Source of the DNA: Eledone cirrhosa
Taxonomy: Eukaryota
Assembly: GCA_964016885.1 (NCBI GenBank)
Contig: OZ024750.1
Coordinates: forward strand, 36,332,001 to 36,396,000
Length of the DNA: 64,000 nucleotides
Direction: 5' to 3'
Shown: piece by piece, positions 1-64,000 of the stretch
How the letters are laid out: each line of letters opens with the position of its first letter
Numbering within the stretch: position 1 is the first letter of the stretch
Translations under genes and position numbers: made by a program
Notes under the pieces: generated by a model
What the model was told of the DNA's origin: nothing
Databases searched by the model: none
Seen by the model: the letters and a program-made list of their open reading frames with translations, nothing else

Positions 1-42
<42 letters not shown>

Positions 43-343
43 GTATGTGTATATGTATATATATATATGTGTGTGTATGTATGTGTGTATATGTGTGTGT
101 GTGTATATATATGTATGTCTCTCTATTTATATGTATATCTTCGTATCTATGTGGATATATGTGTGTGTGTGCATGTATACACATATATGTGTTTATGTGT
201 ATATGTGTGTATGTATATATATGTGTGTATGCACACACATGTATATGTTAATGTGTATATGTGTGTGTGTGTATATGTATGTGTATATATGTATGTATAT
301 ATATCTATGTGTGTTTATATGTCTATATTCATATGTGTGTGTG

Positions 344-374
<31 letters not shown>

Positions 375-533
375 GTGTATATATATATATATATGTATGT
401 GTATATATATATATATATTATTTATTATTATAATATAACTTATGTGTATGTGTATATGTGAGGGTGTGTATATGTATATGTATGTGTATATATATGTGTA
501 AAAAAATATATATGTGTGCATGTCTGTTTTTTA

Positions 534-564
<31 letters not shown>

Positions 565-1017
565 GTGTATATATTTATATATGTGGGTGTTTGTATGTGT
601 ATTTATGGTTGTATGTGTGTGTGGGTATATGTATATAAGTGTATATGTGTACACACATATATATATATATATATATATGTGAGTATATATATCTCTATTA
701 ATGCGTGTATATATGTATATGTATATGCCTTTTTCTTTGTATATCTGAGTTGGGTGAGGATGTAGTGGTGTTTCTATGTATATACGCATATATGGATGCG
801 TTTGTATTGGTATATATGAGTATATGTAAGTGCGTATGTATGTATGTTTATATATCTAATTCTATGTATGAGTGTATATATGTGTGTATGTATGTTGTGT
901 GTGTATGTATGTATATGTCTATGTGTGTATATATATATGTATGTATGTATGTGTAAGTATCTATGTATATGTATGTATGTACATATATGTCTATGTATGT
1001 GTGTATGTATGTGTATG

Positions 1018-1090
<73 letters not shown>

Positions 1091-1658
1091 TTTTTTTTTT
1101 TTATATATATGTGTGTGTGTGTATGTGTGTTGTGTGTGTGTGTATATATATCTTTGTATATGTGTATGTGTATGTTCGTGTAGGTCTATGTGTGTGTATG
1201 ACTATATATGTATGTGTATGTGTGTATGTGTGTGTGTGTATATATATCTATGTGTGTGTGCATGTATGTATGTGTTTGTATGTGTATGTGTGTATGTGTA
1301 TATGTATATGTATGTATATATATATATGTATATATGTATATATATGTGTATATATATATATGTATATGTTTCTCTATTTGTATATGTATATGTGTATGGG
1401 TATATACCTTTTTCTTTGTATGTCTGAGTTGTGTGAGAGTGTAGTGGTGTTTGTATGTATATACCGATATATAGATGCGTAAGTATTTGTCTCTATGTAT
1501 GTATATATGTCTGTATGTATTTGTGTGTATATATAGGTATGTATGTGTATATCTGTATGTATATATGTAAGTAAGTGTAGGTATATGTGTATGTATGTGT
1601 GTATATATATGTGTGTCTATATAGTATGTGTGATTATATGCGTATGTATGAGTGTATG

Positions 1659-1713
<55 letters not shown>

Positions 1714-1941
1714 ATATATATGTGTATTTATATGTATGTGTGTATTTGTATCTATGTGTGTATATCTATATGTTTATATATGTGTGTGTATGTTATGTTC
1801 TAAGTGGGGATGTGTGTATATGTATGTATGTGTTTGTATATGTGTATGTGTATATGTATATGTGTGTGTGTGTATGTATGTATGTGTATGTATGTATATA
1901 TGTGTATGTATATATATATATAGATATATATATATATATGG

Positions 1942-1973
<32 letters not shown>

Positions 1974-2073
1974 TCTTGATATATTTCTTTTTTCTTTTTT
2001 CTTTTTTCTTTTTCTTCTCTTTCCTTTTTAATGTTTATTTATTATTTATTATTATTTTTTATTTTTTATTTTC
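1..2073. repeat. Compound (TA)n/(TG)n microsatellite tract with an internal degenerate duplication
   Basis: Almost pure TA/TG dinucleotides. The motif CTTTTTCTTTGTAT.TCTGAGTTG.GTGAG..TGTAGTGGTGTTT recurs at about 729 and 1408. The YI/CV ORFs here are artefacts. Confidence 0.95.
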
Positions 2074-2623
2074 TTAGTTTATAGATACATCTATATTAAG
2101 CAGGCAGCCCAAACCGTTGAATACTGACCTCTCCCCCCCCCCATCCCACCTAATTTCTGTATCTTTATCTAAATGTGTGTGCCAGTGTTTATGTGAGTGA
2201 ATTAATATCCATGTGCTTAGGATTTTATATCCACATATATATATGTGAGTGGTGGTGTGTGTGTGTTTGTATGTTTGTAGTTTATGTGTATGTTTATGCA
2301 TATACGCGCGTGTATGTGTGATTGTACGGATATGTGTTAGTATGAAAATATGTGTATACATTTATTTCATATTTATGTATCTATACGCATCTTATCTGTG
2401 CATTATAAACTTACAGAGACATTAACCTTGAAATTTTGTATTTGCATCCATCCTTTTTGTATGAGTATACAGGTTGTGCATACATTTTTTTAAAATATGT
2501 GTAAGGGTTATTACATGTATATACACACACCGAACGGCATTAAACCTTTTGTATTTTCATTGGTCAATTTTGTTCCCAAACGGACCTGAAAGTTTGAATT
2601 GTTGTTATTATCAATAAATATAT

Positions 2624-2777
2624 TTCATTATTTCTGAAGACGGCGTATATATGTGTTGGTATGTATATTTAATCTTGATAGTTTGTATAATTTTGTATAA
2701 TTTTGTACATAGATCTGTTGAATATGCATGCCAACTCTAACACATATATATCCTAGAAACGATCGTTAAATAATGAA
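2624..2777 (+). ncRNA. Type I hammerhead ribozyme motif with long stem II (PLE pLTR remnant)
   Basis: Stem I is TTCATTATTT/AAATAATGAA (10 bp) and the core is CTGAAGA...GAAA. Stem II includes TATATATGTGTT/AACACATATATA, stem III is the palindrome CGATCG, and the cleavage triplet is GUU. The base of stem II is mismatched. Confidence 0.75.
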
Positions 2778-3000
2778 CTTTTTTTGTTTAATATAAGGAA
2801 TTGTTTATTCATTATTTGTTTAATATTTTACATATAAATATATATATAAATATATATATATACATATAAATATATCAATATATATACAAATATATATATA
2901 AATATATCAATATATATACAAATATATATATATATACATATAAATATATATATATATAAATATATTTAAATATATAATATATAAATATATATAATATTTT

Positions 3001-3325
3001 CCTGGATGATCATCCATGGTACTTGCGAGCCACATATGGTCCCTCAAGGACTCAGGCATAGGCTACTCCATCCAATGGAAAGTTATTACTACGTCCAATC
3101 TATACTCATGCGGAAATCCATCTTGTGGACTGTGCATTGAAGAAAGGCTAAATATCCTGTGAAGATTATGCAATAACGATTGCCTAAATCGAGGAATAAA
3201 CTTTTTCCCGTTGTCCACATGGCTGGAAACATCTATTGCATAATTCCAACGCTCCAGGTTGACTAACATCAATAGTCCATAATATTCTGAATAACTTGAA
3301 TAATTTATTCCGGACACCTACATCC
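3001..3325 (+). pseudogene. Penelope-like element GIY-YIG endonuclease C-terminal remnant
   Basis: Manual translation gives SSMVLASHIWSLKDSGIGYSIQWKVITTSNLYSCGNPSCGLCIEERLNIL*RLCNNDCLNR. This aligns with STALSDLIWKLK...YSLVWYII...CKLCLNE in the 53906 ORF. Confidence 0.8.
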
Positions 3326-3940
3326 GCAGGGCTGGATTAATTGGGGGACAAAGGGGGCAATTGCCCTCGTCCCCTTGCTGTGGGGGGCGACAGCCGTTGC
3401 AATTTATTTGTGCCCTCATCTGGGTGCAAATTTAAGTTTCAAGATGGTTAGAATTTTTGAATTTAATATTTGTATGTATAACTTTTCAATTCCAATTACT
3501 TGCGCTAAGCTAACTTTGATATGTAAAATTGGAGGGTTTGCTGTGTATTGTAATTTTTTGGTGTATGAGGGGATCCCAAGATGTAAATCCAACCCTGTGC
3601 ACCCATCACACCTGATGGAGCCAATGGGGTGTTGTTGTGACATACAGCATTACGTGGGCATTTTAGACCTGATAGATCCCATCCCATCTCATCTCCAGGT
3701 TTGAATATAATTACTGATTTCTTCCAGAATATTGATATCTTATATCCTTGCATGTCGTGATGACTAAAAGAGTTAACATCAGGAAGAACACGTTGCTGTA
3801 AAGTATAATGCTTGACATGGGACCCACTAACGCTAACCAGTGAGAAAATGGCCCTAAAACACTTGTATATAAACATAATATCTGTATTCAAATTCAAATT
3901 GTGTGATGAGCAAAAATAAATGTGTGAAATTTTATAATAC

Positions 3941-4655
3941 TTAACCCTTTAGCATTTAATCTGGCCACATCTAGTCAGAATTCTCTCACCTCTTTCTATT
4001 CAAACTGGCCATAACTAGCCACTCATACCGATGTTAAGGTATAGGTCTTAAAATAAATATTTGGCATGGCAATAAAGTCTTTAGAATTGTAGGCTGTGTG
4101 CCATATATAGCAGTAAAGGTAGTTAATATTAGTTGGAATTTGAACTTTGTTGTATGCATGTGATATTCTGTATGAATACTGTATTTTGTATAATTATTTT
4201 GTCATTCTTTTGAGTTTATAATACACGCATCGAACTGCTCAATCCACAAAAGATTTTTTCCAGAGGAGAAGAGTGGCAATGATCAAACAATCACCCTATA
4301 GAGCCGACTTAAATTTGTACGATTGTTGGGTATTAAAGCAACATCTTTGAAAATTTGTTTTTGCTTCGTTACAAGAGGTGATAGACGAATCATTGCACTG
4401 GAACGGTTCCAGAAAGAGTTAAATGCTTTGCATAAACACTGTAAAAATATTATTGCATTCAATGGAGATTATGTTGTGCAGAATAAATAAATTTTAGTTT
4501 CAATATGTTGTGCATTTTCATTTAAAGGGTTATTAAGACTTTATTGTCACACCAAGTAATATCAAAATCTCATAGATTTAATATTATGTGAGATAAATCC
4601 TTTACCGTGAAAATACAATAGTATATATAGAGTAATATAAATGCTAAAGGGTTAA
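3941..4655 (+). mobile_element. piggyBac-like MITE interrupted by a mariner remnant
   Basis: Termini are TTAA-CCCTTTAGCATTT ... AAATGCTAAAGGG-TTAA. The same internal sequence occurs in other copies in the window. Confidence 0.75.
4060..4556 (+). mobile_element. Internally deleted mariner/Tc1 element
   Basis: TA-flanked imperfect TIRs TTTGGCATGGCAATAAAGTCTT / AAGACTTTATTGTCACACCAAG. Decayed transposase C-terminal motifs PYRADL (resembling PYSPDL) and NGDYV are present. Confidence 0.65.
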
Positions 4656-5924
4656 TTACTATTTCTTTACTTTTCAAATAGTTTATAGAGCTATAACAGG
4701 CAATTTGCTTGAACCTTTTGCGGACACAGCATAGTTTGTTTGAGCTCAAAAATAAAAAATATAATACAAAAAATTAAAAATATAATATATATATATATAT
4801 GTGTATATGTGGGATTATCACAGTCTTGAACAGATGATATTGGTTCAACAACCTGAAGCCAGGTAGGCCCTTTAGTTATGCAAGTTGCTGTTTGTTTAAG
4901 CTCTTTACAAACTGCAGCGAGGTGGGCCCTTTATGGACACATCACAATTTATTTGGGTTTTTGGTGTGACTCATACATATGAGACATGCAATAAAAACTA
5001 AAAATTGAAATAGAAAATCCTATTTTAAATACTTTCATCATAATTCATAATTAAATGTGCATTTCTACATTTCTGTTTAAAATATGTTATGACCCCTAGC
5101 AGATCTTTTAAAGCAATATTTCCAAACTGTCTTGAACATGTAGTCTTTGTGAAGAAGGGATGAAAATATTTAATTTAAAAGACCTGAACTTACTTTGATA
5201 ATAATGGAATAAGTAAAGGAGGAATTTAGCTAAGTAAATATGTATCCAAAGTAGCAAAGTTTAAAGTTAAATCTTAAATTCAATATTCAGAAAGATTATT
5301 TGTTTTATTTATAAATAAAATTGGATGTATTGTAAGTCATATTCTTGTCCATCCACCCACTGCTTAAAAAACAGGAATTTTATTTTCATTTTCTACTTGA
5401 GAAGAAGGCAACAAACTGTGATGATATATTTAAGTGAAAATAAAAGTTCTGTAAGATTAACTATAATAAATCTGATTTATGCTTAAGGCTGTCAAATATC
5501 ATTGAAAGCAAAGAGAAAACAAATTGAATTTATATTCTATTTCCCTTCAGTGATTAGTAAGCCAAGAATGAATAGTAAAATATGTGTTTACACTTTCTAA
5601 ACAGAATGTTTTAATGCAAATATACAATACTATAGTGAAATACTTGGCTCCATATATCTGTAAAAAACACACTCTGTTTAGAATGTATGAATATGATGAA
5701 AACTGAGAAGTATTTTAGAAAAGAATTACTGTAGAACTCTTCAGTCTATAAACATTATGATAGACAAGAAGAGAAGAACAGAATCACTATCAGAATTATT
5801 TCTAGCAAGGCTGCACATTTAGTGTAAAGGGAGAACAGTCTATTATATCATCCCCACTGCATGACTTGTACTTAATTATATTTTTTACCCCATGATTCTT
5901 GGGTAATGAGCAACACAATATGTT

Positions 5925-6320
5925 CACGAATACAAGAGGCTGAAATGGGGTTTCTCTGAAGAGTCTTTGGAGTAATGTTACACAGTAGAGTACATGGCTA
6001 GGAGATCAGACAGTCACTCCAGGTAGAGCCACTACTTCTCCAAATGGAAAGATCACAGCTCTGATACTATGGGCATGGAGTTAGAGTGTTTCAGGAAAGA
6101 ATCGCTGGACAGATTTTACGGGCAAAACCATCCAGCAGGATTGGGTAGACCCCGAGAAAGATGATAGGATAACATCCATAAGCTTAGCTGGACTGGCTTG
6201 GGGATCCAGCTGGATCAATTGGAGATGGTTGCTTCTAACAGGACCTGCTGGGATGAGTGTTTGAGGTCTCTGCCCCCATGACCCCCTAAGGAATAACTAG
6301 GTAGAGGAGGAGGAAGGAGA
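5925..6320 (+). mobile_element. Decayed RTE-clade LINE 3' fragment
   Basis: Translates to IQEAEMGFL*RVFGV...EPLLLQMERSQL*YYGH. A related copy lies on the minus strand at 32105-32375. Confidence 0.7.
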
Positions 6321-6390
6321 GCAAAGTTGACTTCAGTGGGATTCAGAATCAAAATGCGAATATTCCCAACTAAATATCAAATGGTATTTT

Positions 6391-6618
6391 GTCAACCACT
6401 CTACCACAACTCAACTGTCAACCACTCTACCACAACTCAACTGTCAACCACTCTACCACAACTCAACTGTCAACCATTCTTCCACAACTCAACTGTCAAC
6501 CACTCTACCACAACTCAACTGTCAACCATTCTTCCACAACTCAACTGTCAACCACTCTACCACAACTCAACTGTCAATCATTCTTCCACAACTAGCTATC
6601 AACCACTTTTTCACAACT
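6391..6618. repeat. 26-bp minisatellite, about 8-9 copies
   Basis: The unit CAACCACTCTACCACAACTCAACTGT alternates with the variant CAACCATTCTTCCACAACTCAACTGT. There are no spacers. Confidence 0.95.
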
Positions 6619-8086
6619 ATATATATAAGTATATACAAGTTGTAAAGTGTTAGGAAAGGCACCCAGCCAAAACAGAGCATTCATGTAGGAGCTAGTCACC
6701 TCACTGGTCTGTCCTTAGCGCATGACAGCTATCTAACTCAGTCAAGCATGAAAAATACATATTAAACAGTGATGATGATGATTATATATATATATCTATC
6801 GCCAATTATATTGTTTCTTTTTCCCTTCTCTCTAGTCTGGTATTTTAAACATTATACACATGCACATGCGCGCACACACTTTATTTAAAGGACTAAATTG
6901 CTGCTGAACTCCATGTCGGTCTATGTATCTATGCATTGCTACTATCCACTTTTTAAACTCTGCATTATCTACCCTTGTTCCTTATATAAACTTCAAGTTT
7001 CAATTAACTTCTTTAACAAAGGAAGCTTGTATGCGATTTCTCTACCTGTGAAATGCCAGCTAAATCTTCCTCAAACCCCATGCTACCATCTCGAATAAAA
7101 GAACTTATGGAATATTATTAAAATTGATACACTATTTGAATAAAATTGAATAAGATGACTTTAGTATGCTCAATCAGAGTTGACCTGGGGCTAAAAATAA
7201 TAACATTTCAATTGGTTATATGAAGAAGAGTAAATTCTTATCTTTATATACAGAAATATAGGCATGTTAACTATTTAAATTCTCCACTGCCTTTTTATCT
7301 GTCGTCCTTTAGGTACTAGTAAAACATTTAAATTGATAAATATCTTAATTTTCATGAAATGCACTGTAAAATGAAGGCAGAATTAAGGAAAAAATACAAC
7401 TATAGAAAAATATGTGTAAATAAATCTACATATAATTATATTAATATATTTATGAATACATGTAAACAAACTGTTATCTATTTCTTCACGAGAAGCATCA
7501 TTGTATATTTTTAGACACTTACACATATGCAAACACATGCATATGTATATATACATACATTCATGCTCAAACACACACACACACAAATACACACATCTGC
7601 ACTCAAACATTGTTACATATATACATACACATGTGCACACACACAAACACCTGCACACATACATGCATGCTCACTTGCACACACACACACACATGCACGC
7701 TCACTTGCACACACACATGCACAAGCACCTGCACACAAACACTCTCTTATATATACACACACTGGTAAAAAAAAAACTGAAATACACCTCCATAATTTTT
7801 GATAGTTTTTAAAATATTTCAATTTATTGTATTCAGTTTTAAAAAGCAGAACTTATATTTTTTCATAACGAAAATGTAATAATAATCAATATTAATAATC
7901 TTTCAAAGTTTTAATCCACTTTAACCATATTACCAGAAAGTTGTTACTATAATGTAGCATTTATATTTTACCATTATTCTTAAAAAGAGTGAGTGGTTAG
8001 TATCATTGAGACCTTGAATAAAATTTCCTTTGATTTAAGTTCAAATCTTGCTCAGTCAACTTTTCTTTTCATCCTACTTGAACACT

Positions 8087-8317
8087 TAACCCTTTACCAT
8101 TTAAACCAGCCATCACTAGCCAGAATTCTCTCATGCCTTTCTTTTCAAACTGGCCATAACTGGCCACTTGTAAAGACGTTAAGGTATTGTAGTCAAAATA
8201 AAATAAAAAATTAAAATCTTGTAGATTTTATATTATGTGAGATAATTATGTAAAATAAAGTCTTTACCACAAAAATACAATAGTATATATAGAGTTATGT
8301 AAATGCTAAAAGGTTAA
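8087..8317 (+). mobile_element. piggyBac-like MITE (further copies at about 17103-17402, 25608-25787, 28030-28226, 34290-34493, 37900-38124)
   Basis: TTAACCCTTTA...TAAAAGGTTAA termini, with a shared body GAATTCTCTCACCTCTTTCTGTTCAAAC...AAAATACAATAGTATATATAGAG. Confidence 0.75.
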
Positions 8318-9105
8318 ATGCCATACCAGTCAAATACATGGGTAAATTTAATTGAATGGGGCTGTCTACCAGGCTACTCAAGCATTGACACAATTGAGAA
8401 TCTTGAGTTGATATAATTGTTTTTGCTCTATTTAACCAACAAGTAATAAACCCCAGACTTGAACCCAATACATTTTTTTCTTCTCATCATATCTACTAAG
8501 TCTTCTTCTGTAAACAATGTATTAAAATTCTGCTTAATTCTTCCGTCCCAGAACTACATCCATTTAAAACTCCTCCTTGCCCTTTATTTTCTAATATCAG
8601 TGTATGCTATGGACCTGTAATTCTTGACGGTGTTGTAGGGGTGCCATATTTAGATATGGCGTTTCTTAGGGAACTTTTAAATTTGGCAGAGCCCATCTCC
8701 TCTCCAGGTCTCTAAATAAAACAGATTTCTCCCAGAGAAGGATAAAGAGTGAGAGAATGGAAATGAGAAAGAGATATAGAGGAAGAATCGACTCCAGTAC
8801 TTGACTGGTACTTTTTTTATTGGCCTCGAGTGGATGAAAGGGAAAGTTGAGCTCAGTGGAGTTTGAACTGAGAGAGCCAGAATGAATACCACAAAGAATT
8901 CTATCCAACATTCTAATGATTCTGCCCATTCCCCACCTATATCTGTGTATAGAAGTTCTAATTAAACAACTACATTAGTCTTAGGCAGCTTGAATAGGTC
9001 TGCTAAGACTTGTACACTCAAACTTTGAATTACTAACACCATCAAATATCTGTGATAGAGTTTTTCTCTTAGTAGAATTGTTTTCCTTACGCTGACATAT
9101 ATAGG

Positions 9106-9531
9106 GAGGCAAATGGCTTAGTGGTTAGAGCATTGGGCCTTGCAATCGAAAGGTTGTGAGTTCAATTCTCAGACCGGGTGATGTGTTGTTTCCTTTATTT
9201 CACATTGCTCCAGTTTACTCAGCTGTAGAAATGAGATGTAGGGACTGGGGTCCCTATCATTCCACTGCAAAGTGGTCGTGGAGGTGCCACGGCAAAAAAG
9301 CACCCAGCCCACACTGTAAAGTGGACGTGTAGGCGCCATGGAAAAAAAGCATCCAGCACTCACTGTAAAGTGGACGTGGAGGTGCCACGGAAAAAAAGCA
9401 CCCAGCACTCACTGTAAATGAGGTTGGTGTTAGGAAGGGCATCCAGCTGTAGAAATCAGGCCAGAATCGGTTCCCGTCCCACCCTTGCAAGCAGGGAAAA
9501 GCGGACGTAAAATTATGATGATAATGATGAT
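9106..9531 (+). mobile_element. tRNA-derived CORE-like SINE with RTE-type tail (family A)
   Basis: A box TGGCTTAGTGG, B box GAGTTCAATTC, about 49-bp internal repeats, tail GTTGGTGTTAGGAAGGGCATCCA...(ATG)n. This copy has part of the CORE-like segment deleted. Confidence 0.85.
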
Positions 9532-10237
9532 GTGTGTATGTGCATATGTATACATTTATATGTATGAGTATATGAATATAAACATTTAAACACAGACACT
9601 GTCTTACAAAAAATACACACTCACACACACATTCACTTCTACTTTCTCTCATACACACACACTTCTTCTTTCTCACATATACTTCTACACTCTCTCTCTC
9701 ACACACAGCACATGTCTACTGATGCCCCTCCCCTTCCTTCCTTTTATACACATACATTCACACAGGCAGCAGATGTAAAGAGAGGAGTAGTATGAGGTAG
9801 TCAAACTACTCCTCTCTCTTTTACATGTTGTGACAGAATCGCAGAAATTTATATATAGATATTGAGGTTGTATGTAATAGTTAATGTAAACCAGTTAATG
9901 GTTACAAACCATTCTCCTTTGACTAAGTAATAATAAAAATAAAAATAAAAATAAAAATAAAAATAAAAACATTTTCATATCATTGTGATCATTGTTTAAC
10001 GTCTATCTTCCAAGCTAACATGGGTTAGACAATTTTGTCCCATTTAGTTGGGTCGGGTGACCGGGTCTCACTCATGTAGGACTGTTTCTGGGTGGTTTTC
10101 TATGGTTGGATTCCCTTCCTAACGCCAGCCACATTTACAGTGTGTGCTGGGTGCTTTTTGTCATGACACCTATATGACCACTTTACAGTGTGGGCTCGAT
10201 GTTTTGTGGTACCAGCATTATATATATATATATATAT

Positions 10238-10583
10238 CATCATCATCATCATCATTTCATTTTACGTCCGCTTTTTCCCTGCTTGCAAGGGTGGGACGGG
10301 AACTGATTCTGGCTTGATTTCTACAGCTGGATGCCCTTCCTAACACCAACCTCATTTACAGTGAGTGCTGGGTGCTTTTTTGCCCTGGCACCTCCACGAC
10401 CACTTTGCAGTGGAATGATCGGGACCCCAGTCCCTATCATCTCATTTCTACAGCTGAGTAAACTGGAGCAATGTGAAATAAAGTGTCTTGCTCAAGGAAA
10501 CAACACATCACCTGGTCTGAGAATTGAACTCACAACCTTTCGATTGCAAGTCCAATGCTCTAACCACTAAGCCTTGTGCCTCC
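10238..10583 (-). mobile_element. SINE family A copy
   Basis: Reverse complement of the 9106 element. It includes CCTTGAGCAAGACACTT...CAGTTTACTCAGCTGTAGAAATGAG, which resembles the MIR CORE domain. Confidence 0.85.
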
Positions 10584-11003
10584 ATTGTGCTTCTATGTAT
10601 ATATATATATATACACATATATATTTGTATCAGTCGAAATAATTTGAAGTTAGTATGACAAGTACTAACTGGAATAACAGGCTTTGGAACCTAAACACAC
10701 ATAAACAAACACATACACATAAACACATCCAAATACACACATGCACAAACACACACACATTCAAACATATGCATACATACATCAACACACGCACAAACAA
10801 AAATACACATGCACATACTCATACAAACATACACATACACACACACATATACTAATACATACACACATATATTTAAGGACCCTAATGTTTAGTGACATGT
10901 AATACTAGAAAAGATCTTGCCACCTGCGCAAGTATGGTAAATTGAACATTAAGATAGCTTTAATGATGGAAGCTGTGAATTAAAATACATTAAAGCTCCA
11001 ATT

Positions 11004-11795
11004 ACTGGAAACTGACTTGGTAGACACCCACAAGATTATTAACCATCTTGCCAACAACAACCCTGAGTACCTTTTTGATTTCCATGTATCTAACACCCAT
11101 GGGCATGCCCACAAAGTCAGAAAACAGCACAGCTCCCATTACTTTCGGAAAACATCTTTTCACACTCAGAATCGCTGAAGCATGGAAAAAACCACCTGCA
11201 CCTGTCGTTAGCTGTCGAGACACTGCATCCTTTAAAACCTCCATGCTCCCCGAAATTCGACAACACTACACCTGATATTTCCTCTTTATGTAGCGAATAC
11301 CCTCCATCAGGCATCTACCATACTCTGAATGCCTTGCTTCCCTGGGCATGGATACATTGAAGCTCCGACATCTGGCAACTGACTTGGTAAACTCCCACAA
11401 GATTATTAACCATCTTGCCAACAACAACCCTGAGTACCTTTTTGATTTCCATGTATCTAACACCCATGGGCATGCCCACAAAGTCAGAAAACAGCACAGC
11501 TCCTATGACTTTCGGAAAACATCTTTTCACACTCAGAATCGCTGAAGCATGGAACAAACTACCTGCACCTGTCGTTAGCTGTCGGGACACTGCATCCTTT
11601 AAAACCTCCATGCTCCCCAAAATTCGACAACACTACACCTAATATTCCCCCTCCATACACACTTATGTGTGTGTGTGAGAATCATGATTCATACACTGTT
11701 CACTTTCCTGACATTATTCTATGTTCTATACATGCACCTTGGATAAGTTGTAGTGCACCTGAGCACTGTGCACAATAATTTTCATTATCATTATT
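11004..11795 (+). mobile_element. CR1/L2-group LINE 3' end with a tandemly duplicated 275-bp segment
   Basis: 11004-11278 closely matches 11372-11645. It encodes THGHAHKVRKQ...FTLRIAEAWNKLPAPVVS and ends in an (ATT)-like tail. Confidence 0.8.
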
Positions 11796-12223
11796 GTTTG
11801 GCAGTATCAATAGAGTGTCAGACACTATGCTTTGCAGCATAGAGTTACAGCCCTTGACGGTCTGAGTTCAAATCTTGCTGAGGTCAACTTAGCCTATAAT
11901 CCTTACAGGGTTGATAAAATAAAGTACCAGTAATGCACTTGGGTAATTGCTGGCCTTGTGCCAAAAAGTAGAAACAATTATTATTTGTTTGGATTGTTTT
12001 ACCCAATATGTCTCGTCTTTGATAACCTCTCCACTCTATTACTTTCTCTTCAAATTCCATCAAGGTTGACTGATCTACCAGTTAAATACTGGGGTTAATA
12101 TAATCAACAACACACCTTAAAATTTATGACATTGTGCTTCTATGTTAGTAAAACTATTATTAGTTTTCTCTGTTTCTACACATCTCTCTTTCTCTCTCTC
12201 TCTCTCACTGTCCCCGCCTTCCT

Positions 12224-12282
<59 letters not shown>

Positions 12283-12914
12283 TTATCTAGTATTAGTCTC
12301 TCCAGTACTTTATCCTCTCTATTACTTCCTCCTCCCCACCTTCTTTGCCATCATTGCATCTTGCCATTACTGTCAAACATACCTGTCAAATTCTAATTCT
12401 GTATTATAATTGTACACACTAATTCACCCCATTAGTTCCTTTCTCTATTTTAATAGTTTTTTCTAATTTGGTTTCACACACAGCTTAAGGTTTTATTGAA
12501 CAATGTTTTGTTAATTGCATTTGGTTGACAGAAACAGCACAAAAGCCTGTTGTGACAAAAAGGTGAAAAATAAACAATACCAGAGAACAACACACAACAG
12601 TAATAGTATACTAGTTTAATGCTTAAAAGAACTTATAAGATAATCTTGACGTTTCAAACACTGGTCTTTCATCAAATATGAAAGCACAGAAAAAAGTGCA
12701 GATTGATTTGGACAGGGAAGAAAAGGAAATCAAATGAGAAAGAAAGGAAAAATGAAAAAAAAATGATAGAGGAAAATAACACTTGGTCAAATGTCAGCAT
12801 CTTAAAGAAATTGGAGGGAAGCTGAAAAAGAAGTTAAGTTAGGCCATAAAGTAGTTAAAAGGGGAGATAAGTAAGAGGAAAATAGGGTATGTGTGTGTGT
12901 ATATATATATATAT

Positions 12915-13260
12915 GGAGGCACATGGCTTAGTGTTTAGAGCATTGGACTTGCAATCGAAAGGTTGTGAGTTCAATTCTCAGACCGGGTGATGTGTTGTTT
13001 CCTTGAGCAAGACACTTTATTTCACATTGCTCCAGTTTACTCAGCTGTAGAAATGAGATGATAGGGACTGGGGTCCCTATCATATCCACTGCAAAGTGGT
13101 TGTGCAGGTGCCACGGCAAAAAAGTACCCTGCACTCACTGTAAATAAGGTTGGTGTTAGGAAGGGCATCCAGCTGTAGAAATCAAGCCAAAATCAGTTCC
13201 CGTCCCACCCTTGCAAGCAGGGAAAAAGCGGACGTAAAATGAAATGATGATGATGATGAT
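12915..13260 (+). mobile_element. SINE family A copy
   Basis: tRNA-like head, CORE-like body and (ATG)n tail, inserted after a (TA)n run. Confidence 0.85.
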
Positions 13261-13629
13261 ATATATATATATATATACACACATCCAGTCCACACTGTAA
13301 AGTGGTCGTGTAGGCACCACGACAAAAAAGCTCCCAGCCCATGCTGTAAATTGGTTGGCGTTAGGAAGGGCATCCAGCCATAGAAAACCAACCCAAGACT
13401 GTCGTATATGAGCGAGACATGGTCACCCAACCCAACTTGCCTCTAAATGGCACAAGCTCATCTAACTTATGCTAGCGTGGAAGATAGATGTTTAAACGAT
13501 GATGCTGAAGATATACAGTATATATATATATATACATATGTGTGTATGTTTAAGTGTGTGTGTTTGTGTATACTCCTACAAATAGTGAAATAAGTACAAT
13601 ATAAGTACAACAAATAATAACAAACATTT

Positions 13630-14634
13630 ATACACATACATACACAGATATAAATACATAGACATATTAACACATACATACACATGCAAACACAGATATA
13701 AACACATACATACACAAATATAAACACATACATACACAAATATAAACACATACATGCACAGATATAAACACATACATGCACAAATATAAACACATACATG
13801 CACAAATATAAACACATACATGCACAAATATAAACACATACATGCACAAATATAAACACATACATGCACAAATATAAACACATACATACACAAATATAAA
13901 CACATACATGCACAGATATAAACACATACATACACAGATATAAACACATACACACAGATATAAACACATACATACACAGATATAAACACATACACACACA
14001 TATAAACACATACATACACAGATATAAACACATACATACACAGATATAAACACATACATACACTGATATAAACACATACATACACAGATATAAACACATA
14101 CACACACATATAAACACATACATACACAAATATAAACACATACATACACAGATATAAACACATACACACACATATAAACACATACACACACAGATATAGA
14201 CACATACATACACAGATATAAACACATACACACACAGATATAAACACATACATACACAGATATAAACACATACATACACAGATATAAACACATACACACA
14301 AATATAAACACATACACACACAGATATAAACACATACATACACAGATATAAACACATACATACACAGATATAAACACATACATACACATATAAACGCAGA
14401 TAAATACATACACAGATAAACGCAGATAAATACATACACAGATAAATGCATACATACACAGATATTAACACATACACACACATATAAACACATACATACA
14501 GATAAAAACGCATATACACAAATACAGAGAAATAAACACTTACATACACAAATATAAACACATACATACATACATAGATATATAAACACATCCATACACA
14601 AATATAAACACTTACACACACAGATATACACACA
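13630..14634. repeat. Microsatellite-derived minisatellite, 20-22 bp unit
   Basis: The unit ACACAGATATAAACACATACAT and its variants are tandemly repeated. Confidence 0.95.
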
Positions 14635-14743
14635 ATAAATTAAAGTACCAGTAATGCACTAGGGTTGATTTAATTGACTTTTCCCTTCCCTTCAAAATTG
14701 CTGGACTTGTGTCTAACATAGAAACCGTTATTATTATTATTAC

Positions 14744-15277
14744 AGGGTGGTGGATTGGCAGTATCGGTAGAGGGTCGGACGCCATGCTTTGACGCATAGA
14801 GTTACGGCCCTTGCCATTCTGAGTTCAAATCCCACCGAGGTTAACTTTGCCTTTCATCCTTACGGGGTCGATAAAATAAAGTACCAGTAATGTACTGGGT
14901 AATTGCTGGCTTTGTGTCAAAAGTAGAAACAATTTCGATAAAATAAAGTACCAGTAATGCACTGGGTAATTTGCTGGCTTTGTGTCAAAAGTAGAAACAA
15001 TTTCGATAAAATAAAGTACCAGTAATGCACTGGGTAATTGCTGGCCTTGTGCCTAAAGTAGAAACAATTATTATTATCATCAGGGTGGTGGTTTGGCAGT
15101 ATCAGTAAAGTGTCAGACACTATGCTTTGCATCATAGTTATGTCCCTTTACATTCTGAGTTCAAATCCTGCCGAGGTTAGCTTTGCCTTTTATCCTTACG
15201 GGGGTCGATTAAATAAAGTACCAGTAATGCACTGGGGGTAATTGCTGGCCTTGTGCCAAAAGTAGAAACAATTATTA
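14744..15277 (+). mobile_element. Tandem array of tRNA-derived SINE family B (two heads, four 3' ends)
   Basis: Head GGGTGGTGGATTGGCAGTATCGGTAGAG, B box GAGTTCAAATC, body GCCTTTCATCCTTACGGGGTCGATAAAATAAAGTACCAG, (ATT)n tail. Other copies or fragments at about 11797, 17826(-), 19108, 20810, 22320(-), 27832, 30135, 31925(-), 33225, 33545, 34648+35064(-) and 45694. Confidence 0.85.
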
Positions 15278-15283
15278 ACATTA

Positions 15284-16077
15284 ACTAACAGAAAACACCC
15301 CCTTTCAGGTGGTTTTCTGCTAGCATGTGTAGTGTGTATATTGATATTATACGCAGGTATATATACATGTAGATATGATACATCAAATAAAATCGTAATT
15401 GACAATATACACAGAAATTGTAGAGAGTTTGTGTTACACGCTCTTCTGTAATCAGTAAAGTAATCCATGATACATTAAAAAAAGACGATATTATATATAA
15501 ACTGCATTAGGAGAAAATTAGCGACGGAAATATATGCGATATTTTTATAAGTGTTATAATATAACAGCCACTAACCGGAAGTGTTAACATTTGAAAATGT
15601 TAAAGAAGTGAATCTTTAAATAAACTATAAAATATATTTAATCAACAGCCATGAAATTTAGCACATAAATTATGTAATATTCATTCATTATTTATTCAAA
15701 GGCAAAGTTAACCTCGGCGGGATTTGAACTCAGATCATAGAGTTACCTCCCTGTATGATCTGAGTTCAAATCCCGCCGAGGTTAACTTTGCCTTTCATCC
15801 TTACGGGGTCGATAGAATAAAGTACCAGTAATGTACTGGGTAATTGCTGGCCTTGTGCCAAAAGTAGAAACAATTATTTATTCAAAGGTTAACGTTGCCT
15901 TTCATCCTTACGGGGTCGATAAAATAAAGTACCAGTAATGCACTGGGATAATTGCTGGCCTTGTGCCAAAAGTAGGAACAATTATTTATTCAAAGTAATC
16001 CAACTTATTTTACAAACGGGGTAAAAAAATATAAACTGGACACAGTCCCGCACTCCTTACTTTATTATAGTTAAGAT
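15284..16077 (+). mobile_element. Helitron/Helentron-like non-autonomous element interrupted by SINE B fragments
   Basis: 5' hairpin CTA.CAGAAAAC..GTTTTCTGCTAG and 3' end CTTTATTATAGTTAAGAT. An uninterrupted copy is at 33695-34137. The SINE insert is bracketed by ATTATTTATTCAAAG. Confidence 0.6.
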
Positions 16078-19000
16078 GTAAAAAAAATGATAATCTTGTA
16101 TAATTATTTAACATTTTTCTTCCCAAATCTTTTTATAGAAGGGCCTCAAATTTCATATTGTTTAGGGCCTGATCAGGTGAAAGTCAGCCTTGTACACACT
16201 AATACACAGATACAAACATATGATTAACACTGGTACAACTTGTGTTTTCAGTTCTATTACTCAGTTTCTAAACCACTATTTAATTATCTGGCATTTGTGA
16301 AATTCATTTGAAAGAGGTTTTTATTTTAGTGTTTTTCAACCACACTTCTTCTACCAACTGTGTTGTTAAAAATATAGAATTTTAAATCTGTTATCAGCAA
16401 TTCTTCACAGGTCTAATGTTAATAAAGACTATTTTGATGTGATTGATGGCAAAGCTATTAAACTTGTTGTAACCAGTATCCATTGGCATTTATCAACCTG
16501 ACTCAACAGACTTGAGTGCTTTTAATTACTGACACTGTCAGAAGAAATTTCTTCCTTCACCTCATATGTTTTCTGTTCGTGCTGTTATTAACATATCAGT
16601 GGGTATTTCAATGAAAGCCTTTTCATGTAATTTCTTTAAACATAATCAAGATAGAATCTTAGAAATTGTGTAAATAGTTATTATTATGTTTTTATTTTAG
16701 TGATGATAGAATCTCAGTTAGTTACCTTCTGTTTTACAATAGCTTTTGATAACAACCATACCAATATGGTATTAGACCTCCTCATAATTATACACTACTT
16801 GCATGAAATAACAGTATTTCTGAAGTAAGTTGTCTACAAAATAGATTAAAAATGATAAATGCTTTTTAAATGATTGTTGATAGTTTTTGTTTGTGTGTGT
16901 ACCTACTTACATACAGACACACAAATATTATAAAGAATGGTGTGATCATGCACAGAGATGCTATAAATAGCACATAAAACAGGGTGAAGACCCTGAAAGA
17001 TGGAAAAAGAAGGCGCCATTATCAGGAATCAAACCTCATATCACCCAAATAACAGCAAGGGGTTTTATTCATCCTAGCAGCTGATGGCAACTTCTTCCAT
17101 ATTTAACCCTTTAACATTTAAACCGGACATATCCGGCCATAATTCTCTCACCTCTTTCTGTTCACACCTGGCTGTAACCAGCCACTCATACTTATGTTAA
17201 GATATTGTTCTAAAAAAAAAAATCAAAATCTCATAGATTTAATATTATGTTAGGTAAAGCCTTTACTGTGAAAATACAATAGTATATATAGAGTAATGGA
17301 AATGGTATGTGAGGTAAAGCCTTTACTGAGAAAATACAATAGTATATATAGAGTAATGGAAATGGTGTGAAGGATGGCCGGAAGTTGCTCAAATGGGTTA
17401 AAGATCTTCACCCTATTTTATAAAATATTTCATAGCACCTCCACGAGATGTTTAAGGGATTGGCTAAATATATACAAATGTTAATTTTAAGTCTATAATT
17501 TCTTTATTAATGTCCACACATTACATACAATTTTAAATTACTAGGATTTTTTTTTAAACACACTGACGTATATGTGATATGCATATGCATACATTTATAT
17601 GTATGAGTATATAAATATAAACATGCAAACACAGACACACATACAAAAATACACACTCACAGACATACATTTACACTTACATACACACTCACACACAGCA
17701 TAGCAAATGGAACGCCAGCTGTTGTTTTGCTATAGTTTTTTCACGATCCCCTTCCCTCCTTTACACATTGTGTGATGGATGGCCGGAAGTTGCTCAAATT
17801 TATATATAGAAAACTAAGATGAAAAATAATTGTTTCTACTTTTGGCACAAGGCCAGCAATTACCCAGTGCTTTACTGGTACTTTATTTTATCAACCCCGT
17901 AAGGATGAAAGGCAAAGTTAACCTCGGCGGGATTTGAACTCATAATGGCAACTAAGGTGAAAAATAATACTATATATAAATATTAGTGTTGAATAATGCA
18001 ATATGGATACAGACAGACATTTGATTAAGATGTTTGTTGTGTAATTATATGATTCTTGGTTCTGCCTCTGGCAAATGTCTTCACCATTTTGTTTGTGAGG
18101 GCACAGTTGAAACATACAACACTGACTGGGGTGTAGTGTCTGTCGCTCCCAAATACTTTCTCATTCTTTCATTGCTTAATTTCTTTTATCTTTTTCTTCT
18201 TCTCCTCTTTCTTTTTCATATCCTTATTGCCATTTATATTGTACAGTTTTTTTTTTTAATCACATTTGTGAAGTATACCAAACTTAATTATCATTATATG
18301 GAACATTCCTGATGATTTTAATCAATTGAAACAGTTCTAGTTTTGTAGAAGTCATTTCTATATATAAAATAAATATTGTGTTTAGTTTTAAAACAGCTGT
18401 TATACAGTAGAAATGGAAGCTTTGACTGTATTTTTGACTAAAGGAATTTTAGCCTGATAGTGGGATTTAAAACCCTCTAAAAAATGAAAAAGGATGAGTA
18501 TTGATTAGTCTTGTATAAGTCATTTCTATATAAAATAAATAAGGTGTTTAGTTTTAAAACAACTGTTATACTTATTTCTTAACCATTGTATTTACTTCAA
18601 CAAAAATTCTGCACACATCATAGCATATTTGATTTACCCTTATTAATCTTGTTCGTGTCAAATTCAGCTACATTGTTTTCTTTTAGCATCAATTTCCCTG
18701 CTATTTATTGCTATCAAATTTCTTTTGTTAGAGCTGTTTCCTTTCTCTATTAGATGAATGTTAACATCTCAACAATCTCTTTGAATTCTATTATTTCTTT
18801 TATTCCTGTTAACAAGAAGAAGAAAAAGACGAAGATGAAGATGCCCTTTCTTCTGAAATTATCAACTATCTATATTCATTTTCCATACAATCTAGTCTTA
18901 AACTTTACTTTCACATTCTTTTCCACAATTATTTTACATTTTGTTCTCAAATAAAGAACAAAAAAACAAAAGTATCCATCCACCTTTCTGATAGGTTTTA

Positions 19001-21544
19001 ATGTTGATTTTAATAGTACAACAAAAACAGCTTCATCAAATAAGTATGACAATTCATTTATGTTTTGTTTTCTCATTGAATGCTACAAATGAACGGTTAT
19101 TATGTGAATTGGCAGTATCGGTAGAGAGTCGGACGCCATGCTTTCCAGCATAGTTACGTCCCTTTACGGACTGAGTTCAAATTCCGCCGAGGTTAACTTT
19201 GTCTTTCATCCTTACGGGGTCGATAAAATAAAGTACCAGTAATACACTGGAGTAATTGCTGGCCTTGTGCCAAATGTAGAAACAATTATTAGCAATACTA
19301 CCAGTAATACCCTGGGATAATTGCTGGCCTTGTGCCAAAAGTAGAACCAATTATTAGCAATAACTGGAATTAAAAAAAAAACCCTAAAATTGTGTGAATA
19401 AGGCTTCATTGTTTAATGGGTTCAAATATAGTAAGATTATGTAGAGTTCAGTTTATACAACTAAAACCAAACTTCCTTTCTATGAGTAAATATGATTTAT
19501 TGTTCAACTAATCTAGAGATATATCATCCATATCTTTTATTTCTAAGGCATTCTATTTAAGCTAAGCATCATTTCTCTGATTGTTAACTGAAGGAGGAGT
19601 GTAACAATACTTTTTAACAAAAGAATGTTTCAAAGAAAAAATAGTAAAAGTCTTTATGATTTTTCTCGATTCTAATAATACATGTAAGTGAAACAAATCA
19701 ATGAAAGAGAACATAACAGCATTATTATGTTCACATTCCCTTGTGGGGATCAATAAACATCAACTATCCAAATGAATTTAGACAGTGTTTCTCTTGTGAT
19801 ATTTTGATTATTTCTTGAAATTGTTATCAAATATCACATCAGCTCCTTTAGGAAAAGGAATTTAAATGAAATATTAGTTACTTCTAAATAAATGTTGATA
19901 ATACAGATTTCTCACATTTTGACACATAGCCAAATATTTGCAAGGGAATAGAGGTGAACAGATATAAAGTTAAAAGAAGAAAAATACCCCCCCCCCACCA
20001 CCACCACCACCATAGTCCCAATTCTGGCAAGCAAAACCATGCCAGATTTCATTTAAATAGTACATATATAAAAGATCAAGTAATTAAACAAAAAATATTT
20101 CAAGTTCTTTCATTGACAATACATGACTTGTATGTCATCACCAACATTTATATAATGCTATTACAAATATGTGGGCAAAAGTCACATTTTCTTCTTCTTC
20201 TTCTTCATCATCATCATCGTCGTCATAATGGTTGCATTCTCCCCTAACAAGAGTTGGACATCATCATATTCATCATCATCATCATTATCGTCATTTTAAT
20301 GACTGCTTTCCCTCCTATCAAAGGTTGGATGCCATCATCGTCACTGATATTTTAATGGCTACTTTCCTGCCTAACAAGGGTTGGCTGTCATCATCTTCAG
20401 CATTATCATCATCATCCTCATCATCATCATTTTCATGGCCACTTTTTCAGCTAGCATGGGTTGGACAGATCTACATAGAACAAGTCAATACTGAAGTGAA
20501 GCCACTAATCTCCCAGATAGGCCAGGGATCTGCATCTCAATTATGTACGGTTTCATTGTCTACTGAGTGCAGAGAAGAGGTTATCATATCTTTGAAACTA
20601 AGGGGTCCTCCCAATCCTTTGGCAAGTTTCCTATGGCTGGATGCCCTTCTTATCACCAACAGCATACACTGTGTGCATTTTTCATGTAGATCAGCAACAC
20701 TAGGGAGTCTGTCATGTCATTGGCTCAACTGAAGGGTCCATCTTGAATAAAGTAAATATCCCAGTCAACCAAAAAACTCCACTAAATCAGCCATTATTTA
20801 AAATGTATAGGTGGATTGGCAGTATTGGTAGAGGGTCGGACGCCATGCTTTGACGTATAGAGTTACGGCCCTTGCCATTCCGAGTTCAAATCCCGCCGAG
20901 GTTGACTTTGCCTTTCATCCTTACAGGGTCGATAAAATAAAGTACCAGTAATGCACTGGGTAATTGCTGGCCTTGTGCCTAACATAGAAACAATTATTTA
21001 AAATGTATAGGGACTGCTATACAGGGTAGAGTGGGAACCTCTTGTGCATCACTAGCACAACCACCTTACAGGGTGGATTAGGAGCTGCCTATTGTCATGT
21101 TACTAGTACGACCAACTTACAGGTGGACTGGGTACTTTTGTTGCTTTAGCACCAGATCAGCATACAGGGCAGACAAAGTGGTTTTTGTTGTTGTTGTTGT
21201 TGTGACAGCAACATTATGGAGGGAGAAGAACAGATTTGGAATGTTGTATCCAGCTTTCCATGTTTGTATGCATGGGCTGGACAGGAGAGGTACATGAGGA
21301 GTGTGGGAGGTTGGGAGAGGAACTGTTATACCAGTTGGACATGGATGAGGGGAGTGAGATATCTAGCTGATTAAGGCAGAGTATGAAGAATGGAAGGGTG
21401 ACTTTCTTCTGTAAATCTGCCTTAGATTTAGTTATGAGGGTTAGATTATTGATGATGGTTAAAACCAACCAAACAGTGTGTTCTGTTATTATTTCTGGCA
21501 ATATTATTACAACAATTTGACCCTCCCCAAGTATAACAATATAT

Positions 21545-21722
21545 ATATATATTCTATTCTATTCTAAGGCGGGTAAAATTTCCGAGATCCATGGACGAGT
21601 TCTCTCCAGCGGTCTCTGTCCCTCATTATCGCTGCCATGTCCTGCGTCTCCAATAGACCAGTGTCTGTCCTTAGAGCATCAACATACGTTAACCTTGGTC
21701 TTCCTCTTCTAGTGTGTCCATG
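21545..21722 (-). mobile_element. RTE-like LINE extreme 3' fragment
   Basis: The minus strand reads RRGRPRLTYVDAL.TDTGL and is followed by an (AGAAT)n tail. Confidence 0.55.
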
Positions 21723-21726
21723 TATA

Positions 21727-22310
21727 TAGTCTACCGCTTGCCAAGGAGCTTCTGAAGAGCATCATCAGTGGAGTTGCTAAGGCCCGCTTACATGTTTTTA
21801 AGAGGACTGCTGGGAATCCATCAGGTCCAGCAGCTGAGTCTGTTCTAATTTCATCTATGGCATACACCACATCCTCCTCCGTTATGTCTATGTGGTTGAT
21901 GGTCGCCATTTCTTCATGTAGTGTTGTGGCATCAAAGAACTCCTCTGGCTTCGTTATTTGCATGTGCCTCATTGGATATGTGAACACACTTTTGTACTGT
22001 TCGTTCAATATTTCACTTATCACTTGGGGATTCTCGGTTAATGAACCGTCTTTATGGAAGAGTGGCCCAATCTTGCTGTGTACCGAGGCAGTCTCTTTTG
22101 CAAATTTAAAGAAGGCCTTAGGGTTTGTTTTAATATTTTCTATGGCTCTACTTTCTTTCTTTGCCCTCTCATTTTCATGGGAAAGTTTGAGTGCAATCTC
22201 GATGTCAAGTAGTGCACATTTCAAATAGGATTCCTTCTTGTTTTTGTTTTCTTGTTGTGCATTCAACTGGTTTGTGAGCTTAGTTCTTTGTCTCATAAGG
22301 ATTTTCCTAT
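21727..22310 (-). mobile_element. CR1-like LINE ORF2 internal fragment
   Basis: ORF 21709-22323 has IKTNPKAFFKF...SAAGPDGFPAVLLKTC, homologous to the element at 63000. Confidence 0.85.
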
Positions 22311-22459
22311 CTCTATTCTGCAAAGCATGGCATCCGACCCTCTACTGATACTGCTGATCCACCGCCCTTGCGATGATAATAATAAATGTTTCTACTTTTT
22401 GGCACAAGGCCAGCAATTATTCCAGTATATTACTGATACTTTATTTTATCGACCCCGTG

Positions 22460-24390
22460 AATAATATAGTTAACTTATTAGATGTTATGTTAGAATTAGA
22501 TACTGGCTTATACAGACCATACCACAAGCCAGGTAAGGTTCTGTCTTACATCAACAAAGCATCTAATCACCCTAAATCTACATTTAACTTTATAGTGAGT
22601 AGCATCTCACATAGAATCTTGAGGCTGTCGGCCAACGAGGACCTCTTCGACCAAACTGCCGGCTACTACAACAAAGCACTGGCCGAATCAGGGTATAGCA
22701 GCAAGATTTTGTACATCCAGGATGTCGGCTCTACTAGGCCCCCCCTCCTGCAGGACCAGTCGCACCAATAACCACCACGGCAGTGGACTTGTTAACGGGA
22801 AATATGCAGGTCGAATTAGTAATGTGGCTAGCTTTGGCCAGCATCATAACAACAAGGGTGGTAGGCTAGGGCGACCCCTACATTCGTACCAACTTAGTTC
22901 GGGCAATAGAATTAACAGCAGCCTACTAGAAAAATTCCCCGCGTACAGGCTTAATAATGGTGATGGTATCTTGCCAACACCTACCAGCAAGCATAGGGTA
23001 ACCCAGAGCGGCCCAGCAGGGGGTAGGTTAACACACGGGGCTAATATGAACAGAGCGCAAAATAAGCAGCAGCCCAACCCTCTTGGTAGAAACACCCACC
23101 AGGGCTTAAACGACCGCACCAACCCAACGGTAACAGGGAAACACCGGCGTAATGTCATATGGTTCCTTCCCCCCTACTCTAAGAGTATAGTGTCTAACAT
23201 ATCCAGAATCTTCTTCGATGCCTTAGAGAGGAACTTCCCACCTAATCACAGATACCGAAAAATCCTCAATAAGAATAACATCAAGATATCTTATTCTACT
23301 ACACCGAATTTAGCAGACCTCATAGCACTGAGCAACCACAGTAAGCTCACTAGAATAAAACCAGCCCATAATGCCAACATTGGTGAATATGCTTACCTGG
23401 TTAACCTTAACAATTCTGTGGCCCAGAATAGTAGTGGTAATAGTAACGAAAGTAATTATAGTATTAGCAGTAACGTCTACAATAGCAACACCATAGAGAC
23501 TAACCTCAGCGCCAGTAGGGAGGCTGACGACCAGGTTAGATACCATAGCAGCGATAACAATGGCTGTAGAAGATGCTATAACACGAGCAATAGAAATAGC
23601 ACCGTGCCGTATGACTATAACTACAATAATGCTAACCACAATAATGGCAACAATGGTGATGGTGAAAATGATAGTAATGGGATTAGTAGCAGACCTCACC
23701 ATTCTAGAAATAGCAGCAAAAAACACTGCAATTGCCGATACCCTAACAACTGTCCACTCCAAGGCTACTGTTTGATTAGAAACGTAATCTATAAATGCAC
23801 AGTTACGAGTTTTAATAGCACAAGGTCATACATAGGTGTCACTTCTGAGGAGTTCAAGACTAGATTTAGATCACATCTCCACTCCTTTAAGAATAGGAAA
23901 CTAAGATTCTCTACCTCCCTCGCTAATTATATTACTCAATTAACCGACTCTAACATTAGCTACACCACGCAGTGGGAAATTGTTAACCAAGCAACCCCAT
24001 ATAATTTCAGGAAAAATTGCCAGCTCTGCTTAATGGAGTTATAGTATATAGTACAAGCACCCTAGGAACACATTAATAGTCGGGCCGAAATGCTCATCAA
24101 TTGCAGCCATCGACTGAAGCAATCCTTCTACGGATGGACCCCTGCGCCTGAATAATATCATATCCCTACAGCTCTCTTCATCGGACCCCAGCTTGACCCA
24201 CCTGCAATAGGTTTACCATTGGGCAGTGTCTAATGACACTACCAACCATCCATTGGTTTCCCACCGGGATGCTACGTAGCACCTACTGAGTTAGACTCAC
24301 CCTGCTAAATTCTTCCTTTTTGATGAGTTAGGTTAAAATAAACTTACGAACCTACTGCGTGAACCTGAATAACATCATAGATTAAATAAA
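22460..24390 (+). mobile_element. 5'-truncated Penelope-like retroelement (RT C-terminus, Asn/Ser-rich linker, GIY-YIG endonuclease)
   Basis: LLDVMLEL...YHKP...YINKASNHP (RT thumb); RNVIWFLPPYS...KISYSTTPNL; CNCRYPNNCPLQGYC..RNVIYKC...YIGVTSEEFKTRF...CQLCLME. There is a frameshift at poly-C about 22740 and premature stops after 24041. Confidence 0.92.
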
Positions 24391-24469
24391 CTTAAGAACT
24401 TACAACTATACACACACTCACACACACACATATATATATATATATACACATATACATATATATAATGAG

Positions 24470-24722
24470 CTCGTGTAGGTGTCACAACAAAAAAACACAC
24501 AGTCCACGCTGTAATGTGACCGTGTAGGTAACACGGTAAAAACCTCCCAGTCCACACTGTAAACGTGGTTGGTGTTAGGAAGGGCATCCAACCACAGAAA
24601 ACCCGCCAGACAGTCCTATACGAGCAGGACAACCAATCTTGCCTCAAGTGGGAAAACTCCCATCCAAACCCATGCAAGTGTGGAAGATGGACGTTAAACG
24701 ATGATGATAATGATGATGATGA
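24470..24722 (+). mobile_element. RTE LINE 3' UTR fragment (others at about 36795-37080(-) and 41035-41375)
   Basis: Closely similar to the 3' UTR of the 59-62 kb RTE and ends in (ATG)n. Confidence 0.85.
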
Positions 24723-24723
24723 C

Positions 24724-24754
<31 letters not shown>

Positions 24755-24886
24755 CATATATATGGAAAGTTGTATATACACATATATACTTATATATACA
24801 TATTATATATATACACATATATACTTATATATATATATACACATATATACTTATATATACATATTATATATATACACATATATACT

Positions 24887-24934
<48 letters not shown>

Positions 24935-25023
24935 AACATATATATACACACACACACACACACATATATATATACACACGCACACACATATATATATATA
25001 TATATATACACACGCACACACAC

Positions 25024-25074
<51 letters not shown>

Positions 25075-26139
25075 AACATATATGTAGTATATATACACAT
25101 GATATGTTTGGTATAAGGGTAGCTAACGAAACATGAGAGGAAGTAGAATGAAGGCAGAGAAACAGATGAAGTGGAAGACTAAGAATGAAGTATAAGTAAC
25201 CAACACACAGACACAGAGATTCACAGCTAGAAGAGCAGAAAATAAACAATGGAAGGTAAGGAGTGATGGAGAGAGAAGGCAAACAAACTGGGTAGGTGGT
25301 GATGTAATTAGAAACACTGTAGCTGTGTGTTCATACCATTAGAAGCAGAGGATACCAGTTGGAAAATATGTTATTGTTTAATAACTAGGCAGTGACCTTT
25401 GTACTGTAATGTTGTAAACTCCAGTTGGGGAATTCTAGCCTTTTTTCCCCATTACTCAATGTTTTCTTTCCAATGAAGTTCAGGTTTTGATTTTGACTGA
25501 ATAAAAAGGACTAAACAGCAACACTGAAATATCTAAAATTTTATTTTAATATCTGTCACCATAGAATACTGTGATGTAAGGAATTGTAAATAATGTTCAG
25601 TATTTTTTAACCCTCTCACCTCTTTCTGTTCAAACCGGCTGTAACTTGCTACTTATACTGATGTTAAGGTATTGTTCTCAAAATAAATAATATTAAAAAT
25701 CTTGTACATTCAATATTATGTGAGATAAATCCTTTACAGTGAAAATACAATAGTATGTATAAAGTAATGAAAATGCTAATGGGTTAAATTTATTTTGACA
25801 GTGCATATATAGTAAGAGAGGGGTAGGGCTGAATTAAATATAAAGTCAGTTCATTATAGAACTCTGTGAGAGAAAGGGTTTGGTTGAGTGTAGGATATAG
25901 TCCTACTTTTTATCATCGTCAGTGGAGAAAGGTCATTTCTCTGTTGTTGCCTTTGGCTATAAAAGCTACATATACAACTTGGTAACAATGGTGTGGAAAC
26001 ATGAGGCTTAAAGAGTGGTAGATTGATATATTGTAGGAACGCATTTCATGAAAGGCAGATGACTATGGGATTAAAAAATCAAGAAACATTCAAAAGAATT
26101 AAGTAAAATCCCCAAAGTTAAAGAATGGCTACACAGGTG

Positions 26140-27442
26140 GCTCAGAGGTTGCTCACATGTTGCTTACAAGTTGTTCACAGGTTCCTCACATGTTGCTCAG
26201 AAGTTGTTCACAGGTTGCTTACAAGTTGTTCACAGGTTCCTCACATGTTGCTCACAAGTTGTTCACAGGTTCCTCACATGTTGCTCACAAGTTGTTCACA
26301 GGTTCGTCACAGGTTGCTTACAAGTTGTTCACAGGTTCCCCACATGTTGCTTACAAGTTGTTCACAGGTTCCTCACATGTTGCTCACAAGTTGTTCACAG
26401 GTTCCTCACATATTGCTCACAAGTTGTTCACAGGTTCCTCACATGTTGCTTACAAGTTGTTCACAGGTTCCTCACATGTTGCTCACAAGTTGTTCACAGG
26501 TTCCTCACGTGTTGCTTGCAAGTTGTTCACAGGTTCCTCACATGTTGCTCACAAGTTGTTCACAGGTTCCTCACAAGTTGTTCACAGGTTCCTCACATGT
26601 TGCTCACAAGTTGTTCACAGGTTCCTCACATGTTGCTTACAAGTTGTTCACAGATTCCTCACATGTTGCTTACAAGTTGTTCACAGGTTCCTCACATGTT
26701 GCTTACAAGTTGTTCACAGGTTGCTCACATGTTGCTCACAAGTTGTTCACAGGTTGCTCACAAGTTGTTCACAGGTTGCTCACATGTTGCTTACAAGTTG
26801 TTCACAGGTTGCTCACAAGTTGTTCACAGGTTGCTCACATGTTTCTCACAAGTTGTTCACAGGTTGCTCACATGTTGCTCACAAGTTGTTCACAGGTTCC
26901 TCACAAGTTGTTCACAGGTTCCTCACATGTTGCTTACAAGTTGTTTACAGGTTCCTCACATGTTGCTTACAAGTTGTTTACAGGTTCCTCACATGTTGCT
27001 CACAAGTTGTTCACAGGTTCCTCACATGTTCCTTACAAGTTGTTCACAGGTTCCTCACATGTTGCTTAGAAGTTGTTCACAGGTTGCTCACAAGTTGTTC
27101 ACAGGTTGCTCACATGTTGCTTACAAGTTGTTCACAGGTTGCTCACATGTTTCTCACAAGTTGTTCACAGGTTGCTCACATGTTGCTCACAAGTTGTTCA
27201 CAGATTGCTCACAAGTTGTTCACAGGTTGCTCACATGTTGCTTACAAGTTGTTCACAGGTTGCTCACATGTTGCTTACAAGCTGTTTACAGGTTCCTCAC
27301 ATGTTGCTCACAAGTTGTTCACAGGTTCCTCAAATGTTGCTTACAAGTTCATTGCAGATTGCTCTCAGGCTACTCACAAGTTGCTCACGTGTTGCTCTCA
27401 GGTTGCTCACAGGCTGCTATTAGGTTGCATACATGTTGCTCA
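26140..27442. repeat. 11-bp satellite with 33-bp higher-order unit
   Basis: GTTGCTCACAA-GTTGTTCACAG-GTTCCTCACAT repeated, degenerate at both edges. Confidence 0.95.
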
Positions 27443-28459
27443 TTGCATCCCACCTGAGGATACTGCTGATTCTATTAAACACCTCACCTAATTAGCTCTT
27501 TCCCCCACTACTCATAGCATTCTCGACTCCCTGCCAATGAAATTTGGAATTCACTTTGATTAAATTGAAAAATTAAGAAAAAAATCTCTCAAACATTCAA
27601 CTCTGTAAAGGGAGTTTTGTGTACTAATTACATTTCAGTTGATAACTCTTAGCCCTGCCAACTGAATATGTTTTGCTAAGGAGGTTTAATAACATTGAAA
27701 CACATCTGTTGCTTTCACAAGTTAGTTATAAATACCAAATCCACTCTAATGTATATTGTTTATATTGTTAAATACTTTCAATCAACTGATCCTATTGAAG
27801 TTAACTCTCAACCCTTTACCATATTCACTATGGGTGGTGGATTGGCAGTATCGGTAGAGGGTCGGGGGTCATGCTTTGCAGCAAAGAGTTACGTCCCTTT
27901 ATGGTCTGAGTTCAAATCCCGTCGAGGTTAACTTTGCCTTTCATCCTTACGGGGTCGATAAAATAAAGTACCAGTAATGCACTGGATAATTGCTGGCCTT
28001 GTGCCAAATGTAGAAACAATTATTCTATATATACTATTGTATTTTCACAGAAAAGGCTGTATCCTCCATAATTATCTCACATAATATCGAATCTATGAGA
28101 TTTTGATATTATTTATTTTGAAAACAATACCTTAACGTCGATATAAACAGTGAGTTACGACAGGTTTGAACAGAAATAGGTGAGAGAATTCTAGCCAGAT
28201 ATGGCCAGTTTAAATGCTAAAGGGTTCAGATGTTAAACACCCTCTAGTATTTTGTCTCTTAACTAATTCTTTTCTTGTGACACTTGTGGCCATATTTGAT
28301 TACTACTCTTAGTATTTGACACTTAATTCCGTTTGTTTTGACACTATCTCCTTAAACCAAATAGTAAAAGGCATTAGTTGTTTTTAACATGACCATACAA
28401 AATATAAATTATTAAGATAATAGCATGACATTTTCATGATTCCAAACTGAATTTTCTAA

Positions 28460-29235
28460 GAGTGGCCGCCAACCTTTCAGACCTCATGGACCACTAAATT
28501 CATAATTTTAAATCCCGTGGACCACTAATATCATCATCATCATCATCACTGTTTTACGTCCGTTCTTCCACGCTAGCATGAGTTAGACGGGTTGTCCTGT
28601 TGTGGGCAGTATCTGGTTGGCTGACCTTGTCTTGCTCATACGGGAACTGACTCTGGCTTGATTTCTACAGCTGGATGCCCTCCCTAACACCAACCTCATT
28701 TACTGTGAGTGGTGGGTGCTTTTTTGCCGTGGCACCTACACATCCACTTTACAGTGTGGGCTGGGTGCTTTTTTGCTGTGGCACCTCCACGACCACTTTG
28801 CAGTGGAATGATAGGGACCCCAGTCCATATCATCTCATTTCTACAGCTGAGTAAACTGGAGCAATGTGAAATAAAGTGTCTTGCTCAAGGAAACAATACA
28901 TCACCCTGTCTGAGAATTGAACTCACAACCTTTCGATTGCAAGGCCAATGCTCTAACCACCCAGCCCACACTGTAAAGTGGACGTGTAGGCGCCACAGAA
29001 GAAAAGCACCCAGCACTCACTGTAAATGAGGTTGGTGTTAGGAAGGGCATCCAGCTGTAGAAATCAAGCCAGAATCAGTTCCCATCGTACCCTTGCAAGC
29101 AGGGAAAAGCAGACGTAAAATGATGATGATGATGATGAAAACATAAAAATTGTAAATAATGTCCACATTTTTCTGCAGACCTCCAAAATCTCTGACCAGC
29201 AGTGGTCCGTTTACCAACAGTTTGCGACCACTGTT
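28460..29235. mobile_element. hAT-like MITE split by back-to-back SINE A copies (about 28530-28960 minus, 28961-29137 plus)
   Basis: The ends resemble CAGTGGTC.C.AAC TIRs. The SINE pieces between them are in opposite orientation. Confidence 0.5.
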
Positions 29236-29771
29236 CTAAAGGATATTGCTTGGATAATTGCAGAACATCAATTTTTTTTTTTTTTACTTCCCTATATAAC
29301 ATATTTGAAACTCAACCTCATTCTTTATCATTTTCCAAATTTATTGAAACACATAATAGCATTGGCCTTAGCATGGCCAGAGCCCATAGGCTGCAACAAG
29401 TAAAGAAATAAATTATATTTTAAAGAGATGTAATTTGATATAAATTGAAGCCTGAATTCAGTTTCATTAGCAATATAATCATGAAAGGGTTAATTAGACT
29501 AGTGAATTGTGTTTGGTTCCTTATACTTTTATTCATCCTTACTTAGATCATGAAAATAGTCTAAAATGTTTTGAAGAGTAATTTTCAGTATGAAAATAAT
29601 TAAATAATTAAAAAAAACATATTTTTTACTAACTATAAATGTCACTTCCTGAATCCTGCATCAGATTTGAATTGTTAAAAAATAAATGACTTGACTATTA
29701 ATTGCTTAATCTGGAAAACTGTGTATTCACGTGCACATACACACATAGATACATAGATACACACACACACA

Positions 29772-30077
29772 CTTGGGCAGGGAGGGGTATGGGAGACGGA
29801 ATTATGTTGGTCATCCATGTCTGAAATAAAGAGGGGTCCTTGCATTCTCGTCCTGCAGCGCGAGGTGAATTTATCTTTATCTGTGACATTGTCATTGAGT
29901 GTTCAGACTTTCCAAATTCCGCGGTCCACTTAGCAAACCGAAAAGCAATCAGGTCTAAACTTTAAGAGTAATAGCCGAGATGGTGGCTTTGCTATAGAGA
30001 TTGGTAAGAGAACTTACTATAAACAGCTGAGTTATGATTGGACCAAATAGCAATGGTGGCATGTGGGAGGGCGGGAA
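29772..30077 (-). mobile_element. Diverged RTE 5' end (5' UTR and short upstream ORF)
   Basis: MTMSQIKINSPRAAGRECKDPSLF aligns with ATMPKIKTNSPLGRECEHSSLF of ORF 58822. Both share CACCATTGCTA..GG.CCAATCATAA. Confidence 0.75.
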
Positions 30078-30739
30078 ATGTGTATCTTTAGGATAAGGTT
30101 AGTTATTAGCAAAGGTCCAACAGAATGAGGCATATTAACTTTCTTTCATCCTTACGGAGTCAATAAAATAATGTACCAGTAATGCACTGGGTCATTGCTG
30201 GCCTTGTGCCAAAAGTAGAAACAATTATTAAAAACATGTGAAATATTAATTAAATTCCGAGAGAAAAAGAGAGATTAGATTCTAAACAGACATAAATAAC
30301 AGTTTAAATGACACTGGTTAAATGGACTACAAAAAATGGAAAGACAGACAAAAGTGTTTTGCTTACATTCTCAAATCGACAAATAGGCCGTTAAGAGAGA
30401 TTAGATAGATAAATTTTCTGGCCTTAGAACCCTACAGGGTTTATTTTATACTTGCAGAGAGAATGGGGGGGGGGGGGGCTGAGAAGGTGCAAGCGTATAG
30501 ACAATGAGATGAAGCCAGGAGAGGAAGATTCTAGAATAATGATAATAACAATGGAGTAACTTTAGGATAAGGTTAGTTTTTAGAAAGGGTCCAACAGAAT
30601 GAGGCATATTATTAAAAACATGTGAAATATTAATTGAAAATCCGAGAGATTAGATTCTAAATGGACATAAATAACAGTTTAAATGACACTGGTCAAATGG
30701 ACTACGAAAAATGGAAAGACAGACAAAAGTGTTTATATA

Positions 30740-31328
30740 TGTTCTGAGGTCATAGTATCTAGAATAAGGACGGGCTGGAAGAAGTTTAGGGAGGTGCTTC
30801 CTCTGCTGATGAAGAAGGGTTTCTCCCTGCGTACGAAAGGCCGGTTGTATGATGCCTGTGAGGAGCGCAATGCTGCATGGTAGTGAGACATGGGCAGCAA
30901 CTGCAGAGGATATGCGATGGCTGGAGAGAAATGAGGCAAGCATGCTGCGTTGGATGTGCAATGTCAATGTGCGTGAACGAACGAGCATGAATGTGTTGAG
31001 AGAGAAACTGTGTCTGAGAGGGATAGAATGTAGTGTGCAAGAGAGGAGACTGAGGTGGTATGGACATGTGATGCGCATGTGGACATGTGGTGCGCATGGA
31101 GGATGACCGATGGGTGAAGATGTGCCAGGAAATGCCAGTTGAAGGAAGACGTGGTAGAGGTAGACCACAAAAAACATGGGCGGAGGTGGTGAGAACAGAC
31201 CTCAGATCGCTGAAGCTCACGGTGGAGATGACGAAGGACCGTGACAAGTGGCGAGATGCTGTGCTGAATAAGACCCGTTCCACCCTTGCAAGCAGGGAGA
31301 TACAGACGTAAAATGATGATGATGATGA
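30740..31328 (+). mobile_element. RTE LINE 3' fragment, second subfamily
   Basis: RIRTGWKKFRE...[10 protein letters not shown]...RRLRWYGHV...GRGRPQKTW. The tail CCACCCTTGCAAGCAGGGA...ACGTAAAATGATGAT matches the end of SINE A. Confidence 0.9.
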
Positions 31329-33694
31329 TATATATATGTGCTAACACACACACACACATATATATATTATACACATACCAGTCCAGTCTGAGTATTTCCG
31401 TTACATCTTAAAGTGACTAAAACAAGAATTAAATCTATAATTGTTCCTAGTTTGTATGTATATTTACATTTTTATACCTAATAATTTTCGAAGATATGTA
31501 ATTAATAAAGGTTGAAGGCTATATGAATTTAAAATATTAGAAAGAAAGTAATGTTATTTAGTTTATAGCAGTAATAAATACTACACGCATAATGTTATGG
31601 ATAATTAAAGCCTATTTATTGAGTAAAGAAGAATTTTTATCAACTATCAACTAAAATATGTGATTATGTCTGATAATGTCCATAAATATAAGTGAGATGA
31701 ATTCATGGAAAAACTCTTGGCTTCTATCCAGATGATTCTTTGAATATAATATTTCCATGGTTATAACATCAATGATGTTTTTTCCATGGATAATTTTTTA
31801 ACAGAAAACCAAACAAAATAACTAATTAGTGTGATATAAAAATTGAAAGGTTCTCTTTATGATTTAAGATAACTACTTCAGCAGATCTAAGAACAAAATC
31901 GAAGACAGTGGTTAGCATATTTTAATAATTATTTCTACTTTTGGCACAAGGCCAGCAATTATCCCAGTACATTACTGGTTCTTTATTTCATCGCGTCAAA
32001 GCATTGCGTTCAACCCTCTACCGATACTGCCAATCCACCACCCTTTAGCATATTTTAATAATGAGTTTAATCAACATTCCGAACTAAAAGCATTGTAGTT
32101 TTCTTCTTCTTTGCCCACTTATTCCTGAGAGGGTCGTGGGGGAAAGAGTCCTCAAACACTCCCCCTAGTGGGTCCTGTCAGAAGCAACCATCTCCAACTG
32201 ATCCTGCTGGATCCCCAAACAAGACCAGCCAAGCTCATGGATGTTATCCAACCAACTTGCTTGGGATCTACCCTTGGGTCTCCTACTGGTTGTTTTCGCC
32301 CGTAAAATCTGTCCAGCGATTCTTTCCTGAGACATTCTAACCACATGCTCATAATATGGGAGCTGTGGTATCTCAATTCATTTGATATGTCAGTTGATTT
32401 AAATATTACTTCACATATTAAATATTACCCAGCCTAACCCATTAACCCTTCACCCATGTCCCTAGATCTACATCCCCAATCCAAACCCAAGTCCCCAGCC
32501 TACTCTGTAGAGTGGTTATGTAGGTGTCACGAAAAAAGCACCCAGCCCACACTGTAAAGTGGTCGTGTAGAAACCAAGGTAGAACCAGTTCTGTATGAGC
32601 AAGGCATGGTCACAAGATCTGACTTCTCACAACAGGACAACTCTTTTAACGCGTGCTAACAGGGAAAAAATTGGGCAATAAAAAGTAATGATGATGGTGA
32701 TTATGATATTGATTCATATATTATTATCATCATTAATGCCAATTTTACAATATAATGAATCTTTCTATTCTGTATGAAACAAATTAATTATTAGATGGCT
32801 GATGGTGACAAGGAAGGATTCTTAATCTATCTCTGTATCTTAAAATAAATAGCTTGATAAGAAGTTTCAGTTATTCAATATAAGATCTAAAGTTTCAACA
32901 CAAATATCCATATTCATCAGAAGTAACAATGGTTCCTCTAAGCATGATATTCTCATGTTGAATTTATAATTCTATTAGCAGCATTAATTGTGTCCTTCAG
33001 CTAGCAGAATTCAACAATTCATTATATAACCTGGTTTGTCAAAACATCTCTTACATTTGAAAATTTAAATTATTTGAATTATTTGTTAGCTTGTCTACAA
33101 TAAGATACACTAATTGTATAATAATTAATTACAGTTTAAATAGTTGTTGCTTCCTAGCTAGCATTTGTTCTCTAAACAAAATACTCGTTAATTTTATTTC
33201 CAAATACTTTATCATCATTTGCAGCATAGAGTTCAAATCCCGCCGAGGTTAGCTTTGCCTTTCATCCTTACAGAGTCTATAAAATAAAGTACCAGTAATG
33301 CACTGGGATAATAGCTGGCCTAGTGCCAAAAGTAAAAACAATTATTATTATTATATGAAAAAACTCCACTTTATTCTGCTGACAATGATAGAAAGTGTCA
33401 GCTGTTCTCAACCAACAGACATTTGTTTATGATTCAAAAACCCTGTGGAGGACTCTTTCAGTTCTAAGTAATGATGATTTTTGTCAGTGCTCTATCTTTA
33501 CATTCCTTCCAATTTTTTCAAGTCATGTTGGTATTAGGGCCCTGTACATTCTGAGTTCAATCCCGCTGATGTTAACTTTACCTTTCATCCTTAAAATAAA
33601 GCACCAGTAATGCACTGGAATCGATTTAATCGACTTTCCTCTCTCCCCAAATTGCTGGCCTTGTACCTATAATGAAGAAATCATTATTATTACA

Positions 33695-34137
33695 ACTAGC
33701 ATAAAAACCACCCTTGGGTGGTTTTCTGCTAGCATGTGTAGTGTGTATATTGATATTATACGCAAGTATATATACATGTGGATATGATACATCAAATAAA
33801 ATCGTAATTGACAATATACACAGAAATTGAACGAAGACTGTGTTACCCTCTCTTATGTAATCAGTAACGTAATCCATGATACATTAAAAAAAGATGATTA
33901 GTGACAGAAAATTAATATGTTTATTTAAGCGATCGCCACCGAAAGTGTTGACATTTGAAAATTTAAAAAAAGTGAATCTTTAAATAAATATTTAATGAAC
34001 AGTCACGAAATTTAGTAGATAAATTATGTAATATTCATTCATTATTTATTCAAAGTAATCCAACTTATTTTACTAATGGGATAAAAAATTATAAACCGTA
34101 CGCAGTCCTGCACTTCTTACTTTATTATAGTTTAGAT
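33695..34137 (+). mobile_element. Helitron/Helentron-like non-autonomous element
   Basis: Near-copy of 15284-16077, with 5' hairpin AAAACCACCC-TT-GGGTGGTTTT and 3' end TTATAGTTTAGAT. Confidence 0.6.
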
Positions 34138-34711
34138 ATTTTGATGGTTTACACAGTAAGTATTGTAATTACTGTCAAGTGTCAACACCGACCATAGACA
34201 GTACTTTATGGGTATATGTGCAGTCTTTTGAAGGAGAGTAAATTATAAATCATCATCTATTTGCTTCATGTCTTTGCGAACAGAAAAAATAGCATTTAAA
34301 CCGGCTGTATCCGGCTAGAATTCTCTCACCTCTTTCTCTTCAAACCAGCCATAACCGGTTACTTATACTTATGTTAAGGTATTGTTCTCAAAATAAATAA
34401 TATCAAAATCTCATAGATTTGATACTATGTGATTTGATATTATGTGAGATACAGTAGTATATATAGAGTAGTATATAAATGCTAAAAGGTTAAATGCCAT
34501 ACCAGTCAAATACGTGGGTAAATTTGACTGGGGCTGTCTACCAGGCTACTCAAACATTGGCACATTTGAGAATCTTGAGTTGATATAATTGTTTTTTGCT
34601 CTATTGAACCAACAATTAATAAACCCCAGACTTTACCATGAAAATATAATTGTTTCTACTTTAGGCACAAGGCCAGCAATTAACCAGTGCAATGGAGGCA
34701 TATGGCTAATG

Positions 34712-35032
34712 GAGGCATATGGCTCAGTGGTTAGAGCATTGGCCGTGCAATCGAAAGGTTGTGAGTTCAATTCTCAGATCGGGTGATGTGTTGTTTCCTT
34801 GAGCAAGACACTTTATTTCACATTGCTCCAGTTTACTCAGCTGTAGAAATGAGACGATAGGGACTGTGGTCCCTATCATTCCACTGCAAAGTGGACGTGT
34901 AGGCGCCATGGCAAAAAAGCACCCAGCACTCACTGTAAATGAGGTTGGTGTTAGGAAGGGCATCCAGCTGTAGAAATCAAGCCAGAACCAGTTCCCGTCC
35001 CACCCTTGCAAGCAGGGAAAAGCGGATGTAAA

Positions 35033-35063
<31 letters not shown>
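34712..35063 (+). mobile_element. SINE family A inserted inside a minus-strand SINE B
   Basis: The SINE B halves at 34648-34691 and 35064-35170 rejoin as CCAGTGCA|TTACTGGTAC. Confidence 0.85.
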
Positions 35064-35065
<2 letters not shown>

Positions 35066-35229
35066 ACTGGTACTTTATTTTATCGACCCCGTAAGGATGA
35101 AAGGCAAAGTAAACCTCGGCGGGATTTGAACTCAGACCGTAAAGGGACGTAACTATGCTGGAAAGCATGAAAATATAATAATATATATAGAGTAATGTAA
35201 ATGCCAAGGGTTAAATGACTGGTCTTCAC

Positions 35230-35720
35230 AGTTTTGGTGGTATTGAACCTAAAGCCCCTAAGGCGACTAGAATTATCGTTGTTGTTGTTTTAACCACATT
35301 GATGCAATTTTGATCTTCAAGTTAATGTATTTTGTTAATTTTTCAATTCCTCTCAAGGTTATATTGTGGTCTTTTGGAATGGTAACATCAATAATCTGGT
35401 ATTCACACCTGTTTCTGAGTATAACTACAATATCAGATCTGCTGTGTTCAAGTTTGCAGTATGTTTAGATAGTGAAGTCCCAGAGTAACTTATGTTTGTC
35501 TCTGTTATCAAGGACACATTTTCAAACATTCTGGTATCAATTATCAGACACCTGATATCCATATTTTTGCATATTGATCAGTGAAGGTACATACTGATTT
35601 CGACATGTCTTCTTTTACACTCTGTTTGAGCTAGTATGTAGGTGACACTTTCTGTAAAAAATCCAAACTGACAGTATTTCACACCTTTTACCAAGATGAA
35701 ATATCCTTTTGATCTCCAAC
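35230..35720 (-). pseudogene. R4/Dong-like non-LTR element, restriction-like endonuclease remnant
   Basis: Manual translation gives KLLWDFTI*TYCKLEHSRSDIVVILRNRCEYQIIDVTIPKDHNITLRGIEKLTKYINLKIKIASMW. This matches the WDF..RPDIVV..IIDV.IP..EK..KY RLE pattern. Confidence 0.75.
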
Positions 35721-35755
35721 TTAGTACTCACAGCTTGGTTTTGGGCTGGTCAATA

Positions 35756-36060
35756 ACACTGGTCAATAAAATTTTGCTTTTTTTTCTGACCAAAGTTTAA
35801 GATTTGTTCTTGAGTAATTTGGGACTGCTGAGTTTTAAAAAGGCAATACTTTTTTTTCTATCACGTTAAGTTTTCACTTGGCGAACAAGGAGGGTATACA
35901 AAATATCTGTGTTTCCTGTGTTTATGGGATAGCTGAGCGAAAGACAAACATGAAAACCTGATGTCTTGGTAAAAAAATGGATGCCATATTTGAAATCAGC
36001 ACCTCAAAATTAGCTAAAAACAACAAAACCTAAGTCAGCAAAAACTGTGTTGACCAGTGT
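35756..36060. mobile_element. Small MITE with ACACTGGTCAA terminal inverted repeats
   Basis: ACACTGGTCAA ... TTGACCAGTGT, about 305 bp apart. Confidence 0.6.
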
Positions 36061-37218
36061 AATACTTCAGTCTCCCTTTTTAGATCACTATAGGAGAGCC
36101 AATCCCAAGACATTTTAGTCTTTAATTCAAAGGTTTCCCCATGCAATTACTTTTCAATTACTGTTTCACCTCCACAGTAACTCATCTTTTAAACTCTTCT
36201 TTACTTTCCATTTCCCCCTTCCAGGGCCATTACTTCTGAGGAATACAGAAGACGTCTTTCATTACCATTTATCAGGTGGTAATAGGTGATGTTGCATTCT
36301 CAGACAGATTTCTTTATTGCCTTTACTCTCTATTTCCACCCGCTTTCCAGAGCCATTACTTCTGAGACATACAATCAAAGTCTTTCCTTATTATTTATCA
36401 GGTGATAATTAAAGGCCTGCCTATCATTCTTAATAGGTTCTGTAACACTTATCAACCCTCCTCCCCCACCAGTGTATTTCCAACAGTGTACGGCCATTTC
36501 ACACTTACTGAAATTGAGGTTGAGGCAGTCAGGTAGGCTGAGTAGAAAAGAAAGAAAAAATAAATTAAATAAAAAACAGCTCTGTCAGAAATCATCAACA
36601 ACCATACTAACCAATGTGAATCCATGAAATACAATGTCTTCAGAACCAGCAACACTGGGTTGCTTAACAAAGTGTATGAATTGGAGGAGGAAAACCCATG
36701 CAATATTGGATGAACTGGCTTAGAAATAAAGGGTTGTTTTTATTACTTCTGATAATTATGCTTTATATACATAACTATAAACACACATATATCATGATCA
36801 TTGTTTAATGTCCACTTTCCACACTAGCATGTGTTAGACGGGTTGTCTCATTTGAGGCCATGTCCTACTCATATAGAATTATTTCTGGCTAGGTTTCTAC
36901 GATTAGATACCCTTCATAACGACAACCACATTTCCAGTTTGTGCTGGTTGCTTTTTGTCATGACACCTACATGACCACTTTACAGTCTGGTTTGGGTGGT
37001 TTTTGTCATGACACCTACATGACCACTTTACAGTGTGGTTTGGGTGCTTTTTGTCATGACACCTACATGACCACTTTACAGTATATATATATATATATAT
37101 ATATATATAACCCATACTAGCGTGGAAGATGGACGTTAAACGATGATGATGATGATGATATATATATATATATATATATAATATATAAGATCAAAAGATG
37201 GTTAAAGGAGTTCCATGT

Positions 37219-37287
37219 ATTTTATTATGCGCATTTCAAAAACAAACATCATCATGCAATAATATTTGTGTTTTCATCAGATAAAAC
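37219..37287 (-). ncRNA. Minimal type I hammerhead ribozyme (left arm)
   Basis: Reverse complement of 37408-37476. Confidence 0.85.
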
Positions 37288-37407
37288 AGGAGAACATGAT
37301 ATGAAGGCTAAAAGACACTTGTGGATAGTGCAGTTTTAAATCAACATATGTTGATTTAAAACTGCACTATCCACAAGTGTTTTTTAGCCTTCATATCATG
37401 TTCTCCT

Positions 37408-37476
37408 GTTTTATCTGATGAAAACACAAATATTATTGCATGATGATGTTTGTTTTTGAAATGCGCATAATAAAAT
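37408..37476 (+). ncRNA. Minimal type I hammerhead ribozyme (right arm)
   Basis: GTTTTAT-CTGATGA-AAACACAAATATTAT..ATGATGTTTGTTTTT-GAAA-TGCGCA-TA-ATAAAAT. Stem III is palindromic. Confidence 0.85.
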
Positions 37477-38174
37477 ACATGGAACTCCTTTAACCATCTT
37501 TTGATCTTATATATTATGTATACTCCAGTCCTACAAACTGTAGAGTGCTTCTTATCCGATATCTGCATTGCTTTATTGTACTACAATAAAACTCACCTCC
37601 TACATATATATATATATATATATATACATAGAGAGAGAGAGAGTTACAGATTTGAAGATGCACCTAATATTTTTATCATATATATACACACAAATTTACA
37701 GTACACAATAAAAATAAGTTCATACAAAATAAATTGTATTAAAAAATATATATATAGGTGAGTTTTCAGAAATAACAATTTGTTATGTAATTTGTTTTCA
37801 AAGTAGCCTGTTTTGCCGCAATGTTTAAATTTCATGTTCAAGGTTACATTTGTGTTCGTGTTCAGTATAATGGAGGGTGAGTACAGTTTGTTTGGTTGGT
37901 TTAACCCTTTAGCATTTACATTACTCTATATATATTATTATATTTTCACGGTAAACACTTTATCTCACATAATTATCTCACATAATATAGAATCTGAGAT
38001 TTTGATATCTATTTTGAGAAGAATATCTTGACAAAAGTATGAGTGGCCAGTTACAGCTGGTTTGAAAAGAAAGAGGTTAGAGAATTCTAGCCGGATATGG
38101 TCTTTTTAAATGCTAAAGGGTTAAGGTATTTGCTACGGCTTAGTAGACTGATTGGAGAAATAACGGTCTTATTT

Positions 38175-38352
<178 letters not shown>

Positions 38353-38706
38353 GGAATAATTGTCTTATGTTGTTTATTACATAATTATATATATATATTT
38401 ATCAGTATTGAGTACTTTTCTCATATCTGTTAATAATACACAGATACACACACACACACACTCACATATATATATATATATATGAATAAGTGTGTAAGTG
38501 TGGAATCAGATGTAACAAGCAGTAGAGAAGATTGGGCTGGTAAGGACATATGATGTGTATGGATAATGATCGTTGGGTAAAGAAGTGGCAAAAGATCCCA
38601 GTGGAAGGAAGTTGCAGTAGAGGACTGCAGTGAACAGAGGGATGTTGTGCTGGAAAAGATCTATCCAGCCCTGCAAGCATGGAAAAGTGAATGTAAAAGA
38701 TGATGG

Positions 38707-38756
<50 letters not shown>

Positions 38757-38829
38757 GAAAATTAGAGTTAAAACTCCAATTGAAACCCTGTAACTATTAA
38801 GCTCCAAGTATAAAATACTGAGTCGATTA

Positions 38830-39307
38830 ATAATATATATGCAGTAAGAAACACAGTATACCGTGTGTCTAATATTACAAGGGTTGAAAAACCACATTTG
38901 TTTGAAATATTTAACCAAGAAGCAGACAGAATGATAAAATAAAAATATATTATTATACAAACCGCCTCAATAACTATTATATCTCTCAGACAGATTATCC
39001 CTAATCTGTTTCGCCCTGAGTGTGTTTGTAACAGATAATCCTTAGGCATCATCAGCGAGAGAATCAGATTAAATGCAACAAACACTATGTACCAACGTTC
39101 ACACAGAAAGATGAAATTTATCACCTCGTGCGCCGCTAGTCAAACGTGATAAGCGTGTATTGAATAGAAACAACAGTCCAACACACACAACTTAATAAGC
39201 TCGACTTCTGTCTGCTTCTTGGTTAAATATTTCAAACAAATGTGGTTTTTTAACCCTTGTAATATTAGACACACGGTTTACTGTGTTTCTTACTGCATAT
39301 ATATTAT
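38830..39307. repeat. PLE pLTR (minus strand) with an inverted copy of its terminal 100 bp
   Basis: The arms 38830-38931 and 39206-39307 are reverse complements with few mismatches. The spacer holds a hammerhead. Confidence 0.85.
38982..39062 (-). ncRNA. Type I hammerhead ribozyme with full stem III
   Basis: TCTCTCG-CTGATGA-[imperfect stem II]-GAAA-CAGATTA-GGGA-TAATCTG-TC-TGAGAGA. The cleavage site is GUC. Confidence 0.85.
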
Positions 39308-39413
39308 ATATATATATATATATATATGCATCTTTTAACTTGAATTATTAATGCTCTGAGCGAAGGTTCTTTGAGCTTATTTATTGAGAAATGTTGTCAT
39401 CATACATATTAAA

Positions 39414-41011
39414 TAGAAGCAGAATGACCCGGCGTTGCTCGGGATTTGCTCTAGGGTTCTTATATATTTGATATATATTTATCCTTATCGAGCCTCATGA
39501 AATAAATACGTTTGTTTATATTTTGTTATTGTGTATGCAAAAATATCTGTACACGAATATATAATTATATATAAGAGTACAGAGAAGTACGGAATACCTC
39601 GGCCTTGGGATGGTGTCTACACTTTGTGCTTATAAAATTAGTATCAATAAACTTTCCTGGATATACTCTTATCCCAATCTTGTACATACTTTCCGATTGT
39701 CACTTTTCGTTCTTTTCGTGTGATACGCGAAGGAACCAACCAACAAACATCTCTCTTTTATATCTCTTTTATTTGTTCATTCAAAATATTTTTCATCTAT
39801 CGTACAATATACATCAGTAATCCTTATCTAATGTTAAAAACATATGCACCATATCAATCAAAAACGATATGAGAATTGAATACCATACTCCATACTAAAG
39901 TGCCAGTAAGCTTGCTAAGAAGCTGCAGATAGAAATGTTAATAAAGACAACATTTGGCTTGGGTAAACTTTAAGATGTTCTTTCATTGTAGGTTTCTTTT
40001 CTCAGCCAGTACGTTAAAGAAAATTGATAGTTACAACAATAAATGTCGAACAGAGAACAAATTTTTTAACAAACCTTACAATAATTTGTACAACCATAAT
40101 GGAAATTCCAAGTAACAGAAAATACATAAATTACATTGTTAGAGCCTCAGAGTATACAATATTTTTTGTTCGGCCCTCGGGAGCAAAGATGAAGAGATTG
40201 TTTGGCGAGCTCACTCTAGAGCATCCTACATACAATTGACCATGGTTTTCCCAGATGAAGGCCAGCCACTTTTAGGGTTTGACCCTGACCTTTGTTGATG
40301 GTAATCGTGAAGCTTAGTCTCTCTGTTGCTCTAGTAACATTTTTTTTTCTGGAAAATCTGATCTTGCAGCCAGGCTAGGACATTTTGGGTGGCATATCGG
40401 CAGTAACAATGACGATAAGCCATCTGTGCTTTCGTGAAATAAATACGTTTGTTATAACATTTTTCCTTCTGGAAAGTCTGATCTTGTGGCCAGGCTAGGA
40501 CTTTTTGGGTGGCATATCGGCAGTAACAATGACGATAAGCCGTCTGTGCTTTCGTGAAATAAATATGGATGTTTATATTTTGTTTTTGTGTATGCAAAAA
40601 TATCTGTACACGAATATATAATTATATATATATATATATATATTAAAATAACAGATTAAAGTATAAGCAAAGAATCGCTGCTTTCAACCTTAATGGGATC
40701 TTCTGAAACTAAAAAATTCAATCTGTGAACACAGAAGTAAATATTTCGAAAAACGTTGCAACCGAAGGAAAACAGGAAGATGATACTTTGATTCGTGAAG
40801 ACGTTAGGAATGTCGTATAACTGGAAGTGTTGACATTTGAAAATATTTAAATAATGTCTTTAATCTTTTAACAAAATTCAGTAGACAAAAATACCCTGAT
40901 TTTCTTACTTGGAAAAAGTAACATCTATGGTCCAAATTTGATGCCGTTTGGTCCAGCCACTTGGTGGTAAATTTGTTACTTACATACGGCCGTCAGCTTT
41001 ATAGTATAGAT
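39414..41011 (+). mobile_element. Helitron/Helentron-like non-autonomous element with internal duplications
   Basis: 5' ACCCGGCGTTGCTCGGG hairpin and 3' CCAAATTTGATGCCGTTTGGTCCAG...CTTTATAGTATAGAT. It has a 120-bp tandem pair at 40335-40565, and 39498-39572 matches 40556-40630. Confidence 0.55.
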
Positions 41012-42350
41012 GTATTGATACTTTAACATATATCCCGTCCCACCACCCCCACCCCATCCACACCGCCCCCTTCTATGTAAAGTTATGTTGGTGCCACACC
41101 ATCCAGGCCGAAACAAATGAGATCGTGTAGGTGTCACGACAAAAAAACACACAGTCCACGCTGTAATGTGGCCGTGTAGGCAACACGGTAAAAACCTCCC
41201 AGACTCACACTGTAAATGTGGTTGGTGTTAGGAAGGGCATCCAACTGTAGAAAACCTGCCAGACAGTCCTATGCGAGCAAGACAATCACTCTTGCCTCAA
41301 GTGGGAATACCCCCGTCCAAACCCATGCAAGCGTGGAACACGGACGTTAAACGTTGATGATGATGATGATGATGATATACACACATACACACACACACAT
41401 ATATACATAAACACATACATAAATACACATACATACATACATACATATATATATTAACATTAGTTTTTGTAAATTTGGTATTTTTTATGATTGCAATATG
41501 CAAGGCGATCAATTGATATATTCTCTATTGATATTGATTCCATTTTTGCAAATGTAGGTAGTCTAAGTTTTGGTATAATTGCTACAGACAACAAAACCGA
41601 AATTTCAGCTATCACAGGAATGGCTTTTATGTATTTCCTGGAAAATATCATCATTAATAATAAATGAAGAAACAAAAATATATATACACTAGATTTTTTT
41701 CTCATATATAGAAAATGAACTTTTGTGAAAAATATCATTATATAGAACAGCAGCTGCAGTGGAAACATTTTCGAATGACTCATATTTACTATGTTCTTCT
41801 AAATGTATTTTGTTCAGGCAAGCTGAAAAAGCCTACAATTTGTGTTATTTTTATGCAATCTGATTAACTATTTGCAATAGCTGCTATCAAGAAATGTTTT
41901 CTAATTTCCTCGTAAATAAAATACATTCCTTCCATGAATATCAGATAATTGCTTCATAATTGAGTTTCTTGGCTCCTCCTTGTTCTTTTTTTTTTTATAA
42001 TATAATTGGCAGACTAAAAGGAATCAAAGATTTCAGTGAATCGATCCAACATTTCTTTTAGACAGATACAAACAAATTTTCATCAATGTTTTTAAAACTA
42101 TTATTTTCATAAGCAATGGCATTTTAACAATGAAAGGTATTCTTGAGATTTCAAAATAAATAAATAACTTAATTAAAATGATATATATATATCATAATAT
42201 ATATATATATATAATATATGGAAAGTTATATTTAAAATTGTTGGGTTACAACTAGTAAATATTTATAACTGATATAAAAGCACTCGACAAATATTTGGAG
42301 TATATTTACAATATTAAATAAATGGAAAACTATATTTATAAAACCATATT

Positions 42351-42416
42351 TATTTCATTATATATATTTCGGGGATATCATATTAACAATATGCTATGCC
42401 TTCATCAGACAAAATA
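42351..42416 (-). ncRNA. Minimal type I hammerhead ribozyme
   Basis: TATTTTGT-CTGATGA-AGGCATAGCATATT-GTT-AATATGATATCCCC-GAAA-TATATA-TA-ATGAAATA. Confidence 0.75.
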
Positions 42417-43718
42417 CAATATAAACAGTTTTATAGATAAATAGATTCGACATACCGTTATAACACCGACTTCATTTGAAGAGGTTTACGCTGGCAGTGA
42501 AAAAATTTTACACAGAGAGAAAGAAAGAGAGAAAACAGAAAGAAAGATAGAAAACGAAGAAAAGGAAGAAAAAGAAGAGAAAGAGGAAATGCATGGAACA
42601 AAATAGAGAGATGGAAAGATAGATAAAGCGAAGAACTTCATGTAAAGAAACAGAAAGAGATATATATATATATAGAGAGAGAGGAAATAGAGATAGATAC
42701 ATATATATATAGAAAATTAGGTAGTGGGAGGTCATTTTGAGTAAATGTATCAATGATACGTTTATTTATTTATTTATTTATTTAGCTCAAGTATTAATGT
42801 AAGGGAGACATATAGAGAGAGAAAAAAAATATAGAGAGAGGAAAAAAATAGCGAGAGAAAAAAATTAAAAAATATCCAGATATATTCGAGGCGTAAAAAC
42901 CCTATGTTTTAATGTATTAGTATTTATAAAACTTACACTATATTGTAAATATCAGTATTCCTGAATGAGACAAGTATCCAAAATGTGTGAAAATTAATTA
43001 TCTTATGTTTAGTCTTAAAAAAAAATTCATATGTTTATGTGACAGCTACAAACATCCATGCGAATCCAACTGATTCACTCTGCAAACTCTAAGTTCACGG
43101 AAAACATTCTCAATGTGGTATAAAAATTTGAGCATACAAATATGTGTATTATTATTCCTGTCATTACTCTACAAGATTATCTATCAAGCAGAAATAGAGA
43201 GCAGATTTCAATATACTAATAAAAATATATATCATAAACAAAACTAAAAATAAAAAGATAACAATAATAATAATAAGTAAAAATATAGAATATAGAATAG
43301 AAAACTAAAAAAATAGAAAACTAAAAAAATATTACGAAAGAATATTACATAATAAAAATATTATATATTAAACATACTACGTATTAAAAAATATTACGTA
43401 TTAAAAATTTACATATTAAAGATATTAAAAATAAAAATAAAATAAAAAATAAAAAATATTATAGAATACTACAATAATAAAAATAAAAATAAAAATAAAT
43501 AAAAAATAAATAAAAATAAAAATAAACCACAAAGATCAACCCTTCAAAGTTAATTGACAATATATTGCCAAGTTCATTACAAGACAAAGCCAAAAATTAT
43601 CTATCAAATCACATCTAGCAAAGATCATTTCAAAAAGATTATGATGTCCAATTAGGTCTACATATGTTCTTATATTTAATATAGAAGTTTATCTAGTGTA
43701 AGGTTTATTCAAAAAATT

Positions 43719-44078
43719 TGTAATGTTAATACTGACTCTAATTCTTTTAACTACGTCGGTTCCACATCGACGGAATTTAAACTTCGCTATAATAACCACA
43801 AGAATTCTTTCACAGATCCAAGTAAAAAATCTTCAACGGCACTATCAGGCGTACTCTGGCAACTTAAGCTAGATAACGTTAGATATTCGACGGCTTGGAA
43901 TATAGTCTCAAGAGGGATTCCTTTTAATTCAGCCTCTGAGACATGTGACCTCTGCGCAGAGGAGATATTCTTTATACTAAAATCTAAAAATTCCCTTAAC
44001 CTACGGACAAATTTATTCAGTTGTTGCAAACATAGATTAAACTCAACGTTTAAATATAAATTTAAATTTAAAATGTAG
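43719..44078 (+). pseudogene. PLE GIY-YIG endonuclease C-terminal fragment (no start codon, absent from the ORF track)
   Basis: CNVNTDSNSFNYVGSTSTEFKLRYNNHKNSF...STALSGVLWQLK...CDLCAEE...LNLRTNLFSCCKHR...M*, an uninterrupted frame. Confidence 0.9.
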
Positions 44079-45547
44079 TATATTTAGTTTGATTTATATT
44101 TATATGGGAAACTAGCCGATAAATTTTTTATTCCTAAATCTTTGATTCCTTCTTTTTACTCTTTTTTTATTGTTTATTTTTATTTTTATTTTATTTTTAT
44201 CTAAACATTCCTCATGAAAAATTAAGCTACCCTAAAAGCTGATGCTCCAAATTTTTTGAATAAACCTTACACTAGATAAACTTCTATATTAAATATAAGA
44301 ACATATGTAGACCTAATTGGACATCATAATCTTTTTGAAATGATCTTTGCTAGATGTGATTTGATAGATAATTTTTGGCTTTGTCTTGTAATGAACTTGG
44401 CAATATATTGTCAATTAACTTTGAAGGGTTGATCTTTGTGGTTTATTTTTATTTTTATTTATTTTTTATTTATTTTTATTTTTATTTTTATTATTGTAGT
44501 ATTCTATAATATTTTTTATTTTTTATTTTATTTTTATTTTTAATATCTTTAATATGTAAATTTTTAATACGTAATATTTTTTAATACGTAGTATGTTTAA
44601 TATATATTTTTATTATGTAATATTCTTTCGGAATATTTTTTTAGTTTTCTATTTTTTTAGTTTTCTATTCTATATTCTATATTTTTACTTATTATTATTA
44701 TTGTTATCTTTTTATTTTTAGTTTTGTTTATGATATATATTTTTATTAGTATATTGAAATCTGCTCTCTATTTCTGCTTGATAGATAATCTTGTAGAGTA
44801 ATGACAGGAATAATAATACACATATTTGTATGCTCAAATTTTTATACCACATTGAGAATGTTTTCCGTGAGCTTAGAGTTTGCAGAGTGAATCAGTTGGA
44901 TTCGCATGGATGTTTGTAGCTATCACATAAACATATGAATTTTTTTTAAAACTAAACATAAGATAATTAATTTTCACACATTTTGGATACTTGTCTCATT
45001 CAGGAATACTGATATTTACAATATAGTGTAAGTTTTATAAATACTAATACATTAAAACATAGGGTTTTTACGCCTCGAATATATCTGGATATTTTTTAAT
45101 TTTTTTCTCTCGCTATTTTTTTCCTCTCTCTATATTTTTTTTCTCTCTCTATATGTCTCCCTTACATTAATACTTGAGCTAAATAAATAAATAAATAAAT
45201 AAACGTATCATTGATACATTTACTCAAAATGACCTCCCACTACCTAATTTTCTATATATATATGTATCTATCTCTATTTCCTCTCTCTCTATATATATAT
45301 ATATCTCTTTCTGTTTCTTTACATGAAGTTCTTCGCTTTATCTATCTTTCCATCTCTCTATTTTGTTCCATGCATTTCCTCTTTCTCTTCTTTTTCTTCC
45401 TTTTCTTCGTTTTCTATCTTTCTTTCTGTTTTCTCTCTTTCTTTCTCTCTGTGTAAAATTTTTTCACTGCCAGCGTAAACCTCTTCAAATGAAGTCGGTG
45501 TTATAACGGTATGTCGAATCTATTTATCTATAAAACTGTTTATATTG

Positions 45548-45612
45548 TATTTTGTCTGATGAAGGCATAGCATATTGTTAATATGATATCCCCGAAATAT
45601 ATATAATAAATA
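45548..45612 (+). ncRNA. Minimal type I hammerhead ribozyme
   Basis: Same motif as 42351-42416, with a small deletion in the 3' strand of stem I. Confidence 0.7.
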
Positions 45613-45894
45613 TGGTTTTATAAATATAGTTTTCCATTTATTTAATATTGTATATATATAATATATATATATATAATATATATATATATATATCAGGGTG
45701 GTGGATTGGCAGTATTGGTAGAGGGTCAGACGCCATGCTTTGACGTATAGAGTTTATCATTCTGAGTTCAAAACCCGCCAAGGTTACCTTTGCCTTTCAT
45801 CCTTACGGGGTCGATAAAATAAAGTACCAGTAATGCACTGGGTAATTGCTGGCCTTGTGCCTAAAGTAGAAACAATTATATATATATATAAATA

Positions 45895-46375
45895 TATCTC
45901 CTTCAACTGCCCAGATGGTTCTATAGAAATAGTAGACACTTTCCATTACCTGGGTGACAAAATCAACAGTGTAGGAGGGTGCTCTGAAAGTGTAGTAGCC
46001 AGAGTTAGAACGGGATATAAAATGTTCAGAGAGTTTATTACTGCTGTTGGCCACAAGTGGGTTTTCTCTAAAAGTGAAAGCAGATTGTATGATGCTTGTT
46101 TATGAATGGTGATATTACATGGTAGCGAGACTTGGGCGTTGTGTGCTGAAGACTTGCATAGATTAGAAAGAAATTAAGCTTGCACGCTCCGATGGATGTG
46201 TAATAGAAATATACCCAAACAGCAAAGCATAAATAAATTGAGAGAGAGACTAAGCATAAGAGCTATCCAATGTTGTGTTCTGGAGAGAAGATTGCATTGG
46301 TATGGACATGTGATGCGTATGAAGGACGACAGCTGTATAAAAAAATGCAAAGCAATGAAAATTGATGGAAATTGT
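45895..46375 (+). mobile_element. Decayed RTE LINE 3' coding fragment
   Basis: SFNCPDGSIEIVDTFHYLGD...RLYDACL...[12 protein letters not shown], with stops and frameshifts. Confidence 0.88.
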
Positions 46376-46584
46376 TATCACTCCCAGGTCTGCTCTGGCC
46401 CTGAGTAGTTGTACCTGTTAGGGCCCCATTTATGGGTTAAATAATTACCTTATTCGAGTGGCACTGGTAAGGTATTATCAGCCATTGAAAAGAGTCATGG
46501 AGAGTGTATTTAACAGCACTAGGGTTAGAGCCCCTAACTTCACTTTATGTAGTTAGGGGTTCTAACACTTTATGTAGTTATGAC

Positions 46585-47610
46585 CCTGCTGGTTTAGAGC
46601 CACAGGGAGAGTCAGTGGATGATGGATCCGCTGTCTCTGACGCAAATATAAAGAATACAGTTTTGTCCTGCAGAAGAACCATTAAAATGGGCACTCTGAG
46701 TGCGAGGACTGTTCGGATGCTGGAGAAGAGAGAGGAGTTGGGTCATCTGTTCGAGGAGAGTGGTATGCAGATACTTGCGATCCAAGAAAACAGGATCCTA
46801 CATGATGAGCCCGTGAAGAGAGTGATGATTGGGAAGAGGAGCCAGCCATCACCACATCGGCAGTGAGGAATACAACAAATGCTGCAGTAGGAGGAGTGGG
46901 TTTTGTGTTCAGTGCAAAAACCAATCTATTGGTAAGGAAAATCATACCTGTCTCCCCACAAGTGTTGAGGGTGACCTTCAATGGAAACCCAAAACTGACA
47001 GTCATCTCAGCCTAGAGTCCAACCAAGGGAGACAGTGATGTGAGTGCAGAGGAGTTCCATGAGGAGGTGTGTAGAGCTGTCAACACGCACCAGCTCATAA
47101 CATCCTGCTTGTTCTGGGTGACTTCAATGCACATCTGAGTAAGGAGAGCAGTGAAGATCCTTGCTGGTACTTCCATAACAACACCAACCGAAATGGAAGA
47201 CTACTGAATGACACCCTGTTGGAGGCAAACTTGATGGCGACCAACCTAAAGTTTAGGAAGAATCCGGGGAAGATATGGACCTACATCTCTGATATGTTCC
47301 TGTCCAAGTCCCAGATTGATTTCATTCTGGTGAGGAAAAAGTGTCAGAATAGTGTTCTGAACACAGAACCATCCAACTATTTCAGTACACTGGGTAGTGA
47401 CCACCGGCTTGTTATGAGTGAGGTCTGGGTAAGCTTAAGAAAGAGTAAGGCTCAGCCCCAGAGAGTAATCTATGACTGGAGAGCTTTCAAAGAAGATGAT
47501 AAGCTACGGGTGAGGTGGACAGTGTTCTGTGTGGAGAGGCAGAGGAGTGAGAGATTGGAGTGATGAGGAGGTACAGGTACTTCACCAATACAGTGGCAGA
47601 AGCAAGTGAG
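46585..47610 (+). mobile_element. Decayed LINE 5' part, APE endonuclease domain of a different RTE-like family
   Basis: MGTLSARTV..ILAIQENR, LGDFNAH, SQIDFILV and GSDHRLV motifs spread across frameshifts. Confidence 0.8.
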
Positions 47611-48215
47611 AGTTAAATACAGTGTTTACCTCTGATCAAATAATCCGAATACTGGAGGTTTTACATTGGTATTTATAGATACAACAGAGAATCAAAACAA
47701 TAACATCAATAATAAAAGATAATAATAAAGAAGTAAAGAAGTTAGAATGAAGATGATAAAGATGTAAAAATTAAGTAAAAAAATAATAAGTACAGAATAC
47801 GATTGCTGATAATAGTGGTGGTGATTAAAGTTACGGTGGTGGGTAAGTATATGTGTAAAGATTTGGTGAGGGTAGAGATAATACTATCATGAAAGGAAAC
47901 ATTAAATACATACATATGTAGTGGTCAAATCTCAGAGGGTTAGAGTAGAAAATAAAACATAGTAATAAATGACAGTTAAAAGATAATAAATTAAAAATTA
48001 AGTGAGAGAAGAGATACAGGACAGGAGACAGGGATGGGGGTGGCGATATGATAAGATGATAAGATGATACATGTGATAAATGTCTGGCAGGCTGATTGTC
48101 AGGCTGAGAGTGAAAGAAAGGTTATGAGATTTATGATGTTGATTTAGTGACCAGTTGGGGTCAGTTGACAGCTATTTAACAGTGGGGTGGTATGTGTATA
48201 TATGTATATATGTGT

Positions 48216-50766
48216 ATATAGAGGGAGAGTGGGAATTTCTGAAAGCAAACCTGCTGTTGGCGACAGACGAGGTCTGTGGCTGGAGCAGGCCTGTAGGCAG
48301 GAGGAGAGTAACATGGTGGTGGAACAGTAAGGTGGAGGGGTCAATTAAGGCCAAAAAGCAGGCTTGGAAAGTATGGCGGGATGGGGGAAGTAGAGAGGAC
48401 TATCAAGTGGCCAGGAGGGAAGCTAGGAGACAAGTGTACTTAGCAAGAAGGGAAGCTGAGGAAAGAAAGTTCAAGCATGTTCTACAACGCGATGACCAAA
48501 AACGTGAGGTGTTCAGGATTGCTAGGCAATGCGTCAAGGAAAACCGTGATATTGTCGGGGAGAAGTGTGTACTAAACGACGATGGCACACTTGCCATCAC
48601 CGACGCTGATAAGAAGGTAGCTTGGAAGTGTCACTATGAAAGGCTTCTAAATGAGGAGAATAATTGGGAGAAAGGCAGTCTCCCCCATATCGACCCAATA
48701 GAGGGACCAGCAGTGTTAGTCGAGGGGAGTATAATAAGTAAGGCAATCAAGGATATGAAGACTGGTAAGGCGGCTGGGCCTTCGGAAATAGTTGCTGAGA
48801 TGCTGAAGGCATCTGGCACGGTGGGACACACCATGGTCACCCGCATAGTTAACCAAGTCGTACAAAACGGGGTTGTTCCGAAGGACTGGCATAGCAGCAT
48901 CATCGTTAACTGTTATAAGGGTAAAGGAGACGCCCTAGATAGGAGTAACTATAGAGGCATTAAATTAATCGACCAGGTCATGAAGGTCACGGAAAGAGTA
49001 ATAGCGCAACTAATCAGAGAGAGAATTGACCTAGATGAAATGCAGTTCGGGTTTGTGTCAGGCAAAAGTACCACAGACGCTCTTTTCATAGTACGACAAC
49101 TACAAGAGAAGTACCTAGCTAAAGGTAAACCCCTCTACTTAGCTTTTGTCGACTTGGAGAAAGCCTTCGACAGAGTCCCCCGCTCCATTATCTGGTGGGC
49201 TCTTAGAAAACTAGGCGTTGACGAATGGCTTGTGAGGGCTATACAAGCCATGTATAAAGAAACAGTCAGCAAGGTTAGAATTAACAACGAATATAGTGAA
49301 GAGTTTAGCGTAAAAGTCGGCGTCCATCAGGGCTCTGTTCTCAGTCCACTACTATTTATTATTGCCCTTCAGGCCATAACAGAGGAGTTCAAGACAGGCT
49401 GCCCATGGGAACTCCTATACGCAGACGACCTGACACTCATAGCGGAATCAATGGCCGAGCTAGAGAAGAAATTCCAAACATGGAAGCACGGCCTAGAGTC
49501 AAAAGGACTTAAAATTAACCTGGCTAAGACCAAAGTACTAGTTTGTAGGAAAGAAAACAAGGCGGCGGTCCCTTCTGGGAAATGGTCGTGCTCGGTGTGT
49601 AGGAAAGGCGTAGGTAGAAACTCCATTTTATGTCCTAAATGCAAAGTATGGGTGCATAAAAGATGTAGTGGGATCACAGGTAGGCTAACTAAGAACATAG
49701 ATTTTACATGTGGCCGGTGCTCTGGTGCAATAAGTAGCAGCAAGTGCCCACAAACTACTAGCTCTTTCAATTGCGCAGAGGGTTCTATAGAAATAGTGGA
49801 CAGCTTCCGTTACCTGGGCGATAAAATCAGCAGTGGGGGAGGGTGCTCTGAAAGTACTGTAGCTAGAGTCAGAACTGGTTGGAAAAAGTTCAGAGAGCTT
49901 ATACCACTATTAGCTGCTAAAGGGTTCTCACTAAAAATGAAAGGCAGGTTGTACGATGCCTGCATACGAACAGCAATGCTGCATGGCAGTGAGACCTGGG
50001 CATTGTGTGCAGAGGATATATGCAGACTAGAGAGGAACGAAGCTTGCATGCTCCGCTGGATGTGTAACAGTAATATACGTGAACGGCAAAGCATAAACGA
50101 ACTAAGGAATAAATTAGAGATAAGAGGGATCAGATGTTGTTTACTCGAGAGAAGGCTACGTTGGTATGGACACGTGATGCGCATGAAAGTCGATAGCTGT
50201 ATAACAAAGTGCAGGGCAATAAAGATAGACGGTAGTCACGGAATAGGCAGACCTAGAAAAACCTGGGACGAGCTGATAAACTCCGACATCACACACTTAC
50301 ACCTCTCCAAGACAATGTCACTGGACCGAGACCTTTGGCGGTACTCAGTAACAGAGAAGACCCGCCTTACCTAAATATATAGTAAAACCTACTCCAGCCA
50401 GTAGGCATCTCTAACAAATACACCCCGTCCCACCACCCCCACCCGATCCACACCACCCCGTTCTATGTAAAGTTATGTTGGTGCCGCGCCATCGAGGCCG
50501 AAACAAATGAGATCGTGTAGGTGTCACGACAAAAAAACACACAGTCCACGCTGTAATGTGGCCGTGTAGGCAACACGGTAAAAACCTCCCAGACCCACAC
50601 TGTAAATGTGGTTGGTGTTAGGAAGGGCATCCAACTGTAGAAAACCTGCCAGACAGTCCTATGCGAGCAAGACAATCACTCTTGCCTCAAGTGGGACTAC
50701 CCCCGTCCAAACCCATGCAAGCGTGGAACACGGACGTTAAACGTTGATGATGATGATGATGATGAT
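48216..50766 (+). mobile_element. Young 5'-truncated RTE LINE (RT and PHD-like finger intact)
   Basis: ORF 48155-50374 is nearly identical to the 59076 ORF from IEGEWEF onward. It has the YADD motif, a 3' UTR and an (ATG)n tail. Confidence 0.96.
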
Positions 50767-50774
50767 ATACATAT

Positions 50775-50937
50775 ATAAAAACAAATAACGAAACGAAATT
50801 AAATTTCGTTTCGTTTGTAACTCACTTTTGTATGACTGACGCTTAAACAATTAAGTTAAAATTGTTTAAGCTTCATTCATATAAAAGTGAGTTACAAACG
50901 AAACGAAATTTAATTTCGTTTCGTTATTTGTTTTTAT
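50775..50937. repeat. Nested palindrome upstream of a hammerhead
   Basis: Inverted arms of about 75 bp, each containing its own hairpin AACGAAACGAAAT..ATTTCGTTTCGTT. Confidence 0.9.
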
Positions 50938-51063
50938 CGTCTCCGTTGAACCGGTACGTACTCACGCTCTATGCAAATTAGTCTGCCCACTACTAATTTT
51001 CATAGAAAAAGCATATAACGATATGTGCTTTTACGATTCTCTAGAAAGGCCGGAAGATAGGTA

Positions 51064-51108
51064 AATATTGCTGATGAGATGTAACAACATCGAAACTAGT
51101 CCAATATT
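51064..51108 (+). ncRNA. Canonical minimal type I hammerhead ribozyme
   Basis: AATATTG-CTGATGA-GATGT-AACA-ACATC-GAAA-CTAG-TC-CAATATT. Stems I and II are perfect, stem III is palindromic and the site is GUC. Confidence 0.92.
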
Positions 51109-51360
51109 CCTTGTCTGGCTTTCTGGAGAATAGAGGAAAGGTGTTTCCTCAAAAACCAGTATGACTCTAAAAACCGGTTTGTCTGTGTGTTTACATACAG
51201 AATAGCTGGACACTCACAGTAAAGTGACCAGTGAAAAACTCGGTACATCTACATATGTACACGTGTGTGTATTCATATGCATACTAGTATTTCAGTATAC
51301 ATATGTGGATGTACATTTTTAACTTAATTGTTTATACATATATATATATATATATAGATA

Positions 51361-53547
51361 TAAAATAAAGTTAAATAAAAGTCAAATGATTAAAATTTAG
51401 CTTCGTTTATTACTGCTATATATATTTCAGTGACAGCCATCTTTGGCTGTGACCTCTTCAGGCAGTTTGAATTAGTATGGTATAGACAAGTACATATGTT
51501 GTTTAGGTGTATGATATTGTCAATACTCTGATATGCCCAGTTCCTTGTTGGGTTGTTAATTCACTGGGGAACTGGAGTCATATGAATTCAAACAAACGAA
51601 TTTCAGTGTCACAGGTCCCCTTCTCCTCTCATTGGTCAGTTATTTGAACATTCCTCATTCTAAGTGTTGTTATTGTTGGAGTTAGCTTAAAAATTGATAA
51701 AATGGTAGAAGGGACAAGGTGTTAAAGGAACAAAATAACAAAATAACAAAAAAAGTGTCAAACTTCCCATTGTTCAGTTCTGAGAGCATTCCTCAGTCAG
51801 AAGTCTATAGAATTCTTTCTGGGGTGAGGCTCCCTGTAGTGTTTTTGCCTGCTATTGTTCAGTACATTTGACCTCCACCATTATTTTGGTACTGTTGTTG
51901 TTGTAGTGGTCAGCTTATATCTTGCTGCTGCTGCTAACAATTTAGAAGTATCCAGTTTGTGTTTTTTCTTCATCCCTCCCGCCACCATCGTAGTGGTGGT
52001 GGTGGGGGGGGGGGGGGTTCTTTCATGTATATGAAGAAATATATGGCAATAAATGAAGAAAATAGAAAATAAATAAATAATATAATAAAGTAATTAATAT
52101 AATTTGTGTAATTTGAAAATAAATAAATAAATAGAGAATAAAGAATAAAGAGTAAATGAGAGATTGGTGAAAAAGTAATGATAATGTATATGGAGAGGTG
52201 AGAAATAATGTAGGATAAAGTGTGTGTGTGTGTGCTATAACCAATCTCAAGGTCAGAATATGTTGGATAGATTGGTATGAGACAAGATGTTAAGATGAGA
52301 TATTCAATGTGTTTGTGTTATAATCTATCTCAACTTAAAATAAATATAAGATGATACAGTGAAGAGGGCAGAAAACAGAAAACAAATTAATAAAGAGAAA
52401 TCAAGATTTAAGATTGGAACTTGAAAGTCAGAAATCTGGTAAATTAAAAGTGTTTGTGTTATAGATGTTGGCCAAATTATTATGGCTGTGTCCGATTCTA
52501 TCTCTAGGCTATCATGGTGTCTGCTCTGCCTGGGTTGTTCCCTGTGGCTTGAGGGGAGTTCACAACCTAGGGTGTTGTTATTGCCCATATAGCTTGAGGG
52601 AGGTCTGGCCGAGAGGTGTTTTCATGTTCTGTAGAAGTCCCTATAGCTTGAGGGGAGTTCACATCTTCTTGTGTTGCTACTGTCCATATATCTTGAGAAA
52701 GGTGCCGGCTCTAAGGTGTCTGCATGTCCCGAAGAAGTCGGTTCTGAGGTTTATCAGGCCGCTTCCACCTCTTAATATCTCGAGGGTCTCGTTCAGGCAT
52801 AGTTTGCATATGCAAGATCCCCCTTTATCGGGTGGTACTTTCCTGATTATGTACCAGACCAGAGAGTATGGGGTCCTGTCCAGCTTAAGCTTCCAGATCA
52901 GGTCGGAGAGAGCTGTGCTTTTCCTTTTGGACTCCTTCTTGAATGAATGGCGATGGTTGTACCAGCGGTCCTTAAAGCTCGTTGATGTGGGTCCTATGTA
53001 GAGGTGTTCGGAGTTGGGGGTTTTAACCCGACAACCATACACTAGGTTCTTCTTGAGACATTCATTACCAAGGGGGCATGATTTGGGGTTTCTGCAGTTG
53101 CAGAGGGTGGTCGGCCTCTGCGTGCCTAGATTAGGGTTCTCATTATGTGTTACATGTTGGTCTTCCCCCATGCTCGGTGGGGGGTCCTTGGGTCTGTTTG
53201 TGTTTCTTGGGTGGGCTCTGGGTCCCCTCTTCCCTCATTTCACATGGTTCTGCTGAGTGTTTGTATTGCCATCTTCTGGTTGTGTGTGTTTTTTAAGCCT
53301 ACTTCTGTTGATGCTAGCTATGTGTTGGGCCAAATTTCTCGTGGTGGAATACGAAATCTTCACAGTGTGTCTGTTGAAGATCCTGTGGTATCTGTGGTCC
53401 CTCGGGAAGCATTTGTCAAGTGCTCCAAAGAATAATCGGGCCAAGCTTTTCTTTAGGGCCGCTGAGTAGGGTGGGTTGTACCACGTGATTTGTCGGTGTC
53501 TTCTCCTATATGTGTGGGTTGGGGGCTTCGTGATTTGTTGGAGATTT
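51361..53547 (-). mobile_element. Penelope-like element 3' portion (left arm of 4.4-kb palindrome)
   Basis: ORFs 53235-53567 and 52677-53171 mirror those of the right arm. Confidence 0.93.
51412..51466 (-). ncRNA. Minimal type I hammerhead ribozyme
   Basis: Reverse complement of 55616-55670. Confidence 0.85.
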
Positions 53548-55721
53548 GAAGCCCCCAACCCACACATATAGGAGAAGACACAGACAAATCACGTGGTACA
53601 ACCCACCCTACTCAGCGGCCCTAAAGAAAAGCTTGGCCCGATTATTCTTTGGAGCACTTGACAAATGCTTCCCGAGGGACCACAGATACCACAGGATCTT
53701 CAACAGACACACTGTGAAGCTTTCGTATTCCACCACGAGAAATTTGGCCCAACACATAGCTAGCATCAACAGAAGTAGGCTTAAAAAACACACACAACCA
53801 GAAGATGGCAATACAAACACTCAGCAGAACCATGTGAAATGAGGGAAGAGGGGACCCAGAGCCCACCCAAGAAACACAAACAGACCCAAGGACCCCCCAC
53901 CGAGCATGGGGGAAGACCAACATGTAACACATAATGAGAACCCTAATCTAGGCACGCAGAGGCCGACCACCCTCTGCAACTGCAGAAACCCCAAATCATG
54001 CCCCCTTGGTAATGAATGTCTCAAGAAGAACCTAGTGTATGGTTGTCGGGTTAAAACCCCCAACTCCGAACACCTCTACATAGGACCCACATCAACGAGC
54101 TTTAAGGACCGCTGGTACAACCATCGCCATTCATTCAAGAAGGAGTCCAAAAGGAAAAGCACAGCTCTCTCCGACCTGATCTGGAAGCTTAAGCTGGACA
54201 GGACCCCATACTCTCTGGTCTGGTACATAATCAGGAAAGTACCACCCGATAAAGGGGGATCTTGCATATGCAAACTATGCCTGAACGAGACCCTCGAGAT
54301 ATTAAGAGGTGGAAGCGGCCTGATAAACCTCAGAACCGACTTCTTCGGGACATGCAGACACCTTAGAGCCGGCACCTTTCTCAAGATATATGGACAGTAG
54401 CAACACAAGAAGATGTGAACTCCCCTCAAGCTATAGGGACTTCTACAGAACATGAAAACACCTCTCGGCCAGACCTCCCTCAAGCTATATGGGCAATAAC
54501 AACACCCTAGGTTGTGAACTCCCCTCAAGCCACAGGGAACAACCCAGGCAGAGCAGACACCATGATAGCCTAGAGATAGAATCGGACACAGCCATAATAA
54601 TTTGGCCAACATCTATAACACAAACACTTTTAATTTACCAGATTTCTGACTTTCAAGTTCCAATCTTAAATCTTGATTTCTCTTTATTAATTTGTTTTCT
54701 GTTTTCTGCCCTCTTCACTGTATCATCTTATATTTATTTTAAGTTGAGATAGATTATAACACAAACACATTGAATATCTCATCTTAACATCTTGTCTCAT
54801 ACCAATCTATCCAACATATTCTGACCTTGAGATTGGTTATAGCACACACACACACACTTTATCCTACATTATTTCTCACCTCTCCATATACATTATCATT
54901 ACTTTTTCACCAATCTCTCATTTACTCTTTATTCTTTATTCTCTATTTATTTATTTATTTTCAAATTGCACAAATTATATTAATTACTTTATTATATTAT
55001 TTATTTATTTTCTATTTTCTTCATTTATTGCCATATATTTCTTCATATACATGAAAGAACCCCCCCCCCCCCCCCACCACCACCACCACTACGATGGTGG
55101 CGGGAGGGATGAAGAAAAAACACAAACTTGATACTTCTAAATTGTTAGCAGCAGCAGCAAGATATAAGCTGACCACTACAACAACAACAGTACCAAAATA
55201 ATGGTGGAGGTCAAATGTACTGAACAATATCAGGCAAAAACACTACAGGGAGCCTCACCCCAGAAAGAATTCTGTAGACTTCTGACTGAGGAATGCTCTC
55301 AGAACTGAACAATGGGAAGTTTGACACTTTTTTTGTTATTTTGTTATTTTGTTCCTTTAACACCTTGTCCCTTCTACCATTTTATCAATTTTTAAGCTAA
55401 CTCCAACAATAACAACACTTAGAATGAGGAATGTTCAAATAACTGACCAATGAGAGGAGAAGGGGACCTGTGCCACTGAAATTCGTTTGTTTGAATTCAT
55501 ATGACTCCAGTTCCCCAGTGAATTAACAACCCAACAAGGAACTGGGCATATCAGAGTATTGACAATATCATACACCTAAACAACATATGTACTTGTCTAT
55601 ACCATACTAATTCAAACTGCCTGAAGAGGTCACAGCCAAAGATGGCTGTCACTGAAATATATATAGCAGTAATAAACGAAGCTAAATTTTAATCATTTGA
55701 CTTTTATTTAACTTTATTTTA
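53548..55721 (+). mobile_element. Penelope-like element 3' portion (right arm): linker, GIY-YIG endonuclease, long 3' UTR, pLTR
   Basis: RQITWYNPPYS...K(L/I)SYSTTRNL; CNCRNPKSCPLGNEC..NLVYGC...LYIGPTSTSFKDRWYNH...CKLCLNE...CRH. Confidence 0.93.
55616..55670 (+). ncRNA. Minimal type I hammerhead ribozyme
   Basis: ACTGC-CTGAAGA-GGTcACAGCCA-AAGA-TGGCTGTcACT-GAAA-TATATA-TA-GCAGT, followed immediately by AATAAA. Confidence 0.85.
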
Positions 55722-55859
55722 CACTACTCCGGAGTAACCAAACCAACCTGCGCACTTCGTCGAGTGCTCCAGCCTGCATACTGAGGTGTTGGTATACAAC
55801 CAACATAAACTCAAAATCTATATATAGATATATATAGATATATATATAGATATATATAC

Positions 55860-55927
<68 letters not shown>

Positions 55928-55929
<2 letters not shown>

Positions 55930-56730
55930 CATCATCATCATCATCATCAACGTTTAACGTCCGTGTTCCACGCTTGCATGGGTTTGGACGGGGGTATTCC
56001 CACTTGAGGCAAGAGTGATTGTCTTGCTCGCATAGGACTGTCTGGCAGGTTTTCTACAGTTGGATGCCCTTCCTAACACCAACCACATTTACAGTGTGGG
56101 TCTGGGAGGTTTTACCGTGTTGCCTACACGGCCACATTACAGCGTGGACTGTGTGTTTTTTTGTCGTGACACCTACACGATCTCATTTGTTTCGGCCTCG
56201 ATGGCGCGGCACCAACATAACTTTACATAGAACGGGGTGGTGTGGATGGGGTGGGGGTGGTGGTGGTGGGACGGGGTGTATTTTGTTAGAGATGCCTACT
56301 GGCTGGAGTAGGTTTTACTATATATTTAGGTAAGGCGGGTCTTCTCTGTTACTGAGTACCGCCAAAGGTCTCGGTCCAGTGACATTGTCTTGGAGAGGTG
56401 TAAGTGTGTGATGTCGGAGTTTATCAGCTCGTCCCAGTTTTTTCTAGGTCTGCCTATTCCGTGACTACCGTCTATCTTTATTGCCCTGCACTTTGTTATA
56501 CAGCTATCGACTTTCATGCGCATCACGTGTCCATACCAACGTAGTCTTCTCTCGAGTAAACAACATCTGATCCCTCTTATCTCTAATTTTTTCCTTAGTT
56601 CGTTTATGCTTTGCTGTTCACGTATATTACTGTTACACATCCAGCGGAGCATGCAAGCTTCGTTCCTCTCTAGTCTGCGTATATCCTCTGCACACAATGC
56701 CCAGGTCTCACTGCCATGCAGCATTGCTGT
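55928..56730 (-). mobile_element. Young RTE LINE 3' fragment
   Basis: [10 protein letters not shown]...TEKTRLT* plus the 3' UTR, nearly identical to the other two young copies. Confidence 0.95.
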
Positions 56731-58330
<1,600 letters not shown>

Positions 58331-58664
58331 GCGGCCACCCCCCCCCCTCTCTCTCTCTATATATATATGATAGGAATTCACTTCGCCAAATTTCATTGCT
58401 TGCTGTCTCAACCCCACGATATTCATGTAACGTAATGTACAGATTTCATTTCTCTCCCTCCACAAATCCTAATTCTAGCGTATTTTCAAAACAATCCATA
58501 TTTCGTATCAAGTCCAAATAGCCAATCTATCGCTAAAACAAACTACATTTTCTGTTTCTATTAATTGTTAAATACGAAAGTTTTTGGTCGTATTGAACAG
58601 AACAAATTTTGTATTTTTGTTAATCGCTTGTTAAATGCAAGGACCCCATTCAATCATTACCTTC

Positions 58665-61600
58665 TAGCTAGCTACCCCCCCACCCCCACGCACCACCATT
58701 GCTACTACGTGGACCAATCATAAAACAGAGCCCCCACGCATCACCAGTATTATTACGCGGACCAATCAGAAGCCAGAGGCCTATACTATCGCTTGCCTGG
58801 TTGCCTTTCGATATATGATGGATGGATGGACTGCGGAATCCTGGAGAGTGGAGGAGAGAGAGAGAAAAATCTGGACGCTCAGCGACAATGCCAAAGATAA
58901 AGACAAATTCACCTCTTGGACGAGAATGCGAGCACTCCTCATTGTTTCGACCGCGGACGGCTAACATAACCCCATCGCCCCCCACCGCCCCCAACCCCCA
59001 AACGCAATCCAAAACTTCAGAGTTGGTACCATAAATGTAGGCACCCTAAAGGGTCGCGCTAACGAGGTTGTAGAAATGCTTGAACGTAAGGAGGTCGATG
59101 TTTGTTGTATTCAAGAGACCAGGTGGAGGGGTGGGTCTGCTAGGTTCATTGAGGGTAAAAAACGATGTTATAAGCTTTTCTGGGTGGGAAACGACGATGG
59201 GCTGGGTGGAGTAGGAATCATGGTAGCAGAAAAGTGGGCAGATAAGATAATAGACGTAAATAGAGTGAACGACAGAATAATTAAAATACGACTTGTCCTC
59301 AATAGAACTACGGTGACAGTAATATCTGCGTACGCACCCCAATCCGGACTGCCCGGCACTATAAAAGACAGATTCTATGAGACACTGATGCTAACTACCT
59401 CCCAAATATCCGACAGTGACTATATAATTATCGCAGGCGACCTAAATGGTCACGTTCGACAACATTGTGACGGCTACGACGAAATCCATGGAGGCTATGG
59501 GTTTGGTACTAGAAATGAGGAAGGCTCCAGAATCCTGGAATTCTGTGATGCAAATAACCTAACTATCTGTAACACTAACTTCAAAAAACGTGACAATCAC
59601 CTGATCACCTATAGATCCGGGGAACACACAAGCCAGGTAGATTATATCCTTACCAGAAGATGTGACAGAGTGTCTGTTGTAAACACTAAATCCCTCCCCC
59701 ATGAAGAATGCACCTCCCAACATAGACTGATAATTAGCGACCTCATAGTCAGGACGAGACGTACTCGACAGCAGAAGAGGACTATCCTCAGGAGAAAAAT
59801 ATGGAAGCTAAAGGACCCCACAGCCAGGAATAAATTTCAAAGCATATTACTTGATGCTTTCGACAGTAAGGAAGAACATTTAGAGTCGGACAATATAGAG
59901 GGAGAGTGGGAATTTCTGAAAGCAAACCTGCTGTTGGCGACAGACGAAGTCTGTGGCTGGAGCAGGCCTGTAGGCAGGAGGAGAGTAACATGGTGGTGGA
60001 ACAGTAAGGTGGAGGGGTCAATTAAGGCCAAAAAGCAGGCTTGGAAAGTATGGCGGGATGGGGGAAGTAGAGAGGACTATCAAGTGGCCAGGAGGGAAGC
60101 TAGGAGACAAGTGTACTTAGCAAGAAGGGAAGCTGAGGAAAGAAAGTTCAAGCATGTTCTACAACGCGATGACCAAAAACGTGAGGTGTTCAGGATTGCT
60201 AGGCAATGCGTCAAGGAAAACCGTGATATTGTCGGGGAGAAGTGTGTACTAAACGACGATGGCACACTTGCCATCACCGACGCTGATAAGAAGGTAGCTT
60301 GGAAGTGTCACTATGAAAGGCTACTAAATGAGGAGAATAAATGGGAGAAAGACAGTCTCCCCCATATCGACCCAATAGAGGGACCAGCAGTGTTAGTCGA
60401 GGGGAGTATAATAAGTAAGGCAATCAAGGATATGAAGACGGGTAAGGCGGCTGGGCCTTCGGAAATAGTTGCTGAGATGCTGAAGGCATCTGGCACGGTG
60501 GGACACACCATGGTCACCCGCATAGTTAACCAAGTCGTACAGAATGGGGTTGTTCCGAAGGACTGGCATAGCAGCATCATCGTTAACTGTTATAAGGGTA
60601 AAGGAGACGCCCTAGATAGGAGTAACTATAGAGGCATTAAATTAATCGACCAGGTCATGAAGGTCACGGAAAAAGTAATAGCGCAACTAATCAGAGAGAG
60701 AATTGACCTAGATGAAATGCAGTTCGGGTTTGTGTCAGGCAAAAGTACCACAGACGCTCTTTTCATAGTACGACAACTACAGGAGAAGTACCTAGCTAAA
60801 GGTAAACCCCTCTACTTAGCTTTTGTCGACTTGGAGAAAGCCTTCGACAGAGTCCCCCGCTCCATTATCTGGTGGGCTCTTAGAAAACTAGGCGTTGACG
60901 AATGGATTGTGAGGGCTATACAAGCCATGTATAAAGAAACAGTCAGCAAGGTTAGAATTAACAACGAATATAGTGAAGAGTTTAGCGTAAAAGTTGGCGT
61001 CCATCAGGGCTCTGTTCTCAGCCCACTACTATTTATTATTGCCCTTCAGGCTATAACAGAGGAGTTCAAGACAGGCTGCCCATGGGAACTCCTATACGCA
61101 GACGACCTGACACTCATAGCGGAATCAATGGCCGAGCTAGAGAAGAAATTCCAAACATGGAAGCACGGCCTAGAGTCAAAAGGACTTAAAATTAACCTGG
61201 CTAAGACCAAAGTACTAGTTTGTAGGAAAGAAAACAAGGCGGCGGTCCCTTCTGGGAAATGGTCGTGCTCGGTGTGTAGGAAAGGCGTAGGTAGAAACTC
61301 CATTTTATGTCCTAAACGCAAAGTATGGGTGCATAAAAGGTGTAGTGGGATCACAGGTAAGCTAACTAAGAACATAGATTTTACATGTGGCCGGTGCTCT
61401 GGTGCAATAAGTAGCAGCAAGTGCCCACAAAATACTAGCTCTTTCAATTGCGCAGAGGGTTCTATAGAAATAGTGGACAGCTTCCGTTACCTGGGCGATA
61501 AAATCAGCAGTGGGGGAGGGTGCTCTGAAAGTACTGTAGCTAGAGTCAGAACTGGTTGGAAAAAGTTCAGAGAGCTTATACCACTATTAGCTGCTAAAGG

Positions 61601-62451
61601 GTTCTCACTAAAAATGAAAGGCAGGTTGTACGATGCCTGCATACGAACAGCAATGCTGCATGGCAGTGAGACCTGGGCATTGTGTGCAGAGGATATACGC
61701 AGACTAGAGAGGAACGAAGCTTGCATGCTCCGCTGGATGTGTAACAGTAATATACGTGAAAGGCAAAGCATAAACGAACTAAGGAAAAAATTAGAGATAA
61801 GAGGGATCAGATGTTGTTTACTCGAGAGAAGGCTACGTTGGTATGGACACGTGATGCACATGAAAGTCGATAGTTGTATAACAAAGTGCAGGGCAATAAA
61901 GATAGACGGTAGTCACGGAATAGGCAGACCTAGAAAAACCTGGGACGAGCTGATAAACTCCGACATCACACACTTACACCTCTCCAAGACAATGTCACTG
62001 GACCGAGACCTTTGGCGGTACTCAGTAACAGAGAAGACCCGCCTTACCTAAATATATAGTAAAACCTACTCCAGCCAGTAGGCATCTCTAACAAAATACA
62101 CCCCGTCCCACCACCACCACCCCCACCCCATCCACACCACCCCGTTCTATGTAAAGTTATGTTGGTGCCGCGCGATCGAGGCCGAAACAAATGAGATCGT
62201 GTAGGTGTCACGACAAAAAAACACACAGTCCACGCTGTAATGTGGCCGTGTAGGCAACACGGTAAAAACCTCCCAGACCCACACTGTAAATGTGGTTGGT
62301 GTTAGGAAGGGCATCCAACTGTAGAAAACCTGCCAGACAGTCCTATGCGAGCAAGACAATCACTCTTGCCTCAAGTGGGACTACCCCCGTCCAAACCCAT
62401 GCAAGCGTGGAACACGGATGTTAAACGTTGATGATGATGATGATGATGATG

Positions 62452-62453
<2 letters not shown>
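58665..62453 (+). mobile_element. Apparently full-length RTE-clade LINE
   Basis: 5' UTR with two GGACCAATCA motifs, a short upstream ORF, a long APE-RT ORF, a 3' UTR and an (ATG)n tail running into (TA)n. The 5' boundary is approximate. Confidence 0.93.
59076..62051 (+). CDS. RTE LINE ORF2: APE endonuclease, reverse transcriptase, PHD-like zinc finger
   Basis: IQETRW, GDLNGH, VDYIL, SQHRL (APE); QFGF, FVDLEKAFD, GVHQGSVLSP, LLYADD, YLG (RT). The frame is open from 58965 and includes RVGTINVGTL upstream of the first ATG. Confidence 0.95.
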   Translation: MLERKEVDVCCIQETRWRGGSARFIEGKKRCYKLFWVGNDDGLGGVGIMVAEKWADKIIDVNRVNDRIIKIRLVLNRTTVTVISAYAPQSGLPGTIKDRFYETLMLTTSQISDSDYIIIAGDLNGHVRQHCDGYDEIHGGYGFGTRNEEGSRILEFCDANNLTICNTNFKKRDNHLITYRSGEHTSQVDYILTRRCDRVSVVNTKSLPHEECTSQHRLIISDLIVRTRRTRQQKRTILRRKIWKLKDPTARNKFQSILLDAFDSKEEHLESDNIEGEWEFLKANLLLATDEVCGWSRPVGRRRVTWWWNSKVEGSIKAKKQAWKVWRDGGSREDYQVARREARRQVYLARREAEERKFKHVLQRDDQKREVFRIARQCVKENRDIVGEKCVLNDDGTLAITDADKKVAWKCHYERLLNEENKWEKDSLPHIDPIEGPAVLVEGSIISKAIKDMKTGKAAGPSEIVAEMLKASGTVGHTMVTRIVNQVVQNGVVPKDWHSSIIVNCYKGKGDALDRSNYRGIKLIDQVMKVTEKVIAQLIRERIDLDEMQFGFVSGKSTTDALFIVRQLQEKYLAKGKPLYLAFVDLEKAFDRVPRSIIWWALRKLGVDEWIVRAIQAMYKETVSKVRINNEYSEEFSVKVGVHQGSVLSPLLFIIALQAITEEFKTGCPWELLYADDLTLIAESMAELEKKFQTWKHGLESKGLKINLAKTKVLVCRKENKAAVPSGKWSCSVCRKGVGRNSILCPKRKVWVHKRCSGITGKLTKNIDFTCGRCSGAISSSKCPQNTSSFNCAEGSIEIVDSFRYLGDKISSGGGCSESTVARVRTGWKKFRELIPLLAAKGFSLKMKGRLYDACIRTAMLHGSETWALCAEDIRRLERNEACMLRWMCNSNIRERQSINELRKKLEIRGIRCCLLERRLRWYGHVMHMKVDSCITKCRAIKIDGSHGIGRPRKTWDELINSDITHLHLSKTMSLDRDLWRYSVTEKTRLT

Positions 62454-62538
<85 letters not shown>

Positions 62539-62543
62539 TATAC

Positions 62544-62621
<78 letters not shown>

Positions 62622-62642
62622 TCATATATATACATATATATA

Positions 62643-62690
<48 letters not shown>

Positions 62691-62726
62691 TATACATATA
62701 TATATATGTATATATATAAATATATG

Positions 62727-62766
<40 letters not shown>

Positions 62767-62770
62767 TATA

Positions 62771-64000
62771 ACTGCAGCAGCTTTCCAGTGACACCAATAT
62801 TGGACAGCTTTCTCAGTAGATTGTTATGATCAACCCTGTCAAAGGCCTTGCTGAAATCAAGGTAGATAACATCAGTGTTGGAACCCTCTCCCAAGGCTCT
62901 CAAAATGTCATCAAATTGATGCAGTAGCTGCGTCAGGCAATCCCTTCCATTACGGAATCCATGCTGGTTGGAGTTCAGCATATTGTTACTCTCACTAGAG
63001 ATTAAAAAACATAACCTCCAAAACAACATAATGTCCCTTATCAACAATCAGAGAAGAGCTGAAGAGGCCTGGGCCATTGAGAAGATCAAACTCAATCCCA
63101 AAGTGTTCTTTTCATTTGCAAAAAAACACAAAATCACTGGCTCTACTGTTGGCCCTCTAATTGATGAAAATGGCACTCTTCAAGACAATGCTAAAACCAT
63201 GGGTGAGATACTGCAGAAACAATACTGCTCTGTTTTCAGCAATCCTGATATGGCTGATCTGGGCTGTATCGGCGATGTTACTCCCCATTACACCTTATCG
63301 GACATAACGTTTGGCGCCCCTGATGTCTTGGCGGCAATAAAGGAAATCAAGCATAATTCAGCAGTAGGTCCTGATAGGTTCCCTGCTTGTGTCTTGAAGG
63401 CGTGTCAACACCAACTTGCTTCTCCTCTTGCCAATCTGTGGCGGAACTCACTGGATGCTGGATATGTGCCAGAAAACCTTCTATCCCAGTCTGTTGTCCC
63501 AGTTTTCAAAAAGGGAAACAAATCCCTTGCCGTGAATTACCGTCCAATCTCACTCACCTCTCATATCATTAAGGTATTTGAGAGAGTGGTGAGTTCGCGA
63601 ATGACCCACTTCCTTGAGAGTAACAATATGCTGAACTCCAACCAGCATGGATTCCGTAATGGAAGGGATTGCCTGACGCAGCTACTGCATCACTTTGATG
63701 ACATTTTGAGAGCCTTGGGAGAGGGTTCCAACACTGATGTTATCTACCTTGATTTCAGCAAGGCCTTTGACAGGGTTGATCATAACATTCTACTGAGAAA
63801 GCTGTCCAATATTGGTGTCACTGGAAAGCTGCTGCAGTGGATCAAGAGCTTCCTGTCAAACAGAACCCAACATGTTGTAGTTGAGGGAGTCAAATCAAGC
63901 CCAGCCAAAGTCAGTAGTGGGGTCCCACAAGGCACTGTGTTGGGCCCACTTCTCTTCATCATCTATATTAGTGACATCACTGACATCATCAAACACAGCA
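62771..64000 (+). mobile_element. CR1-like LINE RT fragment with a 5' inverted duplication, running off the window edge
   Basis: The frame from 62998 reads IKLNPKVFFSF...NYRPISLTS...QHGFR...[13 protein letters not shown]...GVPQGTVLGPLLF. 62771-62996 is the reverse complement of about 63614-63838. Confidence 0.92.

Follow-up and report, generated by a model that had tools for sequence, protein, structure and literature searches.

The 64-kb window (the whole stretch of DNA analysed here) contains nine type I hammerhead ribozyme motifs, all nine of which have CUGANGA and GAAA cores, an A15.1-U16.1 pair, an NUH cleavage site, three helices and a closing stem I. The preliminary description correctly recognized six families, but its nine motifs do not occupy nine separate loci: they represent six insertions, because three pairs of motifs are inverted duplicates. 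Judged from their sequence, the six insertions are four Penelope-like elements (PLEs) with Hydra-clade motifs and two non-coding tandem repeats of ~470 bp (retrozymes). The features are listed below, with the core position and the predicted cleavage position of each hammerhead.

1..2830, + strand: 3' UTR and short 3' end of a Hydra-like PLE, CGATCG family
2624..2777, + strand: type I hammerhead, CGATCG, with a 10-bp stem I, 115-nt helix II, palindromic stem III and GUU site (core 2634; cleavage predicted after 2767)
37178..37604, no single strand: fold-back remnant of a Hydra-like PLE, TGCGCA family, with 170-bp arms around 37347/37348, short end left, tailed end right and (TA)n flanking both sides
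37218..37288, - strand: type I hammerhead, TGCGCA, AUA site (core 37280; cleavage predicted after 37226)
37407..37477, + strand: type I hammerhead, inverted duplicate of the 37280 motif (core 37415; cleavage predicted after 37469)
38291..38385, + strand: 5'-truncated end of a hammerhead of a seventh family, without the 5' arm of stem I, (TA)n on both sides
38753..39305, - strand: long-stem retrozyme, about one unit of a ~472-bp tandem, tailed end left and short end right; 39205-39305 repeats ~100 bp of its 3' part in inverted orientation
38982..39062, - strand: type I hammerhead, long non-palindromic stem III, GUC site (core 39055; cleavage predicted after 38989)
42218..45655, no single strand: Hydra-like PLE, TATATA family B, with a 5'-truncated sense copy from 43721 and, to its left, 1.5 kb of its 3' end repeated in inverted orientation; the left end is the tailed one and the right end the short one
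42351..42416, - strand: type I hammerhead of PLE B, AUA site (core 42408; cleavage predicted after 42359)
43680..44078, + strand: open frame, C-terminal endonuclease part of the PLE B ORF, 93% identity to an RT-bearing relative
45551..45610, + strand: type I hammerhead of PLE B, duplicate of the 42408 motif with a short deletion leaving a 5-bp stem I (core 45556; cleavage predicted after 45605)
50775..51334, + strand: CTAG retrozyme, one tandem unit of ~466-469 bp (50860-51334) and an inverted tailed end of ~85 bp (50775-50859)
51064..51108, + strand: canonical type I hammerhead, HH9-like, CUAG palindrome, GUC site (core 51071; cleavage predicted after 51101)
51357..55818, no single strand: Hydra-like PLE, TATATA family A, two 5'-truncated copies with a back-to-back joint near 53540 that form a near-perfect palindrome of 4.4 kb; short end left, tailed end right
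51412..51466, - strand: type I hammerhead of PLE A, CUGAAGA core, AUA site (core 51461; cleavage predicted after 51417)
53843..54400, + strand: CxCx5C linker and GIY-YIG endonuclease end of the PLE A ORF (PF01541, E 0.003, below cut-off), with a mirror copy at 52677-53234 on the - strand
55616..55670, + strand: type I hammerhead, inverted duplicate of the 51461 motif (core 55621; cleavage predicted after 55665)

Each of the three PLE pairs is a single insertion consisting of a 5'-truncated copy and an inverted copy of its own 3' end, a layout that has already been published (PMC8557442). The CGATCG PLE continues beyond the window: an open frame for RT and GIY-YIG (642 aa) lies 1.4-3.3 kb to the left, and farther out, at 3.3-5.1 kb, is an inverted copy of 1.7 kb that bears the tailed end and another hammerhead identical to the first. 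The right (TA)n tract of the CTAG retrozyme is common to PLE A. The copies in the window are truncated singletons and are probably mostly inert.

Recognition of the hammerhead motifs

Exactly nine motifs were found on the two strands with a descriptor composed post hoc, when the motifs had already been seen (stem I of at least 5 bp, CUGANGA, GAAA, A15.1-U16.1 with a stem III that is palindromic or at least 4 bp long, and NUH). The nine hammerheads originally claimed were thus borne out, as dinucleotide shuffles of equal composition yielded means of only 0.075 motifs (40 whole-window shuffles) and 0.025 motifs (40 local shuffles, 500-nt), with a maximum of one. The positions first given are the edges of stem I to within 1-3 nt, and the palindromes CGATCG, TGCGCA, CTAG and TATATA (in two families) are as described; in the 39055 motif, stem III is a true hairpin. 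Stem covariation, another check that had been suggested, was also found: two-sided changes occur at 14 of 20 pairs, a level reached in 0/500 shuffles, and 92% of 280 cells are paired across families, in a set of 14 sequences picked by hand with a structure drawn by the analyst. A stem I of at least 4 bp was retained in 73 of 85 distinct genomic copies collected with patterns that fixed either stem III by itself or stem III together with the core (for CGATCG, the 3' arm of stem I was fixed as well), and the retrozyme copies show a compensatory stem II change from A-U to U-A.

Could these motifs be chance matches in AT-rich DNA, or the palindromes assembly artefacts? The window has a GC content of 35% and many microsatellites, the descriptor is post hoc, and folding energies are not uniformly low: while the 2634 motif has a z-score of -5.2 relative to shuffles, those of 37415, 42408 and 45556 range from -0.98 to +0.49 (three of eight motifs fold no better than shuffles) and that of 39055 is -0.96. 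Against chance stand the shuffle means of at most 0.075, the compensatory changes and the thousands of genomic copies of the patterns, for which reversed-pattern controls were near zero. Matches in the genome numbered 9,238 for CGATCG, 19,926 for TGCGCA, 9,465 for CTAG (51071), 1,013 for the long-stem motif (39055) and 739 for the seventh family (38291), and hammerhead pattern matches exceeded 80,000 in all. The artefact explanation is at odds with palindrome ends that differ by a defined tail and with arms that carry a few differences. A chance origin of the motifs is refuted, and we regard this explanation as a whole as extremely improbable. Hammerheads from many families of Hydra-like PLEs and retrozymes seem to number in the order of 10^5 in this genome.

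Following comparison with Rfam, only 51053-51124 was matched to a hammerhead family (Hammerhead_HH9, 38.9 bits, E-value: 2.5e-6, against a gathering score of 52); the other families in the window had no hammerhead match. The hammerheads of the window are therefore missed by Rfam gathering thresholds. Rfam microRNA matches, all under the gathering score, were rejected as hairpins and (TA)n tracts. The partial motif previously noted at 38291 is real: full copies elsewhere have the stem I 5' arm, and it is therefore a truncated member of the seventh family that has lost this arm to an (AT)55 tract. With a looser descriptor, one further weak motif with a 3-bp stem I was identified at 18309 and left out of the count; it may be a decayed eighth family, because the same long-stem type recurs in background samples.

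Penelope-like elements and retrozymes

The proposal that the families derive from PLEs holds for the four that can be tied to PLE ORFs, but the remaining two (39055 and 51071) are ORF-less tandem retrozymes and not pLTRs. In the four families, PLE ORFs with RWK-like, DKT, YRDD, CxCx5C, CxxC and CxH motifs lie between or upstream of the hammerheads. The 821-aa ORF of the TGCGCA family and the 830-aa ORF of full-length CGATCG relatives contain YRDD followed by a C-terminal Y[IFV]G motif, and in these same two families same-strand hammerhead pairs flank the ORFs. Hydra-clade RLRW/RVRW (RWK-like) and SDKT motifs are present in both families whose N-terminus was covered (TGCGCA and CGATCG), while the CxCx5C linker and the CxxC and CxH motifs around a conserved E and N are present in 4/4 family ORFs. 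This motif set agrees with the published description of Hydra elements (PMC8557442, section 11). A direct Pfam scan assigned no family to four long PLE ORFs; protein clusters resembling them carry GIY-YIG, RVT_1 and PF26215. As in other PLEs, partial tandems of pLTR type, an inverted 5' copy and a tail at one end were identified. Membership of the Naiad or Chlamys groups was rejected because of domain order: these require an endonuclease N-terminal to the RT, whereas the endonuclease here is C-terminal.

These elements share with the Hydra-clade PLEs of Craig et al. 2021 (PMC8557442), such as Hydra-1_Obim of Octopus bimaculoides and Penelope-13_HM, the C-terminal GIY-YIG, the RWK-like, DKT and CxxC/CxH motifs, the CxCx5C linker, (TA)n targets, a 3' type I hammerhead and a tail at one end. 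In Penelope-13_HM (supplement, PMC8557442), another hammerhead likewise sits on the opposite strand, in a 5'-truncated inverted copy. Several differences were noted: units are 3.3-7 kb here but generally <3 kb in that study, tails are ~80-130 nt, whereas 30-40 bp has been described in PLEs, and a pattern can have up to 10^4 copies although few Hydra families were reported outside cnidarians. Unlike described Hydra-clade PLEs, stem III is an even 6-bp palindrome and one family has a 115-nt helix II. Minimal PLE hammerheads (Cervera and de la Pena 2014, PMC4209133) likewise have a type I fold with a long helix II and a palindromic helix III, come in many families per genome and are mostly solo copies of truncated PLEs, and they also include opposite-strand pairs 100-700 bp apart in Schistosoma; the sequences found here are new with respect to that study, and >80,000 pattern matches compare with its 2,000-9,000 per genome.

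The two retrozymes are short, low-GC, ORF-less tandem repeats with one type I hammerhead per unit and with arrays elsewhere in the genome. Their units are 469 and 472 nt in length (462-472 bp across both families), with a GC content of 0.37 and 0.35 and a longest ATG ORF of 64 and 55 aa. According to Cervera and de la Pena 2020 (PMC7229834) and the Li et al. 2026 preprint, animal non-LTR retrozymes are likewise ORF-less tandems with GC <45%, one type I hammerhead per unit and a well-paired predicted circle, and range from dimers to large arrays (axolotl has ~126,000 motifs). The units here exceed the 170-400 nt given there, a range that is descriptive and not a mechanistic limit. In one array, the 12 units compared are identical, as are 5x5 units across two arms, while identity between most arrays is 88-97%. 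The CTAG retrozyme was also detected in four public contig runs of unspecified kind from four organisms, which has no bearing on expression (no RNA runs with this retrozyme were listed); its head-to-tail joint, seen in runs of this kind, is expected from genomic tandems.

Integration into (TA)n tracts

Retrozymes and PLEs alike are found at (TA)n targets, as back-to-back inversions and with two fixed 3' ends. Among the first 100 listed matches per pattern, opposite-strand neighbours within 3 kb are back-to-back rather than face-to-face in ratios of 18:0 and 13:0 for the retrozymes (31 versus 0); in two PLEs the ratios are 23:1 and 18:1. Within a family, the two ends are 70-80 nt apart, lie 165-300 nt from the cleavage site and abut (TA)n; the tract follows the fixed ends at 26/38, 36/40, 42/57 and 29/34 sites in the four PLE families, where tandem read-through ends were scored as misses, and at only 13/16 and 14/21 sites in the retrozymes. 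In contigs of one public run, (AT)n loose ends occur at the tailed site 50937. An RT-start motif common to all families was not established.

Every inverted insertion for which both ends were scored has one short and one tailed end (31/31: 6 retrozymes and 25 PLEs, two of the latter probably belonging to other families). At further retrozyme loci with inverted insertions, this clean arrangement was observed in 14 of 16 cases for CTAG and in 6 of 10 for the long-stem family. The CTAG exceptions are one insertion ending at 212 and one composite; of the long-stem exceptions, two look short/short with a SINE abutting one end and two have one end not placed. End-mapping excluded 9/22 CTAG rows (offset 211) as wrong-strand matches to an internal palindrome and 8/35 long-stem rows (offset 395) as alignment breaks between subfamilies, and offsets 223-229 are alignment breaks ~25 nt ahead of the tailed end. 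As the retrozymes carry the same insertion marks as PLEs, they were likely integrated by PLE enzymes.

Alternatively, the retrozymes might be orphan pLTR remnants of unseen autonomous PLEs, amplified as satellites by unequal crossing over and not separately mobilised as RNAs, a route raised in a preprint (10.64898/2026.07.22.740005). Any 3' remnant of a PLE should have PLE-type ends, and array homogeneity is also compatible with local amplification. However, a PLE ORF lies upstream at 0/30 long-stem loci and 1/30 CTAG loci, and in that one case it appears to belong to a different PLE past the (TA)n tract beside the array. Locus L310 was likewise rejected as a retrozyme-bearing parent PLE, as a (TA)n tract intervenes and the PLE has its own decayed hammerhead-like end. 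Furthermore, both arms of inverted insertions contain tandem units, which are identical across the junction and have PLE-type ends outside them, and local crossing over is therefore not readily their source. We consider the orphan-remnant explanation unlikely.

We instead assign a probability of roughly 0.85 to the explanation that the nine hammerheads belong to the 3' ends of six insertions that entered (TA)n microsatellites independently, four of them PLEs and two retrozymes, all likely integrated by Penelope RT-endonucleases. Against it, no sequence link between either retrozyme and a particular PLE family was found beyond nested copies and microsatellite matches. The PLE protein would cut both strands of a (TA)n tract. 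Two fixed internal positions of the RNA, both downstream of the ribozyme, would serve as start points for reverse transcription: one DNA end would use the short site and the other the tailed site. The two cDNAs would terminate early and then be joined back-to-back, which would leave a hammerhead at each end on opposite strands. Retrozymes would borrow the protein in trans, probably on circular or multimeric RNA, to give tandem arrays with the same ends. Units would be released from a tandem precursor RNA by the hammerheads, which would act as a monomer at 39055 and as dimers in the families with a palindromic stem III. With somewhat more reserve, we favour a specific form of this proposal for animal retrozymes in general: integration in trans by Hydra-clade Penelope enzymes, with both ends of the cut (TA)n priming on a circular retrozyme RNA, where reverse transcription would start at two fixed internal sites, and each cDNA rolling through one to about thirty units before back-to-back joining.

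Poseidon of Anolis (Frangieh et al. 2024, PMC11167929) similarly has two internal RT start sites that define a tail, and both strands of an AT-rich target are cut and extended. It belongs to another clade and differs in its hammerhead, which overlaps the start of the ORF, requires protein for cleavage and is not needed for insertion in vitro. The non-autonomous Chlamys PLEs of green algae, such as MRC1 (PMC8557442), are also non-coding head-to-tail multimers ascribed to PLE machinery; their 3' ends resemble those of autonomous partners, while no such match was found for the two retrozymes of the window. In the available portions of PMC7229834 and Li et al. 2026, PLE mobilisation of retrozymes is proposed from co-occurrence and phylogeny, and inverted arrays, fixed ends, tails and (TA)n targets are not described. 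The integration marks seen here are structural evidence for this link. PLE-type retrozyme ends make both the mobilising enzyme and the template of animal retrozymes testable with the existing in vitro PLE assay, and the rule of one short and one tailed end connects the inverted layout of PLE copies with the pair of RT start sites observed in vitro. If integration in trans is correct, these insertions would be direct structural evidence of how retrozymes move and would define the exact RNA sites at which a purified protein can be tested.

Read-through transcripts and insertion density

The preliminary description regarded this locus as a sink for many PLE families in which read-through transcripts on either strand would meet self-cleaving motifs. 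We consider it quite improbable that the locus is a special sink with a two-strand barrier of this kind. Its reading of palindromic stem III as a pointer to dimer cleavage can be upheld, with four families tied to PLE ORFs, and minimal PLE hammerheads cleave weakly and only as dimers (PMC4209133; Lunse et al., as summarised in a review). Read-through transcripts should nevertheless rarely be cut, as each strand carries one motif of each inverted pair and dimerisation within one transcript is therefore precluded. Only 39055 has a stem III predicted to form as a monomer (its monomer folding is predicted with a competing loop II helix), and a motif in a long perfect inverted repeat should be buried in double-stranded RNA. 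Same-strand motifs with matching palindromes are limited to 45556/55621 and 51461/42408; these are separated by 9-10 kb, and their duplex is predicted at -3.2 kcal/mol. Among 51 frames, none was recognised as a host exon, although short exons would escape; 2/51 frames matched Pfam, both to LINE domains.

With respect to density, the nine motifs compare with ~4 (three insertions) per 64 kb elsewhere on the contig using the same descriptor, and 3% of resampled windows of this contig reach nine. Relative to 19 stretches from a 5-Mb position, the motif count places the window in the upper density tail (P 0.008), but the window itself was chosen for its hammerhead density. Counted as six insertions, the density is ~2x background (P 0.088 for the same contig and 0.105 for the flanking 200 kb). 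The hammerhead cluster is known biology near background density. In keeping with a sink, elements nest in one another's (TA)n tracts, both in the window (51334/51357) and at locus L310.

Nine hammerhead motifs in six insertions

The window, animal DNA dense in repeats with a GC content of 35.5%, lies on a 55-Mb contig within a 3.0-Gb assembly. Its complement of repeats appears octopod-like. The nine hammerhead ribozymes claimed in the preliminary description were all found with a type I descriptor, at 2634 (+), 37280 (-), 37415 (+), 39055 (-), 42408 (-), 45556 (+), 51071 (+), 51461 (-) and 55621 (+), and this observation is confirmed; the interpretation placed on it is supported in part. The descriptor was composed post hoc, with the motifs already known, but it also recovers coherent families in unseen DNA, shuffles of which gave 2 hits in 99 stretches. 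Shuffling the window itself left a mean of 0.075 (40 global shuffles) or 0.025 (40 local shuffles) motifs, with a maximum of one, versus nine in the real sequence. Stem covariation is present: across 14 selected copies, 92% of cells are paired, and two-sided changes occur in 14 of the 20 pairs. Only 51071 was recognised by Rfam, with a score under threshold. The partial motif at 38291 belongs to a seventh hammerhead family and is truncated at its 5' end.

The nine motifs are six insertions, as self-comparison of the window showed three motif pairs to be inverted duplicates:

37178-37517, motifs 37280 (-) and 37415 (+): 170-bp fold-back
~42218-45655, motifs 42408 (-) and 45556 (+): 3.4-kb element
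~51357-55818, motifs 51461 (-) and 55621 (+): 4.4-kb palindrome

The 2634 motif has an identical inverted partner a short distance left of the window, and a 642-aa reverse transcriptase (RT) and endonuclease frame lies between the two.

Across the genome, 81,316 pattern matches were counted: 40,935 for the TATATA types, 19,926 for TGCGCA (the 37280/37415 type), 9,465 for the CTAG retrozyme, 9,238 for CGATCG, 1,013 for the long-stem retrozyme and 739 for the 38291 family, with at most 98 for each reversed-pattern control. In forty 10-kb stretches spaced evenly along the same contig, the descriptor found 25 motifs from 19 insertions, equivalent to 4.0 motifs and 3.0 insertions per 64 kb; the flanking 200 kb contained 12 motifs in 10 insertions. 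On other contigs, 19 stretches taken at the 5-Mb position yielded 5 motifs in 5 insertions, and 20 mid-contig stretches yielded 25 in 14. Six insertions per 64 kb have P = 0.088 at the contig rate and P = 0.008 against the sparsest sample, and at least nine motifs occur in 3% of resampled windows. The proposal that this locus is a sink for many Penelope-like element (PLE) families is thus not borne out; the window had been picked for density, and its hammerhead density is unremarkable for one so chosen. Some clustering is to be expected because the elements insert into each other's (TA)n flanks (e.g. 51334/51357).

Hydra-like Penelope-like elements

All motifs had been attributed to PLEs. This holds for four families with PLE ORFs (CGATCG, TGCGCA and TATATA A and B, named for their palindromic stem III), but not for 51071 and 39055, which belong to ORF-less tandem retrozymes. 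In the TGCGCA and CGATCG families, ORFs of 738-830 aa lie between same-strand hammerheads at other genomic loci; open frames of family A (51461/55621) reach 896 aa, and that at 43680 in family B (42408/45556) is 93% identical to an RT-bearing copy. A CxCx5C linker with CxxC and CxH motifs was found in all four family ORFs, and RWK-like and DKT motifs in both of the ORFs whose N-terminus was covered. This set matches the published description of the Hydra clade, the supplement of which includes a hammerhead-bearing member from Octopus bimaculoides as well as a Hydra copy bearing an inverted second hammerhead (PMC8557442). A direct Pfam scan of four long PLE ORFs matched no family; PF26215, GIY-YIG or RVT_1 are carried by their homologues and look-alikes, and for one ORF the sole named relative belongs to Argonauta hians (37% identity). 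Judged by their motifs, the four families appear Hydra-like.

Further features of these elements were noted. A fifth Hydra-like remnant at 22358-24150 (+) spans RT thumb to endonuclease, with the CxCx5C linker and a lengthy N/H-rich insertion; the sequence downstream, made up of a SINE and microsatellites, yielded no hammerhead. Helix II of the CGATCG hammerhead (2641-2755; more than 9,000 matches in the family) is 115 nt long (folding z = -5.2), exceeding the lengths in the Hydra table of the PMC8557442 supplement, and (TATG)n-like repeats abound in the 4-kb 3' UTR of the CGATCG element. A short motif, GAGTGCT, is common to three PLE family tails (55720-55818, 42220-42310 and 37518-37604), the complement of which occurs in the tail of the 38291 family; it is possibly a protein-binding or RT-start signal.

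Retrozymes and a shared integration signature

The 51071 (CTAG) motif recurs every 462-470 bp in arrays of up to ~30, and the 39055 (long-stem) motif every ~450-472 bp; the window contains about one unit of each. Unit GC is 0.37 and 0.35, respectively, neither has an ATG frame longer than 64 aa, and the predicted circular folds (-155 and -121 kcal/mol) compare with shuffle means of -95 and -99. A PLE ORF lies upstream in 1 of 30 CTAG loci and 0 of 30 long-stem loci. Apart from a slightly larger unit, both match the non-LTR retrozyme class (PMC7229834).

Each family has two fixed positions, here called short and tailed, at which its 3' ends lie relative to the cleavage site, and these ends mostly run into (TA)n.

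Offsets of 3' ends from the cleavage site (short, tailed)
TGCGCA PLE: ~50, ~135
TATATA A PLE: ~56, ~152
TATATA B PLE: ~55, ~140
CGATCG PLE: ~64, ~195
CTAG retrozyme: ~225-230, 299
Long-stem retrozyme: ~165, ~245

Among opposite-strand neighbours within 3 kb, back-to-back outnumbered face-to-face arrangements by 18:0 and 13:0 for the retrozymes and by 23:1 and 18:1 for two PLEs, counted in the first 100 listed matches per family, all on one contig. All 31 inverted insertions with both ends scored (two probably of other families) combine one short and one tailed end, as do all six window insertions. In 40 additional stretches, the majority picked for opposite-strand pairs, this was true of 14 of 16 inverted CTAG insertions (two of the 14 repeating or duplicating loci of the first set), with one of the others ending at 212 and one composite. 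Six of 10 inverted long-stem insertions agreed; two were apparently short/short with a SINE adjoining one end, and two had one end that could not be scored. In contigs from one public run, loose ends in (AT)n occur at the CTAG retrozyme's tailed site.

PLEs are known to target (TA)n, to be tailed at one end and to have inverted 5' copies (PMC8557442), and the PLE tail is described as the interval separating two internal RT start sites, usable on either cut strand (PMC11167929). We suggest that, once a (TA)n tract has been cut, each of its two ends would prime reverse transcription at one of the two sites, and that the two truncated cDNAs would then be joined back to back. Because the retrozymes bear these marks and end away from the ribozyme cut site, they are probably copied by a PLE enzyme, from a template that would be circular or multimeric RNA. 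No sequence link was found between the retrozymes and the PLEs compared. In one array, the compared units are identical within and between arms (most arrays differ by 3-12%), which fits a single template RNA but could also reflect consensus polishing or local homogenisation.

Published work already describes hammerheads in the ends of PLEs, with numerous families in a single genome and pairs on opposite strands (PMC4209133). Mobilisation of retrozymes by PLEs has been put forward on the basis of shared traits (PMC7229834), and also of co-occurrence together with a Xenopus phylogeny (preprint 10.64898/2026.07.22.740005). Among the papers listed in a literature search with thin coverage of subscription journals, none evidently describes inverted, tailed, (TA)n-targeted retrozyme arrays or octopod retrozymes, although supplements to the two retrozyme papers may contain such arrangements; the word "ribozyme" is absent from excerpts of an Octopus vulgaris repeat annotation (PMC13282606).

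Several observations concern other copies and families. Position 51101, the cleavage nucleotide of the CTAG retrozyme, is T at most depth in one public run (X1), so that the larger CTAG subfamily has a GUU rather than a GUC site; this retrozyme is also present in runs of three other coded organisms. Two further tandem hammerhead repeats in the background sample (L244:7014-9804, 10 copies of a 310-bp unit; L206:1626-3322, 424-bp unit) point to several retrozyme families in the genome. Another hammerhead family, in which stem III is long and non-palindromic and stem II is short, has a weak copy at 18309 (+); the family recurs at L031, L195, L207, L217 and L263, and two copies 318 bp apart in L263 make it perhaps another retrozyme. 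At L325:2747-2790, two retrozyme insertions of different subfamilies are joined in the tail hairpin's AT-rich loop, which suggests that the tail itself is an insertion target. A repeat in three copies (39410-39540 and 40335-40600, two forming a 120-bp tandem) ends in a GAAA-containing motif and resembles the 38291 family near the core; these are possibly decayed hammerhead elements.

Read-through transcripts and neighbouring repeats

It had also been proposed that read-through transcripts would meet self-cleaving motifs. A transcript of either strand would include only one motif per inverted pair, and that motif lies inside an inverted repeat and would probably be buried in double-stranded RNA. 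The palindromic stems III gave no hairpin fold, with predicted homodimers at -11.8, -10.5, -4.8 and -3.2 kcal/mol. Minimal PLE hammerheads are reported to show no monomer cleavage and weak dimer cleavage (PMC4209133), and that of an Anolis PLE requires protein to cleave (PMC11167929). A stem III of the monomer type is present in 39055 alone; this window copy has a competing loop II helix predicted at ~0.48, and 5 of 22 other copies exceed 0.5. The window's open frames included no recognisable host exon.

The loop II segment concerned (39025-39040, -) is the complement of stem III's 5' strand, and all 22 distinct copies compared (loci L142-L170) share it without change, divergent subfamilies included. 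As it is transcribed ahead of the 3' strand of stem III, it could act as a built-in off switch or kinetic delay; alternatively, it could make a tertiary contact.

Other repeats accompany these elements. An intact 1028-aa LINE ORF at 58965-62051 (AP endonuclease, RT and PHD-like finger), which we take to be RTE-like, has a truncated, 98.5% identical copy 11.7 kb away (48143-50374) and an inverted 3' fragment (55950-56736) linked via a 1.6-kb (TA)n tract. The 1.3-kb minisatellite at 26132-27442 has an 11-bp unit and higher-order periods of 33 and 121 bp, which give rise to long spurious open frames. Heads of an abundant SINE family at 10517-10573 and 12924-12981 are tRNA-like (Rfam tRNA, 32-33 bits), and many SINE copies terminate in (CAT)n adjoining (TA)n tracts.

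What the first reader, a model, noticed from the sequence alone, without database searches (positions are those of the whole stretch)
37178..37517. Spacerless 340-bp palindrome made only of two back-to-back hammerhead units
Seen: a near-perfect palindrome centred on CATATG with no coding sequence. Both strands therefore encode essentially the same hairpin RNA with one hammerhead. Inference: it is either the minimal product of PLE snap-back priming at a short self-complementary site, or a non-autonomous retrozyme-like element. It is also cruciform-prone DNA that has nonetheless persisted.
Basis: partly seen in the sequence, partly recalled or inferred. Interest (0 to 1): 0.72.

Follow-up and report, generated by a model that had tools for sequence, protein, structure and literature searches.

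The report
Head-to-head mini Penelope-element insertion
The 340-base palindrome is two copies of a short, abundant, non-coding repeat set head to head, most likely a freeloader on Penelope-like jumping genes; it shares with them a small tail motif, predicted to fold as a bulged hairpin, that may be the signal their enzyme reads.

Summary
The palindrome is real: 37178-37517, 169 of 170 pairs, centre CATATG, one minimal hammerhead per strand pointing outwards. It is not the whole element. An 86-nt tail (37518-37603) follows the right arm only, and arm plus tail form an abundant repeat family in 4 of 4 runs laid, one from a second species. Two protein-coding Penelope-like (Hydra-type) insertions in the window have the same plan: head to head, hammerhead near each end, one-sided tail, (TA)n target. 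All three tails open with TACTCC...GAGTGCT (3 hits, 0.08 expected); published Hydra consensi carry the same layout with a G-C for A-U swap (read by eye). In other copies one arm starts at CATATG (17 of 21 listed junctions) while its partner is cut variably, so the mirror arm is likely built at each insertion. I favour two cDNAs annealed at CATATG over snap-back. It is no retrozyme at this locus: the ribozymes lie on opposite strands and a read-through RNA buries them. The architecture is published, and this scan met similar palindromes in a shark genome. The tail motif and the fixed-start mini element were not found in 9 paper searches.

The parts
37178..37347 (-). Left (short, tail-less) arm; sense on the minus strand; ends directly in (TA)n
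   Evidence: other copies end in (TA)n at the matching place, 37512-37522 of the right arm (table 7)
37348..37517 (+). Right arm; sense on the plus strand
37345..37350 (.). CATATG: self-complementary centre and usual 5' start of the unit
   Evidence: 17 of 21 listed junctions have one arm starting at 37345-37351
37407..37477 (+). Minimal type I hammerhead: stem I 37407-37414 with 37470-37477, core 37415-37421, stem II 37422-37457, GAAA 37458-37461, palindromic stem III 37462-37467, predicted cut after A37469
   Evidence: variants; activity untested
37218..37288 (-). Mirror copy of the hammerhead
37518..37603 (+). One-sided 86-nt tail, part of the repeat family, not host flank
   Evidence: covered at high depth in 4 of 4 runs up to 37593; 37594-37652 was skipped by the tool as repeat
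37521..37549 (+). Tail motif TACTCC...GAGTGCT; predicted bulged hairpin ACUC/GAGU, 2-nt bulge, inner hairpin CAGU/ACUG
   Evidence: predicted pairing probability only 0.31-0.42
37572..37590 (+). Second predicted hairpin near the tail end (8 bp)
37158..37177 (.). (AT)n target, left side, behind the (GAT)n end of an unrelated repeat
37604..37626 (.). (AT)n target, right side
42214..45658 (.). Comparator P2: head-to-head Hydra-type PLE, arms 1420 bp, GIY-YIG fragment in the asymmetric centre, tail on the arm that is cut shorter at the centre
51361..55819 (.). Comparator P3: head-to-head Hydra-type PLE, arms about 2180 bp, 18-nt spacer, GIY-YIG frames, tail on the right arm

Best explanation
The palindrome plus its one-sided tail is a single insertion of a roughly 260-nt non-coding repeat, likely a non-autonomous passenger of Hydra-clade Penelope-like retroelements, whose two arms were probably made as two cDNAs primed from nicks on opposite strands of a (TA)n tract and then likely joined by annealing of their self-complementary CATATG ends. 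Steps: (shown) unit = CATATG start, hammerhead, short end about 50 nt after the cut site, 86-nt tail; abundant; inserted in (TA)n; centres differ between copies. (Inferred from the in vitro work on anole PAc, a different clade) the PLE protein nicks and extends both strands and starts reverse transcription at two internal sites, which gives one arm with and one without the tail. (Inferred) the bulged hairpin at the start of the tail is the binding or positioning signal, since the short arm stops 3-4 nt before it in three unrelated families. (Inferred) both cDNAs come from one RNA or one source locus, as the arms are 99% alike in a family that is far more varied. When both run to the RNA's 5' end, 6-nt annealing gives a perfect palindrome; when one stalls, the centre is lopsided. 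The hammerhead is a pLTR passenger that would need a dimer or protein help; at this locus it is probably silent.
For: Same plan in 3 of 3 elements that carry the tail motif: cut site to TACTCC 51, 56, 59 nt; motif to (TA)4 83, 89, 94 nt; tail on one arm only. Motif 3 hits vs 0.08 expected; structural descriptor 3 vs 0.04. Neighbours are Hydra-type: CxCX5C linker, CxxC and CxH, relatives with RWK/RWR and DKT (CxCX5C in 108 of 150 hits; DK[TS] in 6 of 8 long hits, DKG in 0 of 8). Published Hydra consensi, read by eye: layout exact in 3 of 6, one mismatch in 1, not testable in 1, not found in 1; outer pair G-C there, A-U here. Family and tail in 4 of 4 runs. 17 of 21 listed junctions have one arm starting within 37345-37351, 1.25 expected; 4 of the 17 partners start inside the tail; 8 of 17 start at 37443-37460, the 3' base of hammerhead stem II (p 0.001; 6 of 14 distinct places, p 0.02), as expected for stalls on folded RNA. 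Junction inserts of 1-22 letters, one a templated repeat of the arm end (table 5c), fit end joining. P2: the tail arm lacks 529 nt that the other arm has, and that arm lacks the tail. Energies. Both-strand extension, two start sites and a predicted dimer for PAc.
Against: No autonomous partner of this family was found; the link to Hydra PLEs rests on plan and motif, not on alignable sequence. The motif was defined after seeing the three tails, and its predicted pairing is modest (0.31-0.42; tail folding z -1.5 to -1.9). Some copies run on upstream of CATATG with a shared sequence (9 contigs in X1, 249 reads in X21), so the unit may be a preferred break point of a longer element. The junction list is a tool-chosen part (46 joints and 4 rows of 5c not shown) and can only show joints whose two sides lie in the reference. 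Near-identical arms fit fold-back copying as well. P2's asymmetry could be a later deletion. Which P3 arm is longer could not be decided (57.5 vs 55.2 bits), and one reading leaves a natural 8-9-bp hairpin at its centre, which suits snap-back. Part of the 37443-37460 cluster has ATAT/ATG microhomology and needs no stall.
Confidence: 0.6

Rival explanations
1. Snap-back (first reader; akin to the self-priming idea of Arkhipova 2013): one cDNA, primed at the tail end, reaches CATATG, folds on itself and copies itself back to the short end.
For: Arms 99-99.4% alike in all three elements; perfect spacerless centre; head-to-head palindromic junctions were read as self-priming in PMC3846280; one reading of the P3 centre has a natural short hairpin.
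Against: Fold at CATATG is a 1-bp hairpin, +2.5 kcal/mol. A self-copy cannot give the shorter arm a tail that the longer arm lacks, as in P2. 4 of 17 partner arms start inside the tail.
Confidence: 0.2
2. The palindrome is the unit: read-through hairpin RNA with a free tail is copied whole, and lopsided centres come later from cruciform centre breaks and repair.
For: Near-symmetric centres recur: two in the second species, one in X1 with 22 letters centred on CATATG (tables 4, 5c, 7). The tail would stay unpaired in such an RNA (by construction). Centre-break deletion of palindromes is known (recalled, no call).
Against: Those recurring centres differ from each other; in the RAD run 327 reads have loose ends before 37345-37346 against a depth of 389 at 37345 (few loci, and PCR disfavours palindromes); partner ends cluster at RNA stems; one arm stays intact within 6 nt in 17 of 21 junctions.
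Confidence: 0.1
3. The family is a non-LTR retrozyme: tandem arrays elsewhere make linear and circular RNAs of about 280 nt, and this locus is a by-product.
For: Unit size in the 170-400 nt range; type I hammerhead; one head-to-tail joint (37346 to 37510; 1 contig, 78 reads) and a shared upstream extension in some copies; retrozymes are argued to derive from pLTRs.
Against: No tandem array at this locus; minimal, not canonical, hammerhead; a cut at 37469 does not explain starts at 37345; 1 of the 15 listed joints is head-to-tail.
Confidence: 0.07
4. Assembly or fold-back read artefact at this locus.
For: No listed contig or read spans the locus.
Against: Arms differ at one base; the left arm ends where other copies end; only one arm has the tail; the same plan occurs in other families and inverted joints stand in several runs.
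Confidence: 0.03

Closest known systems
Hydra clade of C-terminal-endonuclease Penelope-like elements (Craig et al. 2021, PMC8557442)
   Same: Hammerhead near the 3' end, insertion in (TA)n, inverted 5'-truncated copy at the 5' side (noted there for Penelope-13_HM), one-sided tail; tail motif visible in their consensi; neighbours P2 and P3 have the clade's endonuclease marks.
   Different: No ORF; about 260 nt; fixed 5' start; tail 86-98 nt, not 30-40; the tail hairpin is not mentioned in the passages read.
Head-to-head Penelope insertions with palindromic junctions (Arkhipova et al. 2013, PMC3846280)
   Same: Inverted pLTRs, palindromes at the junction, optional tail on one arm, AT-rich targets.
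   Different: Here the whole insertion is two pLTR-sized units with no body; that paper proposes self-priming, this report favours two cDNAs.
Minimal hammerheads of metazoan PLEs (Cervera and De la Pena 2014, PMC4209133)
   Same: Type I, long helix II, small palindromic helix III, expected to act as a dimer with low activity.
   Different: The two copies lie on opposite strands, so they cannot dimerise within one transcript.
Non-LTR retrozymes of animals (PMC7229834; bioRxiv 10.64898/2026.07.22.740005)
   Same: Non-coding, 170-400 nt size class, type I hammerhead, PLE-related.
   Different: Inverted pair, not a tandem; no monomer bounded by two cuts; RNA circles not shown.
Anole PAc Poseidon element in vitro (Frangieh et al. 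2024, PMC11167929)
   Same: Two reverse-transcription start sites defining a tail; AT-rich target; both strands extended.
   Different: Other clade; there the start sites lie in an AC-rich stem-loop inside the ORF; joining of the two cDNAs was not shown.

Membership tests
Hydra-clade PLE (autonomous) | Single ORF with RT (RWK, DKT) and C-terminal GIY-YIG with CxCX5C linker, no CCHH | tested here: not met
   No ORF over 30 aa on the sense strand. Met in part by neighbours P2, P3 and the fragment at 22.4-24.1 kb.
Hydra-clade PLE insertion architecture | Hammerhead near the 3' end | tested here: met
   cut site about 50 nt from the short end, as in P2, P3 and locus L001
Hydra-clade PLE insertion architecture | Insertion into (TA)n | tested here: met
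   loose ends
PLE insertion architecture | Inverted copy adjacent at the 5' end (head to head) | tested here: met
PLE insertion architecture | Tail on one end only (30-40 bp as published) | tested here: met
   One-sided in 3 of 3; length 86-98 nt, longer than published
PLE insertion architecture | Target-site duplication | tested here: inconclusive
   Both ends lie in (TA)n; no empty site was seen
Non-autonomous PLE derivative | Many dispersed copies with a defined unit and no coding capacity | tested here: met
   4277 contigs laid in X1, summed depth about 0.4-1.7 million on the right arm vs 6-67 on the right flank; start at 37345-37351 in 17 of 21 junctions. Copy number not measured; some copies extend upstream.
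Non-autonomous PLE derivative | Mobilised in trans by an autonomous partner | not testable with these tools
   No genome held; inferred from the shared tail motif
Minimal type I hammerhead | Conserved core, helices I-II, palindromic helix III | tested here: met
   8 of 10 listed substitutions in stems I-II keep pairing, the one listed core change is at the free N7; two changes seen only in X21 break stem III; 52 rows not shown
Minimal type I hammerhead | Self-cleavage (as dimer or with protein) | not testable with these tools
   needs an assay
Non-LTR retrozyme | Tandem same-strand repeats, each with a hammerhead | tested here: not met
   one head-to-tail joint elsewhere in the family
Non-LTR retrozyme | Expressed linear and circular RNA of unit length | not testable with these tools
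   needs RNA data or a blot
MITE or foldback DNA transposon | Two equal inverted termini, constant outer ends | tested here: not met
   Tail on one end only; two kinds of outer end; variable inner junction

The most novel reading that the evidence does not exclude
Hydra-clade Penelope elements carry a conserved bulged RNA hairpin (RCUC, inner hairpin, 2-nt bulge, GAGY-RCU) at the start of the tail that loads the enzyme and sets its start sites; a 260-nt non-coding parasite keeps only this signal and a hammerhead, reaches thousands of copies, and is written into the genome as two cDNAs from one RNA joined head to head, seeding long-hairpin RNA substrates at each insertion.
Probability: 0.35. 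Interest if true: 0.7.

Novelty: new variant of a known kind. Interest (0 to 1): 0.45.

Why it matters
How PLEs make their inverted, tailed insertions is still open: the papers read call for further mechanistic work. A short, abundant family with a fixed start gives many natural products of one reaction, and the two models make opposite predictions on which arm carries the tail. The tail hairpin is a concrete candidate for the RNA signal of a whole clade and can be tested by mutation and compensatory rescue. The palindrome itself is an expected product of known PLE architecture.

Tried and rejected
No own genome is held, so copy number, empty sites and an autonomous partner could not be looked up. 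Rfam: only two tRNA-like hits at gathering score; hairpin-type microRNA matches at the centre are below threshold and follow from any palindrome. Protein search by shared words found nothing; the full scan did. Metagenome scan gave 2 loci: L001 is a Hydra-like end with hammerhead running into (TA)n but no tail, L002 is unrelated; viral contigs gave none. Pfam GIY-YIG hits of P2 and P3 are below cut-off (E 0.054, 0.003), and 5 long relatives had no RT hit. No Pol III A or B box in the unit (consensus recalled). MAFFT does not align the three tails well, so no covariance model was built. The longer arm of P3 is undecidable. Thermodynamic folding alone does not support the hammerhead (z -0.34; stem I probability 0.05-0.07 in the single unit with tail). 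A shared CAACATATGT in P3's end region was judged chance. Earlier-finding look-ups by place, by sequence and by the motif gave nothing.

Full report
Observation. The stretch 37178-37517 is a palindrome with 169 of 170 pairs matched, no spacer, and centre CAT|ATG. Each strand carries one type I hammerhead reading outwards: core 37415-37421, stem II to 37457, GAAA, palindromic stem III UGCGCA, predicted cut after A37469, 8-bp stem I. A relaxed descriptor finds 6 cores in the window against 0.005 in shuffles. Rfam does not see it, and folding energy alone is unremarkable. Support comes from variants in other copies (40 rows shown, 52 not): 8 of 10 substitutions in stems I and II keep the pair, the one core change is at the free position 7, while two changes seen only in the RAD run break stem III. 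An RNA through the whole palindrome folds into one 168-bp hairpin (-276.8 kcal/mol) with zero probability for the ribozyme stems.

Setting. The window is AT-rich animal DNA packed with repeats, RTE-type reverse transcriptases and microsatellites; it looks like octopus DNA (recalled resemblance, not tested). No genome is held.

The element is larger than the palindrome. The left arm ends in (AT)n; the right arm is followed by 86 nt (37518-37603) and then (AT)n. Laying 4 of the 23 listed runs shows arm and tail to be one abundant family. In X1, 4277 contigs were laid, with summed depth of about 0.4-1.7 million on the right arm and 0.5-0.9 million on the tail, against 6-67 on the right flank. The tool warns that this is no copy number, and overlapping short contigs inflate it; thousands of copies is a fair reading. 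The family is also in X4, in the RAD run X21 (4825 reads) and in X5, a second species. Many copies end in (TA)n at 37512-37522. X1 may be the sample behind the window. No listed piece spans the whole locus.

Two coding relatives in plan. The window holds two more head-to-head elements, P2 (42214-45658) and P3 (51361-55819), with GIY-YIG frames reading outwards. Their endonucleases have the marks that Craig et al. give for the Hydra clade: CxCX5C linker (P3 and the 22-24 kb fragment), CxxC and CxH. P3's 150 best relatives have CxCX5C in 108 cases; of the 8 long ones, 6 have DK[TS], 4 RW[KRQ], 0 DKG. Both elements have a hammerhead near each outer end, lie in (TA)n and have a tail on one arm only. 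The three elements share no alignable sequence beyond motifs.

A shared tail motif. All three tails open, 3-4 nt after the end of the short arm, with TACTCC...GAGTGCT. The pattern occurs 3 times in the window, 0.08 expected; with the hammerhead in front, 3 times, 0.00 expected. It reads as RCUC, an inner hairpin of 4-6 bp, a 2-nt bulge and GAGY-RCU; this descriptor hits the same 3 places, 0.04 expected. The pattern was made after seeing the tails, so these figures overstate its significance. An independent check, by eye, in the six Hydra consensi of File S7 of PMC8557442: the layout is exact 38-43 nt after the cut site in Hydra-2_Amil and Hydra-2_Ajap, exact twice at the 5' start of Hydra-1_Ajap, present with one mismatch in Hydra-1_Crog, not testable in Hydra-1_Amil (ends before it) and not found in Hydra-1_Obim. 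There the outer pair is G-C where ours is A-U, and the inner hairpins differ in sequence but pair. Predicted pairing in our unit is only 0.31-0.42. None of the 40 listed substitution rows falls in the tail. I found no description of this motif in 9 searches; the library lacks most subscription papers and Repbase notes.

Centres of other copies. From tables 5 and 5c I took 21 head-to-head junctions, leaving out one head-to-tail joint and one row that repeats another contig's depth; 46 joints and 4 rows were not shown by the tool. In 17 of 21, one arm starts at 37345-37351 (1.25 expected if uniform; 0 of 200,000 simulations) and the partner starts anywhere from 37401 to 37573. Eight of the 17 partners start at 37443-37460, the 3' base of stem II (p 0.001; 6 of 14 distinct places, p 0.02); four start inside the tail. 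Inserts of 1-22 letters sit at several joints. Near-symmetric centres recur but differ from each other. So the unit usually starts at CATATG, and the mirror arm is likely made at each insertion. Against a strictly fixed unit: 9 contigs in X1 and 249 reads in X21 run on upstream of CATATG with a related sequence. Only joints with both sides in the reference can be seen.

Mechanism. For anole PAc, Frangieh et al. report nicking and extension of both target strands, two internal start sites that define the tail, a predicted dimer, and no need for ribozyme cleavage. Applied here (inference across clades): two cDNAs are primed on opposite strands of (TA)n, one from the tail end and one from the short end just before the tail hairpin, and meet head to head. 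Two full-length cDNA ends both read CATATG and can anneal (-4.4 kcal/mol), whereas snap-back there needs a 1-bp hairpin (+2.5); both routes give the same sequence. P2 speaks for two cDNAs: the tail arm lacks 529 nt held by the other arm, which lacks the tail, with a 2-nt overlap at the joint. A later deletion could mimic this, and P3 could not be decided. Arms 99% alike point to one template or one source locus, and also fit fold-back. I put two cDNAs at 0.6, snap-back at 0.2, palindrome as unit with later centre breaks at 0.1, retrozyme by-product at 0.07, artefact at 0.03. That the locus is a PLE-type insertion holds under the first four.

Comparison. Head-to-head insertions with palindromic joints, one-sided tails, minimal hammerheads and (TA)n targets are published. 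It works like a Hydra-clade PLE end; it is not an autonomous member (no ORF) and fails the tandem test for retrozymes. This scan noted similar small palindromes in a shark genome (e1-7858806). New here, as far as searched: a fixed-start non-coding family, tails of 86-98 nt, and the tail motif.

Papers seen. PMC8557442: passages, section 11, supplement parts 1, 2, 52, 53 of 59 and one term search in the supplement. PMC11167929: passages and the whole main-text section; its supplements were not read and may bear on start sites. PMC3846280, PMC4209133, PMC7229834, PMC13282606: passages (the last has no mention of ribozymes or palindromes). bioRxiv 10.64898/2026.07.22.740005: part 1 of 5; supplements closed.

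Verdict. Real, and explained in kind by known PLE biology; a new variant. Interest 0.45.

Noticed in passing
window 42214-45658 and 51361-55819: Two long head-to-head Hydra-type PLE insertions with 99% identical arms of 1.4 and 2.2 kb; P3 has only an 18-nt spacer. Both have 3' regions of about 1.3-1.6 kb after the endonuclease frame.
   Followed up: yes
window 38830-39307: A fourth head-to-head element: 102-nt inverted arms (98%), a hammerhead with a long canonical stem III at 39055 (-), right end in (TA)n, no TACTCC tail motif.
   Followed up: partly
window 38291-38395: Hammerhead-like stump that starts right after a 110-nt (AT)n run; the 5' strand of stem I is missing; ends about 50 nt later in (TA)n.
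   Followed up: partly
window 50775-50937 and 51071-51101: 163-nt imperfect palindrome (93%) next to (AT)n, followed by a compact type I hammerhead with palindromic stem III CTAG; the palindrome does not include the ribozyme.
   Followed up: no
window 15698-15795: 98-nt palindrome (92%) inside a common short repeat.
   Followed up: no
window 22358-24150: Broken Hydra-type PLE fragment with an asparagine-rich stretch between the RT end and the endonuclease linker, like the N-rich inserts described in rotifer PLEs.
   Followed up: partly
window 37310-37312, run X4: One contig of depth 5.4 shows three adjacent A>G changes absent from X1 and X21; it would fit A-to-I editing of hairpin RNA, but the run's type is not on record and it may be an allele.
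   Followed up: no
window 37242-37253 and 37450-37453 (loose ends): Related subfamilies with other stem II sequences before the same GAAA-UGCGCA-UA; one X1 contig has a much shorter arm around a CATATG centre (37286 to 37409).
   Followed up: no
window 37345 upstream (loose ends): The shared upstream extension faintly resembles the end of the tail, which would make a tandem unit of about 280 nt; too weak to call.
   Followed up: no
window 58965-62051, 48143-50374: Nearly intact RTE-type LINE ORF (1028 aa) with a PHD-like finger, and a second truncated copy.
   Followed up: no
window 10517-10573 and 12924-12981: tRNA-like heads inside a 640-bp repeat pair in inverted orientation, likely a tRNA-derived SINE.
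   Followed up: no
L001 291-850: Hydra-like PLE 3' end in a metagenome contig: endonuclease, hammerhead, end in (TA)n about 30 nt after the cut site, no tail.
   Followed up: partly

Follow-up and report, generated by a model that had tools for sequence, protein, structure and literature searches.

EN+ Penelope-like elements (PLEs) typically leave an inverted, 5'-truncated copy and a one-sided tail at their insertions (PMC8557442, PMC3846280), and how these inverted copies and tails form is named as an unresolved question in PMC8557442. The Hydra clade of EN+ PLEs is diagnosed by RWK and DKT motifs, CxCX5C, CxxC/CxH, and the lack of CCHH, and its elements are described as being, in general, below 3 kb in length (Craig et al. 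2021, PMC8557442). The minimal hammerheads of PLEs have a CUGANGA/GAAA/UH core and a short palindromic helix III, according to the available text of PMC4209133.

The insertion reaction has been studied in vitro with the Poseidon element of Anolis (PMC11167929, available text). Its protein, predicted to act as a dimer, cleaves both strands of the target, extends both, and begins synthesis at two sites with the tail between them, and no difference in start site was seen from one strand to the other. Insertion did not require hammerhead cleavage in this system. Here, we describe a head-to-head insertion found in a 64,000-nt stretch of Eledone cirrhosa DNA (the window) and compare it with sister insertions in the same genome.

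RESULTS

One head-to-head insertion with asymmetric tips

Aligned with each other, positions 51361-53529 and 53548-55721 are reverse complements of 2,169 and 2,174 nt that differ by only 7 substitutions and one 5-nt indel, the latter in a poly-C tract (99.7% identity). The palindrome with two near-identical 2.2-kb arms reported in the initial annotation is therefore real, and its two arms resemble each other more than either resembles any other copy found. The 18-nt spacer between them (53530-53547) belongs to the element itself: it lies directly upstream of the same sequence in other copies, and it is in frame with the endonuclease (QQITKPP...), as had been read from the minus strand. Microhomology at the junction amounts to 1 nt, at 53548.

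The insertion had been taken to end at 55721, but it runs on to 55818, with the right arm alone extending into a 97-nt element-derived tail and the left arm ending before the tail sequence. The first 94 nt of this tail occur at full length in 15 of 28 other loci, with one more cut by the end of its locus, and the last 3 nt agree with the tandem continuation. Because a 12- to 14-bp direct repeat flanks the unit, containing a G that sets it apart from pure (TA)n, and because both insertion ends abut (TA)n, 51361-55818 is one insertion event with asymmetric tips. The direct repeat and the one-sided tail thus support the single event proposed at the outset. The features of the insertion are listed below in window positions; ruler values are coordinates on a natural full-length copy of the family.

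51349-51360, plus strand: likely target-site duplication, left copy (12 bp, or 14 with the shared TA; marked by the distinguishing G)
51361-55818, unstranded: whole head-to-head insertion of a PLE placed by motif in the Hydra clade (its ends match the two 3' ends of the family, with (TA)n and the direct repeat on either side)
51361-53547, minus strand: longer 5'-truncated arm including the spacer, without tail (ruler 1873-4061)
51412-51466, minus strand: mirror hammerhead motif (from arm alignment and folds), followed by AATAAA at 51406-51411
52677-53234, minus strand: mirror endonuclease remnant
53530-53547, minus strand: unpaired 18-nt spacer, native coding sequence (occurs upstream of the same sequence in other copies)
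53548-55721, plus strand: shorter 5'-truncated arm (ruler 1892-4061)
53843-54400, plus strand: remnant of the C-terminal GIY-YIG endonuclease, which includes the CxCX5C linker, CxxC, and CxH (PF01541, E = 0.003, below cutoff)
55497-55504, mirrored at 51578-51585, unstranded: self-complementary octamer, pile-up site of family 5' ends and likely 5' edge of the pseudo-LTR
55616-55670, plus strand: minimal type I hammerhead motif (from sequence, folds, and core conservation), followed by AATAAA at 55671-55676
55722-55818, plus strand: 97-nt tail, right arm only (matches in other loci and the tandem continuation)
55819-55830, plus strand: likely target-site duplication, right copy (direct repeat)

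Several other repeats share the window. Four young RTE-type LINE copies (97 to 99%) lie at 48143-50744, 55950-56736, 58965-62428, and 41071-41354, and one of them is open over 1,028 aa. A pair of these copies encloses the PLE palindrome as an outer inverted repeat; their inverted 3' ends (49964-50744 and 55950-56736, 97%) were considered as part of the insertion and rejected as separate copies of this family, which has four copies in the window. Directly left of the insertion, at 50775-51334, is a second, non-coding family with a unit of about 466 nt that is tandem elsewhere. It contains an HH9-like hammerhead at 51053-51124 (Rfam E = 2e-7, below gathering) and is itself found head to head, as a 163-bp palindrome at 50775-50937, with 63 candidates in the genome; it resembles a non-LTR retrozyme mobilized by the machinery of PLEs. 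Two tRNA-like heads without acceptor stems, probably SINEs, occur at 10517-10573 (minus strand) and 12924-12981 (plus strand), and a 1.4-kb minisatellite at 26075-27491 is open in three frames.

Coding remnants, hammerhead motifs, and probable clade

Both arms lack the RT, and both carry an in-frame stop (53840-53842 in the right arm) just before the endonuclease remnant. A sister copy, L076, retains an 893-aa open frame with RT (YRDD) and the same C-terminal GIY-YIG endonuclease as the window. PF01541 finds no match on the full L076 protein and only a weak one on the window arm. Aligned with its relatives, the L076 protein has RWK, DKT, CxCX5C, and, around the catalytic E/N, CxxC and CxH; it lacks CCHH, and a single cysteine, not conserved in the relatives, stands between GIY and YIG. 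An Argonauta protein (43% identity) is among the best homologues, none of which is a named reference protein. The element monomer measures 4,155 nt, partial tandems form pseudo-LTRs at five loci (L068, L070, L077, L085, and L109), and the flanks of one-tailed insertions show a preference for (TA)n.

With an RT and C-terminal GIY-YIG endonuclease, pseudo-LTR tandems, and an inverted 5'-truncated copy with a tail at one end, the element is an EN+ PLE, in line with its first identification. Its motifs place it as a putative Hydra-clade Penelope-like retrotransposon. The Neptune and Penelope/Poseidon clades were ruled out, since CCHH and the two cysteines between GIY and YIG are lacking. Remnants of two other, diverged PLEs with similar endonuclease motifs lie at 22358-24044 and 43680-44078 in the window, the former with asparagine-rich inserts.

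Each tip carries a motif with a CUGAAGA/GAAA/UA core, a 5-bp stem I, a long stem II closed by G-U, and a palindromic UAUAUA forming helix III and loop 3. RNAfold recovers stems I and II, and the core positions are 98 to 100% conserved across 223 family segments. The outward-facing hammerhead motif with AATAAA that had been noted at each arm end can be read from the sequence. The usual G10.1-C11.1 pair of minimal type I hammerheads is replaced by G-U, and U precedes GAAA in the tip motif and in 83% of family segments, a figure that counts the U alone. An Rfam search of both tip motifs gave no call at gathering or at E ≤ 5. Rfam miRNA matches were set aside as hairpin-shape matches below the gathering score. 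We read the tips as minimal type I hammerhead motifs of the PLE kind, a type that would cleave itself as a dimer or with protein.

Sister insertions are abundant

Exact pattern counts, which are complete genome-wide, returned 6,708 matches to a hammerhead 21-mer in the whole 3.0-Gb genome. To count similar structures had been suggested in the initial annotation: among the first 100 of these matches in contig order, a hand count gave 24 outward-facing (minus-then-plus) pairs within 5 kb, or, by rough extrapolation, about 1,600 pairs genome-wide. The same 100 matches supplied a positional sample of 71 loci, not selected by tail, in which 42 loci hold 45 head-to-head junctions. A larger set of 100 junctions was chosen in part with a tail-containing query. 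Two loci (L186 and L228) had no segment passing the filter, and two others (L195 and L199), apparently copies of a single locus, enter the counts as two junctions, neither of them scorable for tails.

Most head-to-head insertions are small (192 to 1,521 nt in 42 of the 45 junctions of the positional sample). A near-twin of the window palindrome, L225, spans 4.1 kb with 2-kb arms and a 95-nt loop, and L076:1590-9278 is a 7.7-kb insertion with a 400-nt loop and open frames of 893 aa on one arm and 772 aa on the other. Since many sister loci, these two included, share its architecture, the window palindrome is ordinary in kind; it is also real and extreme in its proportions, and none of the 100 junctions examined goes further in combining long arms with a tight loop.

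The 5' ends of family copies pile up at the self-complementary octamer, which lies about 125 nt upstream of the core of the hammerhead; in the positional sample, ruler 3830-3849 holds 39 segment starts. Three junctions (L121, L169, and L204) join exactly on the octamer, and insertions of this type recur as solo palindromes of about 540 nt.

Most junctions carry one tail, usually on the shorter arm

In the positional sample, exactly one arm carries a tail at 35 of 37 scorable junctions (8 of the 45 being unscorable), an excess with a binomial p of 5e-9 against independent tail choice. Across all 100 junctions, 74 are scorable: 67 have one tail, 6 have two, and 1 has none. The tail sits on the more truncated arm at 34 of 45 junctions with loops longer than 30 nt (p = 8e-4) and at 8 of 10 with loops of 9 to 30 nt, that of the window among them. 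In the positional sample, the arm 5' ends also tend to match: they lie no more than 30 nt apart at 22 of 45 junctions (mean under permutation, 11.2; 0 of 10,000 permutations as high). With the pile-up site removed, the figure is 10 of 22 (mean, 1.6; 0 of 20,000). Microhomology of at least 2 nt is present at 25 of 42 junctions without inserted bases, versus 15% expected, and inserted bases occur at 18 of 60 junctions.

Proposed priming from both target ends

We lean, by a little, toward the following reading: the locus is a single dead insertion in (TA)n, of the standard form of its family, in which both cut target ends likely primed reverse transcription of the same RNA and the two cDNAs were end-joined. 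An RT-endonuclease, probably a dimer, would have cut both target strands 12 to 14 bp apart. One target end would have primed at the outer start site, so that the tail was included, and the other at an inner site 97 nt upstream, without the tail. Both cDNAs would have stopped at roughly the 5' end of one truncated RNA; joining their ends would have cost one of them 18 nt, and the second strands would have been supplied by repair. The template RNA may have come from a defective copy, as the in-frame stop in both arms suggests, mobilized in trans and absent from the assembly. We infer the pairing of start sites with target ends, because PMC11167929 saw the strands not to differ in start site.

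The pattern of tails bears on this choice. In a simple fold-back, the copy is the shorter arm and cannot hold 3' sequence absent from its template; most insertions, that of the window included, therefore need either a second end copying the RNA or trimming. Two zero-loop junctions with 2-nt overlaps (L179 and L207) are too tight for a hairpin and so count for two-ended priming. Also in its favor are the matched arm 5' ends, the excess of microhomology, the reaction seen in vitro (PMC11167929), and the 10 mutations common to the two arms. Against a strict one-tail rule stand the six two-tailed junctions and the one tail-less junction among the 74, and against the reading as a whole counts that a search for its supposed source copy did not recover one. 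The whole mechanism is read from finished insertions; a fold-back or self-primed intermediate with endonuclease trimming of one tail would give the same sequences, and snap-back also predicts matched arm 5' ends.

A possible fold-back center with a second step for the tail

The initial annotation attributed the palindrome to fold-back or template-switch synthesis. Pure fold-back is weakened by the position of the tail on the shorter arm and by the 1-nt microhomology at the junction. A two-step version survives better, and we regard it as possible though rather unlikely: fold-back, or the antisense self-priming proposed for head-to-head PLE copies, would have made the center, and the one-sided tail would have arisen by endonuclease trimming, or by a short second priming that copied only the tail, followed by annealing. 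The excess of short loops fits this account, and a single template accounts for the mutations shared by the arms. Palindromes at inverted junctions have been read as self-priming (PMC3846280), and the tail has been attributed to endonuclease-mediated resolution (PMC8557442), each according to the available text. However, the extra step is needed in about three-quarters of cases, since the tail sits on the copy arm, and pairing is slight where self-priming would rely on it: 1 nt at the window junction, 2 nt at the zero-loop junctions, and 0 to 5 nt at loops of up to 3.7 kb.

Mutations shared by the arms

The window arms share 10 mutations absent from all other sampled loci and have 5 arm-specific private changes, whereas other junctions with at least 100 nt of overlap have 43 shared and 175 arm-specific changes (Fisher p = 2e-4). 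As an addition to either of the above models, the insertion could be older than the identity of its arms suggests, with arm-to-arm gene conversion in the long, tight hairpin having copied mutations across. Besides the ratio of shared to arm-specific changes, two observations favor conversion: each arm has as many private changes as its siblings in the subfamily (10 to 13 per 2 kb), and a 26-mer holding two private changes was found, in an exact genome-wide search, only in the two window arms, so that the source copy was not recovered.

We nevertheless consider conversion improbable. The ratio is independent of loop length (12:50 for loops of up to 200 nt and 31:125 for longer ones), the arms of nine old short-loop palindromes are about as diverged as their neighbors, the near-twin L225 has a ratio of 2:8, and three long-loop insertions (L114, L095, and L096) show the same excess. 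For L114, no source copy was found among the best 40 matches, a search that can miss closer copies: the nearest relative of L069 was 96% identical there, and a larger sample yielded a copy 1.35% away over the overlap. L069 had itself appeared to be a second case, with 11 shared mutations, which fell to 1 in the larger sample. Early counts favored conversion as a rule of the family, and the larger sample, with no link to loop length, ruled against it. A defective source copy missing from the assembly is the simpler reading of the shared mutations.

Unlikely readings: functional RNA hairpin and assembly artifact

The window locus is ordinary debris of an abundant family, and no function is indicated for the palindrome. 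That it serves as a source of functional hairpin RNA (small RNAs or an editing substrate), silencing the family or masking the ribozyme, is very unlikely. An RNA transcribed through the palindrome would pair into a 2.2-kb duplex covering the hammerhead, yet no promoter is known upstream of the hairpin, hundreds of sister palindromes exist, and insertion in vitro did not depend on hammerhead cleavage (PMC11167929). A scan of 60 of 165 candidate open reading frames for host protein domains or exons found none, only two RT fragments. The element's presumed promoters would sit at the tips and face outward. Because family 5' ends pile up at the octamer, each tip may give short outward transcripts that are unable to pair with the other arm. 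The earlier suggestions of an ADAR or Dicer substrate and of ribozyme masking require a transcript entering from outside the element.

An assembly or chimeric-read artifact (a fold-back read or consensus homogenization) might be suggested by the 99.7% identity of the arms, which resemble each other more than they do any further copy, but it is scarcely credible. Each arm runs to a natural 3' end of the family, the flanks differ, and there are a one-sided tail and a direct repeat, whereas a false fold-back would repeat the flank in mirror image without regard to where the element ends. Sister insertions built in this way number in the dozens. Assembled contigs of read runs X1 and X2 (one sample), X4, and X5, which may come from other individuals or species, were placed on 52660-53620 and showed the family at high depth. 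No piece crossed the junction in these contigs, which drop rare sequence, and at six positions that distinguish the arms from the family, only the family allele is present.

DISCUSSION

This family is young and numerous, and its tail, at 97 nt, is long and can be scored, so that counts can test two-ended priming against fold-back. More tentatively, the two subunits of a dimeric RT-endonuclease may divide the start sites of one RNA between them, each subunit working at its own target end and the tailed one lagging. If this is true, the one-tail rule, the shorter-arm bias, and the matched 5' ends would be the footprint of the dimer, and the inverted copies and tails of PLEs would be explained in one step. 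We found no statement of two-ended priming or of a counted one-tail rule in the PLE literature, where subscription papers and supplements may hold one. The outward-facing hammerhead pairs, roughly extrapolated to about 1,600, matter for assembly and for any double-stranded RNA study in this genome.

In LINE-1 twin priming, both target ends prime and the cDNA ends are joined by microhomology, which yields an inversion without duplication. Priming from both ends and joining by microhomology are alike in the reading favored here, but both arms copy the same 3' end, and a LINE-1-type twin-priming inversion was rejected on this ground. The Poseidon element of Anolis (PMC11167929) shares with the present family an AT-rich target and, on the reading favored here, two start sites bounding the tail and both strands cut and extended; Poseidon belongs to a different clade, however, and the available text does not treat inverted insertions.

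With the Hydra clade as described in PMC8557442, the family shares RWK/DKT, CxCX5C, CxxC/CxH, the lack of CCHH, a hammerhead, and a (TA)n target. It differs in its monomer of about 4.15 kb versus less than 3 kb, size being a descriptive trait rather than a motif, and in its long low-complexity ORF inserts, 1.3-kb 3' UTR, and thousands of copies. The tip motif and the minimal type I hammerhead of PLEs likewise have the core and a short palindromic helix III in common (PMC4209133, available text) and differ in the G10.1-C11.1 pair, which is G-U here.

Published EN+ PLE insertions (PMC8557442, Fig. 2 legend; Adineta vaga, PMC3846280) also have a head-to-head inverted copy at the 5' end, a tail at one end, partial tandems, and a target duplication. 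Their tails measure 30 to 40 nt, compared with 97 nt here, and the window palindrome stands apart from their inverted copies in that both arms are 2.2 kb long and the loop is only 18 nt. The head-to-head architecture is thus already published and standard for PLEs; what the counts here add is the one-tail rule and the bias of the tail toward the shorter arm.
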